A stretch of DNA of 63,564 nt, counting the filler, from Reclinomonas americana ATCC 50394 (lineage: Eukaryota), in the NCBI GenBank assembly GCA_048213135.1. It is 9 parts of 9 records of this genome, joined end to end, with 100 filler letters (N's around TTAATTAATTAA, not from the genome) between each part and the next. Parts side by side here need not be neighbours in the genome. Positions count along the whole stretch, not along the records: positions 2,414 to 8,712 come from AFZH01016771.1; positions 8,813 to 14,368 come from AFZH01016772.1; positions 14,469 to 15,633 come from AFZH01016774.1; positions 15,734 to 35,391 come from AFZH01016775.1; positions 35,492 to 52,932 come from PS016116.1; positions 53,033 to 55,432 come from AFZH01016780.1; positions 55,533 to 59,960 come from AFZH01016783.1; positions 60,061 to 63,564 come from PS016118.1; 1 more part is not named here. The stretch is one strand, 5' to 3'. The notes below the pieces were generated by a model. The model was not told the DNA's origin, did no database searches, and saw only the letters and a program-made list of their open reading frames with translations. Shown here piece after piece: positions 1 through 63,564 of the stretch; position 1 is the stretch's first letter, and each line of letters starts with the position of its first letter. The position numbers and the translations under genes were made by a program.

Positions 1-1951
1 TTTGTAGTTGAACCCCACTGTTCACCGCCTGGTGGCTGATCACGGCGCCGGTACTGGTCGTGCTCGACTTCCACCCACGCAGGAACAGTTGCACCGACAC
101 GGTGTTGGCCAGCAGTCCGTTCGGCGTGTCCACCGTCACCAGGCTAATGGTTTGCGTCAGTGAGGCCGACGTGTGTGACGTCTCTGTGGTGTGCGACGTG
201 TGTGTGTGATACAAGCCGCAGGCACAACGAGCAACAGCAACAACACAAACCGCCTGCCAACAAGACAAAGCCGCTGCGATTCGAGGCATCTTCACGTGCC
301 GGACCAAACGCATACCGCGCATACAAACTCTCCACTTGCGCGTCGCCGGTGACGCGGCCGAGAATGTCACCCTTCGTGTGAGTGACAGACCCGTGCGACA
401 GCTCGAAGCTGTCGGAGAGCGTGGAACCACTTGTGTCGTTCAGTTTTCGTCGTCGGGCGTGCACACCCGACAGCGCCACCGCCAATGTCGGAACAGAGGC
501 AAAGTGGTACACGGCAGTCACATTGTGCCTCTGTTCATGCGATCTCTCCTCAGGAACGAAAAAGTGCGGCGTGCGCAACCCAGCTGCTCACGTACCTCAA
601 GCACGGACTTGTTGCTTGTGGCGGCGAGCCATCCCCTGTTGCGCAGCTGCTCGGCGTGCGCCCAGGAGAAGGCGTCCGAGTGGTGCACGTAGTAGGCGAG
701 GTATGCTACACACACACCAATAAACCAGCAATGAGAAACTCCTCCTCCTCCTCCTCCTCTTCCCCATCATCATCATCTCCACGCACTCAATTCAATCTGC
801 GGCGCCGCAGCGCCCACGGCAGTCGTCACCAAGCACGGCACCGACATCTGCTTGGTGCCCGTCACTGCCGGCTCGCCGCAGTACACGTTGGAGTCACTGC
901 CGGCATCACTCGTGAACTGAGTGAGACCAACGAGAACACGTGGTGTGGCAAAGAATGCACGCGCAAATGTGTAGGTGTACGTGGTGAGAGTTGATACGAC
1001 ATCGGCGCTACGCGGCGCAATGGACATGGTGCTGAACTTGGACGTCGCCGCGCCGTGGACAACAGTCGCTGTGCTCATTGCCGAAAGCTGCATCGCCGAA
1101 GACACGCTGGTCATCGGAACCTGGCCGACCAGCACCGAGAGGCCCGACACTAGCAGATAGCCAGTCGACGTGTATAATCTGTTGTTGATGGCCACACACA
1201 GTTTCGCCGAGGCACCACCGGTCGGCGAATTCGGAGTCACGGACAGAGTAAAGTGCGAGCAGCCACCACCAGCGGTCGCCTTGCACTGCGACGGCCCCAC
1301 CACCGTGACCGCAACGCCGACACCGTCGAGCACCGACTCATAGATTGCCGTGGAACTGCAGTCGCTCTCTACGGCCACCGCCTTGAACATGGTGCACGAG
1401 TTGAAGTCGCGAGTGGGCGAGCCAATGTGAACCGTGTTGGCGCGTCCAAATACCAAGATTTGCGGGCTGACAAAGGACACCTCAGGAGCTGACGGCAGAG
1501 GGTCCATCAGGATGAGGGGGCCGTAGGAGAGAAGGACCAGTGGCGAGACAGAAGTTGTCGGCTGAAATCTGTTGAAGGGTGGTGTGAGTGCACGCGATGC
1601 CTGGGGATCGATGATGACAGCGAGGCCAGACCGTCCACACAGGTAGTAGACACCGGGTGAAGGCACCAGGCAGGTGCCAGATGCGCTTGCACCGAGTGAC
1701 GGTGAGCCGACGACACTCGCCGTCGCAACAGAAAACAAAAGTTGTGTGTTGGAGATGCCGCCCGGACGGAGTACGACAGAGGTGGAGCTTGCAGTCGAGC
1801 CGGAGCAGTCGCTGGCGGCAAAGAGGCCGAAGCTGCCGGTGGTGGTATCCCACGTCACGAGGGATGGGAAGTGGTCGCCTTGGATCGTCAGCGACAGCGA
1901 AACGTGACCCGTGCGCAGCACTCTGGGTGCTACAGAGTCGGAGAGCGTGAC
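1..1951 (-). CDS. Partial spliced gene: beta-rich protein with tandem H-type-lectin-like repeats (5' end lost toward the gap at 2314; 3' end runs off the window)
   Basis: Large exon of about 787-1951, then GT-AG introns (about 709-786, 530-594, 187-250) that keep the frame open. The segments YTFARAFFATPRVLVGLTQF...IELTYLA and YHFASVPTLAVALSGV...VESLYARYAF resemble the F-x-x-x-F-x-x-x-P-x-V-x-V-x-L pattern of H-type lectin domains. Family assigned by eye only. Confidence 0.45.
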
Positions 1952-2313
1952 TGCAACGGGGGGAGAGGATGAGTTCATGCATAGAAGAGAAAGAAGTGAC
2001 AACTGGCAAGAGCATAAGACAAATGCGGATAGACAAAACGAGAAAGACACGAGTGGCAGGTGGAGAACAAGAGATGCAGAGTAGGCGGAGCATGAAAGAC
2101 GAGGAGAGAAGAGAGAGAAGAGAGGAGAGGGAGAGGGAGAGGAACATGCAATGGAACTCTTTCCTTCCTTCCCAGAGAACTGAGATGCAGAGAAGTCAGA
2201 GCACACGAGCACGAAAGATAGAAAAGCAGTGACGGACGAAAGCATGGTATTGGGAGAGCAGTGTGTGTGTGTGTGAGAGAGAGAGGAACAGACAGTGGAG
2301 CTCTTTCTCTCTC

Positions 2314-2413
2314 NNNNNNNNNNNNNNNNNNNNNNNNNNNNNNNNNNNNNNNNNNNNTTAATTAATTAANNNNNNNNNNNNNNNNNNNNNNNNNNNNNNN
2401 NNNNNNNNNNNNN
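2314..2413. other. Unsized 100-bp scaffold gap with TTAATTAATTAA spacer (spacers at 2358, 8757, 14413, 15678, 35436, 52977, 55477, 60005)
   Basis: The same palindromic 12-mer sits in the middle of each 100-bp N block and puts stops in all six frames. SelO, GH31, VPS13 and eIF3m continue collinearly across such gaps. Confidence 0.97.
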
Positions 2414-2794
2414 GAGAGAGAGAGAGAGAGAGGTGGGATGAGAGAGCACGTGAAGCAAAGGACATTCGACGTGAGCCACGACGCGGCAGCAGGCACAAAC
2501 ATCGAAGTGGAGTCCAGGATGAGAGGAAAGAAGCGCAGCGGAGCACTGTGCCGTGTACGTGATCCCTTGCCAAGAGAGCGCATAAGCCAGGCGTGCGTCA
2601 CAGAAAAGAGAGCTCAAGAGAGAAACACTGACATCATTGCCCATGCAATATTGACACACGAAAACAACAAGAGCGGCATTGAAGCACGACACACACTCCT
2701 AGGCATGGGTGTTCTCCAACGGCTGATCACATACGAGTACAGTCAGTGACGAGTGCGAGAAGAAATTCATTCGCCACACAAAAGCGCCGCGCAA

Positions 2795-3436
2795 TCACAA
2801 TCCAAACTGCTCAAACTCTCCCTGACCGCCAGATCCCGGCGGAAGCAGAGTGTGCGCGGCCTTGCTGCCCTTTCCGTCTTCCTCGCTGCAGTGTCCGTGC
2901 TGGAGTCCGACAGTGCCCTCGTCTCCCACCACAGTGGCCACACCAGCTCCGTCAAAGTTGAAGTCCACTGCAAGACGGCAACACATCAGAGACAGAGAAG
3001 AAGAAGGAGAAGAGAGAGAGAAGGCAGACGCACTCTTCACGCTCTTGAATTCGAAAAGTTGTTGCGAGAATTCGTCGATCATGACAGAGCCTGAACCGAA
3101 CACGAGAACATTCCTGCTCTCCTCTCTCCCTCCTCCGCCCAACACACACTCACCTGCCTATCACCACACACATACACGCGCGCGCTCACACTTACACTTC
3201 ATCGCGCATCTGTCTGACTCTTTTGTGCAACAACATCATTTTTACCCCGTTCATTCACTCTCTCACTCTCATCATTTACACGGCATCTCCACCAACACCA
3301 ACAACTCCTCATTGCCTCCGTCGTGGTTGTGGTCACCCATCGGCACCAGCACTTCCAGGTTGGAATTGGCGGGCACAATGATTTCAGCGGTGCATTGGTC
3401 GGAGATGATGGCGCTGTCAAAGTTCAAGCCTTCCAT
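2795..3436 (-). CDS. Small hypothetical protein (about 130 aa, spliced)
   Basis: The ATG at 3436 gives MEGLNFDSAIISDQCTAEIIVPANSNLEVLVPMG. A clear GTGCGT...TTGCAG intron (about 2968-3033) joins SVMIDEFSQQLFEFKSVK to MDFNFDGAGVATVVG...FEQFGL*. Splicing between 3091 and 3280 is ambiguous and no family was recognised. Confidence 0.5.
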
Positions 3437-3562
3437 GGCAGCAAGCCGCCAACGAACGCACGCACACACACACAACACACACGCGCGCGACGATGAGACT
3501 GCGTGTGGGAATGTGCGAGCAATGTCCGTTACCGTTTGTGTGGCATTGTGCGAGAGAAAGAG

Positions 3563-6500
3563 ATGGGCATCTCGACGTCGTTTGAGTCGCTGTGGGCACT
3601 GTGTGATCCCTCCACTGGCACTCTCCATGTGCATGGAGTGGTGCCACCTCATAAGAGGTTCGCCAAACACACTCACGCAAGCACAAACTCTCTCTCTCTC
3701 TCTCTCTCTCAAAAGCACACACACTAACACGCTCCTCTCCTTGTCACTCACTCGCTCGATCACCATCCCTTCCCTCCCTTCCCTTCCCTCCTGTCTCCTT
3801 CCCTCTCTCGTTTACTCCCCACTCACTCACTCTCTCTCTCCTCACTCTCTCCTTCTTCTCCCTCCCCTCCCCATCTCCGTCCCTCTCCCCTTCCCCTTCC
3901 CTCCCTCCCTCTCACTCACTTGTTTCCCGCAGACCGGCACTTCACGCAGTACTGGACGCCATTGATGCCGAATGCAGTGACGTGGTGCACAAGGTTCACT
4001 CCCTTGCCATTCTGCTGCCGCTTTCCATCACGTTTCATCTCACTCAGGCGACGAGTGCAGATTACGTTGCAGGTCACGTACAGCAACTTTGTGCCGGTGC
4101 GCAGTGCGTTGAGTGGTTGGCGCTTCTCCGATGGTCAGTGGCGACCGCTGTTACAGCGACCGCCTGACTTTAAGCGATTGTGGGATGCTCCGAGACCACC
4201 CAGTGCAGCGGATTGCAGGTGGGAGAAAGGAAGAGGGAAGAGGGAAGAGGGAAGAGAAGGGAGAGGGAAGGGGGAAAGGGGGGAGGAAGAAAGAGGAGAT
4301 AGGAAGTTTCTCCTGCTTGATGTCGCTGTGCTCCGTACTGTCGCTATGCTCCTATCGTCGATATGCTCCTTGTCGTCGCTGTGCTTCTTCTGATCGTTGT
4401 GCTCCTTGTCGTCGCTGCGCTCCTCGTCGCCACTGCTCTCCTGGTCATCGCTGTGCTTCTTGTCGTTTCTATGATCTTTGTCGCCGTGCTCCTTGCTGTA
4501 CTGTTCTCTTTGTCGTCAACTCTCCTCGTTGTCAGTGCTCTGCTTGTCATCGCTGTTCTCCTTCCTGACGCTGTGTTTTTTGTCATCGCTGTGCTCCTTG
4601 CCTTACTGTTCTCCTTGTCGTCGCTGTGCTCCTTGTCGTCGCTCTTCTCTTCATTGCCACTCTTCTCCTTGTCGTTGCTGCGCTCCTTGTCTTCGCTGTG
4701 CTCCTTGTCGTCGCTGTACTCCATGTCGTCACTGTGCTCCTTGTCATCGCTGGTCTCCTTGTCGTCGATGTGCTGCTTTCATCTCACTCCGCTCCTTGTT
4801 GTCACTCTTCTCCTTGTCGCCTCTCAGCGCCCCCTCTGGCAACCTTGTGGAACTCCTGGCGTCACAAGTGGATACGCAACAAGCAGCGGCAGGAAAGAAG
4901 AAGAAAGCCCTCCGACTTGTCACCTACAACGTGTGGTACGATCGGCGAGAGACCAAGGCACGCATCAACGCCCTTTTGCGCATCGTGGCCCGCGAAGATC
5001 CCGACGTGGTGGCCTTCCAGGTCCGTGTGCCCACCACACCTCCTCCCTGTGTCAACTTGCTTGTCTCATTTCTTGAGTGACTGGCAGGAGGTGTCATCCA
5101 CCGCCATGAAGGTTCTGTGCGAGAACAAGTTCGTGCAGCAGAACTACGACCTGTCGGAGATTGGTGGAGCGTCGTTTGAGCCATACGGACTGGTGATGTG
5201 CGTCAAGCGGAAACACCATGTTGTCTCGGTGGCCAGATACACGTTGCCGACGGTGCTCGTTGAGTATGCAGGAGGGAGGAAGGGAGGGAGGGTTGTCACT
5301 CGGTGTCTCGTGAGTCACGACTCCTGTGCCTCTTGCACGCTTTCTCTCCGCGCCACTCCCACTCTCTCCTTCGTTTTCGTCGGCTTACATTCCTGTCTCT
5401 CAGGACCGCTACCTGCTTGTAATGTGTTTGGAAACCGCTGATACACACACCCGTGTGTGTGTCGGCACTGCTCAGCTGGAGAACTTGGCATTGCAGCAAA
5501 CGGTACGTATTCTTGTCTGCTGTCATATGTTCTCCTCTTCCTCTTCGCCCTTCCCTCATTTCCTCCACTCGCTCTTCTCCTTCTCTCTTGCACTTCTTGC
5601 TGCTCTCTTGTCGCTTTCTCTCTCGCTGCTCCTCCTCTCGCTGCCCCTTTCTCTCTTCTCCTTTCTCTCTCCCCCTTTCTCTCTGTTCTTACTCGCTGTC
5701 CCTTTGTCTCGCCCCTTTCTCTCCCCGCCTGTCACTGGTCCCCCTTCTCGCTCCCTCTCGCTCTCCCTTTTCACCTCTCCCCTTGCACTCTCCCGTTTTT
5801 ATCTCACATTTCTCTCTTTCCCCTTACCACTCACCCCTTCACTATCCTTTTCTCTCCCACTTTCCTCTCACCCTCTCCTCCCTTTCTCTCCCTCCTCGCC
5901 TTCTCCTTCTGGTCCCCTTTCCTCCCCTTCTCACCCACCCGCCCTCTCAGCGACGCGAACAACTCAACGTGGCCTACGACATCCTGCGCAAATCACGAGC
6001 GGAAGTCGCCGTGCTGATGGGCGACTTTAACTTTATGAGCGAGTCGGAGAGCAAGTGTCTGCCCATGGACTTTGTGGACGCGTGGCGCGCAGTGCACGTT
6101 GGCGAGTGTGCAACGGGCATTCATGCGGTATCTTTTATTCGCTCCCCTAATATCTTCGCTGGCACGAGGTAAGCTGACGTGTTGCATAGAATGCCGGTCG
6201 GGGAAGCCAGTCCAGTTTCGCTCCGCTGGAGAGTCACGTTGGAGTGCCGGAGGCGGCGCCCAGGTAGAGTGATGTGGGAGGAGTGCGAAGAAATTGTTGT
6301 CGTGATGCTAACTTGTCAAGTGTTAGATCGCAACACCGGTCGGTCGAGATGCCTCCGATTGTGCCTCTCGGGCAGATGGTGAGCCGAGCGTGCATTACTG
6401 CTCACTCTCCACACCTCCTCACTGCGTTTCTTTGTCTGCACAAGGATGTTCGGCCGTCGATGCAGTCGCTTGTCGAGAGGCGCATGCTCGAGCGGCGCAT

Positions 6501-7886
6501 GTCGGCACTGTTGACGCCCAACGACAAGGCCGCACAGGGCGGTAGCACGTACGACTGCTTCCGCAATCTCATGGCCAGCCAGCCGTACAGGTGCGGGAGG
6601 TGAAGTTCAAGAGAGAGAATTCACGCACTCTCTCTTGACCCTGTTGCACGCAGAGAACGCTTGGACCGCATCACCATCTGTGCCGACACGGTCATGGGCT
6701 TGAGCGGTGGCGAGGCACTGCCACTCACCAACCAGCAGAGTTCTGTCGCTGGAAGGTTTCGAGTCTCGTCAACAGCTGATCTCACCCCCACCGTCATTCG
6801 CCGCCACATGGCAGTGCGGGAGGAGCGATCGGTGGCCGCACAGCAGTACTTTGACGTGAAAAGTTGCATCGTTGTCTTCTGTCTCTCAACCCTTACCCTC
6901 CCATTGTACTGACTGGGCTTTTGGGTCGAACAGAGGCTTCTCAAGCGCACATTGACATTGACGACACGTGCGAAGAAGATGGTTTGCGAGACGTTGTGCA
7001 GATTTGTGAAGTGTGTGGTTGCTGACGTCCCCACTCGAGCATTAGCAGCTGAGCCAGTGGCATCCGAGTCGCTTCAGCGTCCACCACCGCCCCTGGTCTG
7101 CAGTCTTTCTCCCCCATGTATCGCCCTCCATCAGCACTGGTATTCACCACATATTCCACCCCACGCAGAGAAGCAGATCGAGTATGCAACCGCTCTCCAA
7201 GCAACGCAGCCTGCTGTCACGCATGCGTCCACTCGGTCGCATGCCGGCCGCTGAGGGTCTCGAGGGACCAGAGCCACCATCCGACTCGGTCTCCGACATG
7301 CGCTCGGCGTCGGTGGAGGACGTGGTGCGCACCGTGGGTCTCTTGTCGTGGGTGCCAACCACTGTCAAGGTACGTTCCGTTTGCAACTCACCTCGCTCAA
7401 GTCAATCGACTCACGTGGCGAGCTATCAGATGCTGGGAACGGAACCATTCGAGGACACCCGACAACGGTGCACACAAGACAGCGGAGAGAGTGTATGTCT
7501 GGGAGCCAGCATGGCGGTCGACGACACCGACGACAGCGAAGAATCGCGCGAGAGACGAGCACTCCGCGAAGAAACCATCCGGTATGACCGCCCTTGCCGG
7601 TGCCCACTTTCCTTTGCCATCCCTCATTTCCCTGTGTGCCACGCAGCTTCCTCTACGGTCTCTACACAATCACCCGTTGCATGTTACTTGCTGCTGACTT
7701 TGGCGACTGACTGGCGATTGCACAGGTGCCAAGATCGAAGGTCCTCTGTGGGTCTCGGACCAGTTTCGTCGCACCACGATCTGCTTGTCGCAGCAGCCAC
7801 GAGTCTGTATCCTCACACTCAAGTTGCTGCACAGCTTCGGCCTGTCTGTCGAACTGGAGCAAGTCGCTGTCAACAACAGTCAATGA
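3563..7886 (+). CDS. Endonuclease/exonuclease/phosphatase (EEP) family protein, TDP2-like, with large insertions
   Basis: Spliced motifs in the expected order: LVTYNVW, DPDVVAFQE, GTAQLE, VLMGDFN, FVDAW, STYD, RLDRI, KMLGTEP, PLWVSDHFGL. About 14 introns. Confidence 0.85.
4315..4825 (+). repeat. 18-bp degenerate minisatellite (about CTGTGCTCCTTGTCGTCG) inside an intron of the EEP gene
   Basis: The unit is directly visible many times and produces the spurious DDKEHS and LLVVA ORFs in the track. Confidence 0.9.
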
Positions 7887-8245
7887 ACGTCCACTCATGT
7901 CACTGTGTCACACAGCTTCCTTGGTCTCTAATCACTAGTAGTGCAGCTGCAGGTGCCAAGATCTCCTTTGACTGCAGCTGCTGCCACGAGTCTACTCTAG
8001 CCTTCATGCTTCGGCCCAGCTGTCGCACTGTGTCAACAATAGTCAATCAGCGTCCACTCATGTTCACAGCTTCCGGTCTCTGATCACCAGTTGCACCTTG
8101 TTTGCTGCTGAAGTGCGTTAGTAGTGCAGCTGCAAGTTCCAAGATCTCCTTTGACTGCAGCTGCTGCCACGAGTCTACTCTAGTACTCATGCAGCTTCGG
8201 CCGTGCTGCAAGTCACCAGTCCATGAACGTCCACTCATGTCCTCT
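7720..8245 (+). repeat. Three degenerate tandem copies (about 165-230 bp) derived from the last intron and exon of the EEP gene
   Basis: Recurring blocks: CCAAGATC (about 7729, 7956, 8139), GCCACGAGTCT, GCTTCGGCC, and CGTCCACTCATGT (about 7888, 8051, 8228). Confidence 0.8.
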
Positions 8246-8271
8246 CTCGTCGCTGTCAGTCACGTGGACGC

Positions 8272-12518
<4,247 letters not shown>

Positions 12519-12545
12519 GGCGGTGCGCTTCGGCTGCGCACCGCC
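12519..12545 (+). promoter_or_regulatory. GC-rich hairpin 9 nt downstream of the Sec UGA (candidate Sec redefinition element)
   Basis: GGCGGTGCGC (12519-12528) is the exact reverse complement of GCGCACCGCC (12536-12545). The loop can also fold as C(UUCG)G. Confidence 0.6.
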
Positions 12546-12569
12546 ATCCGGCTCTCTCTTCTCAGTCGA

Positions 12570-12676
12570 ACGCACACGCATGGAGTGTCTCCATCGAGTG
12601 ACGGTAACGCTGGCACTAGAAAAAAAGGCGGCAGCACATCGTGCCGCTCAGCCAGCGTCCTGATTCAAGTGTGCGT
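12570..12676 (+). promoter_or_regulatory. SECIS element candidate, GUGA-type core, form-2-like apex
   Basis: Helix I: ACGCACAC 12570-77 with GTGTGCGT 12669-76. Core: GTGAC 12598-602 with TGAT 12661-64. Helix II: GG(TA)ACGCTGGC with GCCAGCGTCC. A7 run at 12620-26. Ministem GCGGCA/TGCCGC. The core lies about 90 nt 3' of the UGA. Confidence 0.8.
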
Positions 12677-12759
12677 AGTAGGCATTGAGTTTGAGTGAGC
12701 GAGGCATGTACAATCACAGTAAAGAGAAAAGAAACTTGGCACTGGTCCAGGCTTGCCTG

Positions 12760-13125
12760 CGAAGCACGTTGCGGTTGTTGACCACCGCAACTTGCTGATT
12801 GAAGTGCGCCTCCTGGCGTTCCTCACGCGAAGAGAAAGTGAATTTCGAACACGTGGATCGACAATATCATTGCAGCAGTTGTCCCTCGCACCATCTTTTG
12901 AAGTCGCTGACCACCACTGCATTGTGCTCTCAACACTAGAACTTGCAGGTTGGAAGTACACCACGTGGTGTTCCTCTTGAGCACACGTGGAGAAAGTGTA
13001 TTTCGATCGCGAATTCGAACACATGCATGTACATCATTGCAGCAGTTGTCACTCGCACCACTGCCATGGCCACTGATCACCACGATAGCACACACATACA
13101 CTCTACAACACCCAACCTTCCCGTC
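12760..13125 (+). repeat. Degenerate tandem duplication (period about 170 bp) between SelO and GH31
   Basis: TTCGAACAC...ATCATTGCAGCAGTTGTC(C/A)CTCGCACCA at about 12844-12893 and again at about 13014-13060. Confidence 0.75.
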
Positions 13126-13190
13126 ACTGTAAACAAGCCGCGAGAAAAAAGACGCGGGAAAAGCATTGAAAAGAATTGACAGAGATCGAG

Positions 13191-16100
13191 ATGAGCAGCA
13201 GCGAGATCTCCTTCGACTCTGTGCAAGTGGTGGACCCGAGTGTGACCACACTCGAGCGCTCTCTCGCCTCTCTCACACATGCTCACTCGCCCACAAACAG
13301 CGCCTTCCACGGCAAGTTGTCTCATGAACACACACTGACACACACACACACACACACTCACTCACTCACTCACTCTCTTTCCCTCACTCACTCACTCACT
13401 CACTCACTCACTCACTCACTCACTCACTCACACACTCACTCACTCACTCACTCACTCACTCACTCTCTTTCCCTCACTCACTCACTCACTCACTCACTCG
13501 CTCACTCACACGCACACACACTCATTCACACACTCACACACTCACTCACTCACTCTCTCACTCACTCACTCACTCATTCACACACTCACACACATACACA
13601 CACACTCACTCCTTCACTCACACACTCACTCACTCCACTCACTCACTCACTCACACACACTCACCCTCTCTCACTCTCACTCTTCTCCTCCCTTCAGTGT
13701 TCCTGCGCTCTCGTCACTCGCAGCAATGCGCGCGAGTGTTCTTTGTGCGCACAGTGGGCGCGTGGCGAGTGTTGTTGTATCGACGACCGGCGGATGCGCA
13801 CAAGGACAGCAATGTGTTGGCGGAGGGCGCACTGGCCGCACAGTGTGCGCCTTTTCGTATGCAGGAGGTGGCCTCGGGAGGTGCTTACTCACAGTGAGAG
13901 TAGTAGGGGAGATTGTTGAATGGCAGTCACTCTCAGTTGTCTCTCACCTTTTCCCTCGCCTTGTGACTCTTTGCCGTTGTGCTCCTCTTCATTTGTCTCT
14001 CCATTCTTTTCTTCCTTCTTCTCCTCCCTCTTCTTCTTCTTCTTCTTCTCCTCCTCCTCCTCCTTCTTGTTCTTCTTCTTCGTCTTCTTCTTGTTCTTCT
14101 CCTTCTTCTTCTTCTTCGTCTTCTCCTTGTTCCCCTTCTTCTTCTTGTTCTTGTTCTTCTTGTTCTTCTTCTTGTTCTTGTTTTGTTCTTCTTCTTCTTC
14201 TTCTTCTTCTTCTTCTTCTTCTTCTTCTTCTTCTTCTTCTTCTTCTCTCTCTCTCTCCTCTCTCTCTCTCTCCCTACCCTCCGTCCTCCGTACCGTACCT
14301 ACTCCGTACGTTACGGTACGTACGTACGACGACACCGACCCGGACCGTACGTACGGTTAGGTACGGTANNNNNNNNNNNNNNNNNNNNNNNNNNNNNNNN
14401 NNNNNNNNNNNNTTAATTAATTAANNNNNNNNNNNNNNNNNNNNNNNNNNNNNNNNNNNNNNNNNNNNGAGAGAGAGAGAGAGAGAGAGCGAGAAGAAAG
14501 ATGTAAGGCGGCAGTGAATGCTCACAGTGAGGGTCGCAGACCGATGGGCAAGTGTTGGCTGGCGGGTGGACTGTGCGCTTGGAGGATCGACCGGGTCGCT
14601 GCTACTATGGTGGGTGCAAGGGTCGGCAAATAGTTGCAAGTGAGGATGTGCATCTTAATAGTGTTCAACAGGCACTGGAGAGCGCACTGGCCCGCTGAAT
14701 CGTCGCGAGACGGTGTGTATCTGCATGCTTGCGAGCAACGAGCTGATGTGACTACTCATCGGCGTCGCCTCACTGCAGGTCAACGAGAACTGGAGCACCG
14801 ACTGCTGGATGAATCTGATTGAGAACACGCAGTATCAGGTGCACCCGTTCGTAATGAGCATCGAGGAGTCGCATCAGACGCACGCCATTTTCCTGGACGA
14901 GTCGTGGCGATCCGTGTTTGATCTGGTTTGTGGTGTTCGGCGTGCTGTTGACCCCTGCACAACGCTCATGATGCCCACCGACAGACTGCAACCGAGACAA
15001 CGGCCAGCACAATTCAAACATTCGGTGAGTGGGCACGTCATCTCTCTCTCTCTCTCTCTCATCCACACCCACTCACTCACTCACTCAGCTTCCTCTTTCA
15101 GTGTGATCTTTGTCTCCGCTCATTCATATCTTCATTGACCGCCATCTCCTGCCACATGTCAATCTCCATCACTCGTGTTTCCTCACTGTTGCTTTGTTGT
15201 CCTTCTCCCTTTTCTCTCTCAATTGTTTTCCCCACTCTCTCTTTCTCTCGCCACCCTGCTCTCTCAATTGCCTCCCTCGCTCTCTCTCTCCCCCTTCTCC
15301 CTCTCATCCACACCCACACTCACTCAGTCAGCTTCCTCTTTCAGTGTGATCTTTGTCTCCGCTCATTCATATCTTCATTGACCGTCATCTCTCCTTCGTA
15401 CCACATTACAATCGCCATCGTTCGTGTTTCCTCACTGTTGCTTTCTTGTCCTTCTCCCTTTTCTCTCTCCATTGTCTCCCTCCCTCTCTCTCTCTCTCTC
15501 TCTCTCGTCTACCTTCTTACCCTTACCCTACTCGCCTCCTTCCCCGTTCCCGTCCTACTCCACGTCGTCGTCTCGTCGTCGTCGTTCGTTCTTCTTTATT
15601 TGTTTCGGTTGTTCCGGTTCTGTAGTACGTCGTNNNNNNNNNNNNNNNNNNNNNNNNNNNNNNNNNNNNNNNNNNNNTTAATTAATTAANNNNNNNNNNN
15701 NNNNNNNNNNNNNNNNNNNNNNNNNNNNNNNNNTCTTTCTTTCGTCCTTCCGTAGTTACTTTTCGTTCCTCGTCGTCGTACCGTTACCGACTACCGCCCT
15801 TCGGTCCGGTACCTACGCACGCCGTTTCCTTCTCTCCACTGTCTCCTCCCTCCTCTCTCTCTCTCTCTCTCTCGTCACCCTTGTACTTACCCCCTATCGC
15901 ATTCCCTCCCCGTTCGCATCCATCGTGCTCTCGCGTGCGTTGTCTTCTTATTGTTGTTGCGGCTTGTACTCTGTGCCTTGTGCATCTCCTCATCCGTCTT
16001 CACCTTTATCGTCGTTGTTTTGTTCTTCCTACCCTCCTTTCCCCCACCCTCCCCCCTTTCCCCCCTGATGGGAGGGAGGTAAGGAAAAGGGGAAGGGAAG

Positions 16101-19100
16101 GAGGGTGTACAAAAGACTGACGCAGCGCACATAGTTATGCTGCAGAAGTTATCGCCCTCATCTTCCCTCCCTCTCTCCCTTCCTTCCCTTCCTTCCCTCC
16201 CTTTTGCCTTTCCCTTACCCCTCTTCCCCCATTTCGCAGGCCCCACATGCGACCTGTACGTGTTCGGCTTCCCCTCACTGACGGAGCGCGCCGATGACGC
16301 CGCCTCTCCACCACCGGAGGATGCGGATGGCGACGGTGCCGGCAGTGGGGCCGAGGACGAGCCACGACTGCGCGTTCCTGCACCACGCCGCGTCGTTGCA
16401 CCTGCCTCCACGCCGGCCGACGTTCTTGCAGATTTCACGGCGTTTGTTGGCCGTCCGGCGGAGCCACCGGTGTGTTTGCGTGTTTTTCTCTCTCTCCGTT
16501 GTGAAGATGGGAGCGACTGACACAAGGTTGTGGTAATGGTGTGGAAAATAGCTGTGGGCATTCGGCTATCATCAGTTGAGTTGCTTGCTAATAATGGTCG
16601 CACCCTACCTCTTCGCCGTTCACTCATGTGCGTGCACAGGTGCCGCTGGTCGTACCCTGACTCTGAAGTCATCACTGGAGTGGTAGACACGTACGCGGAG
16701 GAGCGCATTCCGCTGGAGTGCATCTGGCTGGTACGATGCTGCACACAGTGTTGTCGCTCTCCACTTTCATCTCATCGTGCTGGTTCTCCTCCAGGACATT
16801 GACTACATGGACGGCTACAAAGTGTTCACGACGCATCCGCAGCGGTTCCCTGATTTCCCGAACTTTATCGCCCGCATGCGTGAGCGCGGAGTTCGCACCG
16901 CCTGCATCTTGGATCCAGGGTACGTCTTGTGTGCCTGTTTGTTGACGTGTCCATGCAGGGAACCTCACTTGTTCTCCACCCGCCAGCATCAAGAAGGAGG
17001 CTGGCTATGATGTGTACGAGGAAGCGAAGGCGCGAGGCTACCTGGTCACCACGTTGCGTGCAATCGCTCAGCATCTCTTGTCCCCCTGTCGTATTCACTG
17101 GCAAGCAGGCGTCGTGACGAGGAGCTTGTATCGGTGGTGTGGCCCGACCCGGCGGGTGAGCGTGCACATCCCCTCTCATCTTCCTGCACTTGGTTACTGA
17201 ATCGTGGTGTGTTCTGCTCAGTGTTTCCGGACTTTTCGCGTCAGGTCCTTCATATCAGTGGCGTGTGATGGGTTGTCAACTGGCTGATCGTGCACTACAG
17301 GAGGTGCGCGAGTGGTGGGCTCGCCTGTGCCGCGATCGATACCTGGCAGCGGGGGTACGTGTGAATATGCTCGCTGCAAAGACACTTGCTGTCAGTGTGC
17401 TCACGCAGTCTCTCTCTCTCTCTTTTTCTCTTGCCCTTGATTCTTTCGTCTCCGGTCGCATTTCCTCTCGCCTCCCCTCGTTTCCTCTCGTCTCCTGTCG
17501 TTTCCTCTCGTCTCCTATCGTTTTCTCTGGTGTCCTATCGTTTCCTCTTGTCTCCTGCCGTTTCCTCTCGTCTCTTCTTGTTTCCTCTTGTATGTTGTCG
17601 CATCCTCCCTTGCTCTTCCCCCTTCGTCTTCCCCCTTCCTCTTCCCCCTTCCTCTTCCCCCTTCGTCTTCCCTCTTCCTCTTCCCCCTTTGTCTCCCCCT
17701 TCCGTCTCCCCCTTCCGTCTCCCCCTTCCGTCTCCCCCTCCGTCTTCCCGCTTCGTCTTCCCCCTTTCGTCTTCCCGCTTCGTCTTCTCCCTTCGTCTTC
17801 CCCCTTCGTCTTCCCCGTCCGTCTCTCCCCCTTTTCTTCCCCTTCCGTCTTCCCCTTCGTCTTCCCCCTCTCTTCCCCCTTCTCCCCCTTCACCCTTCCC
17901 CCTCTCCCTTCCCCCTTCTCCCCCCTTCGTCTTCCCCCTTCTCTCCCCCCTTCTCCCCCTTCTCCCCTCTTTGCAGTTGAGCGGCCTGTGGGTCGACATG
18001 AACGAGCCAGCGGCCTTCACTCCCAGCAAGACTATCCCGCTGTCGTCCAAGCACGGTTCCGCGTACCACGCGCAGATGCACAATCTGTATGGTGAGAGCG
18101 AGGGAACAGAGTGCATTGAGGTCGCACTTTGTCGTCTCGAGGCTCACCTCTCTGCGTGCAGGGTTCCACATGTCGCAGGTGGCGTCTCGCATGCCAGTGA
18201 GATGTTTGCTGACTTCCACTCCTTCTCGCTGAGTCCACGCGCGCTACTGCAGGCCACCTTTGCAGCGTGGAATGCCGAGTCTGGCAAGTCTGCGGCCGCC
18301 GAGACAACGGCCGTCGCAGTGGCCGATGACGGGGCGTCATCGTCAGCGCCATTGTTGCCAGCACAGGAAGCACCATGGGTGCTTACGCGCAGTGGATTCA
18401 CTGGTAACGCATTTTTACGCCTGTGCACGAGCTTCAGAATTTCTTACTCACTCGTCTGCCTGGTCGTCGCGCAGGAGTGCAAAAGTATGCATGGGTGTGG
18501 TGCGTCACTTGGCCGTGTTCTTGCTTGACTGCAAGGTCGTAGTACGTTGTTGTTGACTTTATCTGCAGGACTGGCGACAACACGTCGACCTACTTGCACC
18601 TCGGTCAGAGCATGCCGACGATGATGAATCTCGCGCTGTCGGGTGTGCCATTCACCGGCGCCGACATTGGTGCGTTCCTTTCTGCATTTGCTTCTCTCCT
18701 GCACCTCGTCGCTGACTTGCCCGTACGACGCAGGTGGCTTTTCCCAGAACTGCACGTCGCATCTGCTGGCTCGCTGGACATGGGTGCGTCTCCATTCACA
18801 TCTATTCATCCTGTTGTATTTTCTTATCATTCACTCCTTTTGCAACAGCACGGCGTACTCTATCCTTTCATGCGCAATCACTCGGCCAAGGGCACTCGTG
18901 GCCAGGAGCCGTGGGCCTTTGGGGCCGACACGTGTGCCATTGTGCGTTCGGCCATTCGCTTCCGCTACCTCATCCTGCCGGTACGCGTTGACGCACATTG
19001 TTTGCACTCCATTCGGGCGTTCACCATTCCCTCTCTGTGCAGTACATTTTCACAGAGGCACTCGCGTGCTGTGAGACCGGCCTTCCTCCTCTGCGACCGC

Positions 19101-20084
19101 TGCTACTCGAGTTCCCATTCGATTTGCAGTGCCGCAACATTGAAGACCAGGTGCCGTTTTCTCGTGCTCACCAACCCCGTGGACCCCGCTCCGTCACTCA
19201 CCTTCCGTGTGCAACCGCAGTGGATGTATGGCTCGCACATGCTGGCGGCACCGATTCTGCAGGCGCACACCAATCACCGCCACGTCTACCTGCCGGCGGG
19301 TGTGTGGCAGGACATGTTCACTGGCCAGGTGATTCAAGGCGGCCGCCACATTGTCGCCGAGGTGCCGCTGGAACGCACAGCACTGTACCAGCGAGCCAGC
19401 TCGGCCATTCCACTGCAGCAGTCCGAGGCCCTCAACACCTCGAGCAGCTCGTACCTCACTCACGTCGTGTTGCGTCTCCCATTTTTCCTTCAATTCTCCC
19501 CTCAGCAGTTGCCACTCACACTCTGCTGGCGCGAAAAAACAGGTGGCGCATCTTCCACGGTTACAACACGCACGCCGAGGGCATTCTCCGCCACCGACAA
19601 GTGCGTGACGGCCAGCTGGAGGACTTCACCATGAAGCTGAGCACGGCGCATCTGCCGCCGCCAGAGAGCATCGACGGCACGATCTGCGAGGTGACAATCC
19701 AGCCGTCGGGCAACGTGTCGCGTGTGGCGGTGAGTGGAGAGGGTGGACTGCATTGAGAGACTGGAGCCTCACCTTTCGTTTGTCTCCCCCTCTCGCTCAC
19801 AGTCGGTCACCATCGAAATCAGCTTTGAGCAGCAGCCACGACGAGTGGAGCTGGTCGGCGCCACCGGTCTCGCCGAGCCAGTGGCCAACGGCGACCTGGA
19901 GCCACTGTCGTTCCGCCACAGCGTCCTCGACCAAGTGCTGGCACATCGCGAGCGCGCGCAGTCACCCACCAACGTCCGCCCCGCCGAGCTGCGACACCTG
20001 TGGCTTGTCGAGCTGCCATTCGTGCCCACCGCGCTGTCGTCCTCCGACCCCGAAATCAAACTGCTCTTGCAAGTGGAGTACTGA
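13191..20084 (+). CDS. Glycoside hydrolase family 31 alpha-glucosidase
   Basis: Spliced motifs YYGTGERTGPL, PPLWAFGYHQCRWSY, IWLDIDYMDGYKVFT, ILDPGIK, VFPDF, the nucleophile motif LWVDMNEP, HNLYG, LTRSGF, the acid/base motif WTGDN, GADIGGF, PFMRNHS, QEPW, RPL, VYLPAG. No obvious signal peptide. Spans two gaps, so some exons may be missing. Confidence 0.95.
13335..13685 (+). repeat. (CTCA)n/(CA)n microsatellite in the first GH31 intron
   Basis: Directly visible. Confidence 0.95.
14005..14270 (+). repeat. (TTC)n/(CT)n microsatellite
   Basis: Directly visible and precedes a gap. Confidence 0.95.
15045..15500 (+). repeat. Intronic tandem duplication, period 243 bp
   Basis: GTGTGATCTTTGTCTCCGCTCATTCATATCTTCATTGACCG at 15101 and 15344. 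Confidence 0.9.
17440..17970 (+). repeat. C/T-rich minisatellite (about CCCCTTCGTCTTC) in a GH31 intron
   Basis: Directly visible. Confidence 0.85.
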
Positions 20085-20407
20085 GGGATAAGTGAGTGTG
20101 AATACCGTCGTTGGACAAGTCACTGCATGTTCCTGTATCTCCCCCGGCATGTAATCTTCACCTTCCCACAAACATCATGCTCCAGCGTGTCACAGTCTCT
20201 GCGCTCATGCCTTGCCACAAACAAAGTGTGGAGCAAAAGACAGCAAGCAACTTGTGCTGCAAGAATGCATATTCATCGTCGCACGTGAGTCACACCACAT
20301 GGCAGACAACATTTTGCGCACTCACTCTCGCACTCACACACTCGCACACTCTGCGTAGCATAACGAGCAAGAGAGAGAGGCACACTCAACCGCCTCATCT
20401 TTTACCC

Positions 20408-21443
20408 ATGGCGACAGGTGCGCATCACACACAGCACACACAAACACATATTCATGCACTCACTCTCACTTCTCACAGCCTCCGCCACACCCTCCTCACC
20501 CTCAGCTGCCGCGCCAGCACCCACACTCTCCGCACCACCTCCTTCCTCATCATCATCATCATCCTCATCTCTCCGCTCTCGTGGCGCACCACCTCCCATC
20601 ACCATGGCCCCCGGTCGCCGACCACCAATGCCACCAGGCGGAGTGCCCGCGCACCTCGTCTCCACACCCGACCCCGACTCCCCGCGCCAACTGCGCTCCT
20701 CAGGCGCCGCATCCTCCTCCCACTCGGCCTTCTCACCCGCCTCGCCACACGAGTCACCGCGCAGTGCAATCCGCTCACCGCAGTCACCTGGAGGAGCTGC
20801 TGCAGCCACTGTAACAACAGCAGCAGCAGCTGGGGGAGCTGTAGACAAGCGAGGGGCGTTGCAGGAGACGACGGCATCATCGCGGCAGTTGCTGGGCATG
20901 TTGTCGGTGGAGGAGGGAGCAGAGCGCGTGGCCACGTTGAGCGTGTCGGCACCGTCCAAGGTCGCCTTTGACTCACCACTGAGCCGCCTGGAGCCGCCGT
21001 CTGTGACCATGGCCTCTGCTGCTGCTGCACCTCCAGCAGGTGCAGCGTCGGATGAGAGCGTGTCGCCGGAGCTGGCAGTGGGCGCGGCGATTTTGGTGGA
21101 TGTCGACGACAGTGTGGCGGGGTTGCTGTCGACGGCGCCTGTGTCAATATCCAATGGTACCGCGGCCATGGCCATCAACGCCAATGCACGCGGTCTCACC
21201 GGTCGCATGCCGCCGATGGTCGACGACAACTTTCTCAGCGTTGATTTTGCCATCGATCGGCAAGAGGAGGAGTCGTTCTATGCGCCGTCGACGCCCTCGT
21301 CGGGGGCGCCAGACGAGTCACACGAAAAGCTCTTTGACATGGACAGCGAGACGGCAGACTCGCGCTCAGACCGCGACGATGATGACGACGACGCAGGCGC
21401 CGAACCACTGTCACCATTTGGCGTAGCGCGTGGCGGCGACTGA
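20408..21443 (+). CDS. Hypothetical Ser/Pro/Ala-rich disordered protein (about 325 aa, one intron)
   Basis: ATG GCG ACA G|GTGCGC...CACAG|CC joins a long ORF with many SP/TP sites and an acidic C-terminus containing LFDMDSE. Confidence 0.7.
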
Positions 21444-21477
21444 GAAGCCGCCGACCAGCGGTGTCATTATCATCAAG

Positions 21478-21865
21478 GCATTAAGCAAGTAAAGAAGAAC
21501 AGAAGGTACAAGCATCGCTGTGTCTCTCCCTCCAAGTTATCGCGCTGGAGAAGTGCTGTTCTCGTTCTCCGGCGGTGTCGTCAATGTGTTGAGCAAGCAA
21601 AGAAACAGAAGGAACAAGCAAAGTGAGCGGCTGTGTCTCTCCCTCAAGTAACCGCGCTGCAGAAAGTGCTGTTCTCTTTCTCCGGCGGTGTCGTCAACTC
21701 CAAACGCATGAAGCAAGTAAGCATAGCAGTGTCTCTCCCTCACGTAACCGCGCTGCGCATGCAAGGAGTGCCGCCCTCGCTTCTCTTTCCCCGAACACCA
21801 AGCGCATTAAGCAAGCAAAGAAACAAGAAGGAACAAGCAAAGTGAGCGGCTGTGTCTCTCCCTCT
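21478..21865 (+). repeat. About four degenerate tandem units of 100-120 bp between convergent genes
   Basis: GTGTCTCTCCCT at about 21520, 21633, 21729 and 21852, with recurring AAGCAAG(C/T)AAAGA and CGCGCTG blocks. Confidence 0.85.
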
Positions 21866-21931
21866 CCTTTCTTCTCCTTCCAGATTTCATTCCGTCCCTG
21901 CATGTCGTCCGCGCTGCGCACACTATCGTAC

Positions 21932-22811
21932 TCACACGCGCGCCGACACAATAGCCTGTCGCCACGCAAACGCAGCCGCACCGACCAGCACTCGTCGCAT
22001 GGGCTCCGCCACACGAGCCGGCAGCACCTTTCTTGCAGGATCGCGCACCAACAGCAACACGGTGGCCAACAGAGTGTAAAACGCCGGCGCACACTGCGTG
22101 CTGTCGGGCGACGCGTACCACGAGCGCTTCTGGTAGAGAGAGAAGCCCGAGGCGGCCAAGATGAAGATCATGGCCGGTCGCTGCACGTGCTGACGCACGG
22201 CCGAGTCACTGTCGAGCACGAACGCCACCAGTGCAATCAGTCCCGTGTACACCAGCAGCGACACGAGGAAGAACGAGCGCCACTTGTTGTTGGTGAGGTT
22301 GGGGTACAGCAGGTCTTTTCCCCCCCGTTGCACACACATGAGCACGCGAGACAAGAGAGAGACACAGACTGAGAGAGAGTGAGAGACCGACCTGCAGTGC
22401 CGAATGCAAAGAGTCCGACGGCCATTGCGCCTGACACCAGTTGACCAGCAAAGTGAATGTGATCGGCGAGTGACAGGTGGATCTTGCCCGGTGTCACGTG
22501 GCCAAACACGCCTGCCCAGAGAGAGAAAGAGAGACAAAGAGGCATGGTCGGCATGTCCGTGTCACACACACTCTCTCTCACTTTGTGTCTCTTCCTTCCA
22601 ACTGCTCTCGTTCTCTCTCTCTCATGAGCGTACCTGTCAGTGCTGTGATGGAGATGATGGCGAATGCAGTGGGGAACACGCAGCAATCGGCGCCAAGTCG
22701 CACATCGGTGTCGTAGGCGACGAATGCACACGCGGCGCACAGCAGTGCCTCCCACACCCACACGGGCGTGAGAAGAGAGTGCGAGGAGGAGGCGGCGACA
22801 GCACTTCGCAT
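21932..22811 (-). CDS. Hypothetical multi-pass membrane protein (two introns)
   Basis: Three exons joined in frame by GT-AG introns, with several hydrophobic segments (WEALLCAACAFVAY, FAIISITALTGVFG, FFLVSLLVYTGLIALVAFVL, MIFILAASGFSLY). Start codon uncertain. Confidence 0.65.
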
Positions 22812-23051
22812 CTTCGTTTTTTTGCGAAAAGTTCTCACTCGCGTGCAGGACGACTTCTCATGCCCAGCATTTCTCCGATCCGCGGCAGCACTGAGCAGCA
22901 GGCCAGAGAGTTGTGCGCAAACAAACACCAGCAATCACCCTTTGTGGATGAAAAGAAAAAGTGAATTGCTGAACTCTTGTTCGTCAACGTCGAAAACGAT
23001 GAATGCAGCACTACATTCCCTTCCCCCTTTATCTCTCTCTCTTTCCACTCT

Positions 23052-26000
23052 CTAATCGTTGGTCACCACGTTCATGTAGTGACGGTATGTCGTCATCAGC
23101 GTCTCGGTGAACAGCAGCACGCCCTGCTCGTCGACGTCGGCGATCACTGTAACACACTCATCATCAGCACAAGACAATCAACTGATGCAACGCAGCACAG
23201 CACAGCACGCACCCTTGAACTTGATCAGTCGATCGGTCTTCTTGCGGCTGAAGAGGCCCGACGAGTACGGCGTGCGCAGGTCGAGACGGATCATGTCGCC
23301 ATGCGGCTCAATGTCTTTGACGTCTGCGCAACAACAACAACGCATTTAGTATTTCTATGCAGAGCGTGAAGAGCACCGCGTTGACGAAACTCGCAAACGT
23401 GGTCACCCACTCCAGGTCGTACTTGCGACTGCCGACCTCGATCAGGCGCAGATCGGTGATGATAAAAATGCGGTCGTCGTTCTCAAAGTGGAAAATGTAC
23501 TCGTCTGCGAGAAGAGACAAGTCAGTGCTTGCTCCTCTTCTTCTGCCCTCCCCTCCCAATACACACACACACCGTTAAAGAAGCGCGCATCGGCAGCCGC
23601 GTACATCATCACCTTGCCCTCGGCGGCGTCCTCGTCGTACGGCTGCGCATGCAAAGTAACAGTGAGCAGCGGAAGAAAATGGAGAACCGGAATCAACACC
23701 ATCGCCGCACCAGCATGACATTGTGCTTGTCAAAGGCACGCGGATTGCGCAACCGCAGACCACGGGCCTTGCGGTCCAACAGGGTCGTGGTGTTCTTCAG
23801 ACCCTCGCCGGTCTTGCTTACCATGTCCACCGCGCCTGTCACCGGTTTGACCACCACACTGTGCGACGTAGCAGGTGAGCGACAGAATGAATTGACCACC
23901 CGTGTCTGCTTTGACGCACCCCACGAGTCCCTTGCCGACGCCCTTGAAGAAGCCGGCAACACCGCCACTCCTGGCACCCTTGAACGGATCGACAAAGATG
24001 CCGGTGATGCCGGTGAAGAGACCGCGGCCGAGACTCTGGCCGCCCTGCCACAGTCCCTCCAGCATGTGACGCGGGCGCTTGCGCACAAACGCCTGTCGTC
24101 GGGCAATGTAATCGTCGTCCATGGAGAGTGCCGCAATGCCTTTTCCGAGACTGCCGGTGACCTTGGAGGCGGTATTGAAGACGCCGTGCAGCGAGTTCTT
24201 CACCAGACTGAAGGTACCCTGTGACAATAAAAAAATGCAGGGCGTGAGCATCTGTTGCGACGAGAGAGAGGTCCCGTTAAATCAAAACTCACCTTGGCCA
24301 CACCGGCTCCAAACTGCACCGGCGACTTGACGGCTCCCTTGGCGGGTTCCACGAAAAAGTCACGCACGCCCGTGCCGAGGTTCGTGACGAGGCCGACTGG
24401 GTTGCCGAGAATGTCGATCGAGCCCACCACCTTGTACGCCTGCGCAGGAGAGTGATGAGCGACAAACACACTGCGTTGACACCACCGACCAATTGTGCAA
24501 ACGCACCTGAGAAATGGCCGAGTTCTTGTACTTGGCAATGAGGCGATTCGTCAGGCCCGCCGACGTCTCGCTAATGTATTGTGCATGCCACGCGTTGAAC
24601 TGAAGATGCGCACGGTCGACGTTCTTGAAAAAGTTGCCCAGCATGTCCATCACCGGGTTGTGGCTGCGCACGGACAGTCAGCATAAAAGCGCGGACCACA
24701 CTCGCTGGAGGGACATCGACGCACAAGAGGCCAAACGAATGCTTCGCACTCGGAGTCTTGTTGGCAATGAATGACACAAAGAGCGCCATCGATTCGAGCA
24801 CCATTTCACGAATGTAGACGCGCCCGCTGGCGCCGACCGGCACCTCTGGCATGTCGTTGATCACCGACCTGCACAGGATCGTCGTCAGTGAACCGTGAGA
24901 ACGCACACACAAGGCCATCACCATAGATTGACGCACAGGGCCAGCTGCTTCTCCGGGCCGACCACCTTGCCGGTCACTTCACCGAAACCGGAGACAAAGT
25001 CAATCACACCCCACAGCAGCGTCTCGTCGACCACGATTTCCATCTCTTGCAACAGGAAGCCAATGTACTTGTAGTACGACAGTGAAGGATCTGCGTGTTT
25101 CGCATTGTCGTATGAGTACCACAAATTCATCGCAGTGGTCGTGCCTTCCCCTCTCTAATTTCCATGTCTCTCTTACCTCTCCTCGCGGCCTCTTCCCTCG
25201 TGTCCTCTTCTCCTTCCTGTCCATCTATCTCCCCCAATCCTCCTCCTCGACTCTCTCTTTTGACCAAGTTCCCTCTCCCTCCCTCCCTCCCTCCCTCTCC
25301 CAGTCCTTCTTCACTCTCTCTCTCTGTCCTTCTCCACTCTCTCTCTCTCCCTCTCCCTCTCCCTCTCCGCATCCTTTCCCTGTTGCTCTCTCCCCCTCCC
25401 CTCCCCTCCATTGCACTCACCACCCAACACCTTGATCATGCTAAAGTGCAGGAATGGCTTGTCCACATCGATACTGCCGGCCGGCTCCAGCAGCACTGGG
25501 TGCAAGAAACGACGCAGTTGGTTGTCGACCTGAATCTCCAGCACCTGCACCTCCAGCGACTGCTCCTCGCCCGTGTTGCGCATGTGCACCACCGGAAGCG
25601 TGACGGTGAGGAACAGCAGCTCCTGCACAGTACCACAAGAGAAGCAGACGTGTGTGAGAGAGGGAGCAGTAAAACAGGCAGAAGGCTGGCGGAGACGCAA
25701 CTCTGGGCTTCTGGTCGACCACCGACAGGCTGACCACCGGCAGGCGCACGCCGACCTCGAAAATATTCAACAGGCGACCCAGTGTTGCGCCATCATTTTG
25801 ATCGCCAGTGCCACCAGTTTCCTCGTACGAGAGGCGGAGAACGCGAGTGGGGCCCTTGGTGCGCACCACACCATACACACGACGGCGATTCTGCGAGTGC
25901 GATGAGTTGGCTGACACAGAAGAATCTCGGCCTCCAAGCCATGAAGTGCTCGACACACGCACCAGCTTCATCAGCCTGCGGCGTACTCCGACTTCTTCAA

Positions 26001-29000
26001 GCTCCATGGACGCCGTCTTGCCTCCTCCAGTGATGACCAGTTCGCGCGTACCATGCGGAATGTCCCAGCAGTACGGCATCGTAGACTTGGGCGGCAACGC
26101 CCACTGCAACTCGCACTCCTGCAAATCGAACAAGGGAGAGCAGATGCGTCACGTATCTGTCAATCGCAAACATGCTGCGCCTACAGACACCACGAAACTC
26201 GCTGCTGCAGATACATGGGCACGTCGGTCTCGTTGAGGATCTCGTACTCGGGAGTATTAGCAGGGTCACGGAAGGCGATAAACTTGGTCGACTGGTCGAG
26301 CTGCACAAGGATGCGCACGAACGAGAACCGGCTCTCCGCCGACATGCGCGGCCTCAGTTTCACATCGAACTCGACCTGGCCAGCAACCGTGAATTGTGTC
26401 GACCTTGAGGGGGGGCGAGGCATGCAAGTCAGTCGAAGCACGGTGATACACATTTCCGCAGGTGCGCCCCTCACCAGTCCCAGTCGCCATCGTCGGCGAG
26501 TCGCAGGCTCAGCATCTGATCGTCGGCGTTTGACGGGTTCCAGTGGAAGTCGACCCACTCGTCCGGCTCCACACGCACGACATGGTCCTGGGACGAAAAG
26601 GGCAGTGCCAATATAAGCCTCTTGCACTGTCTCGGACGACAAGGATCACGCAAGAAATATACAAACCCGCCCGCCACGCGGCTCGCAGATCTCGACAGCC
26701 ATCTTCAGCTTGTTCTGCAACACAATGTGCGACCGGATGGACACGATGCGCGTCCGTTGATACTGAGAGGCGCACGTCGTGGCTCATTGAGTTTCTCAAC
26801 AAGTCACAAGAGGAAATTTGCTTCTTGTCCATGACGTACCATGCCAGTGGCCATGTACATGGAGCACGCAAACTTGAGCTCCGACTTGGCGGCTCCACGA
26901 CCTGCGTTCAGTGGGCACGCAAACACACCAGACGTTCCGGCGCTGTCGATGGAGAACGGCTGCCCTCGCCACCACACAAGTGTTAGGCACGTCCACAGTG
27001 CAAACCACCACAACACGCATCCGTACCTCTGACTTGCAGTCCAGTCCCTCAACGTTGAAGCGCACACGATGTCCCTCCTTGCGGTCGCGATAGGAGAACA
27101 ATTGAATGTCCACGGAGTTCTCGTCTTCGCGGCCCTCAGGAACCACGGGTATGCGGTACTCGGTTCCTGCGACAACAATAACGACGTGAGCGATCACAAG
27201 CACGAGCCACCGCTGATAAGCAGGCCGATCGTCCTCGCTCACCAGATCCACCAGCCATCAAGCGACGTCCCGACTTGCCGTGGAAGAGCCGCAAGTCGGA
27301 CTGGCTGCGATTGATAATCCAGTGACTCACGTACATGACACACGTCAGTGTTCCGCGACTCCTGTCATTCCTGTCGAGTACACAAAGGTGAGTGAAGACC
27401 GGGGGTGGGTGGACTGGAGGGTCGCCACCACACACGCAACTCGTAATCGAGCAGAATGTCGAGCTCCAAACCACTCCTGTCCACCACTGTGGCACGGTCG
27501 GCGACGGCGTTGCGACGTGGGTCGCGAATGCACACGCGCTGCGCCGCATAAAAGTCAGAAACACGCTGAGAAGTAACCTCTCTCTCCTGCACACACACAC
27601 ACACTCACCGCCTTGGGCGTCCAGACACCCGGCTCTGGCCGAAGAGCCGACTGCACCTGTACTGGCTGCACGGTGGCCAGAATCGAGTCCGCGCGACCGG
27701 TTTCGCACACATCGACACGACCGCCAGGCGCCACAATCTGCTCATACAGTTTGTGTCCGGACGAGTCGAGCAGCTGCAGCCACACGGAGCACGGGAGAAT
27801 GTTCTCCAGCGACATCAGCGGCGCCACAACCATCTTGTAGCATCGCGTCTTCACAATGTCACCGGCCATCGTGGTGTACGTGTGATGCTTGCTAATGACA
27901 CGATACGAGAAGCTGCCGGCTCGACCATTGTCGCGCACGTATTCCAGCGGCATCTGCATTGCAAGCGAATGAGCATGGAAACACAAAGTGCATGGAAACA
28001 AAGCGAATTCGCACCAGATTGCCGACACTGTCCGGGTTGAGGATGCGCCGCAGTTGCTCCTGGGCCGGGTTGCGCGTGGCATCGGCCGGTGAAATGCTGA
28101 GCACCTCCGTGCGCGTCGTGAACGACGTGGGGAACAGGAAAATCGGCAGCGCATGTCGACCACCAGCAGCTGCACACACAACATTGATGAGCAAGTGTAC
28201 GCTGTTGCGAGGTCACACTGCAACGTAAATCTCACCAAGACGCTCAACGCGATACGGACGACCGTTGTGACCGGCGACCGAGAAGGAGATGGGGGCGCCC
28301 GTCTGGTTATCGATTTCAAACTCAGATTTCATCTCCACCACCTTGGCTCCCTTCTCCAGCGTAATCTGCACAACGAGCATTGAATTCATCGGGAGAACGT
28401 ATGCAATGGAAGGCGAGCAAGACAACGCAACATCCAACACGAGAAGGACGTCGCCCTGCAAAGGGTACGTGCGGATGCCCATTCCACCGAATGACACACC
28501 CGGAATCTGCTCAAAGCCGTCCACAAGCACATCGAACTGCGTCTGCGCCGTGGCCTGCACACAACACAATCGTGAGACGACTCCACCATAGGAACAAGAA
28601 GAGGCACACATAACCAGCTGCGCATGCGCACCTCCAAGCCAACGGCGTGATAGTCGAACGTGAGTCCGAGCTGGGAGCCGGGATTCACTCGGTGCTTGGT
28701 CTGCGTGGCCCGAAGTTGATTGAGTACATGCATTCAACAAGCAACACAAAAAGTGCGCATCGAGCCCATACCGATCCATGCGCCACACGGGAAACAATGG
28801 TCGGCAGACCGGTGTGATTGCGCACGACGAGCGGGAAGAATTGCTGCGTGCCGGCCGGAGCGTCCACTTGCACCGCCTTCTTCAGTCCCTCTCCCCACAA
28901 AGCTGCCGTCGTCAGCGCCGTGTCGATCAATGCATGCGTCAGGTTGACATCGAGTCGGAACGGAGAAGTGACCAGGATCGAAGTGCGTGTGCCGACAGCC

Positions 29001-32000
29001 TCTGTGGACAGATCTGCACGTGAGGACAAACGCACGTACAACACATCCGTGTGACAACGTACCGCCAGCGGCGGCAGCATGCCGCGCCTCTACGTCGGCA
29101 CCAATCTCCTCGATAGAAGCGGCGGCACCACTCGGTCTGCGTAGCGCGATCAGACGAGAGCATGTGTCACACACAGCACACACTCTGTGTGCACAAACCC
29201 TTCGTTTTGCGCAGGCGGTCCAACCTGCGCCAACTCGCGTTGTTGCATCTCTGCAAACTCCTCCGGGACCGACTTGATCAGATTTCTCGGACCGTGCGAC
29301 ATCTGGGCGCACACAGACACACAGAGCAAAGCATGAGGACACGCAAGCAATCCACACGCCGCCGACACACACAAGAGGCTGACCATGATGCTGCACCACC
29401 ACGGCTCGAGGAACGGCTCCCATGCTGCGACACGTGCGTTGAAGTAGTAGCCCTCGATCTTGAACTCACCGGCACCATAGAACTGCACACAATGGATCAG
29501 TCAAACTCTCACTGCGCAGCACCAACAAAACACACGGCCGCAAAAAATGCAACTGTTCCCATCACTGGCGTCGGCGTGCCGAGTTCTTCGTGAGGGCTAC
29601 GCGCCGCCAAACTGATGTTGTGAATCTGGAAGTCGAGGAGCGGCAGATCGCATCCTTGCGAGTTGTCCATCATGCTGAAGCGGAACAGCGGGCAGTGGAA
29701 TCGCGCGTCCAGCGACTTGATCTACAACACAGAACGCAAACAACTGGTGAGCTCGTCGTTACGCACACCCACTTGTCATGCACGACAACATCACCATTTG
29801 CAAGGCAGAGCCAGAAGCCGCCTGTCCAGCCGCCGGCACAATTGACGTCTGAACCGTGGCTGACGATGTCGCCTCGGCGCCCCGGTCGCCAGTGAACGAC
29901 GCCGGCAACGCAGTACCGGGTCCTGGTGGCACGGTTGCCGGGTCGGCGGTGTCCTGATCAAACACCGGCTGCCCGCCCACAGTAACGGATGGCGTGACAA
30001 CCGAGAGGGAGAGGTCGGTCCAGGCCTGCAGCGACGGATCGATAGAGGCCGCCACCGCAGCCGCGGCCGCCTCTTGCACCTTGGGCTGTGCCGAGAGCAG
30101 CTCTCCAAGTGCCTGCATGCGCGTTTGCGTGTCGCCGAGTACAAACACCACCAGCTCCACGTCTCCGTAGGCTGTTCGGAATGTGGTTGCATCGAGCTGG
30201 ATGCCAGCCACCACTGCAAAACGTGGTGTTTGCGCGCCTCCTGGCGCCGCAGCGGACGCAGAGGGGCCGCTGCTCCCTGTCGCGGTGGACGAAGCAGTTG
30301 GCGTGCGCGAGGCCGTCGCTGACGATGCCGCCGCGGATGCACCCAGTGTGCTCGTGGTGCTGGTTGTCGTGCTGCTGACCGTGCCAGTGACCGAGGGCGC
30401 GTCGTCGTTCGGCACCTCCTCCGCGGTGATTGAGGCGCGGAAAGAGATCGGCTCCAGGATCTTGGAGATTTGGTCCACTGGCAGCTGTGCACATCAACGA
30501 AACGATGAGACTCAGTCATAAAAGAACCCCATGGAGTGCAGTGCATAGACACACCTGCGAGTTCGCGTCGGTCACATACGCCGTCAGGTCCACCAGGTTG
30601 GCAAACACGTCGTAGCGTGCGGGATTGTTCTCAATCGTCAACCGCAGCTTGGCGTCCAACGTCAGCACCAACACGGGCGAGTTCGCCTGCATTGAGTTGC
30701 GGTAGAGACGAATCACCGGCTTGACCAAGTTCAACTTGAAGATCATGTTCCTGCATGTGCACGCACCACGTCAGTATACTCTCGAACAAACCAATGAAAG
30801 CTGGTACACGCGAGGCCACGTAACTTGGCGGCCTTGGCCGCGGCAGCCTTCTTGGCCTTCTCCTCTTCGGTCGTCGATTCAATGGCTGGCGCCTGCGAGA
30901 GTGCGACACTGCCTCGGGCAATGTACTTTTCCTCCAGTCGAGCACGACGTGCCGCCATGTGAGCCTCGCGTCGCTTCTTCTCCTTGTCGAGGAACTCTTG
31001 TCGCTGGTGGCGTGCCGTTTGGAACAAATGCACGCGGTCCATCAGACTCAATCCTGCACACACGCACACAGTACACGTCAATCGATAGTGGCAATGATTT
31101 CGGCTCAGCGGGGAGAGCAAACCAGGAATCGGCACTTGCTCGTGAACCACATCGTTGGTGACGAGAGCAGTCGCCTGTGCACGGCCACCGCACAGACACA
31201 GGGTGGCAAACGTGCATGTGTCGGCGTACCGCAGTCGCACGTTGCTGAACACGAGTACCTGCATCACCACGCATGCATGAGGGTGGCGACATGGAAAAGA
31301 AACAAGAAAGGTGAATCACCTTGCCGTCGGGCACAAACACGAGTGGCACAGACGGGTTGGTCACGCCAAACACCATGGTCAGGCCGTTGCCGTTCACAGA
31401 CACGCGGCTCACTTGCGCGAGCGGATCGACAAACAAGCGGCGAGACGGACCCAAGAAGATGTCCTGTCATCATTTTTTTCAAGAGCAGTGAGCTGCTGCG
31501 CGGTGGACATGCGTGGAGACCTTCACGCACCTCGGTCATGTCCAAGTCGCCACTCAGTGTAATGTCACCCGGAACAAGTGCCAGGGACATCGAGGTGCGT
31601 GACCCGGCGGCCGGAGCACTGGCACTCGGGCCAGCCGCAGCGGAGACAGCGGCCGGTGGAGCGGCCGGTCGCAGACCCAACTCCTGCAGGCCGCGTTCCA
31701 GAATCTCGTTTGTGTGACTTGTTGGCACAATCTCCGCAGAATCAGGAGCCATGCCCTCGATGGCGAATCGCTGCGCACCAATTTAAGCATGCGTGCTACA
31801 TGCAAAGAGGACACATGCATACTTACCGCCACTTCGATAATGAACTCTGGCACCAGGTTGACCTCGAGACGACGGAAGAAGCCCTCGACTCCCATGCAGC
31901 CGACATCGTCAAAGTGAACCGCCACCTCAAGCATGGGTTTCATCTGCAGGTACACACGCCATGTGAGTGACATGAATGTGACCCTCGACGCCCCAACCAT

Positions 32001-35000
32001 GCCGCACCTGCCCATCCGACGACACGCGACCCGTGTACTCGATGAGATTCGGGAAGCAGTTGCACGGTCGTCCGTCCTCGAGAGGGAGACGTGTGTCGCG
32101 CAGTGACACCGACTGCATCGATGCGGTGATGCACTGCGCACTGTTGGCCCACTGGATGACCGAGGCACGAATCTCGTGCAGCGCAAACTCGGCAATCGGC
32201 GCCGATCCATCTGACCACACACTGTCAGTGACGATTGCAGAATCTGTCGTCTCTCCCTCCACAACAAACCTGCATGACGTGCCAACGACAACGACACCGC
32301 CTCGAGTGTAACGACCACGGCCATGGTCTTGCGGCTGGTGAACTTGTTCGGATCTGTGTGGCGACAAGACAGTGAGTCTTCTGGCACGCAAGCATCCAAC
32401 AGCACGCGACAAGCGCGTCGCAACTCTGTTTCGCGATCATGGCGCGTTCAGCCGCCAAACCGGCGAATGCGAAATCGTCGACTTCCTGTGGCTCGTCCTC
32501 TGCCACATCGGGCATGTACAGCTGCTCCTCGCACGATGCATACGAGGCGTCATCGGCGGTCGCGTCGTCATTCTCCACCTCTGCAGCACACGCACGCTTC
32601 AGCCATAGAAAGGACACAAGACGCACAGATGTCGGGCTTGTGCGAACCAACGTGCTCGTACGCCGCCAGTTCCGCATCCAGCTCGGCCTCAGTCTCCAGC
32701 GCGGCCACACTCGTTTGCCTGGCGACCAACGAGCAACATCAGTCGACTCGCAACACGATGTAGGAACTGCTCGCGACACGTACCAATCGCTGAACGGCGA
32801 CTCTTCGTCGCCGACCACCTCGATGACCACCGACGCATTGAAGTTGTAGCCGGCGGCAATCACGTTCTCGTCCAGGATCCTCAGCAGCAGTCGGTACTGC
32901 GTGTCCGTGATGCTGGCCCGCAACGCACCAATGTTGACAATAATGTCCTTCAGCGGAATCTCCGACTCCAGCGAGCCGACTGGAACCACCGTGCGAGTGG
33001 TGTCATCGGCCTCGGTCGGAATGAGACTGCATGCGCGTAATCAACGACTGACACAGTGCAGGCACTCGAACAACGCAGATGCCACCCACCTCTTCATCAG
33101 GACCTCGAGCGACAGCTCCTCCAGCAGCGGCTGCGCCCTGTCGTCCGCAGTGAATGATACAAGCGACACGTTTTGCAGCTTGACATTGAGGATGTCGGTC
33201 CATCGCGTCTCCTAATCGGACCCACAAGCACAATGAGACAGTCTGTGGGCGATGATGCAGAAACACGCACCCGAGTGCACGCAACAGTGGGAGTAGAATC
33301 GCGCGGAATGACAGCGATGGAGTTAGTGATGAGCAGAGTACCGAGGCTGGCCTCCACACGCTCTTGGCTGTGTGAGTTGCGCGGGATAATCACCACAGGC
33401 GAACTCAGCTTGATGTCCAAATGCGTCAGCTCGGTCGAACCCCTGCAGCGGCGACACTGTCACACACCCACACACACGCATATTCAAGATAGTGTGTGAC
33501 ACGCCAAGCAGCCACGCACTTGGAACGCTCTGAAGCCTCCTGATATGCCTTTTGCGCAGCGACCGCCGAGTCTTGGGCGGCTTTGGCCAGCGCCGACTGA
33601 ATGGGCTTGATACCGGCCAGCACCATCTGCAGGATGTGCGAGACGACGTTCCACAGCAGAATGATCTTCATACTGGACATGCGGGCGCGCACATGCGTCG
33701 TGTATCGCGGCTCGCCTACCGCCACCACTTCGCCCTTTGGCGCCGCCCTGCAGATGGAGAAGACAACGTGAGTGGAAAAGACTCGTTTTCCAAGATCTGT
33801 TCTCACACAGCACGCAACGACTTCTCAAACATGAATGTGACGAGTGCCGAGCGAGTGGGATCGGCAATACCCACCAGTTCGCGGTAGTGTCCACCAATGT
33901 CACCATACACAGTGAATTGCATGTTGCCAAGAGAGCCACTGCGCGCGACATTGCCGAACGAGTCAGTCATCAACAACGACAAAAGACAGTGATAAGCAGC
34001 ACGCACTGGGCCTTGACGGCGTCGCCGTGCAGCTCCACCTCGGCCTCCATACGCGAGAGGCGAGTGACGGCGAACTCGGTGACAAAGTTGTCGATAAAGG
34101 CGAACTCGAAGGCACCCAGCCGGACGCGCACACTCAGCAGTGACGGCGGCGTCTCGGCCACCTTCTCCACAATGGCACGAGTGCGCGCCACTGCCGACGG
34201 TGTCGGCGACATGGTCTTGGCCACTGGAGATGCATGTGAGTGCGCGAAAACAAACTAGCACACGTGTTTACGCTTCAACGTGGTGCCTCACCGCGCACGA
34301 CACGGACCGCCTGGTTGTTGGCGTCGTGTAGCATCTGCTGCACACTGCGAATGATGGGCGCCAGCGTCTCCGGGTGGAAGCGCAGGGCCAGCGACGGCAT
34401 CTCCGCGACCACATCCATGGACGGCAACTGCGCGCGTGCGGCAGCGGTTCAATCACAGCGCAGTCGGAAAACAAACGATGCGAACAGCCACACAAACCTC
34501 ATCCGGTGCAGTCGGCGATGTCATGGTGATCTCAATCATCACGGCTGCCGTGTCCTCGTCGGGTGGCAAGCACGACATCGTGAACGGGTGGTTGACTAAT
34601 GTGCGCAATGCAGTACGATTAATGAGCGAAAAAGTAGCAGCAGCGACACGAGAGACACAGCAATAACAAAACGATGCGGATCTGGGCAGCGTGCGCGGTG
34701 CAACAAATCCTCCAAGTACATCGCTCCCATGCGGAAGTCAAAGACCTGACGGGAACGACGCATGACGGCCGAGGCCACAATGCGACGGATGCCGAACTGC
34801 AGGAGCGGTTCCAGATTGACACGACGCCGAGCTAATATCGCACGCAGCGAGTCAGCATTCCCATCGACGCAGACAATAAAGAGGGGGAGGATCGCACCTT
34901 CGATCGTGCGCGAGAAGCGAATGGAGACGAGCGGCAAATAAAAGTTGGCGTCGAACAGAATCTGCTCCAGGTTGACGACCGCGCGTGCCATGGAAGGCGA

Positions 35001-38000
35001 GCCGACGGCCGACACCAGAGCCGACGATGACCCGCTCGACGCGGCAACCGCGCGATCCACTCGAGCCGCAGCCTCGCGACTGCGCGCACACAATAGCACG
35101 CATATATCGTGTTAGCACACCAATTGCCAGCCACACACACAGCATCACTTTGGGGGGACACGCAACTCCACGCCACCGACATTCGGGTTGAGATCGATCG
35201 GTGCCGACGGGCCCATGAGATCGATGAAGCGCGGGCACGCGGCACGCAGTCGCACGACCCACTGCCAGCGCTCTTGTTGCGACGGCGCAATAAACGTACG
35301 CACCGAAGTCTCACGCCGCTTGTTGGCCTCGGTAGCGTTGGTGACTTTTGGTGTGCGAATCATAAACTTGGTGGACAGTGGTTCGTCCACCNNNNNNNNN
35401 NNNNNNNNNNNNNNNNNNNNNNNNNNNNNNNNNNNTTAATTAATTAANNNNNNNNNNNNNNNNNNNNNNNNNNNNNNNNNNNNNNNNNNNNAAAAACAAA
35501 GATGGCCAACTCGCTCAACTCCTTCACGCGGCGACGTGTCGAACGAGAACGCCAGCAGTGGCGGAATCGCAGCATCGAGACTACTGGGCGTTGACATCAA
35601 CAACGGGCGATCAACGATGCGTTCAAACGCCGACCCACGACCGGTGCAGTCGGTCACATGGAACGATGTCAGGTGTCCGACCACCTGTTGTGCTCGGTGA
35701 GTAAAGAGAAGGAGGATATGACACGCACACACACCATGTTGCACAACGCAACTCGCATGCGATTGGGGAACATGACCACTTCAGCAGATTGATCGTCGAA
35801 ACGCATTCGCATCAACTCGCGGTTGCGATTGTGTGCCAGGATGATCTCGCCGCGCACAAGTGAGGCACTGAAGCGCATCTTTGGCGTCTGTGCATCGTGA
35901 GAGACAGACGTGAGAACCGCAACAGAATGCCAACTGGCACACTCAGAGGCGAACGCAACAGTAGCTGGCCAGTCCTCCGTGGCCACAGCACTCTCGGCCA
36001 CCACTTGCTCCATCAGCGCATCACGCTCCGCCTTGGTGAGCTCCAGATCCCACGACGGCTCCTCGGCACTCGTGCCTTCATTCTGCGGCTGTGCACATTT
36101 CTTTGTCAGTCAACCACGCACACACACAACACCTTTCTGGCGGTGGGACGGTAGAACCTTCTTGCGCGCGCCAAACAGGCGACGGAAGAAGCCAGGGTTG
36201 GCCTCGGCCTCACGACGCTTGCGCTCGGCTTCCCATGCCTTGTGACGACGGCCTTCGACTTCGATCTCGCGCTTGGCGATGGAGCGGAAAAGGATGAGCA
36301 CCGACACGTCAAAGTGCTTCTCGATCTCGGCAAACTCGGCCTCATCGCGGGCGTCCATGGGCGGCAGCTAATGCACACGGCAATCGTGTGAGTCTCTCGT
36401 CTTCACCCCACCTCGTCTGTCAAGAAAGAAACGCACCCACGGACATCGTTCGCGCTGCTTGTACAGCAAGACGTAGCGACGACGATTGTGGCACGCTTCC
36501 AGCACGTGGCTCATGTTGAACTTGGAGCGACGCTCGGCAATAATGCCGCGCAGCATCACAAACAAGTAATCCCACCACTCACGCGCATTAGCGGCAGTGA
36601 CACGACCGGCAGGACGGAAGCGGCGGAACTGTAGGCGACGAGATGAGAAAAATGACTCGCGGTTTCGGTGCGTTGGCGCGCACCGCCCAACGCACCTTTT
36701 CCAGCCGCTCAAAGTTCGAAAAATAGTTCAACAGCATCAGCACGCTGCGGTACTGTCGGTTCTGCAGGCAGACAACAATCTCGCGGAACACCAACTCTGC
36801 GTCAATCGCCGGTCGTGTGTGGTCCTTGGTCGCCGACACTTGCATGGTGAGCTGCGGCGGTATACTGCGATTTAGAAGACGCGGCGGTCTGAGGAAGACA
36901 TGGACGCCATGGAACCAAACAAACCCGCAGATCGGCAGTGGTCGGTCGCAGAATGTAGTCGTGATCGACCTCGAACCGTGACTTGGGAATCTGGCAATCA
37001 CACACGTAAGCGNNNNNNNNNNNNNNNNNNNNNNNNNNNNNNNNNNNNNNNNNNNNNNNNNNNNNNNNNNNNNNNNNNNNNNNNNNNNNNNNNNNNNNNN
37101 NNNNNNNNNNNNNNNNNNNNNNNNNNNNNNNNNNNNNNNNNNNNNNNNNNNNNNNNNNNNNNNNNNNNNNNNNNNNNNNNNNNNNNNNNNNNNNNNNNNN
37201 NNNNNNNNNNNNNNNNNNNNNNNNNNNNNNNNNNNNNNNNNNNNNNNNNNNNNNNNNNNNNNNNNNNNNNNNNNNNNNNNNNNNNNNNNNNNNNNNNNNN
37301 NNNNNNNNNNNNNNNNNNNNNNNNNNNNNNNNNNNNNNNNNNNNNNNNNNNNNNNNNNNNNNNNNNNNNNNNNNNNNNNNNNNNNNNNNNNNNNNNNNNN
37401 NNNNNNNNNNNNNNNNNNNNNNNNNNNNNNNNNNNNNNNNNNNNNNNNNNNNNNNNNNNNNNNNNNNNNNNNNNNNNNNNNNNNNNNNNNNNNNNNNNNN
37501 NNNNNNNNNNNNNNNNNNNNNNNNNNNNNNNNNNNNNNNNNNNNNNNNNNNNNNNNNNNNNNNNNNNNNNNNNNNNNNNNNNNNNNNNNNNNNNNNNNNN
37601 NNNNNNNNNNNNNNNNNNNNNNNNNNNNNNNNNNNNNNNNNNNNNNNNNNNNNNNNNNNNNNNNNNNNNNNNNNNNNNNNNNNNNNNNNNNNNNNNNNNN
37701 NNNNNNNNNNNNNNNNNNNNNNNNNNNNNNNNNNNNNNNNNNNNNNNNNNNNNNNNNNNNNNNNNNNNNNNNNNNNNNNNNNNNNNNNNNNNNNNNNNNN
37801 NNNNNNNNNNNNNNNNNNNNNNNNNNNNNNNNNNNNNNNNNNNNNNNNNNNNNNNNNNNNNNNNNNNNNNNNNNNNNNNNNNNNNNNNNNNNNNNNNNNN
37901 NNNNNNNNNNNNNNNNNNNNNNNNNNNNNNNNNNNNNNNNNNNACGCAGAGAAGAGCACATGCACACCATGCACACAAGAGCAAGAGAGAGACAGGCACT

Positions 38001-38100
38001 GACCTCCAAGCACACTAATGTTGAGATCCTTCTTTGCCAAGTTCTCAATGTAGTCGGCCAGCACGCTCGAGATGAGCGCTGCAATCTTCTTCTCAAACAT
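23052..38100 (-). CDS. VPS13: VPS13 family bridge-like lipid transfer protein (about 50 introns, two gaps)
   Basis: Chorein N-terminus MFEKKIAALISSVLADYIENLAKKDLNISVLG, then AREWWDY, LSSPVVIIP, YFNARVAAWEPFLEPW, VAB-type YEILNETD and PYCWDIP, and the C-terminal GSIDILGNPVGLVTNLGTGVRDFFVEP and GFFKGVGKGLVG...KPVTGAVD. Confidence 0.97.
37013..37943. other. Sized assembly gap within VPS13 (a second sized gap at 60642-61606 lies within eIF3m)
   Basis: N run without spacer. Confidence 0.98.
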
Positions 38101-38229
38101 GGCGCCGACGCTCGTGCACACTCAGCACACACGAGAGAGTGCGTGTGTAAGAGAGACGCACGCGCGTTCACAGTCACAGTGAGTGTGCGTGGACAGTGTG
38201 TCGCGCGAGTCTTTGTTGTCTCTCCTGCA

Positions 38230-39292
38230 ATGTCGTCCGCGCCAACCTCTGCGGCCGCTCCTCCCTCGTCGTCTGCGCAGTCGGCGAGTGCCGCTGGTGC
38301 CGCCTCTTCCTCCTCCTCTTCCTCGTCGTCCTCCACCGCAGCAGCCGCAGCAGCAGCAGCAGCAGCAGCAGCAGCGGGTTCAGGCAGTGTTGCAGGCGTG
38401 TCATCCTCCTCCTCGTCGTCCCTGTCTGCGCTCGGTGCCTCGTCGCCACTGCCACTGGAGTATGAGATGTTTGGTGTGGTGCATCGAGAGGATGTGGAGA
38501 CGCTGTGCCGCCTGTTGCGCTGCGTCACGGGGTGTGTCGACAGCAGCAAGTTCCGCTTGCATGAGTGCTTGTATCGCATGGCTGATGGTGCGCTGCTCTC
38601 TCATTCTCCCTCTGTCTCTGGGGTTGGGCTCATTGTTGGGTTGCTGCAGCCGATGATACGTCTGTGGTGCGAGTGTATCGCAATGTGCTGGAGGACACGC
38701 AGCACTCGCAGCGACAGCAGCTGCAGCCGCAGCCGCAGTCGGCAGCCGATCCGACGGCGAAGGGTGTGGGCGAGTGGGCTGTGTGCTGCTACGAGCCGCA
38801 GGTGATGGAGTACATGTATTCGTCGAACACGCCGCATGCGACGGTGCGACGAGTGGCGAAGAGCTACGCTTCTGGGACTCTCCAGCAGCATCTGCTGTTG
38901 ATGCGGTACAAGTTGCAGCACGAGTATGTCAAGGAGGGATCGGTGTTTACGTCGGCCGAGGGCACGCACATTGCCGTGTACCGCGTCATGCAGGTGCGTA
39001 TGCAGCATGCATTTCCGCCTCTTTCATGCATGGCTCACACGGCAAGCAGGTGGTGAACAGGGGGAAGCTCGACGAGCTGCAACCGGCCAGTGAGGATCAC
39101 TTTGTCGTGCACTTGTCACAGACCTTCCCCGACGACCACTCGCTGGCCAGTGCGCAGCCGGCCATGGCACAACTCGTCGACTCATTGAAACCGTTGCGTG
39201 TTGCCGGAGTTGTGTTATTTCCCCCGCCTCCTGCTGACAATGTGCGCCCGTGCAGCATCGTGCAACTAGAAGGCGAACGGCTGTACTCGTGA
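38230..39292 (+). CDS. MED18: Mediator complex subunit 18
   Basis: EYEMFGVV...LCRLLRCVTG, YKLQHEYVKEGSVF, HFVVHLS and QLVDSLKPIVQLE follow the Med18/Srb5 motif order. Three introns and a Ser/Ala-rich N-terminal tail. Confidence 0.8.
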
Positions 39293-39360
39293 GGCCTCTA
39301 ATATAAACAGCGATTTTCATTTCGGATTAGGATTAGATTGTTGCAGTTGTTGTTGTGTTG

Positions 39361-42300
39361 TTATACGGGGCCCAAGCGGTCCTCCAGTGCATGAATGATC
39401 TTCATGTACTGGACGTCGCGATTGCTCAGGCCGTTGCGCAGCACTTGCGGAACTGTGTTACACAGTTCTTCGAACGCGGCCTTGGTTTCGTTCTGTTGTC
39501 GCACCCACACGCGTTTCAGGCGGTAGCGATCGAGATCGAGACGCGAGATCTCGTCCTCGGGTTGATTCTGTGACACCCTCCCCAACGTAAGCAACTGTGC
39601 GTGCAAATCTCGATCGGCAAACAACACACACACCTTTCGTCGCCGCTGCTCTTCTCGGTACACGTGCGTGACGTGGAAGATGCAGTAGCAGGTGGCGAGA
39701 CGAATCCACTCGGAGCCAAAACGCTCTTCTGGACCCGTGGTGTCGACGCCGTCCACCAGCACCTTGTACGTTTCCAGCCACTCGGACTGGTTGAACGGAT
39801 TCGCCACCCAGTCCTCCTCCTCAAAGTAGAACGGATCCACCGAGCGAGCGAGACGACGACACAAGCCGCGCGCCAGACGCCGCCGAAGCATGATCCAGGG
39901 CATTTGGTGATTCTCGTGGGCCACCAACTGGTTCAGTTGCGTGCGCAGCAACTCATTGGCCTCGAAGACAAAGCCCTCGCGGATCAGCGCGTCGCTCATG
40001 GATAGTGTCACCCACGCGCCGAGCTGTGTTCCGACCATTCACGTCGTGAGACAGCAACACTTACTGAAACCAATAGAAGCGCACACGTCGTCTCACGCAC
40101 CTCGTGCGTCATGAGTGGTGCCACGTCTTCGCGCATCAGACGCAGTGCATCCTGCGGCGATGTGGTGGGCGCGAGCTCTTCGTATTTGGAGCCCACATAC
40201 GCTGGCTTCCAGGCTGTGCACGGTTCGACTTTTCAGAACACCGCACGTTTCTGGCTGAAGAATGACAGGGAGAGAAACGCAACAGGTTCGATGCCTAAAG
40301 TACTCGCCCAGATGCACCCAGTACAACGAGTACTTGCGCCAGTACTGTTACACACGAGTCAATACACATGCGACGACGGAAGCCCTCAACACTCATGCTG
40401 TGCACGCACCACCAAGTCGTAGCGCATGGCAAACTCGTAGCCAGTTACCGACAGTGTGTGCAGTCGATCCCAGTCGGCCAAGAACACCAGCACGTACGCT
40501 GCATGACCATAGAAGAAAGCCTTGGACTCCACGTGGTCGATTTCGTTCACGAGTTTTTCGCTGCAGTGAGTGACGAAGTGAGCGAGTGCGTCAATCCTTC
40601 GCCGAAAACCGCAGAGGCAAACCATTGGTCGAGGCACCGCTCGGCGCCCTTGTAGTTGCCCATGTGCGCATAGTTCTTGCCCATCATGACGTATGCGCAA
40701 ATCATGGGATCCGTCGCACGCGAGTACGTGTAAACCAAGTGACCGTGCTTCGAGAAGTCGTACAGCTCCTCCAGTCGCGAAAACGGAGGAATCGTGCGTA
40801 GGGGGTCGCCGATACGCGACATGAACAGGACGGCCTGCATTGTGTGTGTGTCGTGAGCACAAATCGAGCACAAGCCTTGGAGAACGAGAATGCTGCACTT
40901 ACCGTGCGATAGTAGTCAATGAGGCGGCGCTCATCCTTGATCTTGTCGACGATGGCTGTCAGTTTCTTCCACGCGTCCTCGGCGCTCTCCATGCGGCCAT
41001 CGGCAGCCGGCTGCGACGTCTCCACCAACCACAGCGTTGACAGTGCGTCGTACTTGAACTCGTACAGCATGTTGCCGCCGACCTGTGCGAGAATGTGAGA
41101 GTCATGCGCGCGTCGTGTCACACAGTAGAGACTCACCTCCGGGCACGTTTCCAGAATCTGCAGGGCCAGCACGAGCGCGGCCTTGGCGTCGGCCAAATTG
41201 CCGTTGACGAGCAGTGTGCACTGTGACATGAGGCACAGCAAGTGGAACTTGGCAGCCTGCAGTCCGGCATGCTCCGCTGTGAACTTGACAGTGAGATGCA
41301 GCGACGAACAAGAGCGAAAACACATAGTGCGTTGGCCGCTGTCGACGCACGTTGGGAGCCGACCCACAGCTCGAGCATCGAAACCGCCTTGGTCAGCACG
41401 GCCATGGCAGTGCGATGCTTTGAGATGCTGGTCAAGGCACACGCGTGCTGGAACATGCACTGCAGCACGAAGAACAGAGTGTCGAACATGTCGGGCTCTA
41501 CAAGTGCGACGCACGCCGAGTCAGTGTTCTCAGTCGACCAGCCAAAGTGGAAGAGGAGTGTGTGCGCGCAACTGCTTGCCAGAAGTGGCTCGCCAGAGCG
41601 ATCGTTTTCGCCCATGGTCAGACCGAGCTGTCCGTGCATGGCCAGAATGGACAAAAGTGTGTGCTGATCCTCGCGATGTCGCTCGAGCCACATGTCGACA
41701 TCGGTCTGTCCACGAAGTTAAACAACAGCGCGACGACACCCGAGAGGAAGAGATGGAGTGTCCACACACCGGCAACTCGGCAGCGAACAGCTCCAGAATG
41801 CATCGATGAATGTTGGCGCGATGCGACGGCAGCGTCTGGTGATACAGCGAGAATGCAGTTGTGCTTTGTTTGAACTCGAACGTCGGCACCACCTGCGTTG
41901 TTGTTTTTGATCCCGCATGTGAGATTTCTGTCCACTAACGAGAGGCGTGTCACACGTACCTTGATCTTCTCCATCGAGGTCTGTCGCACAGGCGCCTTGT
42001 TGCCGAGTTTGCTCGTCACCGATCGCAGCACATCGGCGCCGCTCGGTTTGCTTCCCGGTGGGTCTCGACGATCGACCGTGTTGGACTGATACTTGATCTC
42101 TCGACGCGAGATCAGAATCTTGCTGTTGACGGCGTTGTTGAGTGCCGTGAGCACGTCCTGCTCGGTAATGTCGGCGCGCGCCGAGTCGCTCCTTGTGATG
42201 ATCTCCTTGATGGTGGCCGCGCGGAATGCATGCTCCAGGCCAATAACACAGGCCACACGAAGCACCTGCTGATCAGATGCCGACAGCTCGTCGAACTGCT

Positions 42301-45300
42301 GCTCCACAGACGGGTCCAGTTGGTGCGACACATCGACCAGCGTCTTGTGGTCGTTCGGTGAAAACTGCGATTGATCGAGGGCGCCGTTGTCAGTCTCCTG
42401 CGATTCTGGCAACATCACGCTTGGCAGAATGTACGCACCCTGCACACTCGATCCTCGCCGACCACCAACATGTGATGCTCGACAAAGATGCGCATGAGTG
42501 CACGGAGTCGGAACGGCAAACCGTGGCTCTGCTCCCACAGCTCGACCACCACTGGCTCTGCCACTTTCTCCGCCTTGGTGATGACTCGAATGTACTCGGC
42601 GCACTCGTCAAACGAGAATGCCGTAAGGTGCAGGGTCTATGTTGTTACCATCACGTGAGTCTCATCATCACATCGCCGTGATAAACAGATGAGCCGTGAC
42701 GCAACACGAAGATTCAACGACTCGGCCACGGGCACCGAGAGACCCAGGAAGCGGCGGGCCTCTGTCTCCACGTCCTTGGTCATGGCCGCGTCTTCCCATT
42801 GCGTGTAGTTGCACGTCAGTGCCATAAAGGGGAGACGGTCGGTGGTCACTGGGAACTCGCCGAGCGGCGTCTCGGAGTAGTTGAAGGTGAGGAAGCGCTT
42901 GAGTAGCGCGTGCGACTCGGCGTCCATGAGTGATGCATTCTCAAACACTAGCAGCGCAAATCCTTGGTCTGCAGTCAAGCAACGGTGAGCGCTCTCGCAA
43001 GATAAAGCCCTCTCAGAAGCAACGCAACTGCGGAAAAGGCGGCGAAGGAGTTCGTCAATGAGCAGCACGGCTACATCATGTCGATACGCCTCGATTTCCT
43101 TCTCCGACAAGTTGCGAATGGGAAGCACCGGACCAAAGTCCAGGCGCAGAACGGGATTCAACACCGGTGCCCAGGCGGCCAACTTGAATGTCTTGAGAAG
43201 CAGCAGCACCAGATTGCTCGGCACAAACGGCACGCTCGGCGTCAGGTCCTGACCACGTCTGTAGTATGTACACAAAAAAGCCGGTGAGTGTGTCGACATA
43301 ATGCCACCGATTGCACACTGAACAGACAGACCGCTTGGGACCAGAGGCCGCCACTGGTGCCTTTGGCTTGTAGTTCATGTTGTGAAGTCGCTCCAGTAGG
43401 GACATGAGAGGTCGCGACCACACTGCGTAGGGCGTAGTGTGGTCGAATGCACTGCTCTTGCACACCACCAGAGGCAGCCGCTATTCATCGGGGAGAATGA
43501 GTCTTTTCTGAGGGATTATAACACATTCCAGTGACTGTTGGAACTCACCGCGTCCTTTTCGCTCATCACCGCAACAAACTTGTGCATCAGCGTGTGGCAG
43601 CCGACGCCCTGAATGCCACTAATCGTACACACACGACCGACAATGGGAAGGCGCTCCATCGGCGGTGCCGAACTCTGGCGACGCGAATCGCGCGCCGAAC
43701 CACGACTGTTGGCAAACGAGTGTGAGTCAGCATCACTCCAACAACAGCTATACATACAACAAGAGGAAGACCACACACACACGAACCTGCTGGTCAGTGG
43801 TCGCGCGGATGCGGCCGACCGTCGTGCACTGACGACGTTGCTGCGACGTGCCGAGCTGGACTCGTTTCTCGTGGCGATAACTCTTCTCCGATCCTCGGCC
43901 AGCGTCTCCACGTTCTCCAGCGTGCGCATGAGAACTTCGAGCTCCGTAGCGCGACCAGCTGCGCAGATGGACACAAGTGAGCGGGGGCAATGTTGGTGCT
44001 TACGCGCTGAGCAGGCAAGAGACTGCATACCAAAGTGCTCGAGCTCGGTGGTTCCATTCTCTACTCTGAACTCAAAGTTCTTGTGACTGTTGAAGTCGTT
44101 CTCCGGGTCGTGCACCACTTGGTACACCTTGACTGGGTCGGCCTTGCCTGTTGTGAGGAAAGGAAGGAATTTAGGCATGAGAGCATTGCCGCCGCAAGTG
44201 AATCTACTATCGTCACGCACCTTTAAGGACAAGCGACATGGGATCGTTCACGAGCTTGAAATCACTTCCGGCAATGGTGTCGTCGGTGAGTGATGACTCG
44301 CAGCATGAGCTGAGGCACAACGCAGGCAACAAGACTTTGGATCCATCTGCTCACGGAAGGATTAGGCGGGGAGGGTCCTCATTCAGGAGATGCATGCGCA
44401 CACTTACCTTTTTGCACATTGTACTCGGGATTGTCCTTCATGTATCGCATTACACCCATGACACGAGCGGCCGTGTTGACCACATCGCCCAGCAGCGTGA
44501 ACTCGCTGCGGAACTGGTTTCCAGTTGGGCCAGTGTACGCGGTGCCGTTGCTGTGCAGGATAGACAATTGGGTGGCAATGATACGAATGGAAGAAGATAA
44601 AAGTTGAAGACGCACGCGACACCGGCAACCACATCCAACCCGAGTTCCGTCAGTGCCTGCGTGATGCGCGATGCGGCGTATACGGCTCGCTGGTTTTGCG
44701 CTGCGACGAACAACAGTGAGCAGAAATGCTTGCAACGCAGATGCCGATGCTGACAAGGGACGGCGCACCGACTTGGGAGCTGGCAGAGAGGCCAAACACA
44801 ATGAGCATGCCAGCGCACTTCTCGTCGGAGAAGAGGTTGGACGTGAACGCCTCCAGCAGAGTTGCTGCTTGCTGCGTCAGATACACGCCTTGATGCATCA
44901 TGCTGCGGTGTGGCACGTGAGTGAGTGACGACGGATGCGCGAGCGAAAATCACACGAGAATAGCGGCCAACATGCCTCTGCTTGCCAGTGGCCAGTTTGG
45001 ATGTCGCAATGGGATCGTTCGAGAAGGCCAGGAAGACGACCGAGACGTTGCGGAGAGTTGGTGTGAACTGACCACTGAAGGAACGCATCGAGTCCAGCTG
45101 CTTGTCGCCGAGCTGATTCAGCAACGTGAGAGCGCCCTCTGGATGCTCCATGTCGCTGCGATGAAGTTTTCGCTCTGCACGTGACATGTTGGGAATGAGA
45201 ATGAGCTTCCTTGGTTTCGACGGGAGTTGCTGACACTGACACGCACCCGAGGTTTCTTGAATAAAGCCGACACCAAAGAGCAACTGGTACACCATCCACG

Positions 45301-48300
45301 AACGATCGTGCTTGTGGTCCTCGTGCTTGACCGGACTGAGCCGCAGGAGACCGAGGACACGAGAAAGCAGACTGCAGAAAGAAGGAAATGCCTTTAGCAA
45401 TACACCGCATGCAGGATCACGAACGTAATCACAAACTCACCATTTTGGGTATAAACAGGGCTTGATGTAGTGCTCGAGCGACTCACTGAGTGTCACTTCT
45501 CCCTTGCCACACGCCGCCATTGCCTCCATAAGGCAGGCATATGCGTCGCCATAGAACAGATACTTCCACCGACTCTGCAGTCCACCGACAAATGTGGCTG
45601 TCACCTTGCCGTACGCGATACCTGCGTCATCCAGTGAGCAACATATGGAGATACCTTGCACTACGCATGGTGGTGGTATGGTTAGCGTACCAATGTGCAC
45701 CATGAGGTGCGCCGTGTCGGACTCGTAGCAACCGGCCTCACGCATCAGTCGAGCGGCGCACAGGCACGCTCGAACGGCCGCACAGTTCATGTGCTCAATC
45801 ATCGCCATCGACTCCTCCACCGTCTCAAAGGCCTCCAGCATGGCCTCGCCTTTGCGCTGCGCTCGCAGCGACTCCACAAACATCAATACTTGTTCTTGAC
45901 AGAAGCGCTTTGTTCGCTTCGTCTCCGCCCGCTGTAATTGTGGCTCACAGTCAGCTTCAGCAGCAGGCGGCGATCGTCGACAAAGTGGATCATATGTGCA
46001 CGCAACGTCGTTGACAAAAAACACCACCACAGCGTCGCCGACAAAGTTGAGAATGTCGCCACCGCACTCCAACACAATCATCAGCAGCAAGCAGAAGTAC
46101 TCGTTGATGACAGTCGACAGCTGCTCCACGCCCTCGGCGCCCAGGGCGCACAGCGTTTCGGTGAGAGCTGTAAATCCACTGATATCGACCAGCATCAGAG
46201 CGCCCTCCATCTCGCGTCGAATGTTGCTGCCAAAGGTCGTGCGGCCCAACTTGACCATCTCCGACACAATATCTTGAATGCACAGTGGAACGTTGATGCT
46301 GTGCGCCAAGCGAGTGCCGATTGTCGTCAGTCGGGAGCCGCACACACAACGTGCAGAGGAGTCGGCACACATGCACTCACCGAACATCGACCATGTCTTT
46401 CTCGGGTCCCTCACGCGGGGCACCGACCGGTGGTGAAAACATGGTCTCCAGGTGGGCGGTGAGCTTTGTGCGTGCACCCGGACGTCGCACACCGAGGTCG
46501 CTGGTCTCGGAGCCGAGCACCGAAGAAAAATCAATCTCTGTGCTGGAAGAGGCTGCTGACCGGCGGTCGTCGGCAGCCGATATCGGGGAGTAGACCTTGG
46601 CAAACTCGCCCTCCTTCTTTGTCGACGACGCTGCATCCTCTTCCTCGCCTTCGACGCGGAACGAGACATCGCGACGCTCGTCGTACTCCACTGGCGCCGA
46701 TGGCAGGCCGTTTCTGAGGAATGCAGTCAGCAAACAGTCGGGGAGCGAAAGTGTTCGTGCGCTAGCCAGCCTACCGACGGAGTGTGGCAATGTGATTCGA
46801 ATCAGAGCTGCCGCCCTTTTTCGATCTGTGCACGTCACGTGAGCCATACGGCAAGAGTGGATGGCACGAAGGCAGTGTCACGCAACTTGCGATACCAGTG
46901 CGGAGACATGCTGGGTGGTGGGGGCGCCTTGCGCACCGCCATCAGCAACTCCTTCTCACTCTCTGTCTCACCCGCAACGTCGCTATCAAAGCGGTCACCA
47001 CCAGGAAGGGGTATGGGTTCCACCGACATGGCGCCAGTCTGACTCGAGTCGTCGAAAATCGCCGTTGTCGGCAACACCATGGTGATCGACTGTGGACCGG
47101 CAGAGTGCATTGCTGGACTGCCTTCACTGGAAGCCTCTCCAATTGAGCCACTCGGCGATGGCGTGCTGCGCAAGCCACAAATAAAAGGATGAGATCCTCA
47201 CAACTCTGTGCGTAACACCGTAGTCTCATCACGCAACGCGCTGTCGCGACTCCCAATCTCAAGGTCGGGTCCATCGCTCTCGGGTGTATTGCGGCCCTTG
47301 CCATCGTGACTGTCGCGACTCCGGCCACTGACACTGCTTGATCGAGTGCCAAACTCCACCTCGTCGTCATCATCCTCCAGGCGCTCTGTGCGCAGCACGA
47401 TTTCGGGTGCATCCAACTCGTCGACCTCATCCGGCGGCAGCTTGAATGCAAGATCGTCCTCCTTGAACGTAAAGTTGCCAAAATGCAGCACATTGCCCGT
47501 CGTGCGAGCCTTTTCTGGCGGCGTGGCAGAGCCACCCAGTGCGAATCCCGACCAGCGAGCCATGTTTGCCATCGGGCCCACAGCAAGCATCGATCCACGA
47601 ATGTCGTCAATGGCGTCGGAGCCCAGCAGTCGAGCACGTGTACGCGCCTGGATCGCCGGGTCCAACAGGCCAATGCCAGACGGCAACTCCGACACCTTCG
47701 TGTCGAGCGCATACGGGCGTGGCTCTGGTGGATCCCACGATGCATTGATCGGCACCGTGCGCTGCAACAACCAGCCAAGTTCGGCCCACGCATCAATGTC
47801 CACGGTACGTCCCGGTGATATGCCACGCGTCAACACGAGCTGCTCTTCGGTGGGAGGGTTTGGCATCCTTCGCGTCATTGTCGGCCCCGCCGTGGATGGT
47901 CGGCATCCAGCGAGTGCTCTCGCCACGGCAGCGGCGCTCGGTGGTGCCACTGGTCTCGGCAGCAGCGGGTTGTCGTCCTCAGTCGGCTCAGCTGGCGGTG
48001 CGACTTCGTCGGCAGTGGCGGTCGTGCGCACACTCAGCTGCGGAGTCGTCGCCAGCGACATGGTTTGCAGGAGCTTACTGTGCTCCAGTGGTGGTGGCAT
48101 GAGGCCCCCGCGCGCCGATGTCATTCGTGACGGCATGGTGTCCACGAATGTCGTCGTCAGTGTGTCGTCGTCCCTGCGGTTGCGCGAACAACATAAGACC
48201 GAGTACAATCGGTGAGGAAGGGAACGACTGTGCACACGCAACAAGTCGTGCCACGGCATGTCGTCGATGCTCGTGGGTCGTGGACGCCCGCCACGACTCG

Positions 48301-49136
48301 TCGGCATCGGCGACGCACTGGCCGATCGCACGCCACGTCGACGTGGACTTGTGCTGCGACCGACTCGCATCTGCGACGGTGGCAACATCGCACTGCCACC
48401 ACCGCCACCACCACCACCGCTGGCAGATGGTGGTCGGAACACCAGCTCGGCACCAGGTGACGACTGACGGCTGGGCGGCATCGACATGAGCACGCCGCGC
48501 GATCGAGGCGAGTTTGGTGCCGATTGTGCACGCACAGCAGCGAAACCGCCGCCCACCGCCGGCGACGCAGTCGACGGTCGTGCAGCTGCAGGCACCGACC
48601 CAGTTGAGCCTCTCTGTTTCCCTCTCATGGCGACAGACACGCACACACTCACCTGGCAGTTTCGCATTCTCATCTGCGACCCACCCACCCAACGTGTTTG
48701 CGCGAGTGGGCGGCGTGATCGCTCTCTCCTCCTTCGACGCCGCCGCCTGCAAGTGCGCGAGGATGTCCGCAGGCGCCATGGTGCGTGGCCCATGCGCCGG
48801 ACCCACCATACTGCGTGCCAAGCAGGCGAATCGTGACGCCAAAAAGGGCGCAGGCGCTGGTGGCGGAGGTGGTCGACTCGCCGACGCCGACCTGGCGCGC
48901 TTCCGCATCGCCGCCGACTCTGCCGCCTGCTTCCTCGCCGCCTCATCCTCCTCCTCCTGCTCACGCTGGCGACGCACCTGATGCTCCTGCACCTCACGCT
49001 CCTTGCGCAACGCCGGCAACACCACCGAGTTCACTTGCAACAGTGCTGGCACTCCGCGCTTGGTCGACTGCAGTCCCCCGCACAGCACCGACGACACCAC
49101 AGAGCCACTCGTCCCACCAGGCGGAGCTTCCGCCAT
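39361..49136 (-). CDS. Soluble adenylyl cyclase-like protein (ADCY10 type): long disordered N-terminus, two class III cyclase domains, degenerate STAND NTPase, helical C-terminus
   Basis: C1: LMLVDISGFTALTE...GVEQLSTVINEYF...GGDILNFVGDAV, VHIGIAYG. C2: LRNVSVVF, RSEFTLLGDVVNTAARVM. Then GRATELEVL, ISGIQGVGCHT, TPYAVW, LLVFENASLMDAES and LSASDQQVLRVACVIG. Confidence 0.9.
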
Positions 49137-49254
49137 CGTCTCGTCCGCTCACCTCTTTTTTTCTTCTCTTCTCTAACCGTACAACACAACGGTCGACGAA
49201 TGATTGAAAAACTCGTCCGGTTTTGTGCAGCAAAATACAGGACAAAAAGTGATC

Positions 49255-50695
49255 ATGCGCTTGCGCGATGAGCTCGAGGCGTGTGTGTACACGCGATTGT
49301 TGGAGCTGATGGGCTCACACAGCATGTGCGTGCGCGTTGTACATCTCTCTCTTTCTATGTGTGTGTGAGCTCTCACTCGCGTGCGCATGCAGTGCGGAAT
49401 TGGGTTTGGTGGTCGCCGAGGAGCCGCACGAGAGCGACGAGGGAGAGGTGGTGGCGCGCAAAGCACTCTCTGTGCAGGATGATGGGCACGCACTGGCGAT
49501 TGCCTACTGGGCGGTGCCGGCAATTTGCAGGCAGGCGCTGAGCAGGTTCCGCGCGCAGCGGGAGGCTGGAGAGGATGCTGATGGTGAGAGAGAGGGAAAG
49601 AGAGAGAGAGGGGTGTGAAGGCACATTGCTGATGACATCTGTGCATGCAGTGCGTGAGCTCATTCAGTCGTCGTCGGTGGTGCTGCTGGTGAATCCCGAC
49701 AGTCACACTGCGTGGAATGCTCGGTGAGAGAGAGAGACGCATATGCAGGCCCACTGCGCTCCTGCTGATTGATGCGCGATGAGACAGCAAGACTCTGATT
49801 GTGAGCGGTCGGTGGTCGGCGGAGCAGGAGGTGTCGTTCATGAATCTGGTGCTGTCGAAGCACCCCAAGAGCTCGGAGACCTGGGCGCATCGCAAGTGGG
49901 TGGTGGAGCGCATGCTTACTTCGCGAGCGGAGGGCGTCGATGTGGAGCAGCTGGTGCACAGTGAGTTGCTGGCGTGTGACACGGCGGCGGAGCGCTACCG
50001 AAAGAACTACTATGTGTGGTTGTATCGCGGGATTCTCATGGAGCAGCTGGTGCCACCCGACATGGTGAGCGCACTGACGCACACACGCGCATGCGCACGT
50101 GTTGACCTGTGCTGTTTTTCGCATGCAGCGTGGAGACGAGGCTGGTCGACTGCGCGCATGGTGCTCTCGACACATTGGGGATCACTGTGCGTTCTTCCGC
50201 CTGCAAAAGACGCTGGAGGCGGCCGAGAAGGATGGAGACGCGGCGGTGGACTGGGCGGCCGAGTACGAGTTCGCCACCGACCTCGTACACCGCAATCCCG
50301 GTCACGAGAGTCTCTGGTGCCACTTGCGGTACCTCGCACACCGTGAGTGCCAGCGATCGGCGCCACGCGCAGTGCCGCTGGAGCGATACGTGGCGTTTGC
50401 CGTGGAGGAGAAGGAGCGAGAGGATGGCGACAGTGTGTTTTGCGGACAGCAGCGACCACTGGCAGTGCGCTTCCTGATGTGGCTGTCGTTCCAGGTGCGT
50501 CACGGAGAGAGAAAGAGAATAAGTCGGTGTGCATCATCCTCATGAATGGCGCGCCAGGTCACCCGGTCATCAACATGTTCGACCGAGGAGCGCGCACTGA
50601 CGAGCGAGAGCGGCGCTCGAGCAACGGCGGAGCTGGTCGACTGCGACGCAGTGCGCGCCAACTTTGTGCGCGCGTTTTGCCAGGTCGGAGAGTAA
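49255..50695 (+). CDS. PTAR1: Protein prenyltransferase alpha subunit repeat protein (PTAR1-like)
   Basis: PPTA repeats LLVNPDSHTAWNAR, LSKHPKSSETWAHRKW, AERYRKNYYVWLYR, RHIGDHCAFF and RNPGHESLWCHLR. Confidence 0.88.
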
Positions 50696-51138
50696 AGTGA
50701 ATCACCACCACCACCACCATGTTGGAGCCGAGGAATGGCCGTCGTACACTTGTTGCACACGAGACCACAAAAAGCGAGGGGCCCGGGAAAGAGGGGCGCA
50801 GCAGCGGTCGCCGCACAGGAGGGAGGGAGGGAGGGGAGGAGAAAAAGTCGTACAGACGTATCATACAAGCAGTCGCATGCACACAGTCCTACAGCGCACA
50901 CACACTCTCCAGAGAGACCAGATCCCCCACACGTTTGTCACTGTGTTGAACCAGAGACGAACGCATGGAGCACAAAGAGGAAACAAAGATCAAGAGGGCG
51001 TTTGGGGGGAAAACGAAAAGAAAGAGGAGTGGGGGGGAAGTACACAGCACCAACAGAGCGCACAAAAATGGGTTCTCACACACACACAAAACGATACACA
51101 CGCACAAGCGAGAGAGAGAGAGAGACGGAGAGGCACGA

Positions 51139-52922
51139 TTAGTCGTCGCCCTTGACCAAGCCAATGACCTTGACGTGTCGGATCGAGACGATCGAACCGC
51201 CGCGCACGTTGTTGGGGAAGCGCAGGCGCACGTACTTGCAGATCTGCTCGCCCGGCAGCGCGAATCGTTGCATCAGGTCACGCGTGCACTGGAACACCGA
51301 GAGCAGCGTCCAGTCGCCCAAGTGGCTTGATGTGTAGACCTCCACAGCCATGGGTGCGGGTTCGCCCGAGTGAATTTCGACTTGGGCCACAAAGCACTGA
51401 CCGCCGTCGGCCAGCGTGAGGTCGATTTCGGGTGATACCGTGCGGTACACCTGCTCGTCGTCGACCAGCACATTGTCGACAATGTTGTGCGGCTCGTGCA
51501 CCTGATCCCACTTGGAGTAGGCGTAGGGGTGCTGAATGGCGACGCGCAGTGGCTCCGACTGGTGCACCTGGGAGGCGACGCGGGCCAGATTGCGGCGCAG
51601 CGACTGCACCATGGGGTCCCACTCGTCGTACTTGACGTCGAGCTCCCTCTTCAGGTTCTCCTGGTCGCGCTGGCGCGCCTTCTCCGTCTCCTCCGCCTGC
51701 TGCAGGCGCAGGTTGAGGTCCGACACCTCGCCCTGCAGGGCCCCCACACGACCCTCGGCCGCGCGCAGTCGGGGCAGTGCGGAGCCATTGTCGCCGAGCA
51801 AGTCGGCCGGGATGGACAGCTCGTACGTCTCCAGCGACTCGAGGTACGCCAGCGACGCAGGCAAGCGGCGATCCGAGAACAACCGTGACAACTCGGCACT
51901 CTCGTCGCTGCGCGAGGGCGGAGAGAGAGAGAGTGGGGGGAAGGAGGATTAGTAACAGACGTGCACAAGACACAAATGAGTGTGGCAGTGCTGCGGCGAC
52001 TCACCGGAACTTGATGACCATGCTTTGCAGCGTGCGAAGCTTGTTCTCCAGAATGAGACGAGCCGAGCGAATCTTGCGGAACCAGCGCATGACCAGGAAG
52101 CGGCGCAGCACCGACTGGCCGCGCACCACCGAGTACTTGAAGCGCAGGTACGAGCGACGGCACTGGCGAGCCACCACATTGGCTTGGCACTTGAGCAGGC
52201 ACTTGCGAATGTGCTCGTACTGGTTGCGATCGCAGTGGCCGCGGAAGGTGGACTGAATGGCCGTGGCGGCAGAGTCGCGACGAATGCCGCGGTTCCGGCG
52301 GTACGAGGTGAAAGCGAGGAAGCCACGAATGGTCGCCTGCAGCTTGATGACCTTGTTGCGCACGTCGTTGTAGGCCTTGCGCGCCACAACTGCACAGCAC
52401 AGGAGTGAGCGAAATGGACAAAGGGGGAAAGGGGAAAGGACATGAAGAAGAGAGATGGTACGCAACATCCACGCCAGATGCGCTGCACCTCAACGGCAAA
52501 CTCCTGTTGCGCCGTGAGCAGCACCTGGTTGGCGGTCCATCGCTCGTCCGGATCGACACGCAAGCAGTTCTCGATAATGGAGCCAATCGCGTGGTATCTG
52601 GCACAGACGAAGATGAAGGAGGTGAGCGGAGCTGTCAAGCGATTCAGCTTTAAAAAGAAACTCACCCCTCCAGGCGAGACCAGTCGACCGAGGCCGTCAG
52701 CACATCGTCGCGGAAGGCCTCCTCGTTGGAGACGTCGAACGGCAGCTCACCAGTCACCAGCTGGTACAGCGTGACACCGAGGGCCCAGATATCCACCGGC
52801 AGGCCGTACGACTCCAGGCGCAGCAGCTCGGGCGCCCAGTACACCAGCGTGTGCGGGATGGCGGTGCCAATCAGAATCTTCGAGAAGAGCTTGTGCGTGC
52901 GGCGCGCCACATCGACCTCCAG
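51139..52922 (-). CDS. 3' half of pseudokinase gene: kinase C-lobe, IQ motifs, coiled coil, galactose-binding-like beta-sandwich
   Basis: YWAPE...VDIWALGVTLYQLVTGELPF, CLRVDPDERWTA. IQ motifs VQRIWRGFVARK, LQATIRGFLAF, IQSTFRGHCDR and CQANVVARQCRR. C-terminal KYVRLRF...VSIRHVKVIG. Confidence 0.85.
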
Positions 52923-53032
52923 CTGCACGGGGNNNNNNNNNNNNNNNNNNNNNNNNNNNNNNNNNNNNNNNNNNNNTTAATTAATTAANNNNNNNNNNNN
53001 NNNNNNNNNNNNNNNNNNNNNNNNNNNNNNNN

Positions 53033-53700
53033 TTTGTGCACCGTCAGCACGGCCTCGTTCGGCACCACAGAGGTCACTGTCTCGCGATCCTCGTCCACGC
53101 CACGCCACAACTGCAGCGAAGGAGTGAGGATTCGGCGTGCAGAGGCAAGAGGAGATGTCCATGGCTCACGCACGCGCGCGCTTGCCCCAACGCAGGCGCG
53201 TGCGTGGAGGAAGAGTGTGGGGAGAGAGGAGAGGAGCAATGGTGGTGGAGGAGGGAAAGAGAGAGCGTGCATGTGTGACAAGCGCGATTTTGAGTCACAT
53301 CAATCAACGCACACAAGCACATGTGCACGGTGAGAGGAGAGTGTACAACGATGCGTGTACGCGTGTGTATGTATGCGTGTATGTGTGTGTGTGAGAGAGA
53401 GAGGCAGCGAAACAGCGCGTCTGAAGTATCGCAACAAAACGTCGCGACTGAGTCACACACACGCACGCACGCCACTGACCTTGTAGAACAGTGCTGTCTT
53501 GCCACCACCTGCATGCACCGCGATGAGCCACACACTCCAACAACACGAGACAACTCTCTCTGTCTCACACTCTCACCTGGAAGTCCCATGAGCAACACCG
53601 CATCGCCTCGCTTTCCACGCACCAGGCGTCGCACAAAGAGCAGTGCGCCAATGAGCACTGCAAGCAGCGTCGCAAGGGCGGCAATCACCCACAGCTCCAT
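53033..53700 (-). CDS. SRPRB: Signal recognition particle receptor beta subunit (partial, 3' end in gap)
   Basis: N-terminal transmembrane anchor LWVIAALATLLAVLIGALLFV, P-loop VLLMGLPGGGKTALFYKL, then ETVTSVVPN. Confidence 0.88.
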
Positions 53701-53917
53701 CGAGACGCAGGACAAACGAGAGTGAGAGAGAGGCGCTGCTTCCCGCCACTCGATGCTCGCGCGTCTCAGCCAAGCAAAACTTGAGAAGAAGGGCGAGCGC
53801 TTGTCGTTCCCTCTCACTCGTGCACCCTTTTCGCTTCTCTCTCTGTCTGTGTTGTGGTAGTTCGTGTGTGCGTGTGAGCTCTGTGTGTCTGCTGCACCCG
53901 TTCTGAGTGTTGTTCCG

Positions 53918-55375
53918 ATGTCCATCAAGGTACGAAGTACGGACACACTTGCAACTGTGTGTGTCTCTCTCACATACACACCACTCACTTGCGCTTCTTC
54001 TTTGCGCGCTTTTTCAGCTTGAGGACGTGACGCGTCTGGCGGTGCGTGTCTCTATGCGCGCGCGTGTGTGCGCGCGTGTGTCATGCCATCTCACCTTGCT
54101 GCTCGTCGTTGGTTGTTTCTCTTGTGCGTGTGTGTGCAGCTTGTGGCGCAAGGTGGTGGACCGGGAAGTCCGCGATCACCGGGCTCGCGTGGCAGCGGCC
54201 GTCGCAAGCAGCATGTGGAGCTTGGTGCGTCGTAAGTCGAAAGTCAACACAAGATATCGTTCTTCGGTTGTTGTTGTTGTTGCTGCTGCTGTGCTGTGAG
54301 TGCACTATAGCGTTCACTCGTGTGCGTGAGAGAGAGCGTGTGTGTGACAGTGTGTAATGAGTGTGCAATGAGACGGTCGATATGTTGTGGGTTGGTGGTT
54401 GTCGGTTCGCCATGGCACGCACGCGCGCACACATAGTGAGAGTGCTTGGTACATAGCTGTGTGTTTCCTTTCACATGTGCGCGCGCGTGTGTGTGTTTGT
54501 GTGTGTGAGTGCGAGAAAGAGAGGCGACCATATGCTGCGTGGAATATTCACTCGCTCATGTTTGTGTTTTGTTTTTGCAACAGCGCGTCGCCTGCGTGCG
54601 GCGTCGGGTACGGCGGCCGCTCGCGATGCTGCCAATGAGCTGTGCGCGATCTCGTCGGTGAGTTGTTTTTGTTGTGTGTGCCATTTCTCCGACATGTCGC
54701 GCGCGCGCTCTCTCTTGCTCACACACACGCGCGCGTCGAATAGGTGGAGGAGCTCGACATTGATTATGACAGCGCGCTGGGCATGAAGCGTGGCGATTTG
54801 GCCATTATCCAGGGCGAGACGTTCCGATGTGCGCCCAAGGCGCCTCACTTGGCCGACTGCGCACTGGTTTGTGTGTGTCACACAGTCTTTCTGGTGGTTT
54901 GGTTCCGTTTTTGCTCATGCGCGTTGCGAGTAGATCCTGAAGCGTCTGGACTGCGTCGATCGTCGCACGTTTGATCAAAAGTGGTACGAGATCGACACGT
55001 TTTCGCGCTTCCGCGGTCACCCCAACATTGTGTCGCTGTACTCGTACTGGAAGGAGAAGCCGCAAAGCCAGTACATTTACAAGACCATTGGTGCGTGCGT
55101 GCGAGTGTGTCTGTTGAGAGGATCGATCGCTGTTTCCCTCACATCGCCAACGACGGACAGTGATGTTGCTGGAGGAGGGCGTGCTCGGTGACATGCTCAC
55201 CAGTGTTGTGCGCAACCAATCGCGCCCGTCGGAGCGTCTGGCGCTCAAGTGGTGCGCCGACATTGCCAAGGGTCTGGTGGCCATCCACAACTGCCAGATT
55301 ATCCACACGCGCATCAAGCCGTCGGCCATTTACCTCGACATGAAGCGCAACGCCATGGTCGGCGAGTTTGGCAAG
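53918..55375 (+). CDS. 5' half of pseudokinase gene (N-lobe to activation-segment start)
   Basis: MSIK...LILKRL...YEIDTF...GHPNIVSLY...MLLEE...DIAKGLVAIHNCQIIHTRIKPSAIYL...VGEFGK, ending at a GT donor just before a gap. Confidence 0.85.
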
Positions 55376-55532
55376 GTGTGTTCCTCTGTTCTCCCCCTAT
55401 TCGCATCTCGGTGTGTGCTCAATTCCTTTCCTNNNNNNNNNNNNNNNNNNNNNNNNNNNNNNNNNNNNNNNNNNNNTTAATTAATTAANNNNNNNNNNNN
55501 NNNNNNNNNNNNNNNNNNNNNNNNNNNNNNNN

Positions 55533-56747
55533 TGTGCCAGCCATCACAGGTGCATAGTAGTGCTGCGCCGGGGCCGCCACGACCGGAGGTGCGGCCACCG
55601 GGAGCGCCAGCGCTGCCTGCGTGGCCACCAGTTGCGAGGCCAGGGTCAGGATCTCGGGTGGCACGCCCGGTATGACGGCCAGCTGAGCGAGCGCAGTGGC
55701 GAGGCCCGTGGCGCCTTGCGGTCCCTGCGAGTCGCGATGGTAAGAGAAGAGCAATGATCCCCTCTTGTACTCTGCGCACGCAACTGGAATGGTAGCCGAC
55801 TGCACCATCTGCTGCACGGCCGCTTGCCACGGAGCCACTTGCGGTGCCACGACAGGCACTGGTGCGCCGTAGGCCATTGGTGGTGGCGCCTGCGCGTACC
55901 ACGGTTGTGACACGGGCGGCGCGGCTGCACTGGGCGCGCCTCCCACCCCCGGTGCATACGGTCGATTATCGTAGGCCTGACGCGGTCGGCCAGCACCACC
56001 ACCACCAGCTGCTGCAGCTGCGGCTGCAGGTTCCGCACTCACACCACCGCGATGCCGATCGGGCGGAGGCTGGTACGGGCGATTCGGTTCAGCTTCGCGA
56101 TGCGGTCGCAGCTGCGGACCACCGCGTGGTGGCGATCGACTGACTGCACGCTTGTCGCCGGCCGCCGCCGGCAAGTTCCCCACCACTGCGCGCTCGAGAC
56201 GCTCACTGATTCTTCGCAACACCTCAACAGGGAACACACTCGGGTACCACGTGCGCATCAGCGTCACAAACAAATGTCGTGTTCGTGGATCGTAAACCTT
56301 GGTGCAAGAAAAAGGAGGAGTGTCAATCGCTCTCTGCATGGTGGAGCTCGCACAACGACGACGAATGACAGATGACGTTACATGTTCAAAGGCTCCACAA
56401 AAGGTGCGCTCCAGGTTGCGTGCAAACGCCTCGACGTACGATCCACCCACGTTCTTCACAATCGAATCGAGCAGATACATGGCCGGCAGCTTCTGATCCG
56501 GAGCCGCCTGCATGCACGACATGTGAGACACGCCTATTCTCTGTGCGTGCGAGGAGCAGCAACCCACCGACTCAATGTGCGCCTCCAATGCCATGACCAG
56601 CGCGTCGACCATCTCTGGCTGCGACGCATTGTCCTCGGCGACAAACGTGAGTGCATTGATCATGGGCTTGGAGTTGATGACCAGCTCGGCCAGGCCAGCA
56701 CGGAACTGGTCGTACAGGCGAGCGGCATCGCCGCTCAAGCGACTCAT
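55533..56747 (-). CDS. PCF11: PCF11 cleavage/polyadenylation factor, CID domain (partial, 3' end in gap)
   Basis: LAELVINSKPMINALTFVA...QKLPAMYLLDSIVKNVGGSYVEAF...LMRTW...VFP. Confidence 0.92.
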
Positions 56748-57318
56748 GACAACTCTGCATGCGAGTCAAAGTGAGACAAGCCGTGTTCAATCAATGTGTG
56801 TGATTGCACAACGATGTGCGCGTTGATAGTGTGCTGGTTGCAGTTGTGGGTGCGTGTGTGCGTGAAGACAGAGCACGGGAGAGCAGGGAGAGGGCAAGAG
56901 CCAAGGTGCGCGATGACGACAATGACGCGCTCGTTACACACGCACGCATGAAGACGCGACATGATGCACAATGCATGCGTGTGTCTGCGTGTGTATATGC
57001 AAGACACGCAACGCACCAAGCGCCCAACCACAACAACGACGACCAAAGTGAAAGTCAGGTTTCACACGGAATTCCATTTGCGCAACCCACATGGCAACCC
57101 TTCTCACTTCATCTTAAAACAGCAATGTGGGGCGATGGCGGCACTCTATCCGGCTCCGTTGCGTCTCTCTCCCTCTTTGCGTGTGTTGGTCACTCTCTCT
57201 CTCGCTCACATGTGGGGGTGTTGTTAAGCCGGCGTTTGGTCACGGAGCACTTGACGTTGGCGCGCGCGCACGAGCGGATAGCAGTGGATCGGGTGCGCCG
57301 ATTGACGCGTGTGTGCCC

Positions 57319-58947
57319 ATGGCGTCGGCCACGGCCACGCCGGAGACGATCATGAACATGTGGAGTGCGGATCCGACGGTGGTCGATGCGGCGTGCTCGC
57401 CGGTGCGGCGTGAGCAGATCAACTTGACCGTGTATCGACCGGCGGCGTCGACGCTCGCGGCGCCACCTCCCGCCCAGGTGGATTGGGATGCGGCGGCGGC
57501 GGCTGGGGAGCCGACGAGTTACAAGTTGTCGGCCTCGAAGGAAGCTTGTTGCGTGCGGAGAGGAGAGGGAGTACCGAAAAGGGGGGACAGGGAGAGGGAG
57601 TACGAAAAGGGAATTGGGAGTGATGTTCGTGGGAAGGAAGTGGCGTACTTATCTTCTCCTGCACGTTGTTGTTGTCTGAGCGACGGTGGAGTCGTGTCGT
57701 TGGTATTTCTCAGTTCCTTGTCTGATGACGAGTCGTTCTCGTTTCCGTCTTGCCCTTGGTTCTTCTCATTTGTGAGAAGAATGAGTCGTGCTGTATGGCG
57801 TGCTTATCTTCTCCTTCGCGTTGGTGTGGTCTGAGCGAAGAATGAGTCGTTGGTATTTCTCTCAGTACCTTGTTTGGATTAATGAGTCGTTCTCGTCCAA
57901 CTGTCTCCTGTCCCCTCTCCTCTCGTCTCGCGAAGAATATATGTTGTGCTGTGGCGTAATTCTCTTCTGTTCCTTTGCGCGTGGGTGTTGCTGGAGTCGC
58001 GCCTTGGTGTTTCTCAGTTCTTTGTCTGGAACGACTGGTTGTATTCGAGCCCTTGGTTTTTCTCATTCATGAGAAGGATGAGTTCCGTCCCTTCCTTTGC
58101 GTGGGTGTTGTTTGAGCGACGGTGGAGCGTCTTTGGTGTTTCTCGTTCCTTCTGTGCATCAACAAGTCGTTCTTGTGTCCGTCGAGCCTTTGCTTCTTCT
58201 CTTTTTACCTCGCGAGTGATGGGCTGTGCTTCGTGGTATCCTGCTCTTCCGTTCCCCCCTCCTTCGCATGGGTGTTGTTTGAGCGACGGTGGAGCGTCTT
58301 TGGTATTTCTCGTTTCCTTCTGTGCATCAGCAAGTCGTTCTTGTGTCCATCGAGCCCTTGCTTCTTCTCTTCTTACCTCGCGAGTGATGGGCTGTGCTTC
58401 GTGGTATCCTACTCTTCCGTTTCCCCCTCCTTTGCATGGGTGTTATTTGAGCGACGGTGGAGCCTTTGGTATTTCTCGTTTCCTTGTGTGCATGAACAAG
58501 TCGTTCTTGTATCCGTCGAGCCCTTGTTTCTTCTCTTTTTACCTCGCGTTGATGGGTTGTGCTTCGTGGTATCCTACTCTTCCGTTCCCCTCCTTCGCAT
58601 GGGTGTGCTGGAGATACAACAGATCGTTCTTGTGTCCATCTCGCCCTGGGTTTCTCGCTTCTCGTCTCGCGAAGGATGTGGTGTTCTCCTGTGCCGACTT
58701 GTTGTTGCTAGTCATCAGTTCATCGTCTGGTACGGATGGGTCGTTCTTGTGTCCATTACGCCCTTGGCTGTTCTCTTCTCGTCTCGCGAAGGATGATGGG
58801 CTGTGCTGCGGGGCGTTTCTCTTTCGCTGTTCTTCATCCAGTCTCTCCTCCTTCACGCCTCCACCCATCCCTTTCCCTTGTCCGCTCACTGTGCGATCCA
58901 CAGGGTGGGGCGAGCCGCAACCGAGACCGTTCGACGACCACCAGTAG
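57319..58947 (+). CDS. Small hypothetical protein (about 90 aa) split by a 1.35-kb repeat-filled intron
   Basis: Exon 1 (57319-57547) MASATATPETIMNMWSADP...KEA. Intron GTTGCGT...CCACAG. Exon 2 gives WWGEPQPRPFDDHQ*. No family recognised. Confidence 0.5.
57640..58830 (+). repeat. Tandem array of about seven degenerate units of 155-168 bp inside the intron
   Basis: GAGCGACGGTGGAG at 57678, 58114, 58281 and 58449. The central copies are nearly identical with a period of 167-168 bp. Confidence 0.92.
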
Positions 58948-59099
58948 TAGAAAAAATGAGTAAAAAAAACCCCGCATTGCTTGTTACGTGCCTTCACTCG
59001 CGCACAAGACAACGCAACAGAACAGCAGCGTGCATGCACGACTACACACATACACACTGGCGGACACAACCAGAAAAAAACCACACACCCAACATACGC

Positions 59100-59696
59100 T
59101 CACTTGAAGGCGCTCTTGATCAGCGACCCAAAGCCGACCTTGTCACCAATGGCGACATCCACACCCTCAATGTTGTCTCGTCGCTGCAGCGTCGCAATCT
59201 GTGCACAACACACACACAATCAGCACCCTGCTCACTCTCTCTGTCTCTGTCTCTGTCTCACGCACTCACCTCGTCCTTGAGAGCGGCCTGCTCCTCAGCC
59301 GAGATGGCCACCGTCTTGTTTGACGAGCCCACCTTCGACTTGAGGTTGCGCAGCTGCTCCAGCCACTGCTTCTGGATCGAGTCAATCGACTTCTTGCCAG
59401 CTGCACACATGCCACCAAAGAGTGAGAGAGAGAGAGAGCGCAGTTGATAACGGTGGCTCATGTCGCACATAAAAAACACACACAAACGCACGCGCGCTCT
59501 CGTTCCTTCTTCGCTCTCTGACACACGCACACTGCTGCATTACATACACACACGCGCGCGCGCTCACTTCAGACACACACACTGCGTGCATTATCATTTT
59601 CTTGCTTCTGTTTCTCTTTCCCGTTTCTCTCCACTGCTGCTCACCAGCCGCTGAGCTCATGTAGCGCTGGAAGCAACGGGTGGCCGACGACGCCAT
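59100..59696 (-). CDS. Mitochondrial ATP synthase peripheral stalk subunit F6-like protein (about 93 aa)
   Basis: Three exons give MASSATRCFQRYMSSAAAGKKSIDSIQKQWLEQLRNLKSKVGSSNKTVAISAEEQAALKDEIATLQRRDNIEG...FK*. Presequence-like start, and an ungapped by-eye match to the animal F6 core as I recall it (DPIQKLFVDKIREYKSK...ELERELFKLKQ). Confidence 0.65.
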
Positions 59697-59790
59697 TCTT
59701 CGTTCAAGTGTGCGTGTGTGAAGTAAGGACAGTTGCACTCGCGCGCGCGACTGTCCCTCGCTCGCACACAATCACACTTTCGTCTCGCTC

Positions 59791-62389
59791 ATGGCCGTGC
59801 TCGTTGACCGTGTGGAGTCGCCTGCACTCGAGCTCTCACAGCTCCTGGAGGAGCGATGCAAGATCGGCGGTCTGCGCAACGAAATCGCCGGCTTGCTCAG
59901 TGGCGGAGGCGACGTGCAGGCTCTGCGTCGTCTTACCGACGTGTGGACCTCGTCGGCCACNNNNNNNNNNNNNNNNNNNNNNNNNNNNNNNNNNNNNNNN
60001 NNNNTTAATTAATTAANNNNNNNNNNNNNNNNNNNNNNNNNNNNNNNNNNNNNNNNNNNNGCCTCGCTCGACGAGAAGTGTTGCGTCTGCTGTGCGCGTG
60101 TGTGAGAAGACAAGAGAGAGGCTGAACATGTGCACATGTCACGCACACAGTGGTTCGCGCAGCCTTTTCTGTGCTTGTGTCACTGGCGACACGGATTGGG
60201 CGGCGTGTGGATCGTGAGGCGGCACTGGAGAGTGCACTGGAGGCGGCGCGGACGCGCGCGGGGGAGGGACTATCGGAGGCCTCGCGTTTCCGCCTACTTT
60301 TGGTGCTCTACAATGCGGCCTCGGCGAGCTTGTCGCCGGTGCGCGCGCGTGTGTTTGGTGAGGCGGCGCGTGTGGCGTGCACAGAGGCGGAGAATGATCC
60401 GTCGCTGGCCATGGCGCTGTTGAGACAGAGCGAGGGTGTGGCGCAGGACTCCAAGACGTGGTCTACGGTTGCGTCGCTGCCCCGCTGCTCTCTCCTTGTC
60501 TCGCTGGTGATGCATCTCATGGTGCTGGGACACAGGTCACTGGCGATGATCGGCGTAATCTCATTCTGGTGCCGTGTGCCAACATGGCGCGGTTGGTGGG
60601 CAAGCCGGCAGAGGAGCTGTCGTGGTTGCTGCGTGCGCTGGNNNNNNNNNNNNNNNNNNNNNNNNNNNNNNNNNNNNNNNNNNNNNNNNNNNNNNNNNNN
60701 NNNNNNNNNNNNNNNNNNNNNNNNNNNNNNNNNNNNNNNNNNNNNNNNNNNNNNNNNNNNNNNNNNNNNNNNNNNNNNNNNNNNNNNNNNNNNNNNNNNN
60801 NNNNNNNNNNNNNNNNNNNNNNNNNNNNNNNNNNNNNNNNNNNNNNNNNNNNNNNNNNNNNNNNNNNNNNNNNNNNNNNNNNNNNNNNNNNNNNNNNNNN
60901 NNNNNNNNNNNNNNNNNNNNNNNNNNNNNNNNNNNNNNNNNNNNNNNNNNNNNNNNNNNNNNNNNNNNNNNNNNNNNNNNNNNNNNNNNNNNNNNNNNNN
61001 NNNNNNNNNNNNNNNNNNNNNNNNNNNNNNNNNNNNNNNNNNNNNNNNNNNNNNNNNNNNNNNNNNNNNNNNNNNNNNNNNNNNNNNNNNNNNNNNNNNN
61101 NNNNNNNNNNNNNNNNNNNNNNNNNNNNNNNNNNNNNNNNNNNNNNNNNNNNNNNNNNNNNNNNNNNNNNNNNNNNNNNNNNNNNNNNNNNNNNNNNNNN
61201 NNNNNNNNNNNNNNNNNNNNNNNNNNNNNNNNNNNNNNNNNNNNNNNNNNNNNNNNNNNNNNNNNNNNNNNNNNNNNNNNNNNNNNNNNNNNNNNNNNNN
61301 NNNNNNNNNNNNNNNNNNNNNNNNNNNNNNNNNNNNNNNNNNNNNNNNNNNNNNNNNNNNNNNNNNNNNNNNNNNNNNNNNNNNNNNNNNNNNNNNNNNN
61401 NNNNNNNNNNNNNNNNNNNNNNNNNNNNNNNNNNNNNNNNNNNNNNNNNNNNNNNNNNNNNNNNNNNNNNNNNNNNNNNNNNNNNNNNNNNNNNNNNNNN
61501 NNNNNNNNNNNNNNNNNNNNNNNNNNNNNNNNNNNNNNNNNNNNNNNNNNNNNNNNNNNNNNNNNNNNNNNNNNNNNNNNNNNNNNNNNNNNNNNNNNNN
61601 NNNNNNAGGAGGAGGCGGCGGAGAGTGCTCCGGAACTGGCAGTGCGCGCCGTCGTCGCTGCCATCTCCACACCAACGTTCTACGAGGTGCGTTCCATGCC
61701 TGCGGAGAGTTGTCTCGCCCAAAATGCTCACTTTATTTCCTCGTTCAGTTTGATCGCGTGCTGGCGCTGCCGGTGGTGCGTGCTCTGTCCGGTGATGCGT
61801 CGAAGCGCTGGGCGTTGGATTTGGCGCGCATCTTTGCCGAGGGCACCATGGAGCAGCTGCAGGCGTTTTACGGTGACGCAGCAAAGGCGCAGGCCGCCGA
61901 GAGGGCTGGTGTACCGCGCAACGACATTCAGGATCGGTTGCGGCTGCTGCAGCTGTGCGCCGAGTGGGCCTCGCAAAACGACGGCTCCGCAATGCCCAAG
62001 GCACTGACGTTTGCACGGGCGGCGGAGGTGAGTTCGTGCTGACACCCCTGTCTGGAGAGGGCAACAACCACCTCTAATTTGTTGTGTCTGGTGCAAATCG
62101 CAGTTGATGCAAGTGCGCGAGGAGGAGGTGGAGCGGTGGGTCGTCATGGCAGTACGCGCCGGCTTGGTGGATGCACGCATGAATGCCGTGCAAAAGACAA
62201 TAACGATTCGGTTCGTCTCTCGTGGCGCTCCTACCTTGTTGAGCGAAGTGCTGACTCGTGATATTTATCAGGTCGGCGGCACAGCGGACATTTGGCACGC
62301 GCGAGTGGCGGGCACTGGCTGGTCGCATCGCCGACTGGCGGAAGCATCTGCAGGCACTGGCCGGTGCCATTACCGGTTCGGCACCATAG
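59791..62389 (+). CDS. EIF3M: Eukaryotic translation initiation factor 3 subunit M (PCI domain)
   Basis: RFRLLLVLYN, AVVAAISTPTFYEFDRVLALPVVRAL, RLRLLQL, EEVERWVVMAVRAGLVDARMNAVQKTITIR and QRTFGTREWRALAGRIADW. Spans two gaps. Confidence 0.9.
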
Positions 62390-62518
62390 AGAATGAGAGC
62401 GGGTCGTGTGTGGATGGATGGACGCGAGGGAGCAGTGTTTTGATGAAAAAAAGGTATTGAATGTGATGTGTCCGTCGTATGCATACACTCTCTCTCTCTC
62501 GCGCGCACGCGCGCGCTT

Positions 62519-63484
62519 TCATAGCTTGGCCTTGGGTGCTGGAGAGGGTGGGGCGCACGGTGGTGCGTCGCTAAAGTACAGCAAGTTGTGCCGACGCTCG
62601 ACCGGATACTTGATGTGCAGTCGGAGCAGACCGTCGCCTCTGCACTTGTGCAGCACGCTCTCCATGGCCGTGAGGCTGTCCGTGTCACTGGTGTCGATCG
62701 AGAATGAGCACGTTGGATGGGGTAACGGTGTGGACGAGCAGACAGCACGCAACTTGCTGGCGGCGTACTGGTGATACAGCTGTGCAGGGACCCGGCGGTG
62801 AGATGCGCAGCATGAGGAGGCGAGTTCAGTTGATCGACTGTACCTGGAGCGGCCGCTGCAGCATCCATTGTGTGTACGGCGTGATTCCGCGCTTCTCAAA
62901 CACGCCACTGCCACTCTTGACCTGCGTGGTGATTCAGCACACAGCCACCAATGTCCTCTTTGACGGTGGTGCACACCTCAAACTTGTGCCAGCCAATGGC
63001 GCGGGGAATGGGCGCTGCTACTCGATCCTCACCCGGCTTGGCCGGTGCCTCGCGCCACTGTTCGAGGGCGCGTACCGTCGACTCGGCAATCGGCCAGAAC
63101 TCTTCAAAGAAGCGAGCGAGAATGCGCAGCAGCGTGTCCGGCACCTCGTCGTCGGGCAGCAGATTGACGGGCAGCGTCGGCGAGTCGCCCAGACGGCGCA
63201 TGCGGCGACACCACTGCGCCACGGCCGGTGCGAGGCGCTCCACCACCTGTGCACCGGTCAACACTACAAGCACATGCATGCGCGGCAAAGGGAGGAAGGG
63301 AGAGTGCACACCTTGACAGAGTTGGGATCGAAATGCAAGTGCGCCACGAATGGTCCAGCAAAGCTGAAATCGGCAAGGCATGGGCGGTCGCCCAGCAAGA
63401 AGTCAAAGTGCGACAGATGAGCATCCAAGTCCACCAGCAGGCCTGCCGTGTGAGAGAGTGAGCGAGTGTCATGAGCGCGGGGGG

Positions 63485-63523
<39 letters not shown>

Positions 63524-63564
63524 GACCAACGAACTCTCGTAGGACTCGCGCGACGGTACCGCCT
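62519..63564 (-). CDS. Glutathione S-transferase-like protein, C-terminal part, ending in PTS1-type AKL (5' end outside the window)
   Basis: LDAHLSHFDFLLGDRPCLADFSFAGPFVAHLHFDP (GST C-domain N-capping motif), APAVAQWCRRM, LPDDEVPDTL, PRAIGWHKF, PYTQWMLQR, ending PKAKL*. Confidence 0.85.

Follow-up and report, generated by a model that had tools for sequence, protein, structure and literature searches.

Does Reclinomonas americana use a second form of 5' splice site that differs from its usual one by a single extra T and, if so, how would such sites be read? The question was raised by a preliminary description of a 63,564-nucleotide stretch of DNA from strain ATCC 50394 (GCA_048213135.1), hereafter the window, which listed 32 introns whose donors read GTT followed by the normal donor tail. 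The window is intron-dense eukaryotic DNA, and its scaffold was joined from contigs by N linkers.

Donor words and their frequency

The usual donors in the window are G/GTGCGT (the slash marks the exon-intron boundary), together with G/GTGAGT and G/GTACGT, and the last exon base is a nearly invariant G. A motif check over the whole stretch found that all 32 listed coordinates opened with GTT on the given strand. The preliminary description had named five heptamers (GTTGCGT, GTTGAGT, GTTTCGT, GTTACGT and GTTGTGT); this held for 26 of the 32 sites, 19 of them GTTGCGT, and failed at the other six, which read GTTGCAT (6863 and 29553), GTTGCGA (10871 and 32424), GTTGCGC (41572) and GTTTTGT (34672). 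GTTGCGT occurred in 30 copies on the two strands as compared with 13.22 +/- 3.61 expected from 100 dinucleotide shuffles, none of which reached 30, and a change from coding to noncoding sequence was found at 15 of 29 copies, versus 21 of 120 for GTGCGT. The sister words GTAGCGT, GTCGCGT and GTGGCGT were present in 2, 7 and 14 copies.

GTT donors made up about 5 of the 29 introns placed by homology, and 27 well-scoring cases were present among the 139 introns modelled by the gene finder. The class comprises approximately 17-21% of modelled introns in this one 63.6-kb window, in agreement with the earlier estimate of one in six, and any genome-wide share would be an extrapolation. Median intron length was 71 nt for the GTT class versus 67 nt for the canonical class, and a CAG 3' end was present in 27 of 29 versus 87 of 95 introns, respectively. 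As expected of U2-type GT-AG introns, GTT-class introns start with GT, end with AG and restore the reading frame when removed, judging by these 3' ends and by the homology alignments at five sites and the frame test described below.

Support for individual donors

Protein-guided spliced alignment, in which GT-AG boundaries were required and no donor matrix was used, put introns exactly at five GTT sites on the plus strand (9269, 10871, 16575, 17053 and 19469). Two of these are in the SelO gene: the intron at 9269..9805 (gca/GTTGTGT, phase 2), whose removal joins EPAA(H)CYCGHQF, and that at 10871..10938 (gga/GTTGCGA, phase 0), which joins FCHG/VLNTDN, each with 3/3 homologues. The GH31 glucosidase gene contains the introns at 16575..16639 (tca/GTTGAGT, phase 2; 6/6 homologues), joining GYH(Q)CRW, at 17053..17108 (cac/GTTGCGT, phase 2; 4/6 homologues) and at 19469..19542 (cgt/GTTGCGT; 1/6 homologues), joining THV(V)WRIF, which matches SLIWRIF of P0004. 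The other five GH31 homologues stopped earlier than 19469 or picked different introns, the tail being poorly conserved here. The conserved junctions that had been read by eye at 9269, 10871 and 16575 were thus recovered in every homologue.

Donors were also assessed by a frame-continuity test that is blind to donor sequence and uses codon usage on both sides together with the best nearby acceptor. Sites of the form GTT[GA][CA]GT were in frame in 10 of 10 cases (12/12 with looser cut-offs) and canonical G/GT[GA][CA]GT sites in 16 of 18 (23/25), while control GT[ACG][GA][CA]GT words were in frame in only 2 of 10 (3/16). Among the listed sites 15 were in frame and none was out of frame.

A home-made gene finder was retrained with one added donor class at a time, consisting of G-T-X plus the tail, where X is A, C, G or T. 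The total score was 2386.8 with no extra class and 2393.0, 2379.9, 2410.1 and 2584.9 for A, C, G and T, a change of +198 bits on adding the T class versus +6 for A, -7 for C and +23 for G. The extra-class donors used numbered 2, 10, 12 and 32, respectively. The two-class gene finder took 20 of the 32 listed sites as donors, including 17053 and 19469, and skipped three sites proven by homology (9269, 10871 and 16575).

On the plus strand, an endonuclease/exonuclease/phosphatase-family gene contains a long CT-rich intron at 5259..5950 (ctc/GTTGAGT), used in both the flat-donor and two-class runs of the gene finder, and an intron at 7763..7834 (cca/GTTTCGT), joining VSD(H)FGL, that the gene finder skips and the frame test places in frame. 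The frame test likewise supported 10871 and 17053. The last intron of a Med18-like gene (39193..39255, acc/GTTGCGT) is a by-eye assignment that the gene finder skips; it is 63 nt long, contains CTGAC and GTGCAG, and leaves the frame open to the stop. The donor at 57548..57554 (ctt/GTTGCGT) was used in the flat and two-class runs with an uncertain acceptor, the one chosen at +1356 being doubtful. At 60468..60474 (acg/GTTGCGT), the sole listed site with G at -1, the two-class gene finder used the donor and the intron enters an N gap, and the listed donor at 60080..60086 (agt/GTTGCGT) is 20 nt past an N linker with a weak phase-compatible alternative at +12.

Nine minus-strand GTT-class introns of a VPS13-like gene were all used by the two-class gene finder and were all in frame. 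Those at 23324..23390 (cga/GTTTCGT), 25623..25701 (aga/GTTGCGT), 26119..26198 (cga/GTTTCGT) and 32354..32424 (aga/GTTGCGA) were also used in the flat run. The others are at 28366..28431 (gat/GTTGCGT), 30751..30824 (caa/GTTACGT, with a phase-compatible alternative GT at +33), 33748..33818 (gtc/GTTGCGT), 35080..35166 (gga/GTTGCGT) and 35888..35959 (act/GTTGCGT). Unnamed genes on this strand contributed two-class introns at 40214..40283 (cct/GTTGCGT) and 48174..48242 (ctt/GTTGCGT; in frame), and introns found in both the flat and two-class runs at 42637..42705 (cgt/GTTGCGT), 42969..43028 (gca/GTTGCGT; in frame) and 45857..46006 (gac/GTTGCGT; weak phase-compatible alternative at -18). In a kinase/IQ gene, the intron at 52390..52466 (gat/GTTGCGT) was supported by the two-class gene finder and the frame test, and its flanking exons have IQ and Pkinase Pfam matches. 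Two minus-strand sites beyond the 32 were also found, 46714..46886 (caa/GTTGCGT; bulge-aligned and two-class gene finder) and 47166..47237 (cgc/GTTGCGT; two-class gene finder). The listed minus-strand donors at 27434..27440 (cga/GTTGCGT) and, in a CID-domain gene, 55778..55784 (cca/GTTGCGT) have the motif and no nearby alternative, with a coding-to-noncoding change at the former.

Pooling homology, the frame test and the two-class gene finder, 24 of the 32 listed sites were independently supported. These three tests neither supported nor refuted 6863, 27440, 29553, 34672, 39193, 41572, 55784 and 60080, of which 6863 and 34672 served as donors in the flat-donor run. A canonical-like GT (matrix score >=2) was absent within 45 nt of 26 of the 32 sites, and a phase-compatible alternative GT was near four (29553, 30824, 46006 and 60080). 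The cut position assigned from the genomic sequence is correct modulo 3, and exact at the five homology sites; at four of those five, shifting both ends by one base (G/TT...AGG/) would give an identical mRNA, and the GT-AG boundaries are preferred because they are more parsimonious. At the level of the DNA, these results establish the GTT donors as a real class of 5' splice sites. They also support the earlier proposal that the GTT form is in routine use as a second class of donor, on both strands and in 10 or more genes.

Exon context and register

The exon base preceding the cut differed sharply between the two classes. In donor sets partly picked by the home-made gene finder with matrices that favour the same features, the exon ended in G at 82/92 canonical donors versus 2/30 GTT donors; the homology-only set (23/23 versus 0/5) and the raw motif counts (A16, T9, C6 and G1 at the 32 listed sites) agree with this, though they are small. 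The composition of the GTT class at -1 resembled canonical -2 (chi-square p 0.70) and not canonical -1 (p 7e-16), and its -2 resembled canonical -3 (p 0.67). Sliding the donor matrix by one position gave scores of approximately 3-10 for all but two of the 32 listed sites (6863 scored 0.3 and 29553 scored 1.8), as compared with scores between -8 and -17 without the slide. The GTT donors match the consensus better one position later, exon included, as a +1 shift predicts. This shifted exon context suggests that both forms share one 7-mer signal, G[G/T]TGCGT, cut ahead of its first GT. The tail was tighter in the GTT class (C in 80% versus 50% at the matching position, G in 100% versus 95%), which is expected if it compensates for a lost pair. 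The scarcity of G at -1 in the GTT class (2/30) exceeds that at canonical -2 (12/92), and a shift alone does not predict this.

We consider it probable that the major spliceosome removes these as ordinary GT-AG introns, and that their donors are a second common form at which U1 pairs in the '+1 shifted' register. The donor signal would effectively be a 7-mer whose second letter is G in the usual form and T in the GTT form; in /GTTGCGT the sole GT begins one base earlier, and the cut would fall one base farther upstream with respect to the remaining letters. U1 snRNA would most likely pair alike with both forms, such that in the shifted register the intron G+1 takes the place of the exon -1 G, U+2 is mismatched, and +3 to +7 pair as +2 to +6 normally do. 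Catalysis would then use the nearest GU. The role of U1 as reader of the 7-mer, with U6 and U5 coping with the extra base, is something we infer. Counting against the shifted register, a U1 with a standard 5' end would, on paper, gain no strength from shifted pairing over plain H/GUGCGU pairing. The 63.6-kb window yielded no snRNA gene and no gene for a spliceosomal protein.

A bolder proposal, which we regard as tentative and less likely than the shifted register itself, is that a single 7-nt U1 register sets the site and the cut is made at whichever GU coincides with the expected position or closely precedes it, possibly with a second U1 whose 5' end matches GUUGCGU. About one fifth of introns would then be permanently +1 shifted, and introns could occupy positions at which G is not possible as the last exon base. 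It would, if true, be the first case in nature of a routine separation of U1 register from cleavage site.

The preliminary description had left the pairing as 'shifted or bulged', and the exon context favours the first of these. If U1 kept its normal register and a single U, at +2 or +3, were bulged out, GTTGCGT would simply be GTGCGT plus one T, and the gene finder does favour T under a bulge-type alignment as well, with the same ranking (+92 bits and 24 donors, versus 2-28 bits for A, C and G). Such a register has been validated in human cells, according to passages of PMC4856993. A bulge keeps the exon register, however, so G at -1 should equal or exceed its canonical frequency, and it is instead nearly lost in the modelled introns, in the homology-only set and at the listed sites (1/32). 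We therefore consider a bulged U unlikely.

Comparison with known splice-site systems

The proposed shifted register has a human counterpart. Roca and Krainer reportedly described in 2009 shifted human sites with the tail AAGU; the tail here is GCGU. The likeness that had been drawn to these atypical sites is upheld: in both, a U follows the GU at the cut, the remainder of the site fits the consensus with a delay of one position, and the exon context shows the same one-base offset. Human '+1 shifted' U1 pairing (Roca and Krainer 2009, as cited in passages of PMC4856993) is rare, while approximately 17-21% of modelled introns have the GTT form here, where U1 pairing is deduced. Sites in any validated noncanonical register amount to 1.5% of human sites in the estimate of Tan et al. 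given there. Human bulge +2/+3 and +3 sites also have one extra U after the GU relative to the consensus; 68 and 51 were predicted, of which 54 and 36 remained after curation (Roca et al. 2012; Tan et al. 2016; passages of PMC4856993). The GTT class differs from them in losing the -1 G preference and in a frequency orders of magnitude higher.

Another explanation, also improbable in our judgement, is that a dedicated second snRNA (for example a U1 paralogue with a 5' end fully complementary to GUUGCGU) or an altered U1C, Luc7 or Prp8 reads the class, in place of an ordinary U1 that tolerates a mismatch. The class is frequent, uniform and tighter in its tail than the canonical one, as such a reader would suggest, and co-evolved U1 5' ends exist elsewhere: in the portion of the preprint 10.1101/2022.06.08.495308 consulted, Entamoeba has GUUUGU donors with U1 ACAAAC, and Mastigamoeba has GUACGU donors with a candidate U1 ACGUAC. 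Against this, Thecamonas and Micromonas pusilla keep a standard U1 despite a +4 pyrimidine, according to the same portion. The Entamoeba and Mastigamoeba donors indicate that +3 U can be normal and that +4 C can be a lineage trait, as here, but each is a single transformed consensus for nearly all introns, whereas two forms offset by one base occur here within the same genes.

Least probable of all is that the class is unreal, through mis-modelled junctions, an erroneous T from homopolymer or assembly error, or a repeated mobile intron family: most listed sites do lie in the poorly conserved VPS13-like and unnamed genes and were chosen among alternatives, phase-compatible at four sites, on a scaffold stitched across N linkers, but against this stand the five sites fixed through homology, the frame test and the 26 sites lacking a canonical-like GT nearby. 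A random extra T would fall at donors with -1 G about 89% of the time and leave a canonical context, which the observed context contradicts; the scarcity of -1 G thus argues, indirectly, against read error. Introner elements, which are intron families derived from transposons, would likewise yield many introns with identical splice-site words, but their copies are alike inside, and no internal 9-mer was common to any of the 210 GTT-class intron pairs compared.

U12-type introns, which have the donor consensus /[AG]TATCCTT (/RTATCCTT) and a branch site near the 3' end, are also a second class alongside the major one. Their donor is dissimilar: 21 GTT-class introns all open with GTT[GAT][CAT]G rather than GTATCC, and the 3' ends and lengths of the GTT class equal those of the canonical class. 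Donors of the GTT form would misdirect ordinary gene finders applied to this sequence.

Junctions placed by protein homology

Introns that begin with GTT followed by a normal donor tail, as in GTTGCGT (the GTT class), were placed in two plus-strand genes by a self-written protein-to-genome aligner, which charges one fixed cost for every intron running from GT to AG and is blind to the donor sequence. The SelO gene (8.3-12.6 kb) was aligned with three homologues (P0001-P0003, 53-58% identity to one exon), and the family-31 glycosyl hydrolase gene (GH31; 13.7-20 kb) with six. Sites are named by their first intron base and a slash marks the cut. In SelO, introns at 9269 (+, gca/GTTGTGT) and 10871 (+, gga/GTTGCGA) appeared in all three alignments and restored ..AAHCYCGHQF.. 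and ..FCHG/VLNTDN.., respectively, without gaps. In GH31, the intron at 16575 (+, tca/GTTGAGT) was found in all six alignments and restored GYHQCRW, the one at 17053 (+, cac/GTTGCGT) was found in four of the six, and the one at 19469 (+, cgt/GTTGCGT) in a single alignment, where it restored ..VVWRIF against ..LIWRIF; this C-terminal part is poorly conserved, and the other five alignments stopped earlier or took different introns in it. Spliced alignment with all homologues placed three of the junctions that the preliminary description had fixed by motifs, namely CYCGHQF (9269), FCHG/VLNTDN (10871) and YHQCRW (16575). At four of the five sites the intron and the exon after it start with the same base, and moving both cuts one base downstream would leave the mRNA unchanged; the GT-AG reading is the more parsimonious, and was chosen over G/TT...AGG on that ground.

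Canonical donors usually read G/GTGCGT, and also G/GTGAGT or G/GTACGT; in those placed by homology between 9829 and 19151 (+), the tail leans towards a +3 G and a +4 C, as in GTGCGT. Three donors with homology support have a poor consensus, 17245 (+, cag/GTCCTTCA, five of six homologues), 11852 (+, gag/GTCCGTAC, three of three) and 18404 (+, ctg/GTAACGCA, five of six); some donors lie outside both classes. SelO also contains a 23-nt micro-exon, 9806-9828 (+), within ..CYCGHQF.. and between introns of 537 and 69 nt, placed with each of the three homologues.

Motif counts, reading frame and gene models

All 32 coordinates assigned to the class in the preliminary description start with GTT on their strand. 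The five heptamers that it named (GTTGCGT, GTTGAGT, GTTTCGT, GTTACGT and GTTGTGT) are present at 26 of these, 19 being GTTGCGT, and the remaining six deviate. GTT motifs in the window are above chance: GTTGCGT has 30 copies over the two strands, while 13.2 +/- 3.6 are expected from 100 dinucleotide-preserving shuffles, none of which reached 30. When the extra T is replaced by A, C or G, the copy numbers are 2, 7 and 14, respectively. Coding-like sequence gives way to non-coding-like sequence at 15 of 29 testable copies of GTTGCGT and at 21 of 120 copies of GTGCGT, many of which are intronic; GTGGCGT and [ACT]TTGCGT gave 1/12 and 1/17.

In a frame test that ignored the donor, every motif copy was joined to the best-scoring acceptor 40-130 nt downstream, the flanking frames were taken from codon usage alone, and a copy counted as in frame when excision of the intron united them. 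The GTT[GA][CA]GT motif was in frame in 10 of 10 cases (12/12 with looser cut-offs) and canonical G/GT[GA][CA]GT in 16 of 18 (23/25), while the control GT[ACG][GA][CA]GT reached 2 of 10 (3/16), the chance level of one third. Fifteen of the 32 listed sites pass and none fails, the out-of-frame cases of the looser motif being other sites. This test excludes a cut displaced by one base at the donor only. A long-range acceptor heuristic placed 18 of the 32 in frame (P 0.006) and was not relied on, as it often skips to a later intron's acceptor and mis-scores even homology-proven sites.

A dynamic-programming exon/intron gene finder, built from codon log-odds and acceptor and donor matrices all trained on the window, converged on G/GT[GA][CA]GT(G)(T) when given one donor matrix. 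One extra class, G-T-X plus the normal tail, was then added, and the model was fully retrained whenever X was changed. Without an extra class the total score came to 2386.8, and with X as A, C, G and T to 2393.0, 2379.9, 2410.1 and 2584.9; these four models used 2, 10, 12 and 32 extra-class donors, of which 1, 3, 5 and 27 scored well. The four bases kept this order when the extra base was treated as a bulge, and also with parameters fixed. The two-class model used 20 of the 32 listed sites and added GTT donors at 46886 and 47237; it is imperfect, missing the homology-proven sites 9269, 10871 and 16575. A run with a flat donor was noisy and used 11 of the 32. With homology, frame test and model combined, 24 of the 32 proposed donors are supported and eight are left without that support. 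A canonical-like GT within 45 nt is absent at 26 of the 32, and a phase-compatible alternative exists at four. The GTT class makes up about 17% of introns by homology (about 5 of 29 well-placed introns in SelO and GH31) and 19-23% by gene finder (27/139 and 29/126) in this one window, in agreement with the 32 of 170-180 introns estimated by hand in the preliminary description.

Several other gene-finder sites are doubtful. The donor called at 7374 is probably aag/GTACGTT, 4 nt upstream; 4108, 33285 and 36130 have strong canonical GTs close by, and 18354, 28795 and 31303 score poorly. The donor at 8481 (+, tcg/GTTAGGG) entered the combined set of 30 GTT sites by a crude rule. Both it and 10409 (+, agg/GTTCGTC) have T at +3 yet keep normal spacing and a G at -1 (the last exon base), so +3 T by itself is not diagnostic of the shifted class.

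Exon context and the proposed U1 register

The two classes differ in the exon. G at -1 was found in 23/23 canonical donors of the homology-only set, which is stricter than in most eukaryotes, and in 0/5 GTT donors; the corresponding figures in the combined sets, which were partly picked by matrices rewarding -1 G (canonical) or mildly penalising it (GTT class), were 82/92 and 2/30. In the 32 listed sites the -1 base is A in 16, T in nine, C in six and G in one, and G precedes GTTGCGT in 2 of 29 testable copies, so that the raw-motif, listed-site and homology-only counts, small as they are, point in the same direction. The -1 composition of GTT donors is indistinguishable from canonical -2 (p 0.70) and unlike canonical -1 (p 7e-16), and their -2 resembles canonical -3 (p 0.67). 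Since the exon context is displaced by one position, both forms are a single 7-mer, G-[G/T]-T-G-C-G-T, and the cut falls ahead of the first GT in it.

At matching positions the tail is closer to consensus in the GTT class than in canonical donors (C 80% vs 50%, G 100% vs 95%, T 90% vs 81%). Short introns have median lengths of 71 nt (GTT) and 67 nt (canonical), CAG forms the final three bases in 27/29 and 87/95, respectively, and pyrimidine content is the same. A CTRAY branch motif was present in only a minority of short introns of either class (4/21 GTT, 23/77 canonical) and is not informative, and intron phase counts of 11/6/10 (GTT) and 36/21/13 (canonical) show a non-significant trend (p 0.16). 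An introner family was rejected: none of 210 pairs of GTT-class introns has a common internal 9-mer, so that they are independent introns, not mobile-element copies. An identity as U12-type introns was also rejected, the donors being unlike the U12-type consensus.

We favour a single recognition event on the 7-mer, presumably by U1, with cleavage at the nearest GU. The intron itself would provide the "-1 G" for pairing, U1 lying one base later relative to the cut (the shifted register), and U6 and U5 would have to accommodate the extra base. If the U1 5' end is of the textbook kind, shifted pairing has no obvious advantage in strength over plain pairing to H/GUGCGU, and an altered U1, or a second U1, may therefore read the GTT form. 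Co-evolution of U1 with donors is documented in Entamoeba, where U1 has ACAAAC and the donor is GUUUGU, and Mastigamoeba has a candidate U1 5' end ACGUAC; for other lineages preferring a +4 pyrimidine the same source reports a standard U1 (10.1101/2022.06.08.495308). A bulged +3 (or +2) register, in which one extra U is looped out and the exon stays in register, does not match the exon context of the GTT class, as it should keep or strengthen the -1 G and the data are opposite. Read errors adding a T to GTGCGT donors are disposed of, since stray T's would land mostly in donors with a -1 G, which GTT donors almost never have.

Shifted or bulged U1 pairing in human concerns a small fraction of sites and is relevant mainly to the interpretation of splice mutations. 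Tan et al. 2016 (PMC4856993), who describe both registers, predict 68 human 5' splice sites that use the bulge +2/+3 register and 51 that use +3, and estimate validated noncanonical registers of any kind at 1.5% of sites, whereas the GTT class amounts to some 17-23% of introns modelled in the window. No description of a comparable class in any organism was found in full-text literature, in which the motif words returned mainly primers and subscription journals are thinly covered, and this negative is weak evidence of novelty.

The interest of the GTT class hinges on transcript confirmation. A genome with roughly one in 5-6 introns of the shifted kind would serve as a natural experiment, both on cut-site choice after U1 binding and on the tolerance of U6 and U5 for an extra base, and would allow a test of snRNA or U1-protein co-evolution with the class. 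Meanwhile it is a concrete annotation hazard for this genome, as a sixth of its introns here would be positioned wrongly by any gene finder relying on one donor matrix: in our single-matrix run GTT sites scored -8 to -17, and 125 introns were modelled, 14 fewer than the 139 obtained with the extra T class.

Genes and assembly of the window

The window has a GC content of about 58% and is a piece of eukaryotic scaffold with very high intron density. Gene identities come from a Pfam scan of its stop-free (stop-to-stop) ORFs. Besides SelO and GH31, this identified an endonuclease/exonuclease/phosphatase-family gene (4.4-7.9 kb, +), a VPS13-like gene (22-37 kb, -), a Med18-like gene (about 38.6-39.3 kb, +), a protein kinase with IQ motifs (51-53 kb, -) and a CID-domain gene (55.5-56.8 kb, -); over long stretches these ORFs gave no family match. 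In the VPS13-like and unnamed genes the Pfam matches are weak and exon by exon, and 20 GTT sites fall outside homology checking. All inference on the GTT class draws on the window sequence itself together with a small number of homologous proteins. Among the 5.8 billion proteins of the searched collection, the nearest, none of them from the window, have only 36-58% identity over single exons, and an annotated close relative of the organism appears to be absent from that collection. Used as a query, exon 5951-6118 found no homologue; it belongs to the endonuclease/phosphatase-family gene, the gene in which 5259, 6863 and 7763 lie. The last SelO exon gave 342 pattern matches among metagenome contigs, with no relative among them. 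A scan of the whole window found no Rfam family at gathering thresholds, and mapping exons simply by GC3-GC2 gave too much noise.

The contigs are stitched by eight identical 100-nt linkers, each 44 N, TTAATTAATTAA and 44 N, at 2314-2413, 8713-8812, 14369-14468, 15634-15733, 35392-35491, 52933-53032, 55433-55532 and 59961-60060, and there are also two longer runs of N, each some 950 nt (37013-37943 and 60642-61606). Because of this stitching, the lengths of introns across linkers or gaps (e.g. 8481-9088) are untrustworthy. The introns at 5488-5950 and 9269-9805 (+) are unusually long, CT-rich and of low complexity for a population in which introns measure about 65-75 nt. At 5636-5755 there are 4.4 copies of a 27-nt unit, and near-duplicate blocks were seen by eye at about 9300-9560 and 7940-8200. 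Microsatellites, (CA)n, (GA)n and ACG/ACGT-rich, occupy 8480-8712 and 8813-8990 on either side of a linker in the first SelO intron, and probably account for the assembly break there.

Follow-up and report, generated by a model that had tools for sequence, protein, structure and literature searches.

Evidence for a second, GTT-type class of 5' splice sites in a window of the Reclinomonas americana genome

Introns of Reclinomonas americana ATCC 50394 appear to use a routine second class of 5' splice site, in which one extra T follows GT and the tail of the common donor stands one base later. The analysis covered one 63.5 kb window (63,564 nt with filler) of a gapped draft assembly; its DNA is intron-rich and eukaryotic, and an Rfam search of it gave no match and no snRNA. 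A first-pass annotation had listed 32 such sites, and GTT proved to be the first three intron bases at all 32 coordinates on the strand given, which confirms the observation of GTT donors at the level of the DNA. The heptamers are GTTGCGT (19 sites), GTTTCGT (three), GTTGAGT, GTTGCAT and GTTGCGA (two each), and GTTACGT, GTTGTGT, GTTTTGT and GTTGCGC (one each); the five forms originally named account for 26 sites, and the other six deviate from them in the final one or two bases. We infer splicing at these sites from protein homology and from statistics (Table 1).

Table 1. Introns with GTT-type donors, and further candidates, in the window
Intron	Position	Strand	Donor	Length (nt)	Support or remark
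SelO	9269..9805	+	GTTGTGT	537	spliced alignment to P0038; junction peptide as in P0038
SelO	10871..10938	+	GTTGCGA	68	phase 0; homology
GH31	16575..16639	+	GTTGAGT	65	7/8 spliced alignments; homology
GH31	17053..17108	+	GTTGCGT	56	5/8 spliced alignments; homology
GH31	19469..19542	+	GTTGCGT	74	predicted; 2/8 spliced alignments
Exo_endo_phos gene, predicted	7763..7834	+	GTTTCGT	72	
predicted	6863..6933	+	GTTGCAT	71	flat and mixed finders
predicted	39193..39255	+	GTTGCGT	63	gene finder
PCI-domain gene, predicted	60080..60150	+	GTTGCGT	71	adjoins assembly gap
PCI-domain gene, predicted	60468..60535	+	GTTGCGT	68	flat and mixed finders
VPS13, predicted	23324..23390	-	GTTTCGT	67	flat and mixed finders
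VPS13, predicted	25623..25701	-	GTTGCGT	79	gene finders
VPS13, predicted	26119..26198	-	GTTTCGT	80	gene finders
VPS13, predicted	27371..27440	-	GTTGCGT	70	gene finders
VPS13, predicted	28366..28431	-	GTTGCGT	66	gene finder
VPS13, predicted	29483..29553	-	GTTGCAT	71	gene finders
VPS13, predicted	30751..30824	-	GTTACGT	74	gene finders
VPS13, predicted	32354..32424	-	GTTGCGA	71	gene finders
VPS13, predicted	33748..33818	-	GTTGCGT	71	gene finders
VPS13, predicted	34596..34672	-	GTTTTGT	77	weakest tail of set
VPS13, predicted	35080..35166	-	GTTGCGT	87	gene finders
VPS13, predicted	35888..35959	-	GTTGCGT	72	gene finders
soluble adenylyl cyclase gene, predicted	40229..40283	-	GTTGCGT	55	acceptor AAG
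soluble adenylyl cyclase gene, predicted	42637..42705	-	GTTGCGT	69	gene finders
soluble adenylyl cyclase gene, predicted	42969..43028	-	GTTGCGT	60	gene finders
soluble adenylyl cyclase gene, predicted	45932..46006	-	GTTGCGT	75	directly 3' of catalytic-domain exon
soluble adenylyl cyclase gene, predicted	48174..48242	-	GTTGCGT	69	gene finders
kinase-IQ gene, predicted	52390..52466	-	GTTGCGT	77	inside IQ repeat
PCF11-like gene, predicted	55725..55784	-	GTTGCGT	60	alternative acceptor 55683
VPS13, further candidate	33212..33285	-	GTTGCGT	74	acceptor TAG; outside original list
further candidate	46714..46886	-	GTTGCGT	173	outside original list
further candidate	7676..7725	+	GTTGCAT	50	outside original list

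The class emerges without being supplied to the model. GTTGCGT occurs 24 times in the sense and six times in the antisense orientation in the window (binomial p = 0.0014), the strongest sense bias of all 7-mers starting with GT. A flat gene finder, whose knowledge of donors was "GT" only, placed donors at 10 of these 24 sense copies, where 1.13 were expected (p = 5e-8), and GTTGCGT was its commonest donor heptamer (10-12 copies). Unsupervised expectation-maximization on 208 flat-finder donors separated a canonical class (gaG/GTgcGT, about 77; slashes mark the boundary), a second class (caa/GTTGCgT, about 34) and a noise component (about 96); the two classes amount to GTGCGT after G and GTTGCGT after A or T. 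A mixed finder, given a donor model with two classes, called donors at 28 of the 32 listed sites. Both finders are crude: the flat one recovered 11/26 homology-supported donors and the mixed one 20/26, and 46 of the 196 donors predicted by the latter are weak and probably wrong. Its four misses were 16575, which is proven by homology, and three sites where the motif is present and the annotated intron was not borne out: GTTGAGT at 5259..5265 (+), where the finder took GTGCTCG at 5253 instead, GTTGCGC at 41566..41572 (-), with no intron predicted within 40 bases, and GTTGCGT at 57548..57554 (+). When donors were restricted to the canonical model, the model score was worse (5162 vs 5395). At the 28 predicted sites this canonical-only run kept the same acceptor at 23, and for the donor it substituted the GC three bases on (seven sites), another GC (six) or a GT (12, all with canonical log-odds <= 3.9), or no intron (three).

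Exact boundaries are shown by homology in four introns (9269, 10871, 16575 and 17053), from rankings of all possible junction peptides against 11 SelO and 20 GH31 homologues. At 10871 the GTT junction, among 125 possible peptides, was best with 11/11 homologues, and in 103 of the 109 metagenome loci that share a nine-residue motif, GFCHG runs straight into V[LM]N[TS][DE]N; the contention that FCHG/VLNTDN fixes this site is thus upheld. The same holds for YHQ-CRW at 16575, which ranked first of 124 peptides, was best with 18/20 homologues and yields GYHQ/CRWSYP. The junction at 17053 ranked first of 115 by summed score, yet was best with only 3/20 homologues, and that at 19469 ranked 19th of 118. 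The motif AH-CYCGHQF settles 9269 in part: the GTT junction is the sole GT-AG pair among the four best-ranked of 129 peptides, but the GT-AG reading (His) and one with both ends moved by one base (Gln) are not separable by homology, and the top-scoring peptide, which requires TT-GC ends, reaches 731 against its 727.

Protein motifs agree with two of the predicted introns. Read as GT-AG, the intron at 52466 gives RG-F-VARK, resembling the neighbouring repeats RGFLA and RGHCD, as the annotation had argued from the IQ motif IWRGF-VARK; moving both ends by one base puts C in place of F. At 7763 the split codon encodes the His within an SDH motif, presumably a conserved one in the Exo_endo_phos family. 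Supported sites lie on both strands, as first reported, and in about nine genes.

The second-class tail mirrors the canonical one at a distance of one base, positions +4 to +9 corresponding to canonical +3 to +8. Second-class donor frequencies are T.95 at +3, G.86 at +4, C.95 at +5, G.84 at +6, T.89 at +7 and G.41 at +8; canonical frequencies are G.77 at +3, C.62 at +4, G.99 at +5, T.97 at +6 and G.49 at +7. In other respects the introns resemble canonical ones. Median length is 71 nt in the second class and 68 nt in the canonical class, the shared CAG acceptor has its C in 32/37 and 61/71 introns, a branch-like YT[CGA]AY motif lies near the 3' end in 29/37 and 53/71, the first base of the downstream exon does not differ (p = 0.26), and a U12-like [AG]TATCC donor occurs in none of the 108 (0/37 and 0/71). 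Together with the unsupervised separation, these features support the claim of a routine second donor class whose tail is the common one placed a base later. No base other than U takes the extra position: GT[ACG]GCGT occurs 15 times sense and seven times antisense, and only 1/15 was a predicted donor.

The exon side differs sharply between the classes. G stands at -1 in 1/37 second-class and 53/71 canonical donors (Fisher p = 9e-14), although the donor score behind these predicted sets took in exon positions and may exaggerate the contrast. The safer, unselected counts give G in 1/24 of all sense GTTGCGT and 28/68 of all sense GTGCGT copies (p = 6e-4), the 24 comprising 10 T, 7 A, 6 C and 1 G. 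For exon positions -3 to -1, the log2 likelihood is -210 bits with a one-base shift, -270 in the same register and -226 for background. These values favour a one-base shift of the exon side over the canonical register, in agreement with the link to shifted U1 pairing drawn in the first-pass annotation.

In our estimate the second class accounts for 18-34% of the window's donors, roughly every fifth to every third intron. The lower value is its share of the homology-guided SelO and GH31 introns (5/28, 18%, one of the five being the weak 19469), and the upper its share of the classifiable predictions (37/108, 34%), 196 introns having been predicted as 37 second-class, 71 canonical and a remainder that is weak or unclassifiable. 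The earlier figure of about one in six is a fair lower one.

For the mechanism, we give about even chances to ordinary GT-AG splicing by the major spliceosome in which snRNA pairing is offset by one base. GTT introns would be real GT-AG introns of the U2-type spliceosome, with one extra U after GU and the conserved tail (G-C/A-G-U, then weak G and U) occupying +4 to +9 rather than +3 to +8. Both classes would be read by one and the same machinery: the U1 5' end, and later the U6 ACAGA box, would pair with the UGCGU core common to both one base deeper in the intron, the first intron G would take the place of the last exon G of ordinary donors, and cleavage would still fall in front of GU. Such a shift needs a U at +3, pairing where the +2 U normally pairs, which fits the U-only extra base. 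Against it, A would be expected at -1, where it pairs with U10 of U1, yet T is commoner. Which RNA pairs in which register we infer only from these patterns.

A dedicated snRNA paralogue is an unlikely alternative, although the best placed of them. A second U1 (perhaps also a U6), its 5' pairing strand one base longer and fully matching GUUGCGU, would act beside the U1 that matches GUGCGU. A separate reader would give just such a large, sharply defined class with its own exon-side preference, and the preprint 10.1101/2022.06.08.495308 describes U1 5' ends that evolved together with the donors of whole lineages, in Entamoeba (donor GUUUGU, U1 ACAAAC) and Mastigamoeba (GUACGU, ACGUAC). According to the same preprint, however, a standard U1 was retained in two further lineages whose donors have C at +4, and our two classes are identical in every feature downstream of the donor.

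Ranked next, and also doubtful, is a bulge: U1 would pair normally with G+1 and U+2, one U of +2/+3 would loop out, and pairing would resume on GCGU. The tail statistics are as compatible with a bulge as with a shift. With two U's side by side the position of the bulge is degenerate, a possible reason why no other extra base is tolerated, and a register with the bulge at +3 (or +2) has been validated in human according to the Figure 1C legend of Tan et al. (2016, PMC4856993). A bulge, however, leaves the exon side in its normal register, so that G would be expected at -1 as in canonical donors, and the likelihood for that register falls below background. The scarcity of G at -1 argues against a simple bulge and against a stray T in the assembly, but its near-absence is explained by neither shift nor bulge.

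It is improbable that the boundaries are mis-set and no special class exists, the true donor being the GC three bases downstream (GTT/GCGT), another nearby site, or the same intron with both ends moved on by one (UU...AGN). Most sites may have in-frame alternatives, the canonical-only finder still modelled 25 of the 28 introns with other donors, and the moved reading scores slightly higher at 9269. The downstream GC, however, inserts a residue absent in homologues and is contradicted by homology at 10871 (where the metagenome loci also speak against it), at 16575 (1960 for the GTT junction vs 1691) and at 17053 (1150 vs 983, the GC being the best other GT/GC-AG pair there). The replacement donors lack the +5 G/+6 T signal or score poorly as canonical sites. 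Moving both ends would have the intron open on something other than GU and put its acceptor one base beyond the conserved CAG; it also costs the IQ repeat its F and sits ill with a first exon base that is alike in both classes.

Least credible, and very improbable, is an assembly or sequencing artefact that added a T after GT in ordinary GTGCGT donors: the draft is gapped and some platforms produce T/TT miscalls, but errors should be independent of strand and of the -1 base, antisense GTTGCGT is scarce, an error at one position in a fifth of donors would wreck reading frames, and no frameshift was needed in 3,066 nt of coding sequence aligned to homologues. These roughly 3.07 kb of intact coding sequence and the class-specific -1 base, a difference that could not arise from T's added at random, answer the worry over 454 homopolymers.

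One-base displaced pairing, the reading we prefer, has precedent in mammals. According to Tan et al. (2016, PMC4856993), both shifted and bulge +2/+3 registers are proven for human U1, the former being traced to Roca and Krainer (2009) and the latter to Roca et al. (2012). As in mammalian shifted-register sites, the cut here would lie at GU with the consensus tail displaced by one base into the intron, the first intron G would occupy the usual pairing position of the last exon G, and the last exon base would act as position -2; unlike those sites, the donors here have only a single mismatch to the local consensus (AGUUGCGU vs AGGUGCGU). The human bulge register likewise has one extra nucleotide after GU and a tail displaced by one base, but here the exon side is off the normal register and the extra base is restricted to U. 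Entamoeba and Mastigamoeba also have donor consensuses departing from GUAAGU, and C at +4 recurs in Mastigamoeba, Thecamonas and Micromonas (10.1101/2022.06.08.495308); those two protists have one consensus in one register, whereas two registers would coexist within the same genes here. Like U12-type (minor) introns, the GTT introns have a sharply defined donor class of their own and occur in the same genes as the main class, but they lack the U12-like donor and share the branch-like motif and acceptor of the main class. Like GC-AG introns, they would represent a minor donor variant used by the major spliceosome, although the dinucleotide is GT. A literature search found no description of such a routine GTT-type donor class. 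Tan et al. (2016, PMC4856993) give an estimate of 1.5% of human donors for the sum of all validated noncanonical registers and quote 0.36% for U12 introns, both far below the share of this single form in the window. GTT-type donors, rare exceptions in humans, would thus be a routine class in this window.

The first-pass annotation had listed 32 donors with one extra T after GT (type GTTGCGT), here called the second class as opposed to the canonical class (type GTGCGT); each site is named by its first intron base. The GTT was present at that base, on the strand claimed, in all 32 cases. The heptamers were GTTGCGT (19 sites), GTTTCGT (3), GTTGAGT, GTTGCAT and GTTGCGA (2 each), and GTTACGT, GTTGTGT, GTTTTGT and GTTGCGC (1 each), such that the five heptamers originally named for the class describe 26 of the sites and not the remaining six. 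The last exon base (position -1) was A at 16 sites, T at 9, C at 6 and G at only 1. Sequence and homology together confirm the observation of a GTT donor class as a whole.

The window is a 63.5 kb gapped draft of about 57% GC from an intron-dense eukaryote, on which genes were placed by Pfam scans of open frames and by later work. Its eight 100-base gaps each consist of 44 N, TTAATTAATTAA and 44 N; gaps fall inside the SelO, GH31, VPS13 and PCI-domain genes, so that some exons are absent from the window. The protein collections searched contained neither the organism's own proteins nor close relatives: best matches were 43-54% identical for the cyclase, 53% for SelO (an amoebozoan transcriptome) and 53% over matched stretches for the GH31 glucosidase (36% by BLASTP). 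A metagenome scan with a SelO exon found no relative, and none of the 109 loci from a degenerate-pattern scan was close. A look-up of sequencing runs for 23000-32999 returned no RNA data set.

Features of the window, with positions counted along the whole stretch
Feature	Position	Strand	Basis
Exo_endo_phos gene	about 4.5-7.9 kb	+	Pfam scan/later work
SelO	8.3-12.5 kb	+	Pfam scan/later work
GH31 glucosidase	14.7-19.7 kb (14700-19700)	+	Pfam scan/later work
VPS13	23-38 kb	-	Pfam scan/later work
Small gene	near 39 kb	+	Pfam scan/later work
ADCY10-like soluble cyclase	40-49 kb	-	Pfam scan/later work
Kinase with IQ repeats	51-53 kb (51139-53110)	-	Pfam scan/later work
PCF11-like gene	55.5-56.8 kb	-	Pfam scan/later work
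PCI-domain gene	57-63 kb	+	Pfam scan/later work
Candidate donor beyond the 32	7676	+	two-class parser
Candidate donor beyond the 32	33285	-	two-class parser
Candidate donor beyond the 32	46886	-	two-class parser
100-base gaps	2314-2413, 8713-8812, 14369-14468, 15634-15733, 35392-35491, 52933-53032, 55433-55532, 59961-60060		
Long N runs (two)	37013-37943; 60642-61606		

Several genes have features of their own. The first long intron of SelO (8481-9088, + strand) has the donor GTTAGGG, with +5 G in the normal register, and is packed with (CA)n, (GA)n and (ACGT)n microsatellites flanking a gap. The GH31 gene contains about 15 spliceosomal introns with donors of both classes, while its named relatives are only bacterial and its best-scoring match is one unnamed protein of 957 residues; the gene may have been acquired horizontally long ago and have gained introns later. 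In the kinase gene, a protein kinase C-lobe occurs together with several IQ repeats and, at the C-terminus, a domain of some 250 residues that had no Pfam match in the scan made. In the PCF11-like gene (56298-56381, - strand), the predicted donor GTAACGT at 56381 may be parsed as GT + A + ACGT, which would make it the local GTACGT donor with one A added; the exon upstream matches the CID domain of yeast Pcf11 in the PDB (2bf0, 1sz9), and a sequence check of the PDB gave no relevant match for the exon downstream.

We used a spliced protein-to-DNA aligner of our own, for which every GT or GC is a possible donor and every AG a possible acceptor, and which is blind from +3 onward, to place introns by homology. 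With its best homologue, SelO yielded 15 introns, of which the two measuring 33 and 27 nt represent in-frame gaps of the alignment; the remainder include 9269 (GTTGTGT) and 10871 (GTTGCGA) alongside the donors GTGCGT, GTGCGC, GTGAGT, GTGAGC, GTGATT, GTTCGT and GTCCGT. Alignment of GH31 with eight homologues selected 16575 in seven cases, 17053 in five and 19469 in two, and selected twelve canonical introns in six to eight. For the cyclase, where alignments with 12 distant homologues were noisy, 46006 was picked twice and the other five sites never.

In a junction test, peptides from all boundary pairs within 12 bases of each intron end, with any dinucleotides, were scored against homologues. 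The claimed junction was best with all 11 homologues at 10871, and at 16575 it ranked first of 124 peptides and was best with 18 of 20. At 17053 it ranked first of 115 by summed score, yet was best with only 3 of 20 homologues; the runner-up GT/GC-AG pair used a GC three bases on (983 vs 1150). The claimed junction at 9269 was the sole GT-AG pair among the four top-ranked of 129 peptides, scoring 727 compared to 731 for a TT-GC reading that differs only by His or Gln, both of which are seen in homologues. The claimed junction at 19469 ranked 19th of 118. For the first four introns, the claimed GT-AG was the only G[TC]-AG pair with a best or near-best junction peptide, and homology fixes their boundaries. 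As an independent check on 10871, a nine-residue SelO motif was followed directly by V[LM]N[TS][DE]N in 103 of 109 metagenome loci; one of the other six was too short and five (L003, L026, L063, L031 and L077) were split by an intron of their own. These five introns lie one base before the position of 10871, reading CATGG/GTGAGT or CATGG/GTTAGT (the slash marks the cut), i.e., at nearly the same place in another phase in unrelated eukaryotes.

The class also emerged in analyses that did not assume it. Within gene blocks, GTTGCGT occurred 24 times in sense and six times in antisense orientation (binomial p = 0.0014), and it was the most sense-biased of all 7-mers starting with GT in the window. 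We trained an ab initio exon-intron parser on SelO and GH31 exons with an initial, flat donor model of GT alone. The flat parser was weak at placing donors exactly (with a hexamer model it found 11 of the 26 supported by homology); its commonest donor heptamer was GTTGCGT (10-12 copies). It took as donors 10 of the 24 sense GTTGCGT (1.13 expected; p = 5e-8) and 19 of 71 GTGCGT (3.35 expected). A three-component EM mixture on its 208 donors resolved a canonical class gaG/GTgcGT (about 77), a second class caa/GTTGCgT (about 34) and diffuse noise (about 96). This first mixture was used; EM iterated jointly with prediction drifted, a 7-mer table failed to generalize to rarer heptamers, and a simple best-acceptor heuristic was misled by distant acceptors.

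The resulting two-class parser predicted 196 introns: 95 canonical, 44 second-class, 46 with weak donors that are probably wrong, and 11 non-GT or beside N. It recovered 20 of the 26 benchmark donors. Of the 32 listed sites it found 28; the four missed were 5259, 41572, 57548 and 16575, the last, to judge from the homology, wrongly. With a canonical-only donor model, the parser score was 5162 compared to 5395, and no site on the list of 32 was used. At the 28 sites, the acceptor was unchanged in 23 cases; the donor gave way to the GC lying three bases downstream at 7 sites, to a different GC at 6 and to a weak GT at 12, and the intron was lost at 3. Since these substitutes were either GC or GT donors with canonical log-odds of at most 3.9, the good canonical donors nearby that had been named beforehand as evidence against the class are absent.

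To compare the classes, sets of 71 canonical and 37 second-class introns were chosen on intron positions +3 to +9 only; the GT start and AG end of the latter are set by construction of the finder. The second-class frequencies at +4 to +9 mirror the canonical frequencies at +3 to +8, which indicates a tail copied one base later. Canonical tails were mainly GCGT (30), GAGT (12), GTGT (10) and ACGT (8), and those of the second class GCGT (22), GCAT (3), TCGT (3) and others; the second class is therefore more concentrated on the best tail. Only T serves as the extra base: GT[ACG]GCGT occurred 15 times in sense and 7 in antisense, and only one of the 15 was predicted as a donor.

Base frequencies around the donors of the two classes
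Position	Canonical	Second class
-1	G.75	A.49, T.35, C.14, G.03
+3	G.77	T.95
+4	C.62	G.86
+5	G.99	C.95
+6	T.97	G.84
+7	G.49	T.89
+8	T.56	G.41
+9		T.35

Elsewhere the classes are alike. Median intron lengths were 71 nt (second class) and 68 nt (canonical), C preceded AG in 32/37 and 61/71, a branch-like YT[CGA]AY motif lay within the last 45 nt in 29/37 and 53/71, and the first base of the following exon did not differ (p = 0.26). Their ends, acceptor, branch-like motif and length suggest that second-class introns are GT-AG introns of the major spliceosome (U2-type). The U12-type donor [AG]TATCCTT occurred in none of the 37 second-class or 71 canonical introns. Nor do second-class introns appear to form a mobile intron (introner) family, as intron bodies compared by eye are alike only in splice signals.

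The classes differ strongly on the exon side. G occupied -1 in 1/37 second-class introns vs 53/71 canonical introns (Fisher p = 9e-14), in sets from a parser that scores exon bases in the donor; an unselected control count of all sense occurrences gave 1/24 for GTTGCGT vs 28/68 for GTGCGT (p = 6e-4). The likelihood of second-class bases -3 to -1 was -210 bits under the canonical profile moved by one, compared to -226 under background and -270 in the same register. The local consensus AG/GTGCGT and the second class A/GTTGCGT, laid against each other, differ by a single mismatch, and this pattern would match the shifted register reported for human U1, in which pairing moves one base further into the intron. 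If one U at +2/+3 were instead bulged out, the exon side would stay canonical with G favored at -1, contrary to both the selected and the unselected counts. Neither register predicts the near-exclusion of G and the excess of T at -1; in unselected second-class donors T is as common as A, and A:U pairing does not predict T. The interpretation proposed in the first-pass annotation is partly supported: a routine second donor class is borne out, and the better fit of the exon side to a shift agrees with the proposed link to shifted U1 pairing.

Both classes share a core UGCGU, preceded by G in canonical donors and by GU in the second class. In the simplest account, the same U1 and U6 would pair with this core in both classes, and cutting would occur in front of the nearest GU, which in the second class lies one base further from the core; this displaced-pairing mechanism is inferred. 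One study documents that human U1 can pair in a shifted register or with a bulge at +3 (or +2), estimates validated noncanonical registers at 1.5% of human donors, and states that U1 register diversity need not be matched by diversity of the U6 helix (Tan et al. 2016, PMC4856993). Alternatively, the major spliceosome might contain two parallel donor-reading systems, with ordinary U1 for GUGCGU and a U1 paralogue with one extra 5' base, perhaps with a matching U6, for GUUGCGU. We consider this unlikely. It would account for the exclusion of -1 G in the second class, because each system would have its own exon-side rule, and if true it would represent a natural orthogonal U1 and add a third kind of intron to the U2 and U12 types. 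A preprint reports U1 5' ends co-evolved with donors in Entamoeba (ACAAAC) and Mastigamoeba (ACGUAC), and standard U1 kept in Thecamonas and Micromonas despite C at +4 (10.1101/2022.06.08.495308); these precedents therefore point neither toward nor away from a dedicated U1 paralogue here. An Rfam search confined to the 63.5 kb window gave 0 family matches.

Three further alternatives place the boundary elsewhere or dispute the T itself. Moving both intron ends by one base (UU...AGN) yields an identical mRNA if G is the first base of the following exon, which is the case at 10871, 16575 and 17053. Where another base follows, in an IQ repeat with RGF and RGH in its neighbors, Cys would replace the Phe after RG; the cut would also fall one base past the conserved CAG. 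A GC-AG reading, in which the exon keeps GTT and the intron starts at GC (GTT/GC), is the commonest substitute donor and is rejected, since the added residue is disfavored at 10871 (11/11 homologues; 103/109 loci), 16575 (1691 vs 1960 for the claimed junction) and 17053 (983 vs 1150). A stray T from sequencing would be independent of strand and of the -1 base, and 3,066 nt of homology-aligned coding sequence required no frameshift.

The principle of displaced pairing with the cut at GU is already known. Register-shifted and bulged 5' splice sites are familiar through mutational work in humans, where they are rare exceptions proven one by one. The features with no described counterpart in the literature searched are the extent of the class (18-34% of donors), its one sharply defined form and the rule on the exon side. 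A literature search of listings and abstracts, mostly outside subscription journals, turned up no lineage in which extra-U donors are described as routine, no splicing work among the papers listed for GTTGCGT or GUUGCGU and nothing relevant on GTGCGT as a splice site; the register literature it reached covers human, yeast, tunicate, diplonemid and Entamoeba. The class may be mentioned in the paper on the organism's genome.

Gene finders and splice-site models built on a single matrix would mis-set second-class introns. The canonical-only run gave a poor donor or lost the intron at every site, and a standard donor model would probably make similar errors in annotating this genome. A genome in which GU+U+GCGU makes up a fifth to a third of donors would be a natural setting in which to ask how the cut site is chosen under displaced U1 and U6 pairing, what the last base of the exon contributes, and whether snRNAs co-evolve with such a class.

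Follow-up and report, generated by a model that had tools for sequence, protein, structure and literature searches.

Predicted GT-AG donors of an abundant second class in Reclinomonas americana carry one extra T after GT and avoid an exon-final G

Introduction

Two departures from ordinary U1 pairing come closest to the donors described here: shifted-register 5′ splice sites, reportedly described by Roca and Krainer in 2009, and the bulge +2/+3 register, said to have been described by Roca et al. in 2012. At ordinary donors, an exonic G at −1 and the intronic bases at +5/+6 compensate for each other. In human cells, recognition in a shifted register with later choice of the cleavage site by U5/U6 is documented (PMC4856993, PMC11162779); the validated non-canonical registers combined make up 1.5% of 201,541 sites, bulge +2/+3 accounts for 68 predicted sites of that total (54 after curation; Table 3, PMC4856993), and an out-of-register U6 pairing has been proposed for the STAT3 tandem donor (PMC11162779), according to the available excerpts of these sources. 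Human non-canonical U1 registers are rare exceptions, proved singly.

The genome of R. americana has two kinds of predicted GT-AG donor: the ordinary G|GTGCGT and a further, abundant class, N|GTTGCGT, which is the local consensus with one T added after the GT. In 27 of the 133 high-confidence predicted donors (about one fifth) of the window, i.e. the whole 63.6-kb stretch of DNA analysed, GU stands at +1/+2 and the consensus G and U are displaced to +6/+7. As far as the excerpts describe shifted-register sites, the two share the GU at +1/+2, the consensus-like part one base downstream, and a proposed U1 pairing one base downstream with cleavage kept at the GU; they differ in that such sites are rare and atypical in humans, whereas those in the window form a fifth of predicted donors, have a sharp consensus of their own (GTTGCGT in 21 of 27) and exclude, with a single exception, G at −1. 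Bulge +2/+3 sites, as excerpted, have the same appearance (one extra U straight after GU) but keep −1G paired with C9, whereas the donors predicted here avoid −1G; the STAT3 tandem donor likewise has its +5/+6 GT one base off relative to the cleavage site, but upstream (+4/+5) and at a single human site, whereas the displacement here is downstream and marks a whole class. Donors of the shifted type are a known kind; their abundance here is unusual. Among the papers listed and excerpted, those on splice registers described no lineage rich in shifted donors and those on GTGCGT donors no shifted class, and a literature search for the heptamer GTTGCGT returned primers and unrelated sequences only.

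Methods

Introns were predicted across the window with a gene finder that scores splice sites from intron-side bases only and ignores exon bases. It returned 153 introns, of which 133 were high-confidence (length 39–135 and a gene score of at least 20). Donors were classed as canonical (+5G and +6T), weak ordinary (+5G without +6T) or shifted (GTT with +6G and +7T); U12-type introns were set aside, the donors here being unlike the U12 motif. Two versions of the gene finder were discarded: one that combined a weak coding model with a flat penalty on introns fragmented the genes, and unconstrained self-training ran away to 381 introns. Simple tests of ORF continuity did not separate real from control motifs. 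A hand count covered the 38 GTT donors outside the canonical register among all 153 introns.

Results and Discussion

Exon-final base and donor class

Our analysis confirmed that donor class is associated with the −1 base in predicted introns: G precedes 57 of 71 canonical donors (the others follow T in 7, A in 5 and C in 2 cases) vs. 1 of 27 shifted donors, which follow A in 11, T in 10 and C in 5 cases, the lone G being at 60468 (Fisher p = 1.3e-12). The near-absence of −1G had been reported in the original prediction from 32 donors (A 16, T 9, C 6, G 1), and the hand count came out close to it (A 16, T 12, C 9, G 1). Its view that ordinary donors mostly follow G was borne out as well, both by the canonical donors and by those with +5G but no +6T, which follow G in 22 of 22 cases; its examples of ordinary donors after a non-G base (33519, 34006 and 49326) read as described, but such donors number 14 rather than the 8–10 it gave. 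All ordinary donors lacking −1G have a strong core. Weak-core donors in the window have −1G, in line with compensation between −1G and +5/+6, whereas the shifted class does the opposite, an irregular donor doing without −1G.

The register matters, not the T itself, since G precedes 11 of the 12 GTT donors in the canonical register, which have GT at +5/+6 (e.g. GTTTGT and GTTCGT). Shifted donors make up about two-thirds of donors after each non-G base (11/16 after A, 10/17 after T, 5/7 after C; 26 shifted vs. 14 canonical) and 1/80 after G, so that the switch lies between G and non-G.

Table 1. Shifted-type donors in the window, with the exon-final base in lower case.
Position	Strand	Donor	Gene or feature	Basis
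6861..6867	+	a|GTTGCAT	start of range in original prediction	sequence context; absent from final gene models
9269..9275	+	a|GTTGTGT		predicted intron
16575..16581	+	a|GTTGAGT	GH31 gene	predicted; alignment to homologue P0121 gap-free over junction; outside the 27
17053..17059	+	c|GTTGCGT	GH31 gene	predicted; homologue alignment gap-free; outside the 27
19469..19475	+	t|GTTGCGT	GH31 gene	predicted intron; gap-free alignment to P0109
23384..23390	-	a|GTTTCGT		predicted intron
25695..25701	-	a|GTTGCGT		predicted intron
26192..26198	-	a|GTTTCGT		predicted intron
27434..27440	-	a|GTTGCGT		predicted intron
28425..28431	-	t|GTTGCGT		predicted intron
30818..30824	-	a|GTTACGT	shifted form of GTACGT	predicted intron
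33279..33285	-	t|GTTGCGT	VPS13 gene	predicted intron
33812..33818	-	c|GTTGCGT	VPS13 gene	predicted intron
34666..34672	-	c|GTTTTGT	VPS13 gene	predicted intron
35160..35166	-	a|GTTGCGT	VPS13 gene	predicted intron
35746..35752	-	a|GTTGCGT	VPS13 gene	predicted intron
35953..35959	-	t|GTTGCGT	VPS13 gene	predicted intron
36124..36130	-	t|GTTGTGT	VPS13 gene	predicted intron
39193..39199	+	c|GTTGCGT	Med18-like gene	predicted intron
40277..40283	-	t|GTTGCGT		predicted intron
42699..42705	-	t|GTTGCGT		predicted intron
43022..43028	-	a|GTTGCGT		predicted intron
46000..46006	-	c|GTTGCGT	within cyclase catalytic motif	predicted; alignment to P0102, P0004 continuous over junction
46880..46886	-	a|GTTGCGT	adenylyl cyclase gene	predicted intron
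47231..47237	-	c|GTTGCGT	adenylyl cyclase gene	predicted intron
48236..48242	-	t|GTTGCGT	adenylyl cyclase gene	predicted intron
52460..52466	-	t|GTTGCGT	IQ-motif gene	predicted intron
55778..55784	-	a|GTTGCGT	end of range in original prediction	CGCAG 68 nt on; intron-like sequence context
60080..60086	+	t|GTTGCGT		predicted intron
60468..60474	+	g|GTTGCGT	sole shifted donor after G	predicted intron
62747..62753	-	a|GTTGCGT		predicted intron

Support for the predicted junctions

The association holds when introns are called with no donor model (−1G in 29/41 canonical vs. 0/14 shifted donors, p = 2.2e-6), when only introns required by the reading frame are kept (53/65 vs. 1/20, p = 5.5e-10) and within Pfam-anchored genes alone (38/45 vs. 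0/20). Homologue alignments run without a gap across four shifted junctions (16575, 17053, 19469 and 46006), and the predicted introns, with these four alignments behind them, show the shifted junctions to be probably real; at these predicted junctions cleavage would fall at the GU despite the displaced consensus. The donors at 16575 and 17053 are not counted among the 27 because the score of their gene lies below the cut-off. Protein searches gave a best match of 39% identity for a GH31 exon. For the longest cyclase exon they gave distant relatives, with short stretches of no more than 54% identity, and so showed the large minus-strand gene to be a soluble adenylyl cyclase-like gene.

The raw motif carries the same signal. 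GTTGCGT occurs 30 times on the two strands vs. 13.2 expected (2.3-fold enriched; none of 100 shuffles reached at least 30), 23 of the 30 copies are predicted donors, and G precedes 2 of the 30, one of these being the plus-strand copy at 56415, opposite a gene model on the minus strand that has a CID-domain match. The other one-base insertion into GTGCGT that gave any donor, GTGGCGT, is a predicted donor in 1 of 14 copies, and nine further insertion variants gave no predicted donors. The intron-like site at 55778..55784 (−) is not called as an intron by the gene finder, and the ORF is open through it.

A spurious origin of the class, through faulty intron prediction or homopolymer sequencing errors, is very improbable. 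It draws some support from 7 of the 27 shifted introns, whose length is divisible by three with no in-frame stop and which the reading frame does not require, and from the final gene finder, which had already learned the motif. However, the class emerges with no donor model, the raw motif is enriched and shows the same −1 bias, homologue alignments cross four of the junctions, and no antisense introns appear in the control regions (0 antisense vs. 101 sense introns predicted in four Pfam-anchored genes). Random extra-T errors would moreover ignore the −1 base, and the claim of the original prediction that the association argues against them stands.

Pairing register of the shifted donors

In our judgement the most likely mechanism, one that we hold with moderate confidence, is that these donors are recognised one base out of the usual register. 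The intron +1G would sit opposite U1 C9, the place normally taken by the exon −1G; +2U would be left unpaired and the UGCGU core would pair as usual, while cleavage would stay at the sole GU, presumably set later by U5 and U6. A −1G would bring no gain because C9 is already occupied by +1G, and an exon-final G may draw U1 into the bulged register, which would probably be disfavoured. In support of the moved register, the model site prefers it with −1A, ties between it and the bulged register with −1C or −1U, and goes over to the bulged register with −1G. Such a trap would explain a depletion of G below background, and −1G was indeed seen once vs. 8.2 expected from exon composition by codon phase (P = 7.5e-4). 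This depletion argues against a pure shift, at which G would simply be neutral and the −1 bases would rank A > G > C = U; the observed order is A, T, C, G.

The substitution of +1G for the exonic −1G in U1 pairing, as originally proposed, finds support in the register-dependent loss of G but not in the energies. Nearest-neighbour energies computed with a standard U1 5′ end, which may not be the organism's own, average −0.60 kcal/mol for the 27 donors in the shifted register, barely ahead of −0.54 in the bulged and −0.10 in the canonical register. The energies do not favour the shift, and compensation is therefore not demonstrated thermodynamically. In model sites, whatever the −1 base, GUUGCGU is predicted to pair more weakly than GUGCGU, both for the standard U1 end and for a hypothetical consensus-complementary end, so pairing strength does not explain the excess of shifted over canonical donors after non-G bases. 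A second argument of the original prediction also fell away: the A excess at −1 was taken to mirror the canonical −2, but the shifted −1 composition differs from the canonical −2 (A 24, C 23, G 15, T 9; p = 0.011) and matches the non-G bases at the canonical −1 (p = 0.77), so the A excess is not specific evidence for the shift.

Alternatively, U1 could pair ordinarily (+1G with C8, +2U with A7) and let the extra U at +2/+3 bulge, which we think unlikely. The motif does resemble the consensus with one inserted U, human sites with such a shape are classed as bulge +2/+3 (Table 3, PMC4856993, as excerpted), and the mean energies of the shifted and bulged registers lie close together when −1 is not G. 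However, the bulged register of a shifted-form site reaches −4.6 kcal/mol with −1G vs. −1.4 with other bases, as −1G pairs with C9 and adds ~3 kcal/mol; G should be at least as favoured as at ordinary donors, and the single G among 27 runs counter to this. Nor does bulging account for the excess of shifted over canonical donors where −1 is not G.

If recognition in the moved register is correct, these introns offer a natural system for studying how U1 binding is decoupled from cleavage-site choice, and, given the near all-or-none link to the last exon base, for asking why −1G matters. Splice scorers and gene finders that look at six intron bases, always in the same register, would rate about one-fifth of the donors as weak or miss them.

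Origin of the class and possible partner RNAs

The −1 pattern could also be inherited rather than selected, having arisen by T insertion, by a G-to-T move of the donor or from an inserted intron family; we regard this as quite unlikely. G|GTGCGT and |GTTGCGT are one substitution apart in the same heptamer, and the shifted −2 resembles the canonical −3 (p = 0.95 in a low-power test). By sequence logic, however, a donor moved by one base would shift the frame, and if the acceptor moved too the intron would end in NA instead of AG. One-base intron sliding, suggested in the original prediction, would by this logic meet the same obstacle, since a shift of both ends would destroy the final AG. In a blastn comparison of the 133 intron interiors, all of the 30 listed of 54 non-self matches (E ≤ 0.01) pair canonical with canonical introns; no shifted interior appears among these 30, hence no sign of an inserted family was seen. 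Introner elements, a transposon-like family, were likewise rejected as a candidate for the shifted introns, since sharing of sequence beyond the splice signals was not found for them among the 30 of 54 matches. It had been suggested that coding constraints forbid G at −1, but 7 of 9 non-G phase-0 shifted sites have a synonymous codon ending in G, the commonest third base (39%); synonymous G is open yet unused, which points to ongoing selection rather than inheritance.

That an altered U1, a variant of it or a register of U6 gives GUUGCGU a good or perfect match, so that different RNAs or pairings read the two classes, appears improbable to us. At +3/+4 the consensus GTGCGT fits the standard U1 end poorly, and shifted sites are almost unbound by the standard-U1 energies. 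Canonical donors with +4A have −1G in 17 of 17 cases, while those with +4C or +4T lack it in 14 of 53 (p = 0.016), and 24 of 27 shifted donors have C at the corresponding position, vs. 39 of 71 canonical donors (p = 0.002); this order, in which C and U are tolerated, A needs help and G occurs once among 71, would agree with a partner RNA that carries a G. Against this, U1 is very widely conserved in the part of its 5′ end that pairs, and C at +4 is frequent in GC-rich genomes with an unchanged U1. The first two bases of that end, the AU dinucleotide, are the subject of PMC5766165, judging from its excerpt. A search of the whole window with Rfam at the gathering threshold gave no matches, hence no U1 or U6.

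A broader proposal, possible though doubtful, builds on recognition in the moved register: 5′ splice-site recognition may have been re-tuned in this lineage, so that shifted pairing is a regular second mode, maybe served by a changed U1 5′ end (with a G facing +4), by a U1 variant of its own or by a U6 register, and −1G would be counter-selected through an unproductive bulged trap. In such a re-tuned lineage, the shifted mode would operate in about one-fifth of introns and in about two-thirds of those lacking an exon-final G.

Predicted shifted donors avoid an exon-final G

Introns were predicted by a purpose-written dynamic-programming gene finder: its coding side combines a three-periodic model with a strict requirement that the frame stay open, also across codons that an intron splits; its intron side scores content, the branch site, the acceptor (with a matrix) and length (with a prior); and its donor term uses only intron positions +3 to +10. 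As exon bases are absent from splice scoring, donor choice is unbiased by the last exon base (−1). With the donor term off, the finder returned 150 introns (84 sense and 0 antisense in four Pfam-anchored genes); training a two-component donor model gave the final 153 (101 sense and 0 antisense in those genes), with a median length of ~68 nt, a CTSAY-like branch ~15–25 nt from the end and a CAG 3′ terminus. The high-confidence set (n = 133) holds introns of length 39–135 in genes scoring at least 20; the 20/153 left out are long or lie in low-scoring models. The finder read through one intron-like stretch within the open frame of the CID-domain gene (55717–55784, − strand): its 68 nt run from GTTGCGT, after an exon-final a, to CGCAG and contain TCTTAC, which resembles a branch site.

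We classed the 133 donors by the position of their conserved G-T. Shifted donors (GTT with +6G and +7T, mostly GTTGCGT) nearly never follow G, in contrast to canonical donors (+5G and +6T, consensus GTGCGT): 1/27 vs. 57/71 among predicted introns (Fisher p = 1.3e-12). The original prediction had said as much and had named the same sole G-preceded site, 60468. Exon composition by codon phase leads one to expect 8.2 G among the 27 shifted sites (P = 7.5e-4). The canonical vs. shifted difference in −1 G persisted with the donor model off (29/41 vs. 0/14, p = 2.2e-6), for introns whose retention breaks the frame or adds a stop (53/65 vs. 1/20, p = 5.5e-10), and in Pfam-anchored genes alone (38/45 vs. 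0/20). The switch between donor classes is G vs. non-G at −1, the shifted share being 11/16 after A, 10/17 after T, 5/7 after C and 1/80 after G. These results strongly confirm, on predicted introns, that shifted donors avoid an exon-final G.

Last exon base (−1) by donor class in the high-confidence set
Class	n	G	A	T	C
Canonical (+5G, +6T)	71	57	5	7	2
+5G without +6T	22	22	0	0	0
Shifted (GTT, +6G, +7T)	27	1	11	10	5
GTT with +6G only	3	0	2	1	0
Other	10	3	5	1	1

GTTGCGT occurs 30 times in the window against 13.2 expected, and 23/30 are predicted donors. Among all 153 introns, GTT donors with G-T at +5/+6 (GTTTGT, GTTCGT, GTTTGC, GTTCGC) follow G in 11/12 cases; since these canonical-register GTT donors keep the −1 G, it is the register that matters, not the T at +3. 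The one-base insertion into GTGCGT that gives donors is specific: GTGGCGT is a donor in 1/14 occurrences, and nine further one-base insertion variants tested yielded none.

Homologous proteins align without gaps through conserved motifs across the shifted junctions at 16575 and 17053 (protein P0121) and 19469 (P0109), and, at the cyclase G-D-A motif, across that at 46006 (P0102 and P0004). In the homologue alignment, the predicted GH31 junctions 16929 (+) and 18981 (+) adjoin gaps or sequence that cannot be aligned; both are probably placed wrongly, and a different intron may be present at 18981–19200; these two doubtful junctions mean that the gene models are imperfect. The reading frame does not require 7/27 shifted introns. 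Shifted introns are absent among the 30 listed of 54 non-self blastn matches between the 133 intron interiors, which therefore give no sign of a repeated element. The similarities listed come from simple repeats of (GT)n and (CT)n type in canonical-class introns.

U1 registers

Pairing energies were computed with ViennaRNA from the best subset of pairs per register, using the U1 5′ end from PMC4856993. The 27 shifted sites averaged −0.10 kcal/mol in the canonical register, −0.60 in the register shifted by one base and −0.54 with a bulge at +3; the 71 canonical sites averaged −6.83 kcal/mol. At model sites with equal exon, GUUGCGU was weaker than GUGCGU in every case. The shifted register was best with A at −1, the shifted and bulged registers tied with C or U, and the bulged register was best with G, gaining ~3 kcal/mol; a hypothetical U1 complementary to the local consensus gave the same order, but with shifted above bulged at all non-G bases. 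In these models, pairing strength alone would favour −1 G in both donor classes. Compensation through U1 pairing, as first proposed, is thus not supported by the energies, which leave unexplained the excess of shifted over canonical donors after non-G bases (26 vs. 14).

Two further arguments had been offered. The −1 spectrum of shifted donors was said to mirror the A at canonical −2 (A24 C23 G15 T9); the two differ (p = 0.011), sharing an excess of A while disagreeing in T and G, and the non-G −1 spectrum is alike in the canonical and shifted classes (p = 0.77). Coding constraint was said to forbid −1 G; a G-ending synonym is open to 7/9 non-G phase-0 shifted sites, and G is the commonest third codon base (39%). 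Coding thus leaves G permissible at those seven sites, but it may forbid it at the 17 phase 1/2 shifted sites. The suggested intron sliding by 1 nt would sit awkwardly with the AG rule.

The near-absence of −1 G in the shifted class speaks against productive use of the bulged register, and fits a mechanism in which the +1G of the shifted intron would take the place of the exon −1G. Of the available explanations, a register shift by one base accounts best for the −1 pattern, with about an even chance of being correct. The original interpretation is partly supported: such a shift would fit the loss of −1G, but the arguments from thermodynamics, from mirroring of −2 and from coding constraint all fail.

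PMC4856993 describes the shifted register, credited there to Roca and Krainer (2009), and one-base bulge registers, with 68 predicted human sites (54 curated) among 201,541 for the +2/+3 bulge, and puts all validated non-canonical registers together at 1.5% of human sites. According to PMC11162779, U1 is able to bind one base downstream, the cleavage site is set by U5 and U6, and a U6 register displaced by one base is proposed for one human site. As shifted registers are documented in human, the proposed mechanism is already known in kind. Unlike the human non-canonical registers described there, the class here makes up 27/133 predicted donors, has a sharp consensus and excludes −1G; the accessible parts of the open-access literature searched describe no lineage with such a donor class.

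The base at +4

Canonical donors with +4A (GTNAGT) follow G in 17/17 cases, whereas those with +4C or T lack −1 G in 14/53 (p = 0.016); +4G occurs in 1/71. C at the equivalent position is found in 24/27 shifted vs. 39/71 canonical donors (p = 0.002). With standard U1, A is expected as the helpful base at +4. This reversed ordering hints that the snRNA base opposite +4 may be G in Reclinomonas americana. A search with Rfam found no snRNA genes within the window.

Gene content of the window

The 63,564 bases are ~56% G+C. Parts are joined by 44 N + TTAATTAATTAA + 44 N, with stops in all six frames; gene models end at the ten gaps (joins and N runs). Genes were placed by Pfam matches on open frames, and protein identity to the best outside relatives is only 39–56%.

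Coordinates of features in the window
Feature	Position	Strand	Basis or remark
SelO gene		+	Pfam
GH31 glycosidase gene		+	Pfam
VPS13 gene	~22–37 kb	−	Pfam
Soluble adenylyl cyclase-like gene	39361–49136 (39.4–49.1 kb)	−	PF00211 + PF13191 relatives
Smaller genes: Med18, prenyltransferase alpha, IQ, kinase, CID, PCI			Pfam
Example canonical donors	44220 (−), 24292 (−), 19730 (+)		
Introns with simple-repeat similarity	54042 (+), 54459 (+), 59582 (−), 59530 (−), 63534 (−), 52004 (−)		
Joins	2314–2413, 8713–8812, 14369–14468, 15634–15733, 35392–35491, 52933–53032, 55433–55532, 59961–60060		12-base linker
Longer plain N runs (two)	37013–37943, 60642–61606		

The cyclase-like gene is a very large prediction (~2,560 aa, 30 introns) that includes regions of class III cyclase and of AAA-ATPase type; its nearest matches are bacterial cyclase/TPR, vertebrate ADCY10-like and diatom proteins at 25–50% identity. 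Third-position G+C reaches 0.84–0.86 in two coding stretches, 51142–51948 (−) and 11901–12506 (+), vs. ~0.65 elsewhere in the window.
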